From NCBI RefSeq assembly GCF_032062105.1, contig NW_026935196.1, forward strand, positions 124,001 through 188,000: a stretch of DNA of 64,000 nt, read 5' to 3'. The stretch comes from Saccostrea cucullata. Its lineage: Eukaryota. Positions 1 through 64,000 of the stretch are shown here, one piece after another. Position 1 is the first letter of the stretch. Each line of letters opens with the position of its first letter. The notes beneath the pieces are model-generated. The model made no database searches, was not told where the DNA came from, and saw only the letters and a list, made by a program, of their open reading frames with translations. The translations under genes and the position numbers were made by a program.

Positions 1-1130
1 TAATTGTTCTTCAATGTAAATGACAAAACAAAATGATAACTTGTATTTCATACAAGTATATGACATATTGGCAAGCTTCACTATTAACTAAAAGCACTGT
101 TGACATCAGAGTCTGTTCACATCCAGAAAATGTTCATTTTCTAACGTGCACTCACATGTAGTATTTTTTATCATTTCAAAAATTACATTGTTCACATAAC
201 CCATAGCACTGTTGCTTTTTATTGTTTTAAAAAGAAAAAAAGGATGTCAGTGAAAAAACATTCAATCATTAACATATATTGTGTAATGTACTCTTCATCA
301 CCCAAGTATACTTATATGTACATGTATATAGACACACTCAACAAAAATCAAGACAAATACTTCTTTGTAGACAAAAATAAAATATTTGTGTGGTTATTTT
401 GGAATACAAAAAAAATATACAAAATTAAATATACTCAAGAAAAAAGGTTACATAGATGAGTATTTTTGCATTGCTAAGGCATACATAGTTAGATACATAA
501 TCTATGATTACTTTACATAAACATGTACAATGTATATGTTTTCAGTGTGTGAATGATAAACATAAATATTGCTTTAATGAACAAACACAGCTGAGGGATT
601 TGTTCAATACTACTGAATCACTTGCAAAGACATTTGGAAACATAAGTCATCAAATTTGTGCCCTCATTAAATTGATTCAAATTGAATAAAATGTTTGAAC
701 CCAAGCAAACAAATAAGTTACATTCACACATCATGATAAGAAAGCCATAATCCTCTGGTTAATGCTGAACAAAGTGTATAGCGTATAGTGTATAACAAAG
801 TATAGGACTAGGTGTGTAAGTTATTGGTGGCTAAAAAATTACAAACAATGGATTTCAAAATCTACCGGTACTTATTTACAATATTTAGTATTTCACAATA
901 GCTGAAGACTGGCATTATTAGCATAACTAACAATCTTGTATGTGTTCACGCTAATTCTGAATCTAACTTAATACTCTGTCTTCACCATATTACCCGGGTA
1001 ATATACATGAATTTAATAATTTAAACACAGATTTTACCAAATGAGTCAAAGAAGAACCAACTTTAAGTTAATTTCTTACGAGATCTGTCTTTTGTTTTGA
1101 AGATATACAAGTATACATGTAATACTGGTA

Positions 1131-1349
1131 TACCGTAAATCTGGAAATTTTTACGTCGATTTTATTTTGCGAATTCGGGTCAAAATGGTGTTGATTAATT
1201 TTTACGTTTCAAAATTTTGCGAATTACCACTGCTTTGTTTACATTTTCATATTGGAAATTTATTTTTAAGAAAAATATTTTTGTGAAAGCAGTGAACTCG
1301 CAAATTTGCTAAAAATTTATCTATAGCAAAAATTTCCAGATTTACGGTA
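1131..1349. mobile_element. Non-autonomous TA-flanked DNA transposon (Tc1/mariner-type MITE)
   Basis: Terminal inverted repeat TACCGTAAATCTGGAAATTTTT / AAAAATTTCCAGATTTACGGTA; a deleted relative sits at 49549-49640. Confidence 0.85.
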
Positions 1350-1818
1350 TATAATGCATTTTTTAATGGGTCCCCCAGCAACTCAAAACTGGAGTGTGGA
1401 GGGGGGATTCCTAGTCTTAATCTCTCATCATTACTGTATGGAAACTTGCAACTTTAATCCTCAATATATCATGAGCAATTTGCAGAATGCATCATTTATG
1501 TAAAATGTTGAGCAGACATAAAAATTGGGAAATAAAATGATATAAAAAAAGAATTTACTGGAGTTCCACGAGGCATGGATTCAATTTTAAGAAGTGAAAA
1601 TTTGAAATATTTTTCTTGCATAACACAGATTGGTGGTTTAAGTTAAGTAAGGTACATATACCTAGCATATGTAGTAGGATATCTTCTTCAAACACATTAA
1701 TCACACCTACATTCAAAGCTTACACATATTTACATGTATCACAGTTGATGAATTGGACAATTGTTTCTAAGCTAAGTTTTCCATGGTGATCACTGATTAC
1801 CATAGAAACAGTAGTTCC

Positions 1819-4800
1819 CTAATCCTCCTTTGAGCTGATATCCCCATTGGCTATAAAGGAATGCGTGCGACCAGGTGCCCCTTGCTCCCGGATAAAAAAT
1901 TCTTTCATCCTATCGTAAATCTCTGTCCTCACCGCTTTAGTGAATTTGGTGACTAAGCACAATGTAGTCAGACCAGCAAAGACAATATTACACAACATGA
2001 TGATGTAAAAGTTTCCCAACCAGTCCATACTTCCAAAGTTACCAATCAAGTCAAAATTGGTTAAACCTGAAAACACAGAATTTTAAAATCATTTATATTC
2101 TATTGTATGTTTTGTTGTTGACATCTGACAGACAGTAATGCAAAATTTAAATTTAACACTGCACAACTATTTGATTGGATTTTACACTCCATAACTTTAC
2201 CTGATAAATTCACAATTTTTGTAAAACATGAAATTGAAGACTTGTAAATCTGACCTAATGTCCTTGACATAACAGGTAATGCTGAACTAAGGATGAGCAG
2301 GACAGTGCAGTTTCCAATGACCTTGACCATCGACGTTTCATGTGGAACTGGGCGAAGATTGCGAAATACTGGTAGACTGTACAATCCTAATACAGATGCT
2401 AACATAACATATCTAAATGGAGTTAAGGAACTGTCAATAGAGCTATGAATATAAAAACCCGTTTTGTTATCATAACTTTTTAACAGTAAATCACATTTAA
2501 TACCAATGCACAGTATTATGAATAATGAAGGATACAAAATAAAAACAATTTCTAAAGCTGCTCCAAAAGATCCTAAAGCAGAAAGAGAAGCCATTCCTAG
2601 GACTGTTTCCTGAAAGGAAAACAAAATATATACATGTATAAAGTACAAAATATTATCAATTTATCCAGAACACTTTGTGCCAAGATTGGCTGAAACTGAT
2701 CCAGTGGTTTTGGAGAAAAAGTTGAAAATGTTAAAAGTTTACAATCAGCAACAACAAACGATGGACAAATTTTTAACTTAAAAGGTCACTTGTGCTTTAC
2801 AGCAAAAAAAGGAAGGACTCAAATGTAAATGGACGCCAAAGTTTAATTTCCACAATATTTTATTATAATGAAGCATTAAACTTAAATGAATTGAACAGTA
2901 GATATTGCTTTTTATAAGCCCTTTTTATGTAACATCATTTACCTTGGCTCCCACCGGTAAAGCTTTGATACCAACGAGTAACAACAGAAAGTTATGGACA
3001 ACCATCAACACACACAATACCTGGAAAACAATGTAACTCTGTATCATAGAGATCAAATCATGCTCCAGTCTGGGATAAAATAGGTAATCTGCTGGTACAC
3101 GCATGTCTCAAAACTTGTAAATAAACATACATGTATATAAGCTTTTACTCAACATGTTTAAGATAAAGTCATTTTGTGTACTTACTGTCAAAGCCAACAA
3201 AAATAACATAACAAGGGGATAACACAAATTCCTCCACAATATGGACGTCTTATTTCTCTTCTCTGAAAGAAAATGATATTACATGTTGACAGTATTTCAA
3301 AAGAGTACTCCAATATCTGATGTTATAAATATATTTATTGCTATTATTTTGCAATTTGTACAACGCATTGAAATTTCATTCAAAAAGTAAAGCCCTATTA
3401 AGCTTGTACATTAGTTTACCTAGTTCTTTCAGTGTTTCTTGGTTGCTCTCTAACTGTTCTATCAGTTCTTCTGTAGACAAATGTCCATTAGCCAGTCTAT
3501 CAGGTACAGCTTTGTCTGTGACAAAAAAATTCAGATCTCAATTCTTAGGGCAAAAAAATCACTTCTTGCTGTGTTTTCACAAATCCAGTAATACATTACA
3601 GTATATGTACATGAATTGTGACTATATCTGAACAACTTATTCTCCATTATTGATGTACATCTGGAAAAAAAGCTGAATTAGAAGCAAACAAGTAAATCTT
3701 CACTAAAACACTTACACTACATGTAACCATATAAACTTAAATGTCTTACATTTATTACTTTTGGTAAAGGTCAGTCTCCGTCTCAAATCAGTCTCTGTTA
3801 AACGAACAAGGACAAGCTCCTTCTCCACGTCTTGAAAGAACTGGAATCAAAAATGCTCTTATATCACTATCAAGCACAAATGTCTATTTTCTTTTTATAT
3901 ACCTGAATATTGAAGTTCTTCACAACATTATTTCTGGGACTTTCCTGACCTTTGGTTTGACAATGAGTTCCCCCATCACTGTGAACATTCTAGCAAATCC
4001 AACTGGGGCACACACTGAAAAAAATGGAGAGTAAAAAGTATAAGAACAAAACAAGAGGTTTGGATTGGAAAAACTTTGTTGTAAAGCCCTAAAAAATGAA
4101 ATCGAATATATTTATAGATTAACTATTGCCTCACTACTTACACAAAAGGATTACACCTCCAAGGAAGGAAACACAGGAGTACAGGTATGGAAGATAATAG
4201 GACCAGATATCTGTAACAAAGGTAGATATCAATTTAATAACAGGACCAGATATCTGTAACAAGGGTAGATATCAATTTAATAGGAGGACCAGATATCTGT
4301 AACAAGGGTAGACATCAATTAAATAACAGGACCAGATATCTGTAACAAAAGTAGATATCAATTTAAAGCAGGACCAGATATCTGTAACAAAGGTAGATAT
4401 CAATTAAATAACAGGACCAGATATCTGTAACAAAAGTAGATATCAATTAAATAACAGGGCCAGATATCTGTAACAAAGGTAGATAACAATTTAATAATAG
4501 GACCAAATATTTGTAAGTGTAACAAGGGTAGATATCAATATAGTTACAAGTCAATGAAAGTAACATGGTTTGACCTAATTATAGCAAATCTCCTCCTTGT
4601 ACATTAGAACAATTCTCTGTCATCCTTGTTGGACTTTTAGTAAGGCATGGCATTCTCGACGCTACGTAATTAGCGTCTCTCAAATGGCGACATGGATTCT
4701 CATTGGTTAAGAAATTAATAACATCAACAACTTTAAATTGTTGTTGACAACGATGAGACAACTTGAGCCCCACCTCTTTGCTGTACGAAATGCTATCATT

Positions 4801-7800
4801 GGATCCTTGCTACACTCGTTGACATTCACCCAAATTTCTATCCCATGTATATTTCAAAAGTAAATGAAATGCTGTGTAAATTTCAGACACTAATTATGTA
4901 ACGTCGAGAATGCCATGGGTTACTGAAAGTTCAAGGAAAACAGAGAATTGTACATAATATAAGGAAGTTAAATATGACAAGGCATGTTAGTTTAACAAAT
5001 ATATCTATGTCTATAAGTCAACCATCAAACTACATGTATTTATAAACTTAAAATATAATTTACAGCATACTACTGTGTTACTAGAAACAACTGGTGTTTT
5101 CTTTTTGTCTCATTGTCATAAAAATTTCCTTCATGTTGTATAATGACAAGAGAAAGACAGATTGTATTAAAATGTGGCTCCATTTAGATGCATTGGACAC
5201 AATAAACAAACAACTTCCGCATCCATCATGCAGGCAACACAAAATCAGTGGTAACCTAAACTACTTATGTCATCGTTTCAATCTTAGGTTAATGCATTCT
5301 TACCAAAGAGAGTTTCTTGACTGTGTTTGTTGCCGTCAAATATTGCAGAGGCTACCCAGGCCAGCCCGATAACGAGGATACTGACTAATATCAGCACAAT
5401 AAAGGCCTCGTACACACGCGACCAGATACCCTGTCATCAGAAAAAAATATATATAGTTACAAGTATACAAAACTTTAACAATATCATCATCTGAAATAAC
5501 ATTAGCTTCAAAAATACCCTATGATCAAAAAGTAAATAAATCTGCAATTGTAACATTTTATGTGTCAAAAATCATATTTCTTAAACCGTTATTGTTCAAT
5601 ATATTCTGTTACAATCTTTATAGAATGCACCATTACCTTTCTGACCCCTACAAATCCTTCAGACTCGGTGAAGAAGTAGGCAAATGGCATAAAAAAGAAG
5701 AGCGACAGGTTGGAGATCAGAAATATGTTGTTCCAGAAACCTAAAATACATAATACACATATATATTAAAGTCACTAAGTGTATTTGTATGGAAATACAT
5801 ATGATTTCAGCTGACTTGGTAAAGATACATCAACTTAACTGAGATCATTCAAGATTAACATTATGGTACATGCATATCAATATAATTTTATGCTGGTTTA
5901 TGACAATATTTTCAGATTACCAATGATGAGGGAGGAGTTGAGCCACTGTACGTAGTAACTGTTGGGGTAAGACAGGAGGACTTCATTGGACACGATAGAC
6001 ACCGGGAGGAGGAGAGTCGCCCCCACAGACACCGAGAGGGTGAAAGTACACATCCACAGTCTGTAACGAAAAACAGGAATGAAATATAGATTGGACAAAA
6101 AATAAAATCACTGATTGTAAAGGAAGGTGGAGAGCCCCCCACCCACCCTCGACACTGAGAGGGTGAAGTACACATCCACAATCTGTCAATAAAGAAGAAT
6201 AAAATATAGATCTGACAAAAACAGATCACATATACTAGAGGGAGGAGTGTTAAAATGGCCCCACAAAGACCAAGAGGATTCACGAAAGTACACATGCATC
6301 CACTGAGTCTGTAACAAACAGAAATCAACTGAAAATAGATCTGATAAAAATAAATTGCTGATTGTTCATAATCAGCGGGCTATATTAAGTTCTGATCTAG
6401 AATACTTGTATTATTGTTGTATTGATAAATAGTGCCCAGTATTTATGTACATTCTTTTTATGTATTGATGACATACAGAATAGGTTTTGACATCTGCTAT
6501 TGTTTACTTCCAGTATGCCATTGATCCTTGTCAAGTGAGCTTAAGAGGTGCAAAGCTTTGTACATAAAACATATGTTGTACAATTTTTTATGAAATAAAA
6601 ATTACTCACGCAATTCTGTATACCACTGCATCCTCCTCCCCTGAAAACAGAGATCATAATTAAGTTTATTAACACTGTACACATGTTTTTAACATAAAAT
6701 ATCATTTAATAATTAATAAGCTTCCAGATAATAATCTCAATACAGTTATGTAGTTTGATGCTGGTAGAAGGATAGAGAGTATAATGTCATTGTGATCCAA
6801 AGTGAATTTCTCTTGTGCTGCCAATTTAAACGTGTTTAAAATTACAAATTTTATAGATAAAACCAAATGTGGAAAAGATTTGGCCAGACCTTCAGAAAAC
6901 CATAAATACAAATCGAAGAGAAATAAACAAAAGGAGCTTGGTGTGTGTGCTTATTTTAAAAAGATATATGAAAAGATTTTTCAAGTCCTAAAGATTTTTC
7001 CAAAATTTGTGAGTAAATCAAAGTGATGCAGAAATCAACAAAAAGTGCAGAGATCTTAGCCATAACATTAAAACAATTTATGAACCTACAAACTGTGACC
7101 TGCCTTTGAGAAGTGCAATATTACACATGACACAGATAAACATACACAAGAGGAATCTGTGATTACATTTACCATTTCCTGGACCTCTGACAAACTTCCT
7201 TCTATTGGTGACTACAGAAATGTTAGCATCTCATCAGTGTTCATATTTTATCTTTACATCATATTTCCCCCATTAGATTTAATTCAAGTCGAGGAAATTG
7301 GGCAAATTGTGCTCACCAAATTAAGATTTCATATTATATAAAACTATCTGCTACTTATAATTAACAATGTAAAAATGTTGGGGCTTATGGTAAATTACAT
7401 CCACATTATTGCCAGAACTGATATACCACACACTTCGGATACACTACATACTGAGGATAATGTGGTATGCCTGCCCTGTAATTAATGGGTAAACAGTTAG
7501 TAATGACTAGAGTAATTAACACACCTGCTGATGAGATATCTTCGGAGTCGGCTGTTTTGAAATGTCTCACTGTCACATAGGAACTCACATACAGGAAAAT
7601 AAACAACAGCAGACATATCTGAAAATTACAAAAGAGGTATATGGCATATTTGACCATCAATGCTGAGCTTTTATGGCCCAACAGATCAGGAAAAAAATAT
7701 ATATATTATGTTTTACCCCCAGGGACATAAACTACAACAGGTACCAGGCCCAAGGACCATGAAACAGACTTAGACTTAAGTCAAGTTTTCAAACACCTGT

Positions 7801-10800
7801 AAAATGTTTATTAATTATTGAATTGATCTGAAAATTTGTAATATACAATATATTATAAATCAAAATTGAAACACATTTCAATTTTGATCTGTTTGCCTTC
7901 TACAAAATTTAAATACAGCATGAAGATTTTGATTTAAGCTTAAGATGTTTCATGATCCCAGGGCCAGGTCATTATGACTAATTCATGTGTCAAATTTCAT
8001 TCAGATTTTCAGCCCCACCCCATCCCTCCTGATTTATACCCCTTCACTCTTTCAATTAAAAATTACTTGAACATCCAATATGCCTTATCACTAACAAATT
8101 CACTACATATTGTAGCAATGCTGCATTCTCTAAAAACAAAATTGATAATTTTATAGCTGTGAAATCAAATCTCATAATCAAAAAGAAAACAAAGATGTTA
8201 GTCCCCTCCCACCTTCAAATCAGAATCAATTGTGTTATCAGCTGGACTTTGTTGTGAAATGCTAAAGGGAAATTCCAGTTTACCTTTTTTCATTTGTAAA
8301 ATTTAACTCTGTGTTACAATGTAGTGAAATGGTCCCAAAATATAACACAGGATACACAGTTATCTTACAGGTGATAATCATAGTATAATTAAATTCCACA
8401 TTATCCTACAAGAGAGGTATTTTAATTCATGAACATCGACTTATCACTGTACAATTTAAATATACACATCACAAGGTTTGATATCTAATGTAGGGCAAAA
8501 CCCAAATGAGCACTTGACCAATTTGTTTGCATCTGTCAGACTGCATGTCACACAAAGAAATCCCACACTGGGGTTGACCTGTTGTAAACATTGTCAACAT
8601 GTTTTTGTCCCAGTACACTGAACTCTTCCACTCCAATCAAGACAGTTATTCATGTTGGGGAAAGTTTAAAGTACAAGACACTAGTGCATAAGATGGGTTC
8701 TTCAGGTTTAAAACATTAAGCAAACTAAGCTGTTTTCCACCAGACATTGTAGCTGAGAGTTTTTTATAACATCAGTACAAAAAAATATATTAAACAGATC
8801 ATACAAGGTTTTAGTTTCAGTACAATAAACATTTAATTCCATTAAGGGGGCCGACTATAGTTTTATTGTGTGAAAACTACAATAGCGAAACTCTTCAAGT
8901 GTATACCATATATAACTTACATTAACTTCAGTGTACATGCATACCGTCCAGGTATTTCTGAGGGACTGTCTCAAAATACGGGTACATTTACTATAGGATT
9001 ATATAGGAAAATGCCAATTTTTAGCTCTTTAAAGCAAATTATACAAATACTACAATAGACATTTTGTTCAAACTATAATATTTGATGAGTAATAATATAT
9101 TATACAATATATGTAAGAAACACAAAATTCTACCGTCTTGTTACCAGAGGGGGCATCTCAAAATGCAAAAAAATTAGCAAATTTTACTATTTTTATAGAG
9201 TATTACAAAATATGACGTACACAATGGATTCACATGAAAACATAATAAAAATATTGGAAATATTCTCAAATTTCTATGTTTTAAATTTCAAGAGCGTATG
9301 TTTATTACTTTTTCTTTAATGATATTTTTATTACCCCTTTCTTTAAGAGCTACAGATTATCATAACGTCAAAAACACACTGCAACGACGTCAACCTACCT
9401 ATCAATTGCAAAATCGGTTAAAAAATCAGTTATGTCAAATTGTAATTACATTTTTATACCTATAATTTCTTAATTTTGTTTAATTTTAATAATTAAGCGA
9501 AAAAAGTTGCATTAAAACAGCAAATACGCTTCATTTTACTATGATGCGCGAAATATTGCGCAATGGAAACTATAGTCGGCCCCCTTAAATTTTCAATTTC
9601 CTTGAATTCAACATCTAGTATAAAATTACAAGTTTCATTAATCTTAAATTTACTTTTCCTAAGGCCATTATAAATTATGAAAATCTAAACCCAATATTTC
9701 TAATTTACTTAAATGTATGACATTCTCAAGCTTTGTTAGAAGTGTAGATACCTATACCTATTATCATACATGTACTAACATGGCCTCCTTTTAAAACATA
9801 TTTTACTAAATTAAATTTAAATTTCATTTTCCAGGATACAGCCTAAACAAACAAAGCCTAGTGTACGTATCATAGTTAAACTTCTGTGACCTACAACCTT
9901 CTGTATACAACTATAAAATGATGCATTACATAATTAATACACATGTATGTACTTTTAACATGCAATATTTACATTCCGTGTATTTTTCCTTATGAAATTC
10001 ATTAGAAATCCACGACATTCAAATTTCTATAACACACGCGAAACCTTGTCACCTCGCGTTAGAATACACAGTAGGAACTACATTGTATATGCATTTTTTC
10101 TATAATCTGGGAACACCAAAATGTACAATATTTTGACTCAATTTAATTAAAAACTATAATCCTGTTAAATTAACGTAAAAATACTATAAATGTGCGTTTA
10201 AAATTAATTTGTCACTTTTTTTCCTCACAATGTTTGTTTGCGTTATTTAACTTTGCAAACGTCATCTGATGTCACAAACGGCTCTTACGTCTATTAACCG
10301 TGTCAGTTTTGAAAGGCGTTAAATTCACATTCAAGGTTAACGAAATAAGCAATTATGAAGAAGGAAAATTAGAGAATGTAAATATAAGCATTGAATTCAT
10401 ATTTTTGTCTGTCTTCGGTCCTATAACACACCTGGCCGTGCCGACAAATTTATCATACCGCACTAACGCGCGGTATTCAATTTGTCGGCACGGCCAGGTG
10501 TGTTATAGGACCGAAACCTTTAATGCAGTGGACACTCAAGGGGACTTATTATTGTTAGCATACAAGTGTAACAGGAATAGGAGAAAATGTATGGCTGACC
10601 AGGAATCAAACTCGGGACCCCTCCTTCACTAGTCAGGTTCTCTACCGACTGAGCTACCCAAGCTTATATCCATGGCCCAAACCTTTAAACATGGTTGAAA
10701 ATGACATGTATTAAAATAATTTGGGACACACACATCGTCAGCTTAAATTCAAGGAACCAGAATTTTCACTTAAAATCTACAGCATTTATTATTCCTACAT

Positions 10801-11711
10801 ATACTGATATAGTGATATTAAGACAAACTTACATAAAGACGACAGAAGAGCAATTTTATTAATCTACTTGGTTCTCAGTCTATGGTGTTCAAGAACTGAA
10901 GAAGGCAAATTAAAGTACACTGTAAACTAGGGGAAGTGAAAGATAAACACTTCAATCTTTGGAAGATGCTTAATATTTAAATTGGGTTCGGGATAAGGAT
11001 AATTGCAAATTTTGATCATAAATATCTGCAAGTACTTATGAACATGATGAAAGAAGTAAATCGAGAAATCCGAAATAAGGACATTAAATTTGCTTGACCA
11101 TGAACCTATATTAGATCCCTAGTTTGACAATGACATTTCTGTAAAGTATTTAGGCTACAACAGTTACAATCACTTAGAACCAGGTGTGTAACATTTCATA
11201 TTAACAGTCATCTTAATCAATTATTTATATCCCTCTTCACTAAAGTCAATTTACACAGTAGTGATAATTTCATGACCAGGTTATCAAAAAGTTAGTGACA
11301 AATACAGGTGTTCGACTCGGTCAGATTTTTTTTTTCAGATATGTAATTCAATAAAACTTGTATCTGCTATCACTGAATAGGGCAAGGTTTTGGAGGTTGT
11401 CCAAAATTTTTAAACGTCAACCAAATAGAAATCTATACATTTCCAAAAATTATTGACTATTTAGGATAGTCTTAATAAATATCGTGTACCAATGACACTA
11501 ATACTGAATAACTGACATACTTTGAATTTTTACCACGCTCTAAAAACTACAGAAATCTACAAGACTAGCATGTATTTAAGTGTGTACAGGTAAAGCAAAC
11601 GATAATGCCCGAGTTGTATGTTTACAAATCAACAATGTTACTTACGATATATTCCCGAACAGCGTTGTGGAAAACTTGTTCCCTGATATCAACATCTACA
11701 TCTTCCGACAT
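1819..11711 (-). CDS. LMBR1: LMBR1/LMBR1L-family multi-pass membrane protein (limb region 1 homolog), 15 coding exons
   Basis: Phase-consistent GT-AG exons: 11711-11646 (MSEDVDVDIREQVFHNAVREYI), 7618-7525, 6640-6610 (EEDAVVYRI), 6060-5921 (LLLPVSIVSNEVLLSYPNSYYVQWLNSSLI), 5740-5637 (MPFAYFFTESEGF), 5430-5304, 4210-4142 (YLPYLYSCVS), 4014-3950 (PVGFARMFTVMGELIVKP), 3840-3750, 3515-3420, 3262-3186, 3020-2943, 2609-2536, 2412-2255 (IGNCTVLLILSSALPVMSRTLG), 2066-1819 (FDLIGNFGSMDWLGNFYI). The motifs match vertebrate LMBR1/LMBR1L as I recall them. Confidence 0.95.
2413..2535 (-). other. U12-type (minor spliceosome) GT-AG intron in LMBR1
   Basis: 5' splice site GTATCCTTCA; branch point TTCCTTAAC at 2430-2422, 9 nt before the end of the intron; no polypyrimidine tract. 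Confidence 0.9.
2675..2800. repeat. Degenerate fragment of an oyster-type Helentron/HINE-like dispersed repeat
   Basis: gtgccaagattggctgaaactgatccagtggttttggagaaaaagttgaaaatgttaaaagtttac...; a related degenerate stretch lies at about 20200-20610. Family assignment is from recall. Confidence 0.5.
4199..4540. repeat. Minisatellite of about 8 x 43 bp containing the LMBR1 exon 7 acceptor
   Basis: Unit AGGACCAGATATCTGTAACAAAGGTAGATATCAATTTAATAAC starts at 4199, 4242, 4285, 4328, 4370, 4413, 4456 and 4499. Confidence 0.95.
4590..4967. mobile_element. MITE-like element with about 85-bp imperfect terminal inverted repeats
   Basis: acaattctctgt..ccttg..gactt..agtaa..catggcattctcgacg.tac.taattag.gtct (about 4609-4678) is mirrored at about 4884-4952. 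Confidence 0.7.
6005..6365 (-). repeat. Degenerate tandem triplication (about 122-126 bp) of the LMBR1 exon 4 acceptor and exon start
   Basis: The real junction ttacag|ACTGTGGATGTGTACTTTCACCCTCTC recurs as tgacag|ATTGTGGATGTGTACTTCACCCTCTC (AG at 6184-6183) and ttacag|ACTCAGTGGATGCATGTGTACTTTC (AG at 6310-6309). Confidence 0.85.
8846..9584. mobile_element. Non-autonomous DNA transposon with TTAA target-site duplication, Kolobok-like
   Basis: 18-bp perfect TIR GGGGGCCGACTATAGTTT, flanked by TTAA at 8842-8845 and 9585-9588. Purine termini fit Kolobok better than piggyBac (CC termini). Confidence 0.85.
10414..10515. repeat. Perfect 37-bp inverted repeat (hairpin) with 28-nt spacer
   Basis: TTCGGTCCTATAACACACCTGGCCGTGCCGACAAATT at 10414-10450 and its exact reverse complement at 10479-10515; inner ATACCGC/GCGGTAT stem. 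Confidence 0.95.
10570..10663 (-). mobile_element. tRNA-derived repeat / SINE-like head (tRNA-Thr(AGT)-like pseudo-tRNA)
   Basis: Minus strand reads GGTAGCTCAGTCGGTAGAG (A box)...CTAGTGA loop...GTTTGATTCC (B-box-like). The acceptor stem does not pair. A homologous copy with the same tail lies at about 31440-31530. Confidence 0.7.
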
Positions 11712-11944
11712 ATTTTCAATCAAACAATTTTAAATAAAAAGAAGAAGTCATTCATGAACAGATTCTTCGACATGACGCCAGGAATTGTTGTCATTCTGCC
11801 ATCTAGATGTACAATTCCGAAGGATTCCGAATGTAAGGATCAATGTATATTTGCGATTACAGATAACATCATTGCACCGAAACGAATAGAACGGCGATAT
11901 TTGTTCATAAATGCAACGTGTCATTAAAAATATTGCATCAGAGC

Positions 11945-12064
11945 CACAGGCACCTGACGTTACTTATTTTTCTTTTAATAAAAAAATATATACTCCTACC
12001 GTTTATTATTAGGAAGGGGTGTATTTTTTATTAAAAGAAAAATAAGTAACGTCAGGTGCCTGTG
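11945..12064. mobile_element. Foldback MITE (CACAGG termini) with 9-bp TSD, upstream of LMBR1
   Basis: About 41-bp TIR CACAGGCACCTGACGTTACTTATTTTTCTTTTAATAAAAAA; direct repeat CATCAGAGC at 11936-11944 and 12065-12073; second copy at 48140-48273. Confidence 0.9.
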
Positions 12065-13684
12065 CATCAGAGCACCATAGAAGAGAAAAATATGTGAAAT
12101 CTGCCTCTTGGAGGAAAACTTCATTCTGGAAACTCCCTTTATTATGTTTATTCGAAAATTTGAATTATTCATTAATTTTAAAGAAGTAAATGAAGGCACC
12201 AGTTGAGAGAGACACGTTATTTTTTTATGAAGTATATTTGGGTTAAATACCACGATAAAGAATTAAAACTTGATAGAAAAGAGAAAAAAAGTCACAAATG
12301 CCTTGTGATTCACCCGAGATCAAATTAATATGGATCTTTTTGCACTTGGCAAAAAATTGCATGACTGAAATATTGATTAATAAATACTGAGAATGATATA
12401 TAATGCTTTGCAATAAGAATAAAATAGCCTTGTTCTCTCAAATATGTGACTTGAATTTTTTCCACTTCAAGATAAGAAAATGAAGCAAAATTAAATATAC
12501 TGTTAAAAGTCAGTGAAAGAGCAATGCCATATGACCTTTTTAAGAAATAGAAATACCCCCACCCCCATCACAAGAACCATGACCTGCACAACGTGTTTAA
12601 TTCAGTTAAAATATAGATCCATATAATTTACTGTTCTTCCTGAAACCTTTTCCTAGTCAGTTCTTTTCCCCCCTTTCTTTGGGGGGGGGGGGGATTTGAA
12701 AAAATCAAGCTCAATCATTTGAAATTCAGTTCTTTGTATAGCTACTTGTTGTCTGCATGATACTGAAAATTCAACTTAACTTTTTATTGAGTTTTATTTC
12801 AGAAAAGAGTTTTAAAAATTGATTGATGAATCTAAATTATTTAATTAAGAAGTTATATTCATTTGAATTTTTTTTTTTACTTATAAGTCTGTTCTCAATT
12901 TGTGGTCTTGTAGCCTGATCAAATTAATGTGCCACTTTGAAGACCTTATCGAAGAATTTTGTACATGTATATGAATTACATGCATGTCCACTTTTCTATT
13001 GCATGTGCAAATTCTTTCCCCATTTAGTCCACAGTCCAGTTGAGACAGATGTTATATGAATACCTTATACATTTTTTTCTTGCAAATTAATGTCTCTTGC
13101 CCTACAGAAGAGAACACCCCCTCCCCACCCCGCTACAGGTTAAGCTTTGTCAGTGGATCCAGCAGTTTGGCGTTGCTTTTTTTCTCCTCTCCGTAATCTA
13201 GAGATCTCGAATATAATGTCACGCGTACGATGTCAATATAATCCGATCGTAAAATAGCGTATGATAGTTTATCTTATTGTAGGAAAAACATATATTCTTT
13301 TCAAAAAGGTCTACTGGCCTGGGTTCTGCATACCGGTATGCAACCATGAATTACGATGAAAATACCAGTATGAAGAGGGGATTGTATGATCATACACGTA
13401 CATTTGTTTCCTTAGGGGAGGAGTCCCTGTAAAACCAATCATCTGCTACATGTAGGTATTTTAGGGGAGTAGGGCACTGCATAGCCAATGTTCTTTTAGG
13501 TCCCCTTGGTGCCTGTGCAGATAATAGGTCAATGCCCAGAAAATCTGTTTTAGATAAAAAAGTAAAACTTTGTATAGACCCATATTATCTGTGTGTATGT
13601 GTGTTCTTATGGGAAAAGTTTCAGCTTTGTGAGGGAGAATAATTCATTAAAAATAATTTTTAAAATCGGTCTAAAAAATTAAAT

Positions 13685-14055
13685 TGTCTGTCCGTATTTA
13701 GCTGTCTGTGTGTCTGTCCGTAAAATTTTTTTGGTTGTTGAGGCATGCCAGAAGGTGGAATTCATTTTGTTCATATCCGATGTCAACTTCCTAATTATGC
13801 GTGCGTCAGTCCGTACCATACATAACAGATTCTCAGCAACTACTTATTGCAGATGCTTTAAATTTTAGCACATTCTTTGTTGAGGCATGTCATTTTGTGG
13901 GATTCATTTTTGTTTAAATCCTATGTCAACTTCCTGTTTATCTTTGCGTCTGTCCGTACCATACATAACAAATTTTCGTCGCAGTTTTCTGAGCAACTAT
14001 ACTCATCGCAGATGCTTGAAGTTTTTAAACATTCTTTGTTTAGGCACGTCATATC
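13685..14055 (+). repeat. HINE/Helentron-like repeat fragment with internal tandem duplication
   Basis: GTCTGTCCGT microsatellite-like motif and two copies of atgtcaacttcct...gtccgtaccatacataaca...gcaactac...gcagatgctt...cattctttgtt.aggca. Confidence 0.55.
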
Positions 14056-14519
14056 AAGTAGTCAAAACAGAATTAAAAAAATAAATTTTAATATTCAAAT
14101 TCTTTATTTACTATATTTAACATGAAAATGTTTAACACAAACAAATAATAAAACCATTCTGGCTTTGGAACATTACACCACATTTACTACAACATTTCTC
14201 CCGTAACTCCCACATCTAACTCCGTCATCACAATAATAAAGATCTGTAGGTCATTGAGGAATCCACTGAACAACATCCATAAAGCATTGTACAAATCCAC
14301 CCTTTAGTATAAAATACAAATTATTCATAAATCTACAGCTTAGTTGAGAAATTCTTCCTCTTTGTTTTTTAAAAAATGGTGATATTACTTGACAGGTTTA
14401 AAATTGCACTTGCCATTTTTATAATATAAATTACACTACAGAATATTGCAAATTTAAATGCTAGTTATGGACTTAATAAAAAGATGATTGAGCTGTAATA
14501 CATGTACAACCGATGAAGA

Positions 14520-14599
14520 CCAATCTGATTAAAATCAGATCCTTTGATCTGTAGCGATCTATGTGAGTGGATCAAAGGATCTGATTTTAATCAGACTGG
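14520..14599. mobile_element. 80-bp foldback element with flanking direct repeat
   Basis: CCAATCTGATTAAAATCAGATCCTTTGATC ... GATCAAAGGATCTGATTTTAATCAGACTGG, flanked by ATGAAGA on both sides. Confidence 0.75.
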
Positions 14600-16063
14600 A
14601 TGAAGATATAATTGTACAAACAATTCATAGAATTCAGTTCTAAATTTAAAATCACAATCTTAAATAAAGTTGTAAATGCAAATGTTCATAAACCCTTTAT
14701 CAACATGTGGATATCATTAGACTATAAAGAAAAAAATCACAACCAAAAGTTCTGTTTGTGTATCTGCTTTTCTATTAATTATTTACTTAATAAATCAATT
14801 CCTACACATAGATTTATCAAATACCACTTTATATAAATATATATCTTGAAATAAAATGGCAGCTTTCTTTCTGTTTACCCCCCCCCCCCCCCCACTTTGT
14901 CTTACAGAAAAAATAAAACTGCTGCAAAATAAAAGCTGTATACAGTTGTCAAGGATATAAATGTATTTTGTAGGAATATCAGAAACATAATAAAATAATA
15001 ATAAAATAAATATACAACCTACAAAATAAATATACAACCTATACATTAGAGATTCATTAAAGAGATCAATAACTACACGTTATAAGAGTCTAATATTATG
15101 GCTAATCCGATATAAACTTTTAGGGGAACTTATTTGTAACAAGCATCCTGTAAACAATATCACAAAGCTATTACCGGTAAACACAACAATAAAATAAATA
15201 TACTGGATTTCTTCTCCAGAATAAAGGGACTATGTCATATACCATTGAAATGATGAAAGATAAGGATTATCATAGGGACTTTATCTTCAAATAATTAATA
15301 GCTTGTCCAAAGTTGACCTTAAAAATAAATTTGTGAATTTCATCTTCCAAAAAAAAAATTATTAATAATATAGCACTTTATAAATCAAAATAAAGAAAAT
15401 TAAAAAAACCCAAACAAAACAAACATTAAAATTCATTTGTATACAGGAAACTGTAATCTGAAGTACATGTATATATGTAAATCCAAATTTAAATTTAATA
15501 TATATCAAGCTAAATCTGGCAAGAAAAGAAAAATGTTCAGACACAAGGAAGCACAAATAAAATTGATGGAAAACTCTGGAAGTTTTTAAAATAATATATT
15601 TTCCTTGTATATTCCCAAAATAATCTACAATCATTTAAGCCACCTAAAGATCCCCCCAAAAAATCAACATCATTCTCCTTATATCACTGTTAAAATAAAA
15701 TATCATTTGTAATACATGTAATAAATAACAAGGTCAATATAATGGTATTTAACAGTGATCCTAACTATTATGTCTCAAATTCCAATAAAGCATAAAAAGA
15801 GGTGCACCAAAAGCTCCACCCCAATTAATGGGAAAGATGAAAACCTGCTAATGACTCTTACAGAGTCTGATTAAAACAAAGGAAAATGCCAAACTTCATA
15901 TACTTTAGAGGTTCAAGTCATGTGAAAATGTTTTAGAAACCAGATTTAGACTCAGAGACTGCATTCTAAGTTTCTATTGGTAGAAACATATACATCTATC
16001 TGGTGTTTTGAGGAGAATGAAGATGGAATGTTTATAATTTTGTGTGATGAACACTGTAATCAT

Positions 16064-19000
16064 TCAGTCACTGTTGTAATCATCAAAGTTCTCTCCCCTG
16101 ACAATCTCGGACTGATGATAGCGCCCTCTGCTGGCAAAGTCCTCATTGTCGTCAGTTAGCTGGGCAGCCATTAGGTTCATTGCTGGCGTGGCTGGCGCGA
16201 CGATTATCTCCTCTTGTACATCCTTCCCACCTCTGTTAATGGAGAAATCATAAGCTGACTATTGATAATTCTATTAGAAAATCTAAAGTAAAGTTTACAA
16301 GTGTAAAAGACGAAAGCTGTGGAAAATTTTAAAATAAGTTTTTAACACACACACAAGCAACTTAACAGGTACTATACATGTATCCACTCAAATTTCATTG
16401 TGAGGGGATAATAAAGTATTAGTAATACAAAATATATATTTACCTGCAACAACGTTTAATGCCTCCTTTAATCCACTCATACATGTTAAAATCGGCAATT
16501 CCTGCAGAGAAACAAAAACAAGAATGGTCATGTTTAATTTTACTATATACTAAAACTTATGTTTATTTGAAATCCTTTTGGGAAAAAAAAATTCAAAGTT
16601 GTATTGAAATCAAGTCAATAACCCAAAGAAAAAGAACTTTCATCAAGTTAAACAGGTTGACCTTTGGCTCAGCTTGAGCTGACTTGTAGTGTATTGAAGT
16701 GGTAGCCTACCTGGGAAGTAGCCTGGGCTGGCCTGTCCTATGTAGATGTATATGATTAGTACAACTGTCATCTCCCCCAAGGCATAGGCCCACTGTACCG
16801 AGAACATGATGACGATACACACTAAGGTCTGGAAGCAAATACATGTATCATTAAACTTATCATTTTATCAGTGGTCTTAAAAAATAATTTAAGCAAGGTC
16901 AACTTAAAGTTTCATTAGCCTTACATAAAAGTTGAATTGTTCACCATTTTAAATACTGTGGTGAGATTGGTAGCAATACACATACCCCAAACAGTGAGAG
17001 CCACCTGTTACATAGGAAAGAGTACATACCGTGGAGAGACTGGTAATAATACACATACCCCAAACAGTGAGAGCCACCTGTTACATAGGAAAGAGTACCA
17101 GGAGGTCGGTTGTTTGATGATTTCATCGCTCAAGGATTTCTTCTCTTTTTCTGTTAACAGTTAATTTATCATAAATTATATTCAATGAACTTCACAAACG
17201 CCATTTCAAATAAAGAATAATCATAAAAGTAAAGTTTAAACATATTATCTTCTGTACAGAAGATGTGGATTTTTTTGGTTCATAAAGAACTTTACCATGA
17301 ATTCTGTACGTACCATCATCCCAATATTACATCATTCTGAATACTTTATAAACAATATACTTGACCCTACATTGTGTATATTTCTCTTTGTTACCTGTTC
17401 CTTGTGGTGTTTTCTCAGGTAGAAGATTAGACTTGTCCCCCTGGTCAGTGGTGTTCTCCGCGGAGAACCGCCTCTTGGTGGCGTCAAAGTCTGCCTCAGG
17501 TGTGGTGGCTCCACTCTGACCACTCCCCTGTCTAACAAGGTGGTGCTGCCCGCGCTGTGTCATTCTCTCTGGGAACAGACTGTCTAAATCACTGGCCAGC
17601 TTCTCAAATGAATCCTTAGGTCTCGGGACCGTGTAAGTTCCATAACTAACACCGCCATTTCCCAGGTCCCCAGCAGACAGCTTCTTTTTGTTCACGGGTC
17701 CATATTTAAGTTCATTTTCCTGATGTTTATCGTAAGACATGGCAAGTGCAAAGTAGGCATAATCTATAGCTGCGTAGGTCATCATAAATGCAGTAGTGAC
17801 AATTGGGGCTAGGGAGTTTACGTCCCCCACAAAGATGAATAGAAGTGTGACTAGAGTTATAAGGATTAAAGCATAAATAGGAACTTTGTTAGGTCCTCTC
17901 TGAAAAAAAGATAAGAAACTCATTTAAGATTGATTATGGCAAAAATTAAACTCAACTTGTCTCTTATTGAAAAAGATGTCTTCAAAGAAGTACATGAACC
18001 TTTGTTTTTTTTTTACCCCAAAAAGGTCACTGGTAAAAAATTATGCTAATAAAAATCTATTAATCATGTACATGTGTAAAATATTTTCATTACGCTTGTA
18101 ACAGAAGCTCATCTTTAATAATCAACCCTATTATTCTAAACACATTGCAGACAGAAACTTATTTTACATTACAAGTGAAAATAGGAATAAAACATAATTA
18201 AACCTAAAGTCTTTCAATTTATACTGACCCCTTGACCTAATAAACGAATTATTGGCATGACGTTCTCGTTCGCTATGGACTGGAGGATTCTGGGAGGTCC
18301 ATAAAGACTTCCCATACACGACGATACAGAGGATATATATAGACCAGCTAACCATAGGAACCCCGCTATAGACACCTGGAAAAAACAATAATTAAACAAT
18401 TAAAATATCAGCTTTACAGTATGGGAGACCAGAATTAGTTACCTGTAAAGCACATGACACAGACAATCAAAATAACAGCAATAAAATATTGTAAATTACT
18501 TTTTATTTCAGAGAACCTTATTTTTGCATGATTTTGCAAGAGAATGTGCTCTAGAAATTTTCATTCTTGCATATATTTGTAATCCTTAAAATTATATAGA
18601 GCAAAAACCGTCATTCATGAAAATTTTGTCTGCTTATAAAGATTTCATGAATATCTCACAAAAAAAAGGTGTTGCAAAAATTTAGTGATCTACAGTATTG
18701 GAATCCAGCCTGGAAAACAAAGGAAAAGGACAATCAAATTATCAGAATGAATTAAATTTTGCCTTTAAAACCCTGCAGTAATATAAAGCTTACCTTTTCT
18801 GCTATCATGACATCATCAATGAGGTAGAAGCGTACACACGTGGCACCAAGGACTAAGGTGAATGAAACATATAGAAGGGTTCTGAAAAGACAGACAAAAA
18901 AATCTAAGCATCCCCAGACAAATTACAAACTCAGAATTCTAACCCCAGGGGAAATATCTCAAGTAAATTCCACGCACTGCTGTGAACTTAATCAATTACT

Positions 19001-22000
19001 CACGAGACACCAAGTGCAGCCAGGGTTCCCTGTGGAATGTTGTTAAACGGGTCTTTAAGATCCCCACTCATGTTGATTCCCGCTAAGATTCCCGTTACCG
19101 TTGAAAAGAACAATCCCATCATGCTGAAAAAGCTCTCGCCTTCCAGGAAATCGGGATTGGAATTATTACGTAGATTGACCTCCATATAACCTGTCACACC
19201 ATGCTCTGTAATCCAAAGCAAAAGTTAAAATCTATTCAGACACATGATTATTTCCCCATGTTTGATACTTAAATATCAATATGATATGAAAATTGGGCTC
19301 CTTCTATACATATTACTTACAACACATGAAAATTTTTTATAACTTTTTTTTTTTTATTGAAAGAAAAGGTTAAATAATTGCTACTTGCTAACCTTGTTCC
19401 ATTTACTGAAAAAGTTGAAAATGAGTCTCATTGATCTGTGTGATCAAAAGATCTGACAATGTGATCAATAACTCACATGTATCTGTGTGTACATAAGATC
19501 CCACGATGGTTTTTATAACTCACGGCCTAGTTCAATGTGTACAAAAGATCCACAACTCACCTGGATCCGTGTGTACAAAAGATCCCACGATGAGATCCAT
19601 GGCAGAAAAGAACAAGGCAAACAACAGAATGAGCTGTAGTCGGATCACCCACTTCACTCCAGCTATGTTTATACCTGAAAAAAATTGAAGATGTGCATAT
19701 AAAATAGAGGAACTACATGTGTATTGAAGAATTTCAGGGTATATATAGGGTATATTCAATGTCTTGTCGTTGAATATGAAATTTATTTCATAAATGGGAC
19801 AGGATCCTATCTCAAAAGTGAAATAAATTTCATAGTGTCATAGGCTACATGATGTCAGACGTTACAGCATACCCCCCGCTTGAATTTTCGTCCGTTATTA
19901 CGTCCGTCTGTCCGTCCGTCTGTTACGCTTTTTCCTTATCCGCAACTCCTCTCATACCACTGAATGAAATTTGATGAAACTTTCACAGAATCTTTATTAC
20001 ATGTTATTGTGCACCTCCTATTTTACTTTTTGATACGACACATATTTTGGGTTTCCCGGCCACAGGAAAACATGGACTTTTTCACCAGTTATAACCATAT
20101 GGGAGGCGGGGGGTATCATTTAGTGAGCTCATCGCTCACAGTACCTCTAGTTTGAGATTGGAAGTCTTGTAAACTGCATTGCATTGCTCAATATACATAC
20201 AACAGTAGAGATGTTTTTTTAAAAAGTTATACATTTTCACTATATATGATCTATAAATCCTTATCCTAACTCCAGAACTACTGACCCTGGGGTTATGAAT
20301 TTCACTATTTTGGCAAAGGGATCAATGCATAAAACAATCATGTCTACAGTGTGACTGCTTGATGTTCAGGAATAAAGATGGAGAATTTCAAAGATTGCAT
20401 TAATTCAATGGTTTTTAGCTTTACCCCTATGACCTGAGGAGCCATAAACTTTTTTCCCCAAGATGCAAGCTGAAATTGGTAGAAAGTGTTTCAGTGGTCT
20501 TCGAGAAAAAGCCTATCAATATTAATTTAAAAATGCTTGTGACTGACACACATCACATGATGACAGACAAAGACAGATAGCATTAGTCACCTAGTGAATC
20601 TGGTGACAAAAAAGTTTGAAATATACAATAATTACCCAGCAGAAGCAGCACTAAGGCTATAGCTACACCCCTGGCAATCCATGGATCCTCCTCTCCCATT
20701 AGTCGCATGATGGATTCCCCAAACCCCATAACAGACAGTGAACAACTGACAGACTAAAAAAGCATTTTATTGAATTAAAAAAACTACTGTATACAGGGAA
20801 ATTTTCGCCCCTTTCACCCTACCCGCATTTGTGCGAATTTAAATGGGGGTGAATTCAAAGAATACAGTATAACTTCTTAAACAAAAGTATGAATGGGCGA
20901 ATTTAAAATGGGGCAAAATTGTTTGCAAGTGTGAAAGGGCGAAAATAAGATGGGGCGAAAATAACCCTGTATACAGTACTTAAATTTCAACATGTAATAA
21001 ATTCTAATTCTTTTTTGATGGTTCTCAATTCTGTACAGAAAATTTCATTATTTTTCTAGCTGGCACTAACTGCATTGGAAGAATTAAACAGATTGCATTT
21101 TAGTTTAACAAAATTCATCACTTGTTGTCTCTTGGGGTTTTTCTGAGTGAATGAACATTGCAAAAAAACAAAAGGGATTTTGTTTGATCTAAAATGTGTA
21201 CACTTTTTCAAATGCTAAAATAAGTACAAAAGTATACTATGTTTTACATATTAGACTCTTACTTGTGCAAAGCAGTAGAGAATTCCTATACAGCCCCCGA
21301 TTCTTCCTCCCAGGACATGAGACACGAGGAAATAAACCCCCCCTCCCTCCATCTTACATCGCTCACAGACCCCTATAGCACTCAGGGCCACGATCAGTAC
21401 TATGAACACAGTCACAAATATCATCAGTATCGTCAGTAGGATACCAGCATTCCCCTGCAATAAAACAGGTCTTACATTCAACTGAGGAAACTTAAATCAG
21501 ACAATACACCAGTTCTCACCATCAATTAATGAAATTTAAACAGAAAATATAATAAAAAATTATTTTTAATCTTAATTCCATTTTTTTGCCTCTTATTTCA
21601 TGGAGAGTGTTGTATGTAATCGCTTTAATTTTTTTTACGAGTAATATTTAAGCGAGCCTTACGACAATCCATCCCATCCTGAGGAAGATGACAACACCTA
21701 GGATGTTGATGAGACAAGAAGTGAACACTCCGTCCCACGTCCCAAACAGAACAGGCTCCGAAATAAAGAAGTTGGCCTTATACCACGGCTTCTGGGAGGA
21801 TAGCTAAAAGTTACATATAAATTATATTATAATATCTCTTTTGCTCATGTTTCTTTGTTCAATAAGGATCTTTTCACAGATGTTTAGATGTTCAAGTTTA
21901 ATTCAGGCAAAAAAGTATTGAAATGTAAAGAGAACCTATGATGTTTTTATATTGTAGATTCTAAATATTGATACTAAAATTATCCACATCTCACATCAAC

Positions 22001-22278
22001 AATAGATATTAATCAGCCCAACGAGCCTCATCCATACTGAGAACTTTGTGAATGAGTAGCATCTCTACCTGATCCTCTCTGAAGAGTTCGTTATGTTTGC
22101 CTTCCTCCAGTGACTGGTAGCTGCCATCTTGGATTTCTGAAGGTGACCGGTGCACACCTGATTCTCCTTTGACTGGTTCCCGGCTCAGACCAAACCGGCT
22201 CCAGTCCGGCTGCTTCTTCTTCCCCTTGGCCTGGTCTGCCATCAGTGATGTGTTCTCATTGTCTGAGGAACCCGACAT
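16064..22278 (-). CDS. SLC12A8: Solute carrier family 12 member 8 (CCC9) homolog, 13 coding exons
   Basis: Exons 22278-22069, 21803-21663 ([30 protein letters not shown]), 21454-21263 ([13 protein letters not shown]), 20753-20636, 19674-19561 ([13 protein letters not shown]), 19205-19004 ([15 protein letters not shown]), 18881-18794, 18375-18229 ([12 protein letters not shown]), 17899-17395, 17150-17059, 16828-16711, 16501-16444, 16232-16064 ([18 protein letters not shown]). All are GT-AG and phase-consistent. Confidence 0.95.
16119..16135 (-). promoter_or_regulatory. Candidate CTCF site inside the last coding exon of SLC12A8
   Basis: GCCAGCAGAGGGCGCTA matches the CTCF core consensus CCASYAGRKGGCRS; no binding data. 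Confidence 0.4.
16955..17098 (-). repeat. 73-bp tandem duplication of an SLC12A8 exon 3' end plus donor site
   Basis: TACTCTTTCCTATGTAACAGGTGGCTCTCACTGTTTGGG|gtatgtgtatt occurs twice (donor GT at 17058 and 16985). Confidence 0.95.
18487..18697. mobile_element. Degenerate TA-type MITE
   Basis: Starts ta(t)tgtaaatta and ends tagtgatctacagta; a similar end (tagtgatttacagta) follows the gap at 44130-44173. Confidence 0.45.
19425..19595 (-). repeat. Degenerate 3-4 copy tandem repeat of an SLC12A8 exon end plus GTGAGT donor
   Basis: actcac.tg.atc.gtgtgtaca.aagatcccacgatg at 19555-19592 (real) and 19471-19508; partial copies at about 19518 and 19425. Confidence 0.8.
19870..20152 (+). mobile_element. 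Short Helitron/Helentron-derived non-autonomous element
   Basis: GTCC/GTCT microsatellite near the 5' end, 3' hairpin GTGAGC..GCTCAC and terminal CTAGT. Confidence 0.6.
20785..20978. mobile_element. TA-flanked MITE (Tc1/mariner-type)
   Basis: TIR TACTGTATACAGGG..ATTTTCGCCCC / GGGGCGAAAAT..CCCTGTATACAGTA. Confidence 0.85.
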
Positions 22279-24261
22279 TGTTGACCTTTGACCTCCTTGC
22301 TCCACTGCATCTTCAACTCATGCTGAGACTATCTTCAAAATTTTTTTTTACAAATTTTAAATTTCTGTTAAAATATGCAAGAAACACTTTTTTCATTTTG
22401 CCAGTGATCAAAAATTGTACAGATCTCTTAAAGCATTGAGTGATCGTATTTGATTGTGTGTACTGTTTCATAAATCACGCAAGCTGTGCACACATGACCA
22501 TATATATTGCCTTTTTTTACTTTATAAAAATGCACAGATCTTGTGTCATATATGATGCATTGTACTGCAATAGGATCAATGCATTAAGTTGACACCTATC
22601 TTGCTTAACCACTTTCTATTTCATTGTACCGGTATATTTTACTTAAATACCAAATACCTACTTAATATTTCATTATCCCTTCAATCTGAAGTGGATGATT
22701 TACTACAGACAGACAGACAATCACAGAAGTCTACAAAATGGAAGTCTAAAGTCTGGAAACAAATTCACATGTACATGTATCATAGTGCGTCAACAAAGCA
22801 CTTTTCTATTTTTCTGATTCCAACAACTATGTTTTTCAAGAAACAATAATTTGCGAATTGAATGAAGATACATAGTAACTTGCTTTTTTCTAACATATAA
22901 TACACTCATCATTTTCTCATTACAGAATCACTGAAGAAAACAAAAGTTCTCTTCAGCTAAACATCTCCACTTTATCACCACATTTACGACTAATTAGAAA
23001 TTCCCTGACGATCACAGAACAAATCCTCTCAGAATACTGTAACGATCCTGTCCTCTCTCTCTATGCTATCAGCTTTCCGTTGACATTTCCCCATACGATA
23101 ATTTCTCCTGACGTTGCCTCCAATATTTCTACAGCTCTCAATTACTGAGGACAATGCGTGAAGATTTTGATTACTGGGGAAAATCTGAGTTCTAGTGACT
23201 GGCATAGAAACAGAGATACATGCACGCATTCTGTTAATAGAGCTTCAACATTAACCCATACAAATGAAAATGTCATAAGATTATGAGAACATTGTAGACA
23301 AGCATGACAATTAATCATAAAAATTTTCATTATTAAAATTATGCATAAGCAGCCATTTAGAAAAATGATTCCAATCAATAGAATGCAACTGAATCCCCCT
23401 CCCTCAATTAAAAAAACCCCACAAAATATCAAAACTATTTAATTACTAACAGTGTGTAATGAACAGTAATCGATCTATAATGAATAAGCATGGTAAGTAA
23501 ACAAAACGAATCAGGAACAGGACAAAAACCGGACACTCTGGTGGAATCAGGGGACTTGGAGAAGTAAACATCTCCTCTGTCAACCGCGGTCATAATAAGC
23601 ATGAGTGTAATTAGTCTGAAATATGCCGTCATACATATGTAAATCCTGAGCGATTGATTACAGAAACACTGGTAAAAAGACTCAGAAGCCAATTTTTAGT
23701 GTCAACTCTTCACTAATGACAGATACAGCTACACATCAGGACTTGTTGACATCTATCATGATCTCCAATAAATATTTATTACTGATTCACATCTGTATAT
23801 AGTTTCAACAGAGTTACTGAGTTATCCAATCTATCGCTGATACAAAAGCCTATAAAACTGAAAATCTTACTCAATATCGGTAACTGTAAATCAACTCATA
23901 TAATGTTCCTAATACATTTACAATGTTCATGTACCACTTACATGACTGGCACTTTCTTTTTCATTTTCATTATCTTCAAAAGAAGACTTGTGTTGTATAT
24001 ACTGTAAATGAGACCTATTAACCTACCCCTTTCTTTCTTTTATCTCCAGACTGAAAAACGGAAGCCTAACTTCCCGAGATCACAGCAGGTATGCTATAAA
24101 TATATTGGTCCTTTTTTTAACCACATTTACCTGTTAAAAACTTCCAATGTAGATAATGACTCATTTCTGGTTTAAGAAATTTAAATCCACCTGACTCCTG
24201 TAAGAAAATGTTAGTTCTACAAATAATTGTGAAGCAGTCCCAAAGTGCTGTTATTACAAAA

Positions 24262-24597
24262 TAATTTAATTTCAGTTGTAACACGTCATTTGATTGGTTA
24301 AACGGTTTTATCCATTTTGTATAACATAACTTGCCTACGTCACAATGAGTTACGTCAAAAACGTATTAAGTGCTGGACGTTAACTTTTAAAATATGCTAT
24401 ATTTGAAGCCTTTTTCCGAAGGAAAAAATGGAAAAATTGTATCGTTGTCTACATTGAAATTAAATTATAAGGAATGAAGCTTATTTCAATTTATGTTATA
24501 CGATATAAGAGTGCTTTTTTATAAACCGCTTCGCCGTAAACTGCCCCAAGTTATGTTATATCGTATAACAAAAGTTGAAATAAACTTCATTCCTTAA
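24262..24597. repeat. Dispersed repeat with subterminal inverted repeat; related partial copy at about 40720-40935
   Basis: Both copies share gttgtaac...tttgattgg.taaa...tacgtcacaatga.ttacgtcaaaaacgtat...gacgtta...aaattaaattataag.aatgaag; internal IR 24468-24508 vs 24556-24597. Confidence 0.7.
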
Positions 24598-27500
24598 ATA
24601 ACATTTATTAGACTTTCGTAAGAGTGGTCAGGTTTTTAAAGAAATCAGGCCTATAAATATTAAAATGTTGACTTTATCTATTAGTTATAACAGCTGAAGA
24701 TATGGACTTTAACTGGATTAAGTTTTCATTCATTTTCGTGGGAAATAAATTTCAGCCTCCATGTAGGTAGCTATTATGTGCAGTGTATTTAACTGAAGGA
24801 TCAAACTGAAGATGAAGCAGCATAATAAGACTTTAAATCTCAAATTATTGGTTTAATAGAATAAATCTGCATGCCGCTTTCATTTGAACAATGCTGAGAA
24901 CATTTACATTAACTGATTAAAAGCAACATTTAAATTTAAAAAAAAAGATTATACCTGCAATTTCTTAAGTTTTTTCTCAATCTATGACCTGGCCTATGTC
25001 CAAGTATTACAAAGAAGAGTAAATGCTTACTCTCTCCTATCAATAACTCTTTACCAAAAGTATTTCCAAACTAAGGAGCAGGGTGTACTAGCTGCCATGT
25101 TATTACTGGTAAGTTCCAGCATTCCTGACTGTGGTCATAATAAGCTGAGGTTCTGCCGGACAGTTTAAGTAATCTTGTAAAATTATGATCCACTCACAAA
25201 ATGGTTATACATGTACTTAGAAATAACGCTGCAATAGGCTTTGACAATCTGTGGATGGTGCCACATTTTCCCTCAGCTATCGTCACTAGCCTTGACAATG
25301 CACAGCCTATTATGATGCCTGCAGATCCCTAATTACAGCAAAAATATTGTCACACTGAATGTACAACCTTAATTAATGCCACAACATCACACACATCATT
25401 CCCTGCTAGTGATCAATACAGTACCATGGTTATAATTCATCAAGACCATTCAGTACTGGTTACACTATAGCCTTAATCAGTCAGTGGTCATATGAATCAG
25501 TGGACTCAGTGCCTATATATATTTAAATCTCCCTTTTCCCCCTTATTTTCTGGATTCTTGTTCATAAAATAAACAAATGACCATTCAAGAGAAAATCAAT
25601 CAAGGATGTTCCACCATAATAAGAGCTAATTAAAAGTTGTGACTCAATTACACAAAACTTAAAGGTAAAGGCCAATGGACAATGGTGGTTACAATACATC
25701 CAAAATTTTTATAAAATTGTTTTTTCCATGGTCTAATCCCACATGCACTGGGAGAAAAATTTTGTGTCAGAATAGATAAGTGCTGTGTAAAGAAGAAACA
25801 ATTTATAGTAAAAAAAAAATGAGAGTTTAAGTAAGGGTCAGAATTGATAATGAAATGGATTACACAGGTGTAATGTTAGTCAGTTTACACTGTACCAACC
25901 ACTCCTCAACTATCTTCATTTTCTAGCAAAGCATTTTTGGTCCACTATGCTTGCCATAAATATTTTTTAAAGTAATGATGCTGCTTGCATGCGATAGGGT
26001 CAGACATTTTGCTCTCCAGTATTTGAGTCCTTCATATGAGACTGTATAAACCAAGGTCCTGAATCACAGTAGGTGCGGGCCAACAAAATTCACTCATTTT
26101 TAAAAATGACTAAACTATATCACATATTAAGTTACAATCCTCCTGGCGAATTTACAACATTAACATGCACAAATTAAAGAACAATCACAAACTGACTCAT
26201 GCATGGCTTACAGCTGATCAATTCTCTTTTAACATGTAAGAACGGCTAGAAATACCTTATACAAATCTCCAATCATCTAATCCAGGTACTGTAATTTCAA
26301 CAGAATTATATTACAGAATCCATCTTTTAAAACCTCTCTGCATGTAAAAATAATGAGAGCAAGGCTCTGATACCCTTCACAATGAGAGAGAGACTGTACC
26401 TAGTATTGATTCAGCAATGCAGTTCACCGAATCCTATACCAGTTAAATAATACAACATGATATATAGAGAGTGACAATAATAAACACAAAGTTTCAATTA
26501 TTTGCACTTTTCTTTTTGGTTCGCCTCAGATCCTGCCTAATCGGATGCAGTGCTACGAAAAGGATAGATATATATAATTGACTTTATTTACAATCTTTAT
26601 GATCTATGTGTGAGATATGCTTGTATGCACATTGCAAATGTTCTGCATGCAACAAAGAATCGAAAAGAAAATAATGATGCTGAGCTTAAGTGTCCTACAG
26701 GTAAATATATATTCAATGAGATGTAAAAATCTGAGGAAATCAATCAGTTTACAGCATAACCAAGCCAGCCTGCCTTGCCCTCTAAGCATTTCCTTTGATA
26801 TACGTATATACCTATACACTTAATGAACTCAGACTCTGCATAACAAATTATTTGTAAAGATTTGTAAAGCAATCATACAAATTCCCTCTTATTTTCATTT
26901 CTGTGTTGTGGTCTTAAATTGCTATTTTGTCTTGTATTATTGAAAAATAATTTTTTTGCATTAAATAATAAAATAGCAGTCCAGTATCCATTTTTCCTTA
27001 TTGTATCTGAGAATTTTTCATCTGTTCCTTGACCATGTAGCATCTTAAGACAGAAAAACCTCCGTATGAACAATCAATAGGAGATATACTAAGGTCTCCA
27101 CTCCGGAAAACACACAACCTGAAAATGTCAGAAAATCCATAGCGATAACGTGGTCACCATTAGCTACACGATAGTGATCACTGCAATGGATTTTCAATTA
27201 CACCCAATAAAGAAATACATTCCATAATCACTGACAAATCAGTCCACAGTAATATTTCATGTGCATATCTTCACTGAATTTATACTGTGTGGGCTAGAAA
27301 GCCACCATGGTTACCATTATACTCCTAATAAAAAGGTTAAAGAACAGGAAGAGAAAGGAGATTATTTCAATGTAAAAAAAAATGGATGGACATTGTATTA
27401 CAAAAACAATGCCTTCAGAAGGGAAGGAGATTTTTCTAGGATTATCCTTCTTTTCTCCTGGAATAATTATCTGTGAGAAAGGGTTGCATATTTTACACCA

Positions 27501-29841
27501 CAGTGTGATTTTGATAGGTTTTTCTTTAATTTATCTCCCCCCCCCCACCAGAGACTGATACTAACATAATGCATACTCAGTATTAAAAGCAGATACTAGA
27601 GGAAAGTCAGCTTGCAGTGCCTTGCACCTGAATGCAAGACAGGTGATCCTTAAGACAGCTCACACCTACAACAGCACAACCCAGCCTGAAACAATCTCCC
27701 CCTCAGGATATTTACACCATGACTTGCCCTATCTACTTTGTTTTTTTTTTTAAAAAAACTCCTTCTACAATTTTAAACTCTTCCACATCATATATTACCG
27801 GGTACCTTGCTAAAACAAATGCAGCAATTTCAAATATAGACCTTACATCACAAAAACAAATGCAATGTTTCAATGGAAGCATTGAAAGGTCTTTCAGGTT
27901 TTTGAAGAATAAAATTTGAACTCAATCTGAATATTATTAAAACATGATTAAATTTAAAAAAAACAACAACAACAAAAAAGAATAAGACTTAAAAGTTTCA
28001 AAACAACTCACCCCTAAATAATGAAGCTCTAGTAAACTCTCTGTCACAACATATTACGCCATTAAATCAGTAAAACTACAGATCAATGGTGTCTGCTTCA
28101 CCTCCTCTGTAACATGTGTGTGATGTTCAATGAATCCATAACTACACAATATATATACATGTATCACAAAGACTCTCCATCATGTAATGGAGATCGAGAG
28201 CTGTCATGTAAATAACACCAACAACTCCTACATTATATGTAAAGTATTGGAGTCATGGAAAAACATTATCCCTGCTTCTTATGAACAAAATGGTTCTCCT
28301 GCACTCTATATGTGAAAAATCTAATGTACCTTAAATTTCTCAGAGTAATTACTTGATATAATGTAAAGATAACAGCCATGGATGGTCAGTTCAATGTATA
28401 CAGTATCAGACCACTCTAAATAAGAGAGAATTTAATGAGCCATTATCCTTCATGTTTAATGGACAGAGCAAAAGCCAGGATTGACAAAACTGTGAAGATG
28501 GAGTGTTAAAATCCATTACATATATCATGTATATCAGCCCTTTTTTTTAAATGTTGCTTCCAATGCCCATAAAATATTCTCACATTTATAAAGTTTATTT
28601 TTATGAAAATAAGGAAAGAGCTCCCTTTAAAGTATTGAACAAAAGCCAAACATTTTCAAAGTCAATATATACATGAAATAAAAGAATTTATCAGTTTTGT
28701 CGGTGAACTTATGTATCTTTACTTTAAAAGACAAACTATAGAACTGTTTTGGTTTTAAGAAGAGTTTACTGGTATTTAAATAAACCAAACTTTTCCCCTT
28801 TAGAAATAAATGGTCAATATTGATTTCTTACATAGTGTATCATCTTAATTTGGATCATGAGCTTCATATAAAGGAGCTCAGAAAAATCAGCCATTTATCC
28901 AATACTTCAGCTGTAAATGTAGACCATGATCGGTTAAATGAATCATACAAGATGCTCACATTACACATCTATTGCTAATTCACACTTACTGCAAAGTGCT
29001 TTGTGACAAATCACGTAACAACTTTTTTTGTAAGGCTGATCAGTTCAATCATATATTTAATGAGTGGAATTAAGATTTTATTCTGCAAGTGGTGTTCCAA
29101 TATATAACCCTATAGCTCCCTTTCTAAAGAGAAAATTCTTTTAAATCTTATGTCAGTTTTGATTATTTTCAATATTCAAAAATTTCTGAATCAGTAAGAG
29201 TCTATACCTACAATGGATTCCTAAACTTTATAAAAATCCTTACAAATAAAGATTTGTAGCGAGTTTCAGTAAATGTTCTCTGTACAGGGGTTTGTTAACA
29301 CTTGCCTTATATCAATTAAGGTAAACCTCAAATGCATGAAAAAGAATACTTAATACAAATTCTTTGATATGATCAATTCAAAACTTTTAAAAAGAGATCT
29401 TATTATTAGAAGTATATTTTTGAATCATTAATTCATTTATTCCTAATCCTATATTTCATATCTGAGTCATTCTTATTCACTTATGAAACAAAGCTTACTT
29501 TCTTTAGAGAAATGAACATACTTTTGCAATCCTTCACTCCTCCATTGACCATAGATCCATTGACAGGCAATGGGGGGGGGGGGGGGGACACACTTCTTCT
29601 AAAGCTTCATACTTGACTTTTCCTACTTGTCTGCATTTTCTAAGGGGGTCATTTTTACTTGAATTAGCATATACATTTAAAAATTTTGGATCAGATCCAA
29701 CCCCCCCCCCTTTTTTTAAATTTGTATATAATTGATGGAGGTGAAATCCTGACAACTTCTCCGAAGAGAAAAGAGATGGATAAAAATCATGGATTAATTC
29801 ATCCATGTCTTGTGAATTTGTTACAGTGTTCTTAAGTATCA

Positions 29842-30063
29842 GGAGCCCGTTTTACAAAAGGACTTACGACTTAAGACCAAGTTTAATTATTCATATAAGT
29901 TTTTAATTAACATTATATCAAAAATTATTTTAAACTTTTTAAATAGAATTTGGTAAGATATTTTTACACAGACAATTTCAAACAGAACAATTAATTTTGC
30001 AAAATTTTACTATAATCTGAAATTTTTGGTCTTAGTCGTAAGTTCTTTTGTAAAACGGGATCC
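29842..30063. mobile_element. MITE with about 38-bp TIR
   Basis: GGAGCCCGTTTTACAAAAGGACTTACGACTTAAGACCAA vs reverse complement of the right end GGATCCCGTTTTACAAAAGAACTTACGACTAAGACCAA; TSD ambiguous. Confidence 0.8.
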
Positions 30064-30492
30064 AGTATCTCATGATGACTCTGGAGTTAAAGAAAGTATA
30101 ATCTAGCTGAGATTCCTTCTGAGTTAGAGGAAACTCAGATTAAAGAAAGTAATGATATATTTTTAAAATTTGTCATTTTCGTGTCTGAATCAATTTTTCC
30201 TTTCTTTTTACTCATTGATCTGTTAATTTTTAAACCAAGAATATAATTTTCAATCCGCTTTTGCCTCTCAGTGCTTAGATATTAATTTTCAATCTGTGAA
30301 TAAAATCAATGATGAGCCCTTGTTTTAATAAAACGAACCGTTTTTGTAGCCCATTCGACAGTGTTCGACGCTTGAACATGCTCTCTCATCTGTCAGACAG
30401 TTTTAAATCAATGATAGTTATTTATCATTTCTTTTTATGCCATTTGAGTTTACATAAAAAACAAATGCACAATGAAATTGCAGAGAACTTAC

Positions 30493-30590
30493 CCTTTGAT
30501 GTCTCACTAGCTTCTGAGATGAAAGGCTCTATTTCGTTTGTATTCAGCATTCGCTGCATTGGAAATCGATTCCAACCGGAAGTGACAGTT
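30493..30590 (-). promoter_or_regulatory. Probable promoter and non-coding first exon of SLC12A8
   Basis: Strong donor G|GTAAGT at 30492, ETS/GABP motif CCGGAAGT at 30576-30583 and local CpG enrichment; candidate acceptor ttttaacag at 22366-22365 ahead of the ATG. Confidence 0.5.
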
Positions 30591-30804
30591 TGGTAAACAG
30601 TAGTCTAGTTCCCATGGACGAAGCATAAGAGGAACAGAGAACCAGACTTTGTGCCAAAAACTTGCAGTGGCGCAATTTAGAAAATCTGCCCTGGAGTGCA
30701 AATATTCCACTTCTGATTAAAGATCTCCGATTAATTATTGTACTCTTCAATTCTGAATTAATTTATTTGATCAGCAATGCAACTGATAGGTAAAATAATT
30801 GATT

Positions 30805-31084
30805 GATTGTATGTTGTTTAACGTCCCTCTCGAGAATTTTTTTTCACTCATATGGAAACGCCACCACTTGGCGGTGGAGAGCTGCACATATTTGTCCTAT
30901 ACTCGGCACTTAGGGCCATTGAGCAGGGAGGGTAGCACCTACTGCGACACGGGACCTCGGTTTATACGGCCTCATCCGAAGGACAGGTCTTTATATACGT
31001 CCCACATTGGGATTCGAATCCCCGATGTTACAAGGATCAAATCCTTACTTCGCGACTCTAGAGCAGACGCTCTTAAGGACCACT
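30805..31084 (-). mobile_element. tRNA-derived SINE with (AATC)n tail
   Basis: Head with TGGTGCAGTGG (A box) and GATTCGAATCCC (B box); AATC repeat tail; 12-bp TSD AAATAATTGATT at 30793-30804 and 31085-31096. Confidence 0.8.
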
Positions 31085-31439
31085 GCACCACGCGGGCGAC
31101 GGAGAAATAATTGATTTGATGTTCGTATAATACATGATATAAAAGATTAGACCGGGAATCAATCCAAGGACTCCTAGGCCTGCAACGACAATCAGGTTTG
31201 AGCTCTGCCAATAGAGGTATCCAAGCCAATAACCACGGATCAATTAACCTCTTACATTCCTCCAGATCCAAACTCCTAATTCATGTGCAATAAAGCTCAA
31301 TATTGGTGCAAGGCACATTACCAGTGTTAACGGAAGAAGAAGAATAGGACCCATCTTAATTTGTATTTACCCAAGTTATTTTTGACCCTGGTAAGACTTT
31401 CACCTGCAAGTGCTCAATCATACCGAATCATATACTAAA

Positions 31440-31530
31440 CAGGAATAGAAGAAAATGTCTGGCTGGATCGGTAGTCGAGCCCAGGATCCCTGCATCACTA
31501 GTCAAGTGCTCTACCAACCGAGATATCCGA
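31440..31530 (-). mobile_element. Second copy of the tRNA-Thr-like repeat
   Basis: acaggaatag.agaaaatgt.tggctg...tcactagtca...ctctacc.ac.gag, shared with 10570-10655; a more degraded copy lies near 31150-31230. Confidence 0.6.
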
Positions 31531-31594
31531 TTTTACATACATTTATATACATTTTCTCACACCTACATGTAGTCATCATCTCGAGAGTAATCGC

Positions 31595-33230
31595 ATCCTT
31601 TCTGACCAGAAGCGTGGCTTTCGAGAGAGACAAACATGTGAAAGTCAACCGATCACAACAATCCGTAATCGGACAAGAAATCTTGACCAGTGCCATCAGG
31701 TGGAGGGTGCAAGGGTTAACCATCAAACTGCATGGACTACGGTGTGATAGGACAGACATTGAACTAGACCCAAAACTTTCTTGAATAGAAGCAAGCTAGT
31801 AGTCTGGATCTGATTGATGGAGAGAGGCTAACTGTAACAACTGGAATATCCCAGAGCATGTACTTGCTCCCCTGCTGTTTCTGCTCTACACCAATGGCCT
31901 ACCAATAACTTCCATGTTGTGACAAATCCACAACAAGGCCTTTTGCAGACGATTGCCTGCTGAACCGTGGAGGAGTCACGACCACTCTTCAGTGAGACCT
32001 AGTAGACCAACTACAAGAAAAAATGGAAAACTGACTGGATGTCGTGCTAGCTTAAACCCTGAAAAGTATTGGTAATTTATACACATCACCATAAAATGCA
32101 TAGAGACACGTATTTGATTATTTTAAAGCCAGTTATTCCATTAAATTACCATATGTGAAGTAATGACCTGCATGGCTATCAACTCTTTACTCGAGGGCCT
32201 TACAGTATCCCAGCAAGGGAAAATGTGTCTTATAAAATCTCCTTTCTGGGATAATGACGTGAGGTACGCTGTTTTCCCATCATGAATCTGGAATTTTCCA
32301 TTGGTATTCTTATGGTTGGAATATGATGGTAAGTATGGGAGATACTGACGATGAATCTGTCATCAAGAATCTGGTTGATATGTTTCCCGGTTCACTTGCC
32401 TTGTGAGTGTTGAGGTTAGTTGAGTACACCCTATTCTGTGATTGATGCTTTATATTAATCGCTTGGTAGGTTGATTGACCAAGGTAACGTACCGACTCTG
32501 TTTGGAAGACACATGAAAACTGTTGGTTCAAGATATCTGTGTGATCGTTTGGGCTGGAATGAAGTAAAACCTCGTTCTGCAAAGGATCTAGACACACATA
32601 AACTGTCTCATCGCTTTCTTTTGATGTACGAGTTTAGCTTTTTTGTTTTTTGAGCTCTCTTCTCCAAACACATTGTTGATAATTTTGAGATTCGACTTCG
32701 TATACTATTTGTTAGTGAGCCTCACTATACTTCCTCCAGTTATTTTGGGATTTTGTTACGGAGAATTTTCTATGTGCTTGTCGTTTCATTAAAATACTAA
32801 GTCTCCGGATGTTTTGACCTCACCATGGCTGATTGAAAAAGCTAGAAATGATATTTGATGGCACATGAGTTAACGGAATGGGTGCATTCCATATCACATC
32901 TGTTGGAGACTAGTGGAAGCAATGTTACCGAAATTTTGCCAGATTGTCTTCCAAATAATGATGCTTTGGCTTCTGCTTTAGACCAAAGATGCATGAGTCT
33001 TCTTGCTGAGTGATGTCGGAGGGGCACAATAAACACAGCGTTTATTTTTTTTTTTAATACAATATCATAATCATTTATTCCTGTAAGAAGTCTTGTTTCT
33101 CTGAGAAGGATGGTGCATTTGTCAAGGATGTTGTTACCAAGCGTTGGGAAGTCGATGACTTGCTGACACCTTAGGTTGCTGAAGGTGTCTATAAATTGTT
33201 GATCGAGTTGATGGATAGTTATTTCCCTTA
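31595..33230. mobile_element. Decayed CR1/L2-group LINE ORF2, internally inverted
   Basis: Minus 33230-32150 gives QQVIDFPTLGNNILD, ILNQQFSCVF, HKASEPGNI and PILTIIFQ (endonuclease end to RT start). Plus 31595-32100 gives DQKRGFRERQTCESQPITTI, LAPLLFLLYTNGLP and TRPFADDCLL (RT core). Many stops and frameshifts. Confidence 0.75.
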
Positions 33231-34423
33231 ACTGAAGTACATGCCCTGTTGATATCGGGAAGATTTTTTTTATCTTTGAAATAATTTTTATCCTAAAATA
33301 TAATTTTTGATCAACTTCCAAATCAGAAGTGCGTAAATGGAGCTTTATTAAAAATATTTGAAATGTAATAATTTTTCATATTATTTACAATAATGAAAAA
33401 ATTAACATTAAAATTTCCAAATTTACGTAATTTGGTGAATTCAGAGACATTTTGGTGAGACTTTTCAATTATTTTACCACTGTTTTTAAGAACTATAGGA
33501 TCGGACAACCATGACCCATGAGATTTCTTTAGAAAGAAACAAAATTTGGGATACCCAAACAAACTACACAGTGATTCCCTATATTTATATTACGAGGCAA
33601 TCAAACTCAAAAGTCTATTATAACAATTCAAATTGGGAGCAAAGCAAACACGGATCTCTAAGACCATCAGAGACCGGATCAGGTGCCTCGGAAGAGTAAA
33701 CATTCCCTGTCGACCGGTCACACCCGCCATATACTGGTACTCCTTTCATTATATCAACATCACAGCTATTTCCATGTCATTTTAAAAAGAGAACGATTGC
33801 GTTTAACTGAAAAATAAAACGAATAAAAATGTTTGATTTCATATCCGATTATTTTTTTTATAACTGAACTAAGATTATCTTGCTAAATATACATTTATAA
33901 TTTACTGAAAACCATCGTTGGAGACCGTCTGTGAAATCGCTTAAATCAATACAGGGAACAAAAATCTTTTTTAACTTTTAGCAATAGTAATTCTTTCCAT
34001 CCTTTCATAAAATAAACTAGGCGATAAAGCTTATCACAATAAAGTACTCCCCAGCACTTAATTCGTATTGTAAGTTAGAATCAAGCCATTACTTTTGATT
34101 GAAATTGCAGAATAGGAAGTCGGTCATTTTCGTCAACCTAATGAAAAACATCGATTACAAATGAATACTTCTGGAAAGACAAAGTGTTGTTTTGCAGAAT
34201 AAATATCAGAATATAGATTGTATTGGAGCTAACATTACTTTATAAGGTCAGATAGAAATTTAAATATCATTAAGTGACATTACCAGCAAAAGCATCTTCA
34301 ACAGTATTGAGAGCCATGGACTAGGTAATTCATTATCATCATCAAATAACAAAAACACACTATTCTTATGAATGGAAATATAAATGTTACCCTATGCAAC
34401 TTTTGTGAATTTCACCATTATTG

Positions 34424-35646
34424 ATGGATATCGGACAAAAGAGAGTAGGAATTTTGTTAGACATCATCGTGTTCCTCTTTTTTCTCATCCAAGTCCGTCA
34501 AACTTACAATCTTTACGATGAACTGGATCTGCAATCCACCTTATTCAACTCTACATACGACAGAAACATCCGACCAGGGATTAATAGGGACATCCCATTA
34601 CAAATTGATACCAACTTCATCTTCAAAGGTATTAAAGAGGTGGACGAATCCCTTGGAAAATTCTCAATTACGGGGGCTTTGAATGTCTATTGGTTTGATG
34701 ATCGTTTGACTTGGAATCCGCAAGACTACGGTGGGAATTTAGAATCAATTCTTGTCCCACAAAAAAGATATGGGTGCCATTTCTTCTTAACATGCATGCT
34801 TTTGGTGAAGTAAAATATACTGGACACGAGGAATTGACAGTAAGAGTAGAAAGTAATGGAGCTGTATCGTGGTCAATTCCAAACCTTTACGAAAGTACAT
34901 GTCAGTTCGATTTGTCAAACTACCCTTTTGATTCTCAGACCTGTACGGTACCGTTCTACGTGACCTTATTCCGACCATCAGAAATATTTTTTAATATATC
35001 ACGTAATATCGCAAACATGTTGATATACAGCCCAAATGGACTGTGGGATGTCACAGAAACCCAAATTTACACCACAATTAACGCAATCCAATTTCAAGAG
35101 GTTCGCCTAACCGTTAGTATGAAAAGACGATCTGCCTACTATATATCTAGTTTAATCCTTCCAATCTGTTTTCTTTCCTTCCTCCAGTTATTTGTCTTTA
35201 TGATGCCGCATGAGTCTGGTGAACGTGTTGGATTTGCTGTCACCGTCTTGTTGGCTGTTGCTGTCTATCTGACGCTCGTACAAGACAAATTGCCAGAGGA
35301 TTCACAGCCAAGCGTGGCCTACCTTAGCTACAAACTTTTGGTTGACTTTATTATAGGTATATTCAACGTGGTGGGAGTTATAATGGGATTGCGCTTTTAT
35401 CATCGCGAGGAGGTTGATGTTTCTAAGCTTTCACAGCTGTTTTACAGAGTAATGTTCCGCCAAAGTTACAGAAGGAAAGTTAGAGACGTTGAAAAATTAT
35501 CTGCTGAAGATGTTACTGGGATCAACACCACGTACGCATTGACGTGGAAGGACATCGGTATGGCCATCGATCGCTTCTGTTTCATTTTAAGTGGTCTTTC
35601 CCTGGCATTGTGTAACTTAGTTTATTTCATAGTTGTTGCATCATGA
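34424..35646 (+). pseudogene. Intronless non-alpha nAChR-like Cys-loop channel subunit, copy 1 (single frameshift: pseudogene or sequencing error)
   Basis: Signal-like N-terminus, YDRNIRP, WFDDRLTWNP, Cys-loop CQFDLSNYPFDSQTC, M1-M4 with SGERVGFAVTVLL. One A is missing in the A6 run at 34761-34766 relative to the paralog's CAA AAG AAG ATA TGG. Confidence 0.85.
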
Positions 35647-35679
35647 TTCAAATAATGGGCCATACACAAGAAATAGAAA

Positions 35680-36112
35680 TACAGTAAAACATGGATATAG
35701 CGAATTCACGGATATAGCGAAGTTTTTCTGGGTCCCCGGCAAAATTCTTAACAAATCTTTGTAAAATTTTACGGTTATAATGAACTCTGATATAACGAAT
35801 TTACGGATATAGCGAACTGATTTTGAGTCCCGTTGGGTTAAATATAATGAAATATACATCTTTTATAACGAACTTTCAAAGATTATAAAAAGTTTGATAA
35901 ATTGAACTGACTTTATTTCCGTTTAGCATTTGTATATAAAATTCAATTCATAATAAAACCTAAGTTATCGAAGATAAGTTTTGCAATATATTTGCTTCCC
36001 TAACATATTTGGTAATAATACCTGAAGGAAAACATGCATATTGCGAATTCGCTATAATGGTTATACAAATTCGTTATACGGATATAACGAATTACGGATA
36101 TAGCGAATTTTT
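35680..36112. mobile_element. Tc1/mariner(pogo)-type non-autonomous fragment just after the channel stop codon
   Basis: Begins TA|CAGTAAAAC and carries repeated GGATATA(G/A)CGAA subterminal motifs; no right TIR found. Confidence 0.55.
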
Positions 36113-36899
36113 CATTATCTTATCACCACATCGTGAAGTAAAAATCTAAGTCAAATTCATCTTCGAATCGAACTATTCTCATTCAAGATTGTTCTTGCTT
36201 TCTTGTTAATTTTTCATTTCTTATCACTTTTTGGAACTTACACTCTTTGAATTTTACTTTCAAGATTCTTTACGATACTTTTAATTAAACATTAGCAATA
36301 AATAGCACGATATACAAGGATCTGGAGTCAGCATTTACACCAAAGTGTACTAAATTAAGACTTTAAAACCTAAGATTTAGCACATCTCTTCCACTATCAA
36401 GATCTCGCCTGATTCTCAGGTTTGCAATATTTTTGTCGTCAATCGTTCACGCTGCAATGACTGTTTTGCTGAATGTCCAATCACCTACCTCAGAATTTTA
36501 ACGTCAAATACTAGTACGCAGACCGAATCAAGAATGAAATACAAATGTAACTATTTTTTTAATGTATGACTTGCCTTCTGGTATTATATGAGGTGAAATC
36601 ATCACAAAGACAACATTTAGGGATTCATGCTTTTTCTGTCAATATGCCTATGATCCAAAAAAAAATTTCGGACTGTTTTATCAGTCGTGTGTTATCATCC
36701 CGCAGATTCTAAAACTTAATTGGTCCTGTAACTGATGAACAATCTTCGAAGAATGAAAACGACAAAGTTTCAAAATCTGATTGATTTTAATTCTAGTAAT
36801 CTGGACAATAGTAGTACTTCACCAGAAAAGATGAATTGTTTTATGGACTTTTCATCTTGAATACTGTTCGTTTTCTGCATGTTTCATTGCACATGGGGT

Positions 36900-38860
36900 T
36901 TAAGTTAAAACAAATTCTAATTGCACACACAAGTACTCTGAAGTTGACATCAAAAAGATGCTTAAGTTTCTGATTGACAATATCTATGTGGTTTTTTGAA
37001 ACCAGGTATTTCAACAATCTGTTGGAATTCCCATGGGTACCAATTGCGCTCTGTTATTAGCAGACCTATTTTTATATCCATATGAATCAGAATTTGTGCA
37101 AAATCTAATGCGTGAAAAGAAGAAGACACTTCCTGTGGCCTTCAACTCGACATTTAGATATATCGACGACGTATTGTCAATTAACAATAGTAATTTCCAT
37201 TCCTACGTCGATAGGGTATATCCTGATGAGCTTGAGATAAAAGATTAGAGTCTGATACATCTGTTTCATACTTTGATATTTTACTTGAAAAAGACGTTAG
37301 TGGTAATCTAACAACCAAGCTATATGATAAACGCGATGACTTTAACTTTTCTATCGTCAACTTCCTTTACTTATGCAGTAATATACCTTCATCACCTGCA
37401 TACGGAGTCTATATATCTCAGTTGATTCGATAAGCAAGAGCATGCTCTACGTATGAACAATTTCTAAAACGGGGTAAATTATTATCAAGCAAGTTGATGA
37501 AACAAGAATATCAACAGTCTCGTTTAAAGTCATCATTTCGTAAATTCTATGGTCGATGCAATGACATTGTCAGCAAATACAATTTATCATTGAGACAAAT
37601 ACTGACTGACATTTTTCATGCTTATTGTTAGTCCATTATTTATACACTGAATTGATGACGGATTTTTCCGTTATTTCCCGATCATGACAAGGAGCACACA
37701 GCGGGTGTGACCGGTCAGCAGGTGATGCTCACTCCTCCATGGCACCTGATCCCACCTCTGATGTTTCGGAGGTCCGTGTTTGCTCTGCTCCTATTTTGTA
37801 TTGTTTTATGGACTTTGATATTGAATACTATTCGTTATCTCAATATCCTTCTCTCATTCGATAAGCTAAATGAGGTAAGTTATTGAGAAATATAATTATG
37901 AAACACGAATATCAACAGTGTCATTTGAAATCATCACTTTAGGATCGATACAATGAACTTGCCAGGAAATATAATCTATCATAATGTAAAATGCTGACTG
38001 AAGTTTTTCATGCTTATTGTAAGACCATTATTTACACACTGAATTGTCGAAGAATTTTCCTGTTATTTCCCGATCAATGACCAGGAGCATACGGCACAGG
38101 GGGCACTCCTTTGTGGCACTTTATCCAACTTCTGAAGTTTTAAAGGTCTGATTTTTCTGATTCATAATTTGTACTGTTTAATGGTCTTTTAATTTTGAAT
38201 ACTGTACGTTTGTTATCTGCATATATTTCATGTCTTTCAAATTACATCTTTGCATTCTTTCAAATTACATCTTATTTGATTTATGCGAGATTTCAACATT
38301 CCTTTGCAATTTCTCGCCCCTTGTCAAAGTCCTTCTTTTTATGTTTTGCACAGCCCCGGCGTAATCTTCCTCAGAATAAAAAAATAGTTTAAAATTGTTA
38401 TACATATTAAAAGATTAGATTTTCCAAAAGTTTGACTTTTTAAAAATAAATGCCGGCAAGTGATTTTAATATAAAATCCTACTTTTATTTTTATGTAATT
38501 CACCATTTATGACGTGTCGAACACAACATATAATTTTCATGCATGTCTCCAACCTGCAACTGGTTCGATACGCAAGATACTGCTCTCTATATCAATTTCT
38601 ACACCGAGACAAGCTTATGGAAAACATGTTGATAAAACAAAGAAAAGTTGGCTCGTTTAAAGTCAACATTTAATTCAATAACTGATTTTTCTGTTCGCTT
38701 GATCATGACAAGGAGCAAACAGAGAATGAGTGCTGTCAACAGGGAATGTTTACTGCACTTTGACATCTGATCCCACATCTGATGATATTAGATGTCCGTG
38801 TTTCCTTTACTCCTGATTTATGTTGTTTGACTTTGATTATTTTCTTTTTTTTATCTTTCA
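36900..38860 (+). mobile_element. 5'-truncated Penelope-like (Naiad-type) retroelement plus two tandem partial 3' copies
   Basis: RT motifs GIPMGTNCA, FRYIDDVLS, KLYDKRDDFNF and SNIPSSPAYGVYISQLIR in 36900-37858; 3' segments repeated at about 37895-38228 and 38560-38860. Confidence 0.85.
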
Positions 38861-39396
38861 TTGCACTAGATTTTAGATTTAGCCTATTCACAATTGCAAG
38901 TAGTATACAGGATCATATTCCATTTTAGTATCTTTTGGTGAAAAAAAATCACGGTGCATTTTGATATCATCATCTCAAAGGCAAATCAAAATATGTGTAT
39001 TTTGGTTTAAATAAAGGTATTAAACCCTTAACCACTTTATTAGAAATTATAAATATATCCAGGTAGGAATTTAAATATCCGTGAACAAAAGAGAATAATG
39101 TAACTTACTGCTTTGCGTCATCCATAATGTCATTTATAGGCGGGTCATGTGACAAACCCATTATTAATTTCATTGTAAGAATCCACACAAGACCAGGACA
39201 GAAACCCTTGAAAACAAAACCTAAAAATGTACCTTTGATATATGAATTCAATGAGTTGTGCCGAAATTTTTTTTTCCTGCGCTCTGCATGCTCTGATTCG
39301 CCCCTTTTCGTACATATATATATATATAAATAAAATTTAAACAACCTACTTTATTACTTAGCTGGTGTCCATGTTAAAATACAGTTTTCTTGCTTA

Positions 39397-40650
39397 ATGG
39401 GGGACAGACTGAAGAGCGCAAAGGGTGTATCCCACATCTTAATAATCCTCTTTGGTGTGATCCCTATTTCGCTGACTTACAGTCTTCACAACGAGTTGGA
39501 CCTCCACTCCGCTATATTCAACTCTACCTACGACAGAGATATTCGACCAGGGATAAACAGGGACCTCCCGTTACAAATTGATACCACCTTCATCTTAAAA
39601 AGCATCAAAGATTTAGAAGAATCCACCGGTAAATTCTCAGTAACGGGGGCTTTGAGTGTCTATTGGATCGATGATCGTTTGACATGGAATCCAAATAACT
39701 ATGGTGGGAATCTCCATTCCATCATTGTTCCACAAAAGAAGATATGGATACCCTATATCCTTAATATGCATGATTTTGGTGAAATTAAATATACCGGGCA
39801 TAGTGAATTGACTCTGAGAGTAGAGAGTAATGGCTTTGTTGTATGGAATATTCCAAATCTTTACGAGAGTACGTGTGACTTTGATTTGTCTAAGTATCCC
39901 TTTGATTCTCAGACTTGCGTGTTACCGTTCTATGTAGTAGGATTCGGTCATGCAGAGGTATTATTTAATATCTCAGAAACAAATAAGATAGCAAACACGT
40001 CAATATACAGTGAGAATGGTCTTTGGGCTGTTACAGGAACCCAAATTTACACCACAATCAACGAACTTGATTTTCAAGAGGTTCGCGTAAGTGTTAGTAT
40101 GAAAAGACGATCAGCCTACTATATATCTAGTTTAATCCTTCCAATCTGTTTTCTTTCCTTCCTCCAGTTATTTGTCTTTATTATGCCGCATGAGTCTGGT
40201 GAACGTGTTGGATTTGCTGTCACTGTCTTGTTGGCTGTTGCTGTCTATCTGACGCTCATACAAGACAAATTACCAGAAGCTTCACAGCCCAGCGTGGCCT
40301 ACCTTAGCTACAAACTTTTGGTAGACTTCATCACAGGAATATTTGTTGTGGTCGGAGTTATTGTGGGGTTGCGCTTTTATCATCGTGAAGAGGAAAAGGT
40401 AATTCCGAAGGTTTTTCAGCTGTTTCACAGAATATTGTTTCCCGGAACTTTCTTGAGCTCACTGCTGAGGAGGAAGCCGAAAGTGACGGACGACGAGAAG
40501 GTTTCTTCTGATGACGGGGCCGTGAACATGGAATATAGTACAACGACGTGGAGTGATGTAGGAAAGGCCACCGACCGATTCTGTTTAATTTTATCTTGTC
40601 TTTCTTTTGTGCTATGTAACTTCGTTTACTTCATTGTCGCAACTTCTTGA
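39397..40650 (+). CDS. Intronless non-alpha nAChR-like Cys-loop ligand-gated ion channel subunit, copy 2 (417 aa)
   Basis: Intact ORF; Cys-loop CDFDLSKYPFDSQTC; four TM segments; cation-type GE motif before M2; no vicinal Cys in loop C. Confidence 0.93.
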   Translation: MGDRLKSAKGVSHILIILFGVIPISLTYSLHNELDLHSAIFNSTYDRDIRPGINRDLPLQIDTTFILKSIKDLEESTGKFSVTGALSVYWIDDRLTWNPNNYGGNLHSIIVPQKKIWIPYILNMHDFGEIKYTGHSELTLRVESNGFVVWNIPNLYESTCDFDLSKYPFDSQTCVLPFYVVGFGHAEVLFNISETNKIANTSIYSENGLWAVTGTQIYTTINELDFQEVRVSVSMKRRSAYYISSLILPICFLSFLQLFVFIMPHESGERVGFAVTVLLAVAVYLTLIQDKLPEASQPSVAYLSYKLLVDFITGIFVVVGVIVGLRFYHREEEKVIPKVFQLFHRILFPGTFLSSLLRRKPKVTDDEKVSSDDGAVNMEYSTTTWSDVGKATDRFCLILSCLSFVLCNFVYFIVATS

Positions 40651-40928
40651 TACTGGTAGTTTAATTAATTTTTAACATACAAAAGAAAGGACAGTTTTTT
40701 TGGTTTATATTTATTAATAATTTAATTCTGGTTGTAACGCTGTATTTGATTGGATAAAAAATTTACTTCATATCGTATAAAATACGTCACAATGACTTAC
40801 GTCAAAAACGTATCAATCCGCCTGACGTTACATTCAAATTTTGTCCAGATTATCATTTTTTTGACAAGATCTTTGTTTCTTACATCAAATGAATGAAAAT
40901 TAAATTATAAGCAATGAAGATGTTCCAT

Positions 40929-41152
40929 TTTATACTATATTGTGTTCAGTTTACTTTTTTATAAAATTTGTACTAAAATTTTGTATAAAAGATATACAAT
41001 AAAATGAAAAATTTATACTTATATTAATATCTATTGAGTGTTCATGTATCTTTATATGACAAGAAGTGCATAGCTCTTCCTTTACTATATTGTGTTCTAC
41101 TGTAAAATTTGTACTAAAATTTTGCATGATATACAATAAAATAAAAATTTAA
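40929..41152. repeat. Local duplication of about 75-85 bp
   Basis: tactatattgtgttc...taaaatttgtactaaaattttg...gatatacaataaaat.aaaaattta at about 40929-41015 and 41081-41152. Confidence 0.8.
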
Positions 41153-43984
41153 CAATGACACATTCCCGTTATTCATTTTTTAACCTTTGAAAATATAGTT
41201 GTGCTATGATTTCTAGTATTAATTTCGCTTTTAGATCTACATTATTGACACTAGGGGTATAATATATGAAAACATGGAAGCTGAAGAGTGTTAACATTTT
41301 CCCGTTTATGGGTTGCTTTTTTGTAAGTAATAAATTCAAAAGATAAGCATCTTTCTGCAACGAAATTATGCTGAAGTCAACTACGTATTTACAGGCAGGA
41401 CGATGAATGATGACCCGTAACTCAATGGGGCCTTCTACAGACACTTTTGTATATATTTTTTTGGCTTGGAAATGAGAATGAGAATCGCCACAAAATAGAA
41501 TTTTTCTTTTCGAATTTGGTTTCGGAAATCTTGACAAGCGAGGGGTTACAGTATTAAGGTTACCGTTCTTCCGTCTTTCCTTTTGTATCTAACATGTAGT
41601 TTAACTGTAGAATTCACATCTTTATCCTTCTTTACTATTTAATGACATTTAAATAGACTCAGAATCCTCATTACAAAGTGCCATCATGTATTTAATGTTT
41701 TGATTGAACAGATGATTGAGGTTTTCCTTAGCAAAACATGGACATTCCATTCTATCTTTAACATATAGGTGGTAGCCATCGTTGTTCATCACCGTCCATT
41801 TTCTCATTACATATAGGTGATAGCCATCGATGTTCTGGAACTTCTACTATACCAATTAGACTTTCCAAGATTCGTTACAAAGTTACATTTTGCACCTCTT
41901 TGCGCCTCTTCTGTTTGTTTTAATTGGACAGACAACTTTGAAGATGTAACAATGTAGCCCTATTTATTTGTATTTGATGTTTTCAGAGGAGGGCTACAAT
42001 TCAGAGAAAAAATCATAATGTTGCAAATATTTACATATAAGATAAGGCAAAATGGAGGCAAAAATAAATTATTTGCATTCAATTTTAATGGAATGGATTG
42101 TTCACTTTCAACAACTAAGCCCCTATTGCGCAATAAAGAAGGTGAAATAAAACTGCATGTTTACCACTTGTGTCTTGCTCTGTATAGCCATTCAAGTTCT
42201 TCTCTCAAGGGGAGAAATGTAATAGAAAGGCTTGAAAAGGTAAATGCTTTTGTTGATAAAAGTTATGATGTTGAAATACACGGTATAAAACACGTTATAA
42301 AATAATAAACTAAGAAATGGATAATTCTGTAATTTTTGGATCAACTCAGACTTTATTTCATGATTTGTATTTTTGAGTTCTGACATGAAATGGCAATAAA
42401 TTAAAAAGATACCAATAATTTGAGTCAAATCAAAGTCTCAAAAGTCTTTCAGAATTTTTCTCACTATACCTAACAGTCATTTCTATTTTAAAGCATGTCC
42501 TCTCTAAGGAAACAAACAGAAACAAACAAAGCACAATTCTTTGTCCTAGCACCTTATAGACGTCCCTTTAGATGAGTCAGAGAATTACTGCTGAATGGCC
42601 CTATACTAGTAATTAATCCTATGAATCTGATTTACTGAGAGTGAAAGGTTAAATATCGGTGCGATACTTAAAATATTTTTGAACCAATTACATAGAGCCT
42701 TGGCATGAAATTGTTTTGTCTACAAGAAAAGGTAAATATCGGGTTCATTTCCAAACACGTTATTTAAATCCATGATAAGATCTAATATTATTTTTATCAT
42801 TTATTCCCAGCTCTCTGATTGGCTCAAAATCACAAAGTAAAAAATAAAGACTTATTACTATTTATATAATCTGAAATGCATATCGACTTGAGGTTTCATA
42901 AAATGGAGAAATTTGTGAAACAAAATAGTACTGTATTACACACTAATTTAGTGTATGATTTGATGTTTCTAGAAAAAAAATATTTATTTCAACTTTTACT
43001 AACCTTTTTTCAATGTTCTGTATTTGATGAGACAAAAGAGGGCATTGGATAAGGATTACTTCATGTTAATTAAAACATGTTCGATATGTGTGTCAAATAT
43101 TGATACAAAACTTAATCACTTAATCAAATAAATGAAGTATTCTGAATAAGTAAATCGTCTAAATCACTCCATCAATATAAAGGAAACGCATTTACATTAA
43201 ACAGTGTAATTTATTTTGATCTCTCGTCTCTAATTGTTAAAGGGAGAAAACTTTTCCAATTATTTTCAAAATTTGTTTTGTCAATCTATGTAAAAAATAA
43301 TATAACAAATGTAGCCCTTTAATTGAATCATATATCTTCACAGAAAAATAATCGACCTCGCACTTCGTGCTTGGTAAATTTGTGAAGGATAGGGGTATGC
43401 GAAATCCATCAAAGGGCTATATTTATATAATATTGTCAGTCAAAATAAAAAAAAAATTAAACCACTTATTAAATGATCAAGGACAATTCACCACCTACGT
43501 TTTCCATACAAATTGTTAGACCAATGTCACACCTGCCGTGTGTCGTCTGCTCCCAATCATGATCGGGAAAACGAAAATTATGTAGACAATTTACTGGGCA
43601 AAACATGGTCTAACAATCAGTGTGAAATACGAACACGGGTTAAAGATAGGTTGTTTTTACTGACAACGTTGATCATATAACGTGCAAAATGATGACTATG
43701 AGATGTTGATATTCTTGTTTCTTAATAGATTGTCACGTTTTAGAAATTTATTGAATGTAAAGGTGCTCTTGTGTATTGAATCAAGACATCAGATCAATAC
43801 ATAGGACACACAGCTTTTGTAATCTATAAAGGGGGATATTAGGGCTCCTCTAATTAGGCATCTTGTCTCATCTCTGGAATTTCCTGGAGTCCGTGATTTC
43901 TCTCTTCACAGATTTGTAATTGTTTTAAATTTCTTTTTGTATTGTTGACTTATTTATGGAATTTTTATTTCTCTGTTTAAACTT

Positions 43985-44129
43985 NNNNNNNNNNNNNNNN
44001 NNNNNNNNNNNNNNNNNNNNNNNNNNNNNNNNNNNNNNNNNNNNNNNNNNNNNNNNNNNNNNNNNNNNNNNNNNNNNNNNNNNNNNNNNNNNNNNNNNNN
44101 NNNNNNNNNNNNNNNNNNNNNNNNNNNNN
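43985..44129. other. Assembly gap (145 N)
   Basis: Run of N. Confidence 1.
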
Positions 44130-44219
44130 ATAGCAAAAATAAAGTTCTCGCGAATAAATAGTGATTTACAGTAGTATTCAATATTTGCCTGATGCCATTT
44201 TTAAAATAATCTTATGTTT

Positions 44220-47200
44220 ATGAAACATATGGAGATAACGAACAATATTCAAGATCAAAAGTCCATAAAACAATACAAAATATGAGCAGAGCAAACACGG
44301 ACCTCCAAAACATCAGATGTGGGATCAGGTGCCATGTAGGAGTGAACATCCTTTAACGACCGGTCACACCTGCCGAAGCCTCCTTATCATGATCGGGAAA
44401 TGACGGGAAAATCCGTCGTCAATTCAGTGTATAAATAATGGACTAACAAATAATATGAAAAACGTCAGTCAGCATTGGACTCAATGATCAATTGTATTTG
44501 CTGACCAAGTCATTGTATCGACCATAGAACTTACGAAATTATGACTAAATGTGACTGTTGATATTCTTGTTTCGTCAACTTGTTTTCAATAATTTACCTT
44601 GTTTTAGAAATTGTTCATACGTAGAGCGTGTCTTGCGTATCGAATCAACTGAGATATATGAACTCCGTATGCTTGTGATGAAGGTATATTGCTGCAATAG
44701 TAAGGAAGTTGACAAATGAAAAGTTAAAGTCATCATGTTTATCATAGAGCTTGGTTGTTAGATTACCATTAACGTCTTTTTCAAGAAAAATTTGAAACAG
44801 TTGTCGCAGACTCTGTGATATCTCGAGCTCACCAGGATATATCGTATGGACATAAAAATGGAAATTACCATTGTTCATTGACAGTACGTCATCGATATAT
44901 CTTAATGTTGAGTGGAAGGCCACAGCAAGTGTTTTCTTTTTTTTCACGCATAAGATTTTGCACAAATTCTGCTTCATATGAATACAAAAATAGGTCTGTT
45001 AATAACGGGGCGCAATTGGTATTCATGGGAATTCCGATAGATTGTTGGAAGACCTGGTCTCCAAAAACCACATTGTTATTGTCAATCAGAAACTAAAGCA
45101 ACTTTTTGATGTCAACCTCATAGTACTTGTGTGTACAATCAGAATGTTTTTAACAAAATTATTTTGCAAATGACCAATGACAAGGTAAGTAAATTGACGA
45201 GTTCCATTTTTATTGCAAGCAGCTGTCAATGATATTAAAAAGCCTGGACTTTAATTAATTCTTGGGAATTGTTGTGTATAAAGTTGAAAAGTAGAAAGTA
45301 TTTAAGTTGTTGATTTTTCTTAAAACCTTGTAATTTCAAATTGTCCAAAAGTTCTTTGGATTTTTTAGGTATCTACATCTGATTTACATCACTTCTCGAA
45401 TATATGGTTGCACAGTACTCTTGAAGTTTCTCCTTCATTACTGTTCATTTAAATAATAAAATGCTTTCTTTGTTTGTTATTACTGGAATTAACGAAAGCA
45501 GCTCTTGCAGAAAAAATACATAACCCGCGTAAGCGTTTATATTTATATCTGTTTAATTAATCATTTAAAGTAGGATTAAAGATTAATTATTGTATTAATG
45601 ATGCGAATGTCTTTATACGTTTCATTGATGGAACAGCCACTGATCAAGAAATCTGTACAGGCGACATGCCTAATGTAGTTCATGCAGTGATTAACGCAAT
45701 GGGTTTTCTTAAGAAATAAAGGAGAAAATATTCAGTGGATGTAAATATATCTTAGTGAGGAGTAAAGAAAGAGACTTTGTTGAGCAACTACTGGAATCCG
45801 CTATGTATCTTTTTGAGGAAGGATTCTTATGAAGATTCGGAATCCAATATAGATATGTTAGTTCAAATTCATTTTGATTCTTTGGGATCTTGATTAAAAG
45901 TATTCAGAACTGACATATGAGTTTGAAGAATATCATCTTTAGAAAGAGAACTGTGAGAATAAGTTGGATTAGCACTTGCAAAATTAAAACCAAGTTCTTC
46001 TAAAATACAATTTATATAATGAGCCTTACAAACGAAGACAATGTCTTAACCTGCTTTGTCAGCAGGGACCAGTACATACTGAGGATATAATCAATATAGT
46101 TCTTTTTACACTTCTGCATTGTTGAATACAGAAGGATAGATGGTTTCATATTGCCTCTTAATCATTTAATACGCGATTGTAACATAAATCTGATACATTT
46201 AATCCAATATGACAAAGTGTCAACGTTTTCTTTTTCATATCTGGCCCATCGCCTAGCGTAATCCTCTACAGAATCCATCATATTTATGAAATTCTTACGC
46301 CAGTTGAAGGATCGGGGTTCCCTATATTTAAGTCTTTTAAGATTATTGATCTAATCTAAATTATTAACTATATTTACGTCACCTGTAATAACGTGTCCAG
46401 CAGGACTATGATAGTTATAGGTTGAAGAAGAACATGAACACGGTGAAGGTTTATGTCTCAGACATACGACATCCGGGTCCTGTAAAGTTTTACTTTTAAT
46501 TAAAAAGTTTGGAAGCAATAGTCGATGTATATTTATAGGGAATACAAGGAGTAGTTTTTAACTTGAAGTATGGTGGAATTCAAGACTGGACCCTTTGTGA
46601 TTAAAGATATTACTTATATTAACTGCGTCAATTCCGTCGTTGGCATATTGAAGTTTAAGGAAAAGACGGATTGTTTTAGCTGCATTTCCTTCAGTAAAAC
46701 GAGGGGGTTTAAAAAGCCTATGATTTTTAATATCCATAATCACATATCCAAGCCTGGTGTCGAGGAATCAAAAACTGGACTTTCGTTGACCTTTTCAAGA
46801 AGACTATTTAAAAGTTTCAAAGGGACAGAGTCAAGTTTGGTGCGAATATGATGTAGACCTAACTGTTGATTTACATAAGGTAGTAATGAATCAAGAGACA
46901 TTGTGTATAAAAGATTTATTGTAAGACATGCCCATGACTACACTTATGTCTCTGTGTGTGTTTAAAAAAAGCCTATCACAATTATATTATCAAACTGTGG
47001 ACTGGATAGATTTCCAACACTATTGACATTATCATTACATCCATAGGGAAAGGCTGTCCCAAGTTTTCTCATCCAAAATTCTTCTCTTTGTCTATGGAAA
47101 GGTGTACATGTACTCAGTGAAGGACTATTGCTATGCTGCTAAATATTTTCTAGAATTCTCACTTTCATTGACAAAATAGAATTATCAGGTAAATTAAAAT

Positions 47201-47220
47201 GCTTGTATAATAAATTTTCA
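44220..47220 (-). mobile_element. Decayed Penelope-like retroelement with GIY-YIG upstream of RT (Naiad-type), about 3 kb, with a ~300-bp foreign insert at about 45446-45746
   Basis: 5'->3' on minus: GIY-YIG C-half (LYKHFN..MKVRILE..RQREEFWMRKLGTAFPYGCND), PAGHVITGD, VLVPADKAG, then RT (GIPMNTNCAPLL, LRYIDDVLS, KLYDKHDDFNF), then the conserved 3' tail ending TTCAT. Confidence 0.85.
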
Positions 47221-47782
47221 TGCATATACTAGTACACTGTATATGAAGATTTAGATTTCATTTCAATAAAGGTGCATACTTAAAGCGAAAAATGAATTGT
47301 TTGAATTTGTGCAACTGAAAGTGCATGTCTGCTTGAAGGAGGAAAAATAAATGGCTACATACGTACATGAAAAACTAAAAAAAATGTCATAGTTTATATT
47401 AATAAAACATAATGAAACACTGTAATACACAAACGCATTAAATAGTAAGACATCTGAAACAGTTTATGATAATAAAGTCTAAAAGAAAATGCATTTTATT
47501 ATTTATCAACTCTCTTAGCTGATGTACATGCAGATACCGCTGAAAGTATAAAAATATCTGAATTTTTTGCCATTTTTTCTCCAAAAGAGAAATTGAAGCA
47601 TTAGATCTTACAGAAACATAAATATATAAATACCGTGATTTTTTTTCTCAACATCACCCGGTTCAGAAATATTTCTGAACACATTCTTTCATGATTTAAT
47701 TACTCTCGGTGATGCGTCACTCTTTTGACCTTGACCTGATATCAGAGTTCTTGTTGTGTTGCTCGACACTCCCTTTGAAGCG

Positions 47783-48579
<797 letters not shown>

Positions 48580-48944
48580 CTAACACTGAAAGAGAAAGAG
48601 AGATAACTTGAGTCGAGTTCTGTTCTACTTTTATACATATCCAAACAATTAACCCAAAACAACAATTATTAAAGCTATATGAACTGCATTTTTTTTGATA
48701 ATTTTAGTTCCCTGTTAAAATGGGTCATTATGATTAATTTGTATGAAATTTAAAACTTTTTTGATCCATGAAACAGAAATAAAGTATCAAAATGTTTGAG
48801 AATAATGGCCTCTGTACAATCAAATAAATGGTTTATATAAGAAATCAATATTGTACGGGACGACAATAATGTAATTTTACTCTTTTCAAAGCTTATAAAT
48901 ATGGGTTCCGAAACCTCACAAAAATCCTTACACACAAAGATACA

Positions 48945-50282
48945 TAGCGGGTTCCAGTAAATGCGTAAGCAAGCCTCTTTCTTTACTCCTCTCTGAGATA
49001 TTAACAGTAGTGAAGGAGAAACTTCAAGATTTCTGTGCAACAATATATTCAAGAAGTCATGTAAATCAGATGTGGATACTGAAAAATTCTAAGGAACTTT
49101 TGAACAATTTGAAATCAAAGGATTTTACCAAAATCAACAGCTTAAAAGCTTACGTCTTTTTAATTTTATACTCAGCAATTCCCCACGATAAATTAAAGTT
49201 CATGATTTTTGATATCATTGACAGCTGCTTTTTTAATAAATATAAAACTAGTAAATTTACTTACCCTTGTCATTGGTCATTTGCAAAATTATTTTGTTAA
49301 AAACATTCTGATTGTACACACAAGTACTCTGAAGTTGACATAAAAAAGATGCTTAAGTTTCTGGTTGACAATTTCTATTTTTTTTTTTTTTTGGCGACCA
49401 GGTCTTCCAACAATCTATTGGAATTCCCATTGGTAGTGCCCCGTTATTGGCAGACCTATTTTTGTATTCACATGAAGCAGAATTTGTCCAAAATCTTATC
49501 CGTGGAAAGAAGAAAACACTTGCTGTGGCCTTCAACTCGACATTTAGATACCGTAAATCTGGAAAAGGTATATCGCAAAAATATTTTTCTTAAAAATAAA
49601 TCACCAATAAGAAAATGTGAACAAAGCACGTCGCAAAATTTTGTCAATTAACAATGGTAATTTCCATTTTTAGGTCGATACGATATATCCTGGTGAGTTC
49701 GAGATAAGAGATACAACAGAGTCACAACTGTTTCATTAGGATATTTTACTAGAAAAAGACGTTAATGGTAATCTAACAACCAAGCTCTGTGATAAACGTG
49801 ATGACTTTAACGTTTCAATTGTCGACTTTCCTTACTTATGCAGTAATACTAGAATACAATCATCACCTGGATACGGAGTTTATATATCTCAGTTGATTGG
49901 ATGCACAAGGGCATGCTATTTATTGACAAACAAGTTGATGAAACAAGAACATCAGCACTCAGCAGTCTCGTTTAAAGTCATCATTTCGTAAGTTCTATAT
50001 TCGATACAATGCCCTTGTCATCGAATACAATTCTGACTGAGTGACGTTTTTAGTATTAATTGTTAGTCCATTATTTATACACTGAATTGACGACGGATTT
50101 TCCGTTATTTCCCGATCATGAGAAAGAGCACATGGCGGGTGTGACCGGTCGGCAGGGGATGCTCGATCCTCCATGGCACAAGATCCAACCTTTTATGTTT
50201 GTAAAGGTCGTGTTCGCTCTGCTTCTACTATGTGTTGATTTTTTGGACGTTTGGGCTTAATTACTTTTCTGATCTCCGTATG
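48945..50282 (+). mobile_element. 5'-truncated Naiad-type Penelope-like element with nested MITE fragment (49549-49640)
   Basis: VKEKLQDFCATIYSRSHVNQMWILKNSKELL, RT motifs and the 3' tail; the FRYIDD motif is interrupted at a TA by TACCGTAAATCTGGAAA... Confidence 0.85.
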
Positions 50283-51219
50283 TTAAAATCACACGTATTA
50301 TTATTATACGCGTATCTGAAAATTTGATTAATTTTAGATAACATTGATGTACTTAGTATATAAGGGCAGTAGATTTATTAACCGGTGGTATGGACAGTGA
50401 ATAATGGCTTAACAAGTAATATTAGATTGTCAGCCAGTATTTGACTTAATGATAGATTGTATATGCTGACAAGTTCATTGTATCGGGTGTAGCACTTGCA
50501 AAATGATGACTTTAAGCGAAACTGTTTATATTCTGGTTTTATCCACTTGTTTGTTAATAGCTTGCCTCGTTCTAGAAATCGTTCCTACGTAGAGCTAGCT
50601 CCTTTTTATCAAGTCAACTGAGAGACATAAAAAACAGGTTATAAGGGTATATTTTCTATATAATTTTCTACAATTTAGAATTTCCAATTCAGAAGTTGGA
50701 ATTATATACTTTAAAGTTGAAAATACCAACTTTAAAGTTGCAAAAGGCAAAGTTGAAGCGGAATTCCGAACTTAACAGAATAATCAACTTCGAAGTTGAA
50801 AATGTCGAAATAAAAAGTTAAAATTTTTCATTTAAGAAAAAGTGGCAATGATAGGCTTCCGTATATTTATTAACCAAATTTATATTATAAATTAGAAAAA
50901 AAGAATTAGGTTGAGGTATGGCGATTATATTTTAAGTAAGGAGATCGGATGAAAGGAAGTACTGTATATAGCTGGCATATTTCCCATCAGTACATCGACC
51001 TTTACAGCTAGGTGACAAACTATAACGATTTATAAATAGATCACCAACCACCGCTATGGAAATGTAAGACCTCTGTTGACACGTGGGGCAAAGTCTGGGA
51101 CTTACGCAATCTTGAGGTGTTGTCTTTTATAAAGAATAAAAAATACATGAGTAATCCTCATCCGCTCTGGGTAACATGCATATATCCGCTTTTGAAATAT
51201 AAAACAAATATCGCAGAGG

Positions 51220-54200
51220 ATGATTGTGGAATCGATCCCAGTTTTCGAATCGGACAATGATTTTAGAAACAAGGAGGGGAGGATGGAGGACTCCTTCTCT
51301 CAAGATTCTACAGAATTCATCCCAAATGATAGCCACGACTTCATGGTCAGTGATACCTACTGTTTCAGTCAAGATCTTGAAATGGGCGTGGCTGAGTTCG
51401 GAATAAGTGAACCGTCCGGGGATGAGTTGCTAGGTCTTGAGATGGGATTAAGCGAGTTCATTATCAGTGACTATCAGATTTCAGAAGAAATTGATCCTGG
51501 ATCCTTTTCTGGTGCTTCCTTTGGAGAAAACCTCACTGCCACGGTCGGACAGAGCTTAAAATTGAGTGGTGGTTTTAGTGAAGAGCTGCATGAAGATGTG
51601 CAAATGCAGAGTGAGCTTAATTTTGTTGGAACACAGGTTGAGGAGAGAAGGGACTGTGTTGAAGAGAATAAAGGCTTTGGCCTGGACCTTCCTGACTGTT
51701 TGGAACCAGAGACGGAAAATGAGACCGGAACAAGCGAAAACAAGGTATTTCATTTTATAAACAAGCATATAAGTCACGAAGCAAGTTTTGGGGAGGTGAC
51801 ACGACAAACGTAATCAGTTTGGGGAGGGGACAATACCAAAGATATATATTTATCGAAAAGCCAAAATAAATAAATAAAAAAATTAAAATAAATTTATAAA
51901 AATGAAATAAAAACAGGTCATAGTTAAGATTGTATTGTTAGGAGACACGAGGATATAGTGCGTACTTGTGTTATCTATATAATATTGGATAATTTATTTA
52001 GAGGTCACCCCCCCCCCCCCTACCCCCGGTTCCTTCGGCTCTGAATCATGTTAAAACATTTAATTTCCTTATTAATTTTTTCTCGCATAAATTGAAATAG
52101 AAAGTGTTTTTCCTTATGCTGGAATGCTACTGTTTGAATAAAAATGAAATAACAAATTTCCCCCTTTTTTAAATTTAAAATGTTAATCAATATTTAACAG
52201 CTTCAATGTTCGATGCGCTTAGAGTAATTCTAAAAATTCCTGTCTGGTTATGTATGGTTTGTATTTGTATATTATTAGATATATATGTCCTGTTACCTGA
52301 AATCTGTCACAGTAAAATCTCTATAGATTCGCCAAATTTGACATGCTGTACTATCAATAAGACTTACCATGTGTCCTATCTACTCGTCTATGAGCCACTG
52401 CAGTTCAAGTGTCTCATATGGTTAAGTACTCATGAAATGTGGGTTCGTTTCCATAAACTAGGTCAGTGTAAATAACAACCTGTCGGGCAGTGATACGTGT
52501 ACAGTACAAATAAGGAGCTAATTCCCTTGTTTATCAGAGAAAATGGACACTAAAACACAAAATAATGGTAAGTTGTTAAAGTTTCAGACTTCTAGTAACA
52601 TATTAACTAGAAAAGAAAACTTCTCGTTTGTGTAAAATGCCAATTATTAGCTCTTAAGACTAGCCCGGGACAGGTTATTAAAACGTCCTATAAATTGACA
52701 TTCACGCATGACGACATCTAGTTTTCTACGCGGCTTGTAATTTTCGGTTTTGAAAGTTTATCAAAAATGTCGTAAATTGTAATTTATTAAATGTGAACAG
52801 AGAAGCAATGGTAAACTAAGTTTGTTTAACAACAGAATCAATCAATTAAGACCCAATGGTTTATTTACATGGATGTTTAATAAAGAAGTCAAGTACGTCG
52901 TTCTAAATATAGACGCAACATTTAGAATGTCGCTGTACATGTTATGCTTACTGAAATCCTCAAATGAAATACTTTCAGTGTATCTTATTGTTGATTTGTT
53001 GTTGATAAACTAAATAGTCATCCATAACGTTAATTCCCTTCCTAACACAGGTACAACATGTACAATGCACTATAAAGCACTCTAAATAGTTTTAAAAGCC
53101 AATTTAAATGATATTTAAATATCAATGATTCGATATTGTTACTGTGCATTGTAGAAGAAAATTATAAAGAGTTGTGTGTTTTACGACATCTTTTGTATAA
53201 CATTTTTTTTAGAGAACGTATTCGGAGATAGGAAATGTAATTTTATATTATCGTCCTACTAATAAAGTATGAACCTTGACTATATGGTCTTCCAGTCTCG
53301 GAAACATAAATTAGATTGGTCAGATAATTAATAATAAATGTATTTTAAAGGTAAAAAGGGTCGTTGCTCCATTCTTTTTTTTTTTTTTTCTTTTTTCGTT
53401 GTTGTTAATCAAAAATGTAAATTTTTATGCTAACTTTTACGACAAACTTAAAAAAAACAAACACAAAAAGCAAGTAAACACCCACTCATATCAAAAAATT
53501 TTGCTATCATATGAGAAAATGTTCCACTTAAGTGTATGTATTGTTAATTTCAATCTTTGTGAGATTTATCCAAATTTTAGAGATTTTTCATAAAGTATAT
53601 GTATAATTTAATGTAAATATCGAAGAAAACTGTAAATACAATTTCATCGTCATGTTATACTGTATAGGCATAATCCCATTTGACTTGTTCCCCATCTTTT
53701 TACCTGAAGATCAAACTTAAATTTCTTTATGGAAATATAATCCATTGAGATAAGTGTGTAAAGTTGTAAACAAGAGCTTTTTTTGACACTGTGACTTTGA
53801 TTAGGTTCATATGGACCTTCTGATAAGAGAGATATCTCTTTGTGTTGTGAATGAATACTTAGCATCACCCCATTCCTCTAAAAAGTTAAGAAATAACTTT
53901 GATGTTTGTTGGTTGTACATCACGTGTATATAATTTTGTCATTTTGTTTGTGTTGGAGAGGACAATTTAAGTTGGAATAACTCATGTTCAATTCCATTGG
54001 TTGTGTTCAATAAAATATGTTTACATCAAATCAATAAAAAGAATCGGTGCTATTTTAATTTTTCGTGGTTTGTGAATCTTGTAAACTAGGTACATATTTG
54101 CTCCTTGAGTGTTGTCCAAGGTTTTTTTTTTTATTATTAAATTCGAGTTTGACTAGGAAAGAATGTTGGTGAATTTTGTGGGAACCGTAAATCCAGGTTT

Positions 54201-57200
54201 TCAAAGTATTCCAGAAGCCCGAACCAGCCACAGTGTTTATTTTTTTAATGCTTTGTCCATCAATTTGGATTGGGTATGATTTTATATTTGACTTAAGATT
54301 TAACACTCCTTTTTACAAGACCTGCTGAATGCATGTCCTAGTATCAAAAATCATTTGGAACGTAGGTTTTGGATATTATTTTACTAGAAAGAGCTAGACG
54401 TTTACGGTAATATAAAAACGAAGAATTATGGTAAACATATTGACTTTTCAGTCGTCTGCTTCGCTTACCTATGCAGCAATGAACCCTTATCACGTGCGGT
54501 GTTTATATCTCTCAGTTGATTAGATAATCAAGAGCATGATCTACGTATAAAGAAGATACAAAACTATTGACAAACAGCAGCTCAACACAACTTCTTCCAG
54601 TTTGTCTTATTTTGGATGTCCTGAAACAAAAGAGTTGCCTTCTCTTTGCCCCTGAAAAAGTTTATGAAATAAGAATAACAACAAGTCTCGTTCGAAGTCG
54701 TCACTTCGCAAATTCTATGGTTGATTTAGTGACCTTGTCGGCAAATACAACCTATCGTGGATTTAAATGCCGACTTACGCTGCTCACTCCTCCATGGCAC
54801 CTGATCCAATCTCAAATGTTTTTAGTAGTCCTTCTTTGCTCTGTTCCCGATTTGCTTTGTTTAAATCGACTTTGAGCTTGAATATCGTGCATTATCCTCA
54901 AATTTCATGAATGAAACATATGGAGATATAACGAACAGTATTATATTCAAGATCAAAAACCATAAAACAATACAAAATAGGAGCAGAGCAAACACGGACC
55001 ACCAAACCATCAGAGGTGGGATCAGGTGCCATGGAGGAATGAAATCAATACCTCATTGACTTTTAAAGAACTTGATATGCCCAAGGCAGAGTGAAATAAT
55101 TAACTTGACATATACTAAATTAACTCTCTGTTCCTTGAGCACATAAGACCTGCCCCGAGGATCACTGTCTCTGCCTGTCTGCTTTTCTGTACCTTGGTCT
55201 AAGTCCATCCCTGATTTTTCCACTGATCGCCATCATATCTCCTCTTATATTTACTTTCTTGGTGGAGTCCATAACTTGGTACTGATTTTGTCTGCCAAAT
55301 AGTTTCCAGTGAGACAATTTACTCTGCATCAATGTCTAAACGTTCTTTCTTTCAGCTTCTTTTGATGGACATATCTAGTTAAATAATCTTTTAAAGTATT
55401 TCCTTTTGGCACATCTGTGCTTCAAAATCATCCCCTTGGAGTTTTTGCGATGCATTAAAAGGTTCACTTGTCTTGTTTTCTGAGCACCTTTTCTACATTT
55501 TTTGCTAGCTTGTCAACATAATTTCTCATGTCTCTCTGTGTACTTAACTTTGTGTTCTTGTTGTGAGGTATTTTCCTAAAGCTGGTCTGTGAAATTGACT
55601 GATTTGGCTATTAGTATTTTCTTTCTCTGATTTAGTTCTTAGTTCGACCATACGATTTCCCTTCTTTTTTTCTTTTCAACTCCCTTTTTTCAATTCCCTG
55701 CTCCCATAAGAATGCTGTAGATTTGCTTAATACTGACTTTTTGCTGTCAATCTATCCTGTGATGGATTCTTTTCCTTGATTGGTAGTACAAACATTTGCA
55801 ATCAGATTAACTCATATGAGGAATAAATCATGAGCTGGTGTTTCCTCCACATTTTTCTTCAGTTCTTTTTTTTTTAAAAAAAGATTTTTTTCCTCCTCTT
55901 CCCTTAAGAATGCTGATTTGCTGAATACAGACTTTTTGCTGTCAACAGTGATGGATTCTTTTTTGATTGATGTTTTGCAATCAGATTAACTCATATGAGG
56001 AATAAATCATGAAAGTGTTTCCTCCACATTTTTCTTCAGTTCTTTTTTTTTTAAAAAAAGATTTTTTTCCTCCTCGCAGATTCTGGGTGAATGACCCAAC
56101 AGTCTGAGATGTTTTGAATGGAATTCCCATAAGTACCAGAATGGCTGAATGTTAACAACAGGCCTATTGTTGTATCTTTATTAAGGAAAATTTATTAAAA
56201 ATCTTTCACATGAAAAAAGTTCTTTGTTGTTACCTTCAATTCAACATTGAGATATATGGACCACCTTTTATCAATTAAAGAATATTCATTTTCATTCCTA
56301 CCTTGATTCGAAATGTCCCTTTGAACTCGGAATAAAAGATTTTCCAGAGTTCAACACATTTGTTTCGTATTTGGATATTTTACTAGAAAAAGATTTTAAG
56401 ACTGTATTGGTAACCAAGCAACTAGACTATGATAAACGTGATTATATACTTTACCTTTTCTATCTTCAAATTCCATGTCCTCATCGTTTAATCGATGGGT
56501 TTGAAAAATCTTAATACATGTACATATTAATTTTTCTAAGAAATAAATATGCGTGTATATACGTCATCCACCATTCTAAAGAAATAAAATCACGAATTTC
56601 GAAATCACATTCAGTTAAAACAGGAAAAAAGTACCCCTGTCTTAAAACTTTGATATAATTGATCATTATTGAAATTTGAAATTCAAACTTCAATCTATGA
56701 CGTTATTGCGTTTGTCAACGCCTCCGCTATTTTAAAATGGTGCGAGCAATATCAAGTAAATAGGCAATCAATCACGATTGGAAAAAAGCACCAGGTAACC
56801 TTTTTATTAGTTTTTGAAAGTTTACATTGAATAACAAGTAGTTTCCCTCTGAGAGAAAGGTCGGAGGACCTCACTCACTTACACATACACACAGAAACAT
56901 ACGTTTGAATTTAAAACCTTAAAAAACTATGGATACCAGTTACAATATTGGATATTCCGGAATTAAATTACCTTACCAACATATTTTTTTTTATCAAAGC
57001 TTTATGTTAAAAATAATCTCCTTGCGTTCCTCTGGCAAATAAATGACGGATATACTAGTATATATAACTATATGTAGTCTTTTTCCAAGAAAGCAATATG
57101 ACACGCCCACCTCTTTGCTTTTCTGCTAACAAGAAGAGCTGTACTCTGTCGACGAAAAAGTGATGCTGATTATATTCTGAATGAAGAATATGTAGATAAC

Positions 57201-60200
57201 GAACAGTATTCAAGCTCAAAGGTCCATAAAACGATACAAACAGAACCACAGCAAACACGGCAAAACATCAGAGGTGGGATCAGATGCCAAGGAGGAGTGA
57301 GCATCCCATACCGACCGGTCACATCCGCCATATGCTCCTTGTCATGATCGGGAAATAGCGAAAAATCTGTTGACAATTCAGTGTGTAAATTAATTAAGAA
57401 TGGTTTTTAGCAAACAGGCGATTGCAAATCACGATATTAGACATAAATGAAATTTTAAAATGAAAACAAAATAACAAACAATTTTTTTCCTGATTACATT
57501 AAAATATATGTACTTCTAAATCAGCACATTTTTGTCGATTATATGATATTGGGAGGTCTACGGAAGTTTTCAATGAAGTAAATATTTACACATATCGTGA
57601 CTTTTTTTGCTTTTAATGCTTCCAAATATATCCCAAACACGTAAAGAAATAAGATGAAATAGTTGTTAAAAGAATAAGCACCTTGGCACTTTCATTCACA
57701 AACCGACACGGTTCACGGATCTGGGCTGCTTAATTGCTTGTTTTTCTCCCGTGAAGTTTTATGAATGAAAACTAGTAACCTAAATATACGAGTAATGTAT
57801 TACTACTAGCGTAAAATAATATTAGCCGGAACGACATGATAATTTGTTTAGATAAAAATAGTTTAGTAGATTATCGACAATGCATAAATAGGATTGACAT
57901 CCCTCTTTTTAAGTATTTGCAAATTTTAACCGATACAAATCACTTATTACACTTCTTTCAGACCTCTCTTCCAAAAATGATGGAGTTCGTAGAATTCCTG
58001 GTGGACATGGAAGGTATTAAGGATTTTAAAACAGCTTCAACTATGACAGATATTATCATGGAAGAAATTGTAGACAATGCTTTAGCAGTGAGTGATTCGT
58101 CCAACTCAGCAAGTAGTCCGTCCACAGGCGAAAGGTTACACTGCCCTGATACGCCGTGTGGACAAGACTCGAACTATTCTGCGAAAAACAGTTCCATCAA
58201 AGCTGTTGTTTCCAAAGCCAAAGACCCTGGTCCTAAATCAACATTCCTCCCTCCCTGTCGTGTGTGCGGGGATAACGCGTCTGGATTTCACTATGGAGCT
58301 AATACATGTGAAGCTTGCAAGGTAAAGGTGGTGTTGAAAAGAAAAGTCTAGCAGGAATTTAATTGGTCTTGCCCATGTTAACGGATATTAGTATCATTAT
58401 GGTCTTTGCAATATATATTTTTCTTGATTTTTTTCATTTCCAGCCGAAATTAAAAATGAAATTTGGGTATTGATCGACCGATATTTTTTCAGCATACACG
58501 TCTTAACCTATAAGTTTCTTGTAGGGTTTCTTCAGAAGAAGTATTGTTAAGGTTCAGCAGAATAAAGAGTCGTATAAATGCGCGGGAAAGGGAAGCGGTT
58601 GTAATCTGGGGCCAGGAAAAAGAAATCCATGCGCGGCCTGTAGATACGCAAGATGTCTGGAAGTGGGAATGTCTATTAACGGTAAGTGTTTAAGTGCAAA
58701 TTACTAAAAACTGTTTATCACAAGACAATGTTAATTTAAAATCATGACGGTAATGTTAATTTGTTCTCACTCTCTTTACTGTCAGTTTCTTAATTATTAA
58801 TAGACAATTTTCTATTAATAGACACAATCTAATGAAATGGAAAGAAACAAAATATACAAGTTCATTTGAAAAAAAATGTTATAAATCATTATTTATTTAT
58901 AAATGATAATTCAATTATTTTTGTTGATTTGATTTATTATTGTTGTGTTACTTTTTCCTAGTTCTACTTGTAGGAGAAAAGAAATAAATTGTCTATGTGA
59001 TCTCTGTTTCTTTCAGCAATAAAAACCGGTAGATACACGTACGAGAAGAGAACTAAGGACACTGTGGAGGTGAGGAATATGAAGGCGGTGGAGAGCCCCT
59101 CCCACCTAGAGACCTACATCAGTGACTCGGAGGTGGACCAGATCATCCAGGCCCTGAAAGACGTCCTCCTAAAGAACTGTCCACAGGCCTACAAAATCTT
59201 TGACAGGGAAACCAACCTACACAGGCAGTGGCAGATCTATGTAAGTCTGCTGGCTTTAATTAATAAACAAAAAGATTTTTACCTCGTTTTATATATGTTT
59301 TTCATCTCTTGTCCTCGGTTTCAATGGTCAAATTCAACAGACCCTCTTTAAAAGACTTTTTAAACTGGTCCAAAGTGTTCGAAAAATGATATTTTGGTAC
59401 AATTAGCAGGGCAATATAAACCTTGCATTTTCTTTATAAGCTTTATGTATTTTGCCATCATGTCCAATCATGTTTTTTCTGTTCAAAACTATAAAAAAAA
59501 CTTAGATAAGTGTGAACCAAGAGAGAATAAAAAACATTTCGTCTTCTTTTAACCAGAATTTTTATTGAAAACATTTTTTACCTTTAATTAAGAATGACTA
59601 CAAGGCCAAAGTGGAAATTTTTGGTTCAATGTCCGTGATTCCAAAAGATGTGTGGGACGAATTTTACAAAGAAACTGGGATAGACTTAGACAACAGACAA
59701 GAGCTGATGAAGGAAATGGCTTGTAGAATGGAGTATGGGCTCACAATGATGGTCGACTTTGTTCGCGCTATTCCGGGATTCGCCGATCTATCCGTGTCTG
59801 ATCAGACAGAACTTATAAAAGGTAATAATAATAATTGGAAAATTAAATTGCTTTGAGAAAGTTATCAGTATTTTAGTTTAACCCTTTTAATTAATTTATT
59901 TCATTTCCATTTTAAAAAGATAGAAATTAAAAACACATTACTTAATTGCTTTTGAAATTGATCTTTCTTACTTAAAAATGAAAAAAAATCCATATTGTAG
60001 GTCAATATGCCCAAATTCTGTGTTATTACTCAACAAAGTTAAAGTTTTTGTTCTCGGAGCTTGGGTGTAGATAATACAATTTTATTTATTAATATACCTT
60101 TGTTAATTTACTAGTATTTGTGCAAAACCTAAATGACTTAAAATAAATTACGTATTTTACCTCTATAGATGAAATATTTGGCATTTTTTAATCACCTTTA

Positions 60201-62175
60201 TGAACAACTAGGTCAGATTCATATAAGTCCCCTGAAAAAGAAAAAAAAAATGCAAAAGAATAAATAACAACTGAAATATTTAACAATATCCAACTATGAA
60301 ATATATAATTGTATGTTTATATCATTTCCTCTGATTTTTCATTTGTGGGTGACTTTTTCTTAGAGAGTGTTCGGAGATAACGAACAGTAATCAAGCTAAA
60401 AGCTCCATTGATACAAACTGGGAGCAGAGGAAAGACGGACCTCTAAACTATCAGGTGGGATCAGCTGCCATGGAGGATGTAACAACTTCGCTAAGACATT
60501 ATGAATCTAAGAATTTGTGAAACTAAACGTAAACAAAGAAGAAAACAATAAATTTTAGAAACTTTGACAATTTGAGTTTCTGTCATTCTGGTTTGTAACT
60601 CTCGCTATCTTATAACAGGCTATGGACTTCGTATAGGGAAAGGAATTCTCGAATTTTGCAGCATTTTTAGTATTTGTTCATAGTGTTAAAGGATATCACT
60701 TTTATTCTGAAAATGTAGTGAACATTTTCATTTAATAATTTAATTTGTAATAATTGCTTTGCAGCATCTCATTTCGAATTTTTCTACTTGATGAATCATA
60801 AAACAATTAATCCTGAATTACGGGTGATATCGGGGATGTTAGGTATGCATCAGAGTGACATGGAAAAAATTGCCGAAAAAGAAATGGTGGACACCCTATT
60901 TCAATTCAGTGCAAGCTTTACTAACCTTGACCTGTGTTTTGATGAGGTGTTACTTCTACGGGGGATAAGTGTTACCTTTGCAGGTAAATTTAGTCAGAAT
61001 GGTCTTCTTTCAGCACTAGTATTTCTTTTCTTTGTAGCATCTCATTTTGAATTTATGTTCATTGGTCATTGTCACTGCTTTAACCCCCACCTGAAAGTTG
61101 TTACGGGGTTAATCGATGCACAGCTACAAGATGTTTATAAGCTATTTGGGATTGATGAATCAGTCACTAGTCAATTCAATCAGATGGCTGCCACCTTACA
61201 AAAGATTAAACTAGATTGGGAGGAAAGTTTTTTGATGCGTAGCATCGCTGTTACTTCCTCAGGTAAGGAGAGTATATACCATGAGAAATAATGTATGCTA
61301 TTGCGGGGGCTATGTCTGCTTTGTGTTCCTTATGTTTTCCATGTTTATCATCCTACCTACTTTTCCTGCACATAGCTACATTGTTCATCGTGCCTTATTG
61401 TATGTCATTCATAATATAGGTTCAGAAATGGCTAGATATGTTTTGGAAGAATATAAACACGTCATTACATGTGTATGTCAATATCTTCTCGCATGTACTC
61501 AGGTAAATTGGAGTTGGAAATACTCAGAATATTAAATGCCTTTCATTTTATGTATCATGCTCCATGTTTGGTGTTGGTTTTTCACTATTGAAATTAGAGA
61601 CCTCAAGTGCGTTGAGTAATCATTCATTTTTAGTTGAATAGTGTTTTCTTCGACCTTGAGCCAAACCTTGATATAATCAAGTAATATATAAAATATACTT
61701 TGATAAGATTAAATAGAAACTAGACATTTTCAGAATTAGTGCTGTTGTAGATAATTAGAAAGACTATGATATAATTTTTTCTGTTTATCTAAAAAAAAAC
61801 CACCAGTAATTTAGTTGTTGTGTTTAAAAATTAATACGCCCTTGACTGTTAGATTACTATTATATTGTTGTTGTTTTTTTTTAATAATTTTTAGTAACTA
61901 GAGGGAGTTCATTTAAATTTTTTTGTTTGCCCACAGATCGTTGTCAGTTGGAGGAACCAAAAGCCGTAGAACGAATTCAGTGGAAGCTGATCAATGCTTT
62001 TAGAGTGCTAGCAAAACGTAAGAACTTCAAGCCAGAGCAAAGGTTGTGGCACATAATGGACCGCCTTACTGCTCTCAGGACTATGACAGAAATAAGCAAG
62101 GAACTGGACAAACAAAAGTGTTCATGGCCAGTCATGAAAGACCACCCTCTGGTTTTGGATATTCTGCAGAGCTGA
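51220..62175 (+). CDS. Nuclear receptor, NR1-like (C4 zinc-finger DBD plus LBD), with duplicated LBD exon
   Basis: Exons 51220-51744 (acidic N-terminus; linkage inferred from phase), 57962-58321 (CRVCGDNASGFHYGANTCEACK), 58525-58681 (GFFRRS..CAACRYARCLEVGMS), 59017-59240 (AIKTGRYTYEKRT), 59593-59821 (FVRAIPGFADLSVSDQTELIK), 60765-60983 or 61038-61262, 61937-62175 (DRCQLEEP..LTALR..HPLVLDIL). Confidence 0.9.
55110..55330 (-). mobile_element. Possible decayed RTE-clade LINE 3' end
   Basis: Frameshifted remnants resembling CL..IW.DKIS, WTPP.K, WRSVEK.GWT and ADR...LCA..E*. Confidence 0.35.
55708..56075. repeat. Tandem duplication, 2 x about 170-190 bp
   Basis: aagaatgctg...gcaatcagattaactcatatgaggaataaatcatga...ttaaaaaaagatttttttcctcctc at 55708-55897 and 55906-56075. 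Confidence 0.9.
60765..60983 (+). CDS. Nuclear receptor LBD alternative exon A (219 nt, phase 1-1)
   Basis: ttgcag|CATCTCATTTCGAA...TTTGCAG|gtaaat; encodes ASHFEFFYLMNHKTINPELRVISGMLGMHQSDMEKIAEKEMVDTLFQFSASFTNLDLCFDEVLLLRGISVTFA. Confidence 0.85.
61038..61262 (+). CDS. Nuclear receptor LBD alternative exon B (225 nt, phase 1-1)
   Basis: ttgtag|CATCTCATTTTGAA...TCCTCAG|gtaagg; encodes ASHFEFMFIGHCHCFNPHLKVVTGLIDAQLQDVYKLFGIDESVTSQFNQMAATLQKIKLDWEESFLMRSIAVTSS. Confidence 0.85.
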
Positions 62176-63806
62176 TAAATATTCTCACTTATTTAAACCA
62201 ATTCTAATGTGATAATATCCTTAAAGCACCTCCTGTTTTAGCCAAAAATGAAGGGCTCTTTAATCCTCTAGGATTCATTGATATAATTTTTGTGGCACCG
62301 ATTTTTGAAATACTATTGCAACTTTGACAAAATTGAACCGATGCCTAGAGCACAGAGCAAGTAGTTGTAAACTGCTTCAACTTGATGATGATGAATGAGA
62401 ACACAGACTCCCAGTGTATGAGTGTTCGTGTTTTTATATAAAGGAAGGAAATGCATCTTTCTTCTAATGTGATCTCAAACACATGACAAACCAGTGAATC
62501 AGTGATAGTTATTTTTGCAGCAAGTTTTATGTCGATGTTATTGTCTCTGTTCATCTATACTTTGATATATAGATTCTCCATGGAACAGTGTTATATGCAA
62601 ACAACATGTGTTTGTTTTGAAAACACTTGTCTAATAATCATTGAGTTTATTCGAAGAATTATATTTTTGGAATCTGAGCTGTTTTTTTCTCACATTTTTG
62701 ATCATAGATAAATATAAGCAGGGCAAATTGAAACAAAACATGTTGATGTGATGTAGTCAGAAAAAACCCCACACATAATCAAAGCTGATACCGTCATATT
62801 GACGGCTTATTGATTGATAAAAGACAAAATCTAAGAATAAGAGAGAATAACTCTGTTTAAGAAACATTCCAAAGCTTCTGACGGAAAAATTAAAAGTTCA
62901 ATGGTAGATTAATAAGCTTGTGGAGTTCATGTTCCAAAAGCCCTCTGTTTCTTCGTTATGATTCAGAAATTATGTGCAGTTTTTTTTCTCCTTATGAACA
63001 ACTGTTCAATCATTTTTCTGAGTTATTTTCAAAAGAAATACCGTCAATCACATTTTTGAGGGGTCAAATTTTCGTGGTTTGAGGAAAATATATTGGTTCA
63101 TTGAAACCAAGAAAATTAACCCCTATAAAATTTATCGATTTCAGGGTAAAGGATATTTAAGCCCAATCGTAAGTGCCAAGTCTTGTTGTTTAATATATTC
63201 TGAAAATTCCATCACCAAGACCTTTACTTCTCGTGAACCTGAAGATTTTAATTTCATCATACTTTGCCATAAAATGGTTGTAATTATTATTCATAATTTT
63301 CATCTGTAAAGTTTAAAATCAATTATATACAATATTTCCATAAAAATTACATTTTTCCATTTTGACAGTACAGAAGCATTATTTTCTTTTTGATGGAAAC
63401 TTTTCTTCTGATTGTGAAGAATGGAACAGTATTTGGATTCCTGTACATTCCTGTTGAGGACTTGTATAGGTTATGCCTGCTGCTTTATCCATTTATGTAG
63501 TTATAACATATTAATATATTTTCAAATCAAATCCTGTACATTCCTAGCAATTTAATTTTATGTTTAAATATTCTATATAAACATTTTTTTCCTTCCCCTT
63601 TGGAAACTTAAATAAATTGATTAATTTGGCAAATATACATGTATGTTTTAATTTTTTTGTTTTTCTTTTGTAATTAATCTTTAAACCTATGAAGTCTCCA
63701 AGTATCTCCAAGTATCTCTACCCCATCCGTCTTTCATTAAAAAAGAGTAAGACTTGTAAGGGTTTATAAATAATACATTTATTATGATGAGTTTTAAGAT
63801 ACACAT

Positions 63807-63988
63807 TTATCTGAAAGCGGCTGCAAAGTAAGGTTTTCCAATAGTGGAAAATGATGGCGGCATGGAATTTGCATATATATCTTCTTGGAAGAACATGGCA
63901 GAGTCTTGGCGTGGCGGATACTGTGATTGCGGCTGCGCAATGTCCATGTATGGACCATTAAACCCTCCGATTGAAAGATGGCTTCCTA
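63807..63988 (-). CDS. Probable terminal coding exon of a gene extending beyond the window (product unknown)
   Basis: Acceptor tattttgcag at 63990-63989; GC-richer open frame GSHLSIGGFNGPYMDIAQPQSQYPPRQDSAMFFQEDIYANSMPPSFSTIGKPYFAAAFR*. Confidence 0.5.
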
Positions 63989-64000
63989 CTGCAAAATACA

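Follow-up and report, generated by a model that had tools for sequence, protein, structure and literature searches.

Palindromic TAC-N-N'-GTA octamers in the Saccostrea cucullata genome are most likely inherited excision scars of Tc1/mariner-superfamily transposons

Results

Features of the window

The window, a 64,000-nucleotide stretch of Saccostrea cucullata contig NW_026935196.1 (positions 124,001 to 188,000), carries coding exons of an SLC12-family transporter gene, which we take to be SLC12A8-like, a ligand-gated ion channel open reading frame, TA-flanked inverted-repeat elements and palindromic octamers of the form TAC-N-N'-GTA (Table 1). All 22 TACATGTA copies listed in a first-pass annotation lie where it placed them, as do 4 TACCGGTA and 5 TACTAGTA. 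Its six TACTGGTA/TACCAGTA positions are also real, but the total is seven, the copy at 2367 having been overlooked.

Two of the MITEs that it described, at 1133-1347 with CC ends and at 20787-20976 with CT ends, are indeed TA-flanked inverted-repeat elements, and for the first the genome contains at least 39 other copies, 94-97% identical. A CA-type MITE at 35682 has the expected left end, TA followed by CAGTAAAAC, but a search as far as 39500 turned up no matching right end next to a TA, so this element is only half confirmed.

Table 1. Octamers, inverted-repeat elements and coding exons in the window
Feature	Position	Strand	Remark
TACATGTA	319..326	.	likely +6 scar of CA..TG element; class evidence: paralog test, site 2
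TACCGGTA	863..870	.	likely scar of CC..GG element
TACATGTA	1114..1121	.	
TACTGGTA	1123..1130	.	likely CpG-decayed TACCGGTA; adjoins 1133 MITE
MITE, 215-bp	1133..1347	.	TA-flanked, CCGTAAAT ends; potential TACCGGTA donor
TACATGTA	1731..1738	.	
TACTGGTA	2367..2374	.	overlooked earlier
TACATGTA	2631..2638	.	
TACATGTA	3128..3135	.	
TACATGTA	3718..3725	.	
TACATGTA	5031..5038	.	
TACATGTA	9767..9774	.	
TACATGTA	12962..12969	.	
TACCGGTA	13331..13338	.	TACTGGTA in sole covering X5 contig (CpG decay)
TACCAGTA	13363..13370	.	no difference listed in covering X5 and X9 contigs
TACATGTA	13447..13454	.	doubled in X5 contig (extra TACATG)
TACATGTA	14499..14506	.	
TACCGGTA	15172..15179	.	
TACATGTA	15464..15471	.	
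TACATGTA	15713..15720	.	spanned by X2 contig
TACATGTA	16375..16382	.	
TACATGTA	16840..16847	.	present in X5 with 1-base insertion
SLC12-family transporter gene, coding exons	17327..22317	-	surrounded by CpG-poor, scar-rich left part
MITE, 190-bp	20787..20976	.	TA-flanked, CTGTATAC ends; potential TACTAGTA donor
TACCGGTA	22627..22634	.	
TACATGTA	22772..22779	.	CACATG just before (22766); possibly decayed double scar
TACTGGTA	25104..25111	.	
TACATGTA	25208..25215	.	
TACATGTA	28156..28163	.	
TACTGGTA	28767..28774	.	
TACATGTA	31564..31571	.	
TACTGGTA	33732..33739	.	
CA-type MITE-like element	35682..36110	+	end coordinate approximate
TACTAGTA	36509..36516	.	likely scar of CT..AG element
TACTGGTA	40651..40658	.	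immediately 3' of ligand-gated ion channel ORF stop codon
TACTAGTA	42604..42611	.	
TACATGTA	47105..47112	.	
TACTAGTA	47227..47234	.	
TACGCGTA	50307..50314	.	
TACATGTA	56515..56522	.	
TACTAGTA	57053..57060	.	
TACTAGTA	60109..60116	.	
TACATGTA	63636..63643	.	

Octamer counts in the window and the genome

We compute an expectation of 2.7 TACATGTA copies, where the earlier rough estimate was two to three. Markov models of orders 1-4 predict 1.9, 2.7, 3.3 and 5.5 copies against 22 observed (Poisson p = 2e-13 at order 2 and 1e-7 at order 4), and none of them, the dinucleotide model included, accounts for the octamer counts. The four palindromes TAC-N-N'-GTA have the highest observed/expected ratios of all TA-xxxx-TA octamers in the window; the remaining 12 palindromic TA..TA octamers occur at 0-2.5 times expectation.

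The excess is genome-wide, and the window is no hotspot. TACATGTA density is 0.34/kb in the window versus 0.37/kb in a sample of 138 stretches of 10 kb, in which long contigs are favoured. This sample holds 511 copies in 1.38 Mb outside the window, about nine times too many, which extrapolates to roughly 390,000 excess copies genome-wide. TACATGTA is the top non-homopolymer 8-mer under both order-2 and order-3 models, and the one-mismatch neighbours show an excess of 477 versus 458 for TACATGTA itself. TACGCGTA is not enriched in the sample, so the copy at 50307 is possibly due to chance.

The copies are unevenly spread. As first reported, 18 of the 22 window copies lie within 1-30 kb (binomial p = 0.001; 0.004 once repeat-covered bases are removed), and this concentration on the left matches a CpG-poor region surrounding the SLC12-family gene (CpG value 0.43 in the left part of the window versus 0.74). 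In the genome sample, TACATGTA density is 0.58/kb in CpG-poor DNA versus 0.34/kb, and 0.44/kb outside repeats versus 0.17/kb within them; scar count and repeat fraction per 10 kb are not significantly correlated (rho -0.14, p 0.11). The suggestion that TACTGGTA/TACCAGTA derive from TACCGGTA by CpG decay is borne out by a C>T change at 13334 in related run X5 and by their enrichment in CpG-poor DNA only (2.34x versus 0.79x).

Repeat copies with and without six bases

In dispersed repeats, other copies are six bases shorter at 29 of 64 TAC-N-N'-GTA sites, compared with 6 of 256 sites from the 21 control octamers that had sites (Fisher p = 8e-18). The modal difference is -6 at 20/48 TACATGTA, 3/6 TACCGGTA, 5/9 TACTAGTA and 1/1 TACGCGTA sites, and -6 copies were found at 0/6 TACTGGTA/TACCAGTA sites. 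The other TACATGTA sites show either no length change (13/48, several being mutual pairs that both carry TACATGTA) or other length differences (15/48). Among 33 polarised 6-base insertions, TA..TA forms number 14, 12 of them TACNNGTA. TACATGTA arises de novo as a six-base block in copies of retroelements and other repeats, alongside CT and CC variants, and the empty paralogues contain no template for CATG. CATG, CCGG and CTAG scars share a preference for A at -3 (0.50-0.58 versus 0.36 for any TA). None of the window sites fell in a testable repeat.

Empty, filled and scarred states coexist at the same homologous TA across paralogous copies, as seen at two sites. Site 1 is a bare TA in 735 copies and carries a +6 scar in 11 (8 CATG, 2 CCGG, 1 CTCG). 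One copy has, at the position where others are scarred, a 1,354-bp CAG..CTG element that carries a Tc1-type transposase and is flanked by a TA duplication; in another copy a CT-ended MITE fills the site. The occupied loci, L204 and L208, are paralogous rather than allelic copies, and L204 gives a PF01498 match (E 5e-12). A tree of site 1 copies says little, with six empty copies included, five of them from one array.

Site 2 is empty in 6,098 copies and bears a +6 scar in 103. The 100 scars listed, tallied by eye, comprise 76 CATG, 16 CTAG, 3 CCGG, 2 CCAG, 2 CACG and 1 CAAG, so that 95 are CA-TG, CT-AG or CC-GG, and elements with such ends exist. A complete CT- or CC-ended MITE fills the site at 7 of 30 loci read, with host sequence resuming past the second TA. 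The 103 scars compare with 7 certain and 3 probable resident C-H-GT elements, about 10:1. In a tree, 30 scarred copies are scattered among 10 empty ones, with only 3 near-identical pairs.

The insertion spectrum has a sharp 2+2 peak and a 3+2 shoulder. TA-CA-TG-TA is the leading short insertion at TA (30 of the first 100 rows listed), and forms that retain one end only are rare (TACATA/TATGTA in 0 and TACAGTA in 1 of those 100; 0/22 in a second listing). Forms of +5 occur at 4 of 30 loci that were picked for C-H-GT starts, and a +10 form is a rare longer remnant. No large insertion was present at scar-bearing sites in the random genome sample; the filled sites came from genome-wide pattern searches. 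Both states named in the first-pass check, TA/TA+6 indels and element-occupied sites, are seen among paralogous copies.

Candidate source elements

Searches with PF13358 and PF03184 return at least 150 DDE_3 and at least 150 DDE_1 matches in the genome, many in long open frames. The elements include pogo-like DDE_1 families besides Tc1. Where TA-flanked ends are clear, DDE_1 elements end in CA in 9 of 9 cases, and DDE_3 elements in CA (2) or CT (3); no transposase-bearing element with CC ends was resolved among those inspected. The dominance of CA scars is likely explained by the CA ends of most transposase-bearing elements that could be resolved. Elements with CG ends are present (L132, L134), and TACGCGTA is nevertheless unenriched. 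Present-day short MITEs differ from the scars in being CT-ended (8) or CC-ended (3) more often than CA-ended (1). Satellite arrays overwhelmed a census of TA-flanked inverted repeats, which therefore yields no reliable ratio of element ends, and the elements used here are those inspected one by one. One Tc1 element (L188; DDE_3 match, E 6e-21) has inserted into a TACATGTA, at the octamer's second TA.

Window sites in related sequencing runs

Related public runs contain just 0.05-0.16 of sampled words, and they cover five window sites, which are shared, mutated or doubled. In this small sample, three of the five show a change in one or more related contigs. The TACATGTA at 13447 is unchanged in one X9 contig; in another, a 14-base gap removes half of it. 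The X2 contig over 15713 has 3 gap letters in 655 bases and hence no clean 6-base deletion there. No bare-TA or filled allele was seen at the five sites, where one comparison, dominated by repeats, listed 12 of 98 indel rows. A four-run comparison found no contigs matching the window in X6 or X1, and no haplotig of 12.7-17 kb was present among 40 scored candidates in the oyster's own assembly.

Discussion

Origin of the octamers

Taken together, these observations indicate that the excess TAC-N-N'-GTA octamers are six-base gains at TA and that most of them are very probably inherited excision scars of the Tc1/mariner superfamily, because TACATGTA is mostly a 6-letter gain at TA wherever the earlier state can be read from repeat copies, and the same TA is found element-filled. 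The Tc1/mariner footprint reading first proposed is supported by the failure of the Markov models to account for the counts, the TA/TA+6 indels and the element-occupied homologous sites. Its stronger form, that each octamer is a +6 scar, goes too far: chance alone would yield about 3 of the 22 window TACATGTA copies, and none of the individual window sites was a bare TA elsewhere.

We considered whether TACATGTA could instead be a selected site for a transcription factor, of the Irx homeodomain type or MYB, with scars at most supplying raw sites. The accessible portion of PMC3520976 gives TACATGTA as a preferred Irx site and as the top Phytophthora promoter motif, and that of PMC11134190 reports binding by PsMyb37. 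The greater density outside repeats and in CpG-poor DNA, and the sharing of window sites with relatives, would also fit. However, repeat copies gain the word as a six-base block with CT and CC variants, not by point substitution, and the one-mismatch halo and the altered sites among the few covered fit neutral decay. Selection as the origin is refuted by the TA/TA+6 states, and we consider this explanation very unlikely.

A transposon event other than excision, either abortive integration of an end fragment or internal deletion to two bases per end, could also leave six bases. The filled-to-scar comparison rests on paralogous copies rather than one locus, and the rare longer remnants, such as the +10 form, could be read this way. 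But the 2+2 peak with its 3+2 shoulder points to staggered cuts and not to random deletion, and Tc1 excision is on record as leaving this very product (PMC4490562), which makes such an event extremely improbable. The word could also be a by-product of base composition or mutation, through slippage, purine-pyrimidine alternation or CpG decay, of TACGCGTA for instance. This reading would draw on the over-representation of CA and TG, the depletion of CG and the CpG-poor left part of the window, but is scarcely credible, since TACATGTA is enriched 9-10x in CpG-poor and CpG-normal strata alike, TATGCATA and CACATGTG are close to expectation in the same stratified sample, other alternating octamers in the window reach at most about 4x, and the untemplated +6 insertions refute it.

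A model for scar formation

For the excision scars, the first step is directly visible: an element inserts at TA, and the TA is duplicated. Transposase would then cut some two bases within either end, and the resulting 3' overhangs, CA on both sides, would be unable to pair; Tc1/Tc3 biochemistry is the basis for such a staggered cut. From the 2+2 and 3+2 spectrum, we infer cuts 2-3 nt inside the element ends followed by end joining. The germ line would usually keep and fill both overhangs to give TA-CA-TG-TA, a reaction of which end joining of the Pol mu/lambda type is capable. Most scars retain letters of both element ends, with 2+2 dominant, likely through fill-in end joining. Scars may then be re-used as targets, as double scars and the element inside a scar suggest, and would decay like neutral DNA, CC scars through CpG loss.

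Since excision is usually invisible afterwards, neither the rate at which DNA transposons leave nor the germ-line repair of the break is easily measured in wild animals. In this genome every such event leaves a readable tag, and the four letters in its middle identify the element-end class, so that insertion-to-excision ratios, target preference and age become countable from one assembly, with repeat copies as internal controls. A broader proposal, which we put forward tentatively, is that in this lineage one stereotyped scar, rather than a resident element, is what most insertions of TA-targeting DNA transposons leave behind, because both overhangs are retained and filled in during germ-line repair. 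About 0.4-0.5 million scars would then amount to a countable record of past excisions, coded by element family. They would also seed Irx/MYB-type binding words throughout the genome, and the TACATGTA motif seen in Phytophthora and in other marine invertebrates may have arisen likewise. A further warning is that a top motif in such genomes, including the PciI site ACATGT within it, can be a transposon scar and not a regulatory signal. The accessible text of PMC4700943, on RAD sites including ACATGT, is silent on a scar origin.

Comparison with known systems

Our literature search, which left most subscription papers and repeat-database notes outside its coverage, found no prior report in molluscs or other invertebrates. 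The canonical footprints of Sleeping Beauty, Tc3 and Mos1 are TACAGTA or TACTGTA, and TACATA or TATGTA. They share with the oyster scars the TA duplication and the element's terminal letters, but retain the letters of one end, a form that is rare in oyster.

In rice, according to the accessible portion of PMC4423477, excision was likewise inferred by comparing filled with emptied sites. Products there were heterogeneous, 8/94 being perfect and most having deletions or filler, with no dominant word, whereas the oyster has one stereotyped scar as its top 8-mer. Phytophthora motif-1/AM-20 is the same very abundant palindrome, TACATGTA. In the available parts of PMC3520976 and PMC11134190 it is read as a transcription-factor site, the footprint idea being set aside over abundance and conservation, with no indel test described. 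The paralog test is a simple check that could be applied to this motif.

A close parallel is Tc1 in C. elegans, whose footprint PMC3520976, in the portion available, credits to Eide and Anderson (1988). Germline excision there gives the class L product TA-CA-TG-TA in 24/103 revertants (van Schendel et al., 2015, PMC4490562), identical to the oyster scar and likewise formed at a TA target from CA..TG-ended elements. Those revertants were frame-selected, class L is called rare, and the 26 products are mostly Pol theta deletions and templated inserts (PMC4490562). In oyster, by contrast, this word is the leading short TA insertion, is fixed at a density of about 1 per 3 kb, and comes in CC and CT forms as well. 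The scar type is already known from C. elegans Tc1; what this analysis adds is the trio of empty, filled and scarred states together with the spectrum at one site.

The palindromic words are in excess throughout the genome

When all TA-xxxx-TA words in the window are ranked by observed over expected counts, the top four are palindromes of the form TAC-N-N'-GTA. The first-pass annotation read such words as excision footprints (scars) of Tc1/mariner elements, with TACATGTA, TACCGGTA and TACTAGTA matching elements that begin with CA, CC and CT, respectively. Its counts for these three (22, 4 and 5) stand, but TACTGGTA/TACCAGTA, taken to be CpG-decayed TACCGGTA, number 7, one more than it claimed; TACGCGTA occurs once. 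Markov models of orders 1-4 predict 1.9-5.5 copies of TACATGTA in the window. None of 39 window sites lies within the 12 coding frames considered (6.1 kb; exons left of 17 kb left out).

The excess is a property of the whole 1.17-Gb assembly. In a 1.38-Mb genome sample (138 stretches, each of 10 kb, drawn from long contigs), TACATGTA occurs 511 times versus 53 expected, TACCGGTA 50 versus 7, TACTAGTA 61 versus 16 and TACGCGTA 3 versus 4, which extrapolates to a genome excess of about 390,000, 37,000 and 38,000 for the first three. The claimed excess of TACATGTA thus holds against a Markov background in both the window and the sample. Over the initial 400 kb of the sample, poly-C alone outranks TACATGTA among 8-mers, whether the model is of order 2 or order 3. 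The density of TACATGTA in the window (0.34 per kb) is typical of the genome. Composition and CpG decay fail as a source, because TACATGTA is enriched 9-10-fold in both CpG strata. The word excess is real and well explained. TACACTGTA is also enriched (2.6-4.2-fold, genome sample); GACCGGTC, CAGGTGCC and GCCATGGA are likewise over-represented in the window, an excess that is probably repeat-borne.

The left 30 kb of the window, surrounding an SLC12-family gene, is CpG-poor (0.43 versus 0.74). From CpG-rich to CpG-poor DNA, scar density rises only 1.7-fold (genome sample; rho -0.21, p 0.01). This rise would best fit older, less turned-over gene-body DNA, though it may instead stem from insertion preference. 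Within the window, TACATGTA and TACCGGTA are commoner on the CpG-poor left, whereas all 5 copies of TACTAGTA (36509-60116) fall on the right, where CpG content is normal. The genome sample shows the same tilt for TACTAGTA, which is relatively more enriched in CpG-normal DNA (4.8-fold versus 2.7-fold).

The words are insertions at TA

An all-against-all alignment of 175 sequences (1.57 Mb) was used to score the state of the other repeat copies at each word. The modal state lacks six bases at 20 of 48 TACATGTA, 3 of 6 TACCGGTA, 5 of 9 TACTAGTA and 1 of 1 TACGCGTA repeat sites, versus 6 of 256 control sites (p = 8e-18). The remaining TACATGTA sites show no length change (13) or other lengths (15), and none of 6 TACTGGTA/TACCAGTA sites is six shorter. 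In clean cases the shorter copies have a plain TA, with no CATG template nearby. Among 338 insertions listed without bias and polarised by majority, 33 are six bases long; 14 of these are TA..TA, including 12 TACNNGTA. Neither TACATA nor TACAGTA appears among the 42 four-base and 17 five-base insertions of that list. The TAC-N-N'-GTA words are insertions at TA, and the six-base indels expected of footprints are found between repeat copies.

A selected factor site offers another reading of TACATGTA, which is cited as an Irx site (excerpt of PMC3520976) and is bound by a Phytophthora MYB (excerpt of PMC11134190). However, selection of this kind fails to account for block insertions in repeat copies or for the CT and CC variants. 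Some excision scars may have been co-opted later as factor sites.

Empty, filled and scarred copies of two repeat sites

Site 1, a repeat TA, was picked after the fact and searched genome-wide because its copies included one with TACATGTA and one with TACCGGTA. It has 735 empty copies and 11 six-base scars. Among six filled candidates, L204 contains an element of 1,354 bp (CAG..CTG) that bears a Tc1-type transposase and is flanked by a perfect TA duplication. L208 contains a 209-bp CT-ended MITE, and L203 and L205 the start of another CA-ended sequence whose far end is beyond range; two are uninformative.

Site 2, in a retroelement-like repeat, has 6,098 empty copies and 103 six-base scars, of which 100 listed were tallied by eye: CATG 76, CTAG 16, CCGG 3, CCAG 2, CACG 2 and CAAG 1. 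Of its 33 filled candidates, 30 were read: 7 contain an entire MITE with CT or CC ends, beyond which host sequence resumes; 3 are probable element starts, one of them matching the end of a pogo-like family; 8 carry short scars (+5, +7, +10); 6 lie outside the repeat and 6 are unclear. On a tree, 30 scarred copies are interspersed with 10 empty ones, with long terminal branches and 3 near-identical pairs; most scar events at site 2 therefore look independent. By eye, the host repeat belongs to the same family as the window's reverse-transcriptase-like pieces, which are presumably Penelope-like.

Short TA..TA insertions at site 2 total 250, and the first 100, tallied by eye, comprise TACATGTA 30, a double scar 1, TACTAGTA 9, TACCGGTA 1, TACACGTA 1, +7 forms 14 (such as TA-CAG-TG-TA and TA-CT-CAG-TA), TATA 15, TACGTA 4, TATATA 3, TACAGTA 1 and others 21, with no TACATA or TATGTA. 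Site 1 is concordant: 10 of 22 short insertions are TACNNGTA (+6), with neither TACATA nor TACAGTA among the 22. These counts cover excisions with two intact flanks, as the search patterns demand. TATA (+2), the second commonest insertion (also 5 of 22 at site 1), reflects either clean excision leaving the duplicated target alone or slippage. TACGTA (+4) would fit either the retention of a single base per end or CG overhangs that anneal directly to each other; two CG-ended elements are a possible source.

Window sites in related organisms

No window site falls within a testable repeat. Five sites are covered, by single contigs (X9 depth about 4), in related runs about 7-10% diverged, and no bare TA was seen at these five. 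These sites appear to predate the divergence from the relatives and are decaying. The proposed decay of TACCGGTA to TACTGGTA/TACCAGTA is borne out at 13331.

Features of the window and extracted loci (X2, X5, X9: sequencing runs of related organisms)
Feature	Position	Observation
Word site	13447	X5 contig: doubled, extra TACATG; two X9 contigs: one unchanged, one half deleted
Word site	13331	TACTGGTA in X5
Word site	13363	Shared with related runs
Word site	16840	One-base insertion in X5
Word site	15713	X2: no six-base deletion
Segment of ~480 bases	16233-16709	Missing from close (98-99%) X2 contig; includes site 16375
TACACTGTA	10916, 25886, 47233	+7 (3+2) scar form known from site 2
Reverse-transcriptase-like retroelement pieces	37000-37248, 44645-45096, 48899-49991, 56251-56514	Decayed
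Ligand-gated ion channel genes (acetylcholine-receptor-like)	34409-35646, 39334-40650	Two in tandem, no apparent introns; first has apparent frame change near 34700-34810
GFA/CENP-V-type exon	48295-48579 (-)	
Nuclear-receptor gene	57815-62175 (+)	zf-C4 match
Tandem array	4194-4516	43-bp unit, 7.5 copies
CG-ended elements	L132:2626-3696, L134:4081-5134	Possible TACGTA source

Donor elements, mechanism and known systems

The genome holds at least 150 matches each to DDE_3 (Tc1-type) and DDE_1 (pogo-like) transposase domains, many within open frames 300-700 residues long. Inspection of 40 loci yielded clear TA-flanked ends in 9 DDE_1 elements, every one CA, and in 5 DDE_3 elements (2 CA, 3 CT); 3 further assignments are weak or ambiguous, and the remainder are without resolved ends. 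The ends of transposase-bearing elements match the dominance of CA scars better than do the present short MITEs. One Tc1 element (L188) interrupts a TACATGTA at its second TA, and the genome sample contains 13 double scars; scars are therefore re-targeted.

Element insertion duplicates the TA. Transposases of the Tc1 type cleave two or three bases into the element at either end, and the 3' overhangs stay on the donor. CA overhangs would be unable to pair, and retention of both would therefore need DNA synthesis that bridges the break. An excerpt of PMC3799444 describes human Pol mu and lambda as synthesising across unpaired breaks, and similar synthesis may be used in this genome.

The footprint type itself is already known, although the literature searched, with incomplete coverage, yielded no published genome with this footprint as leading word. 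Rice excisions are heterogeneous in the excerpt of PMC4423477, whereas here one word leads. In C. elegans, class L of Tc1 excision is a product identical to the scar here, making up 24 of the 103 germline revertants selected for reading frame; upon loss of Pol theta, one class without homology, which may not be class L, dominates (32 of 39; both from an excerpt of PMC4490562).
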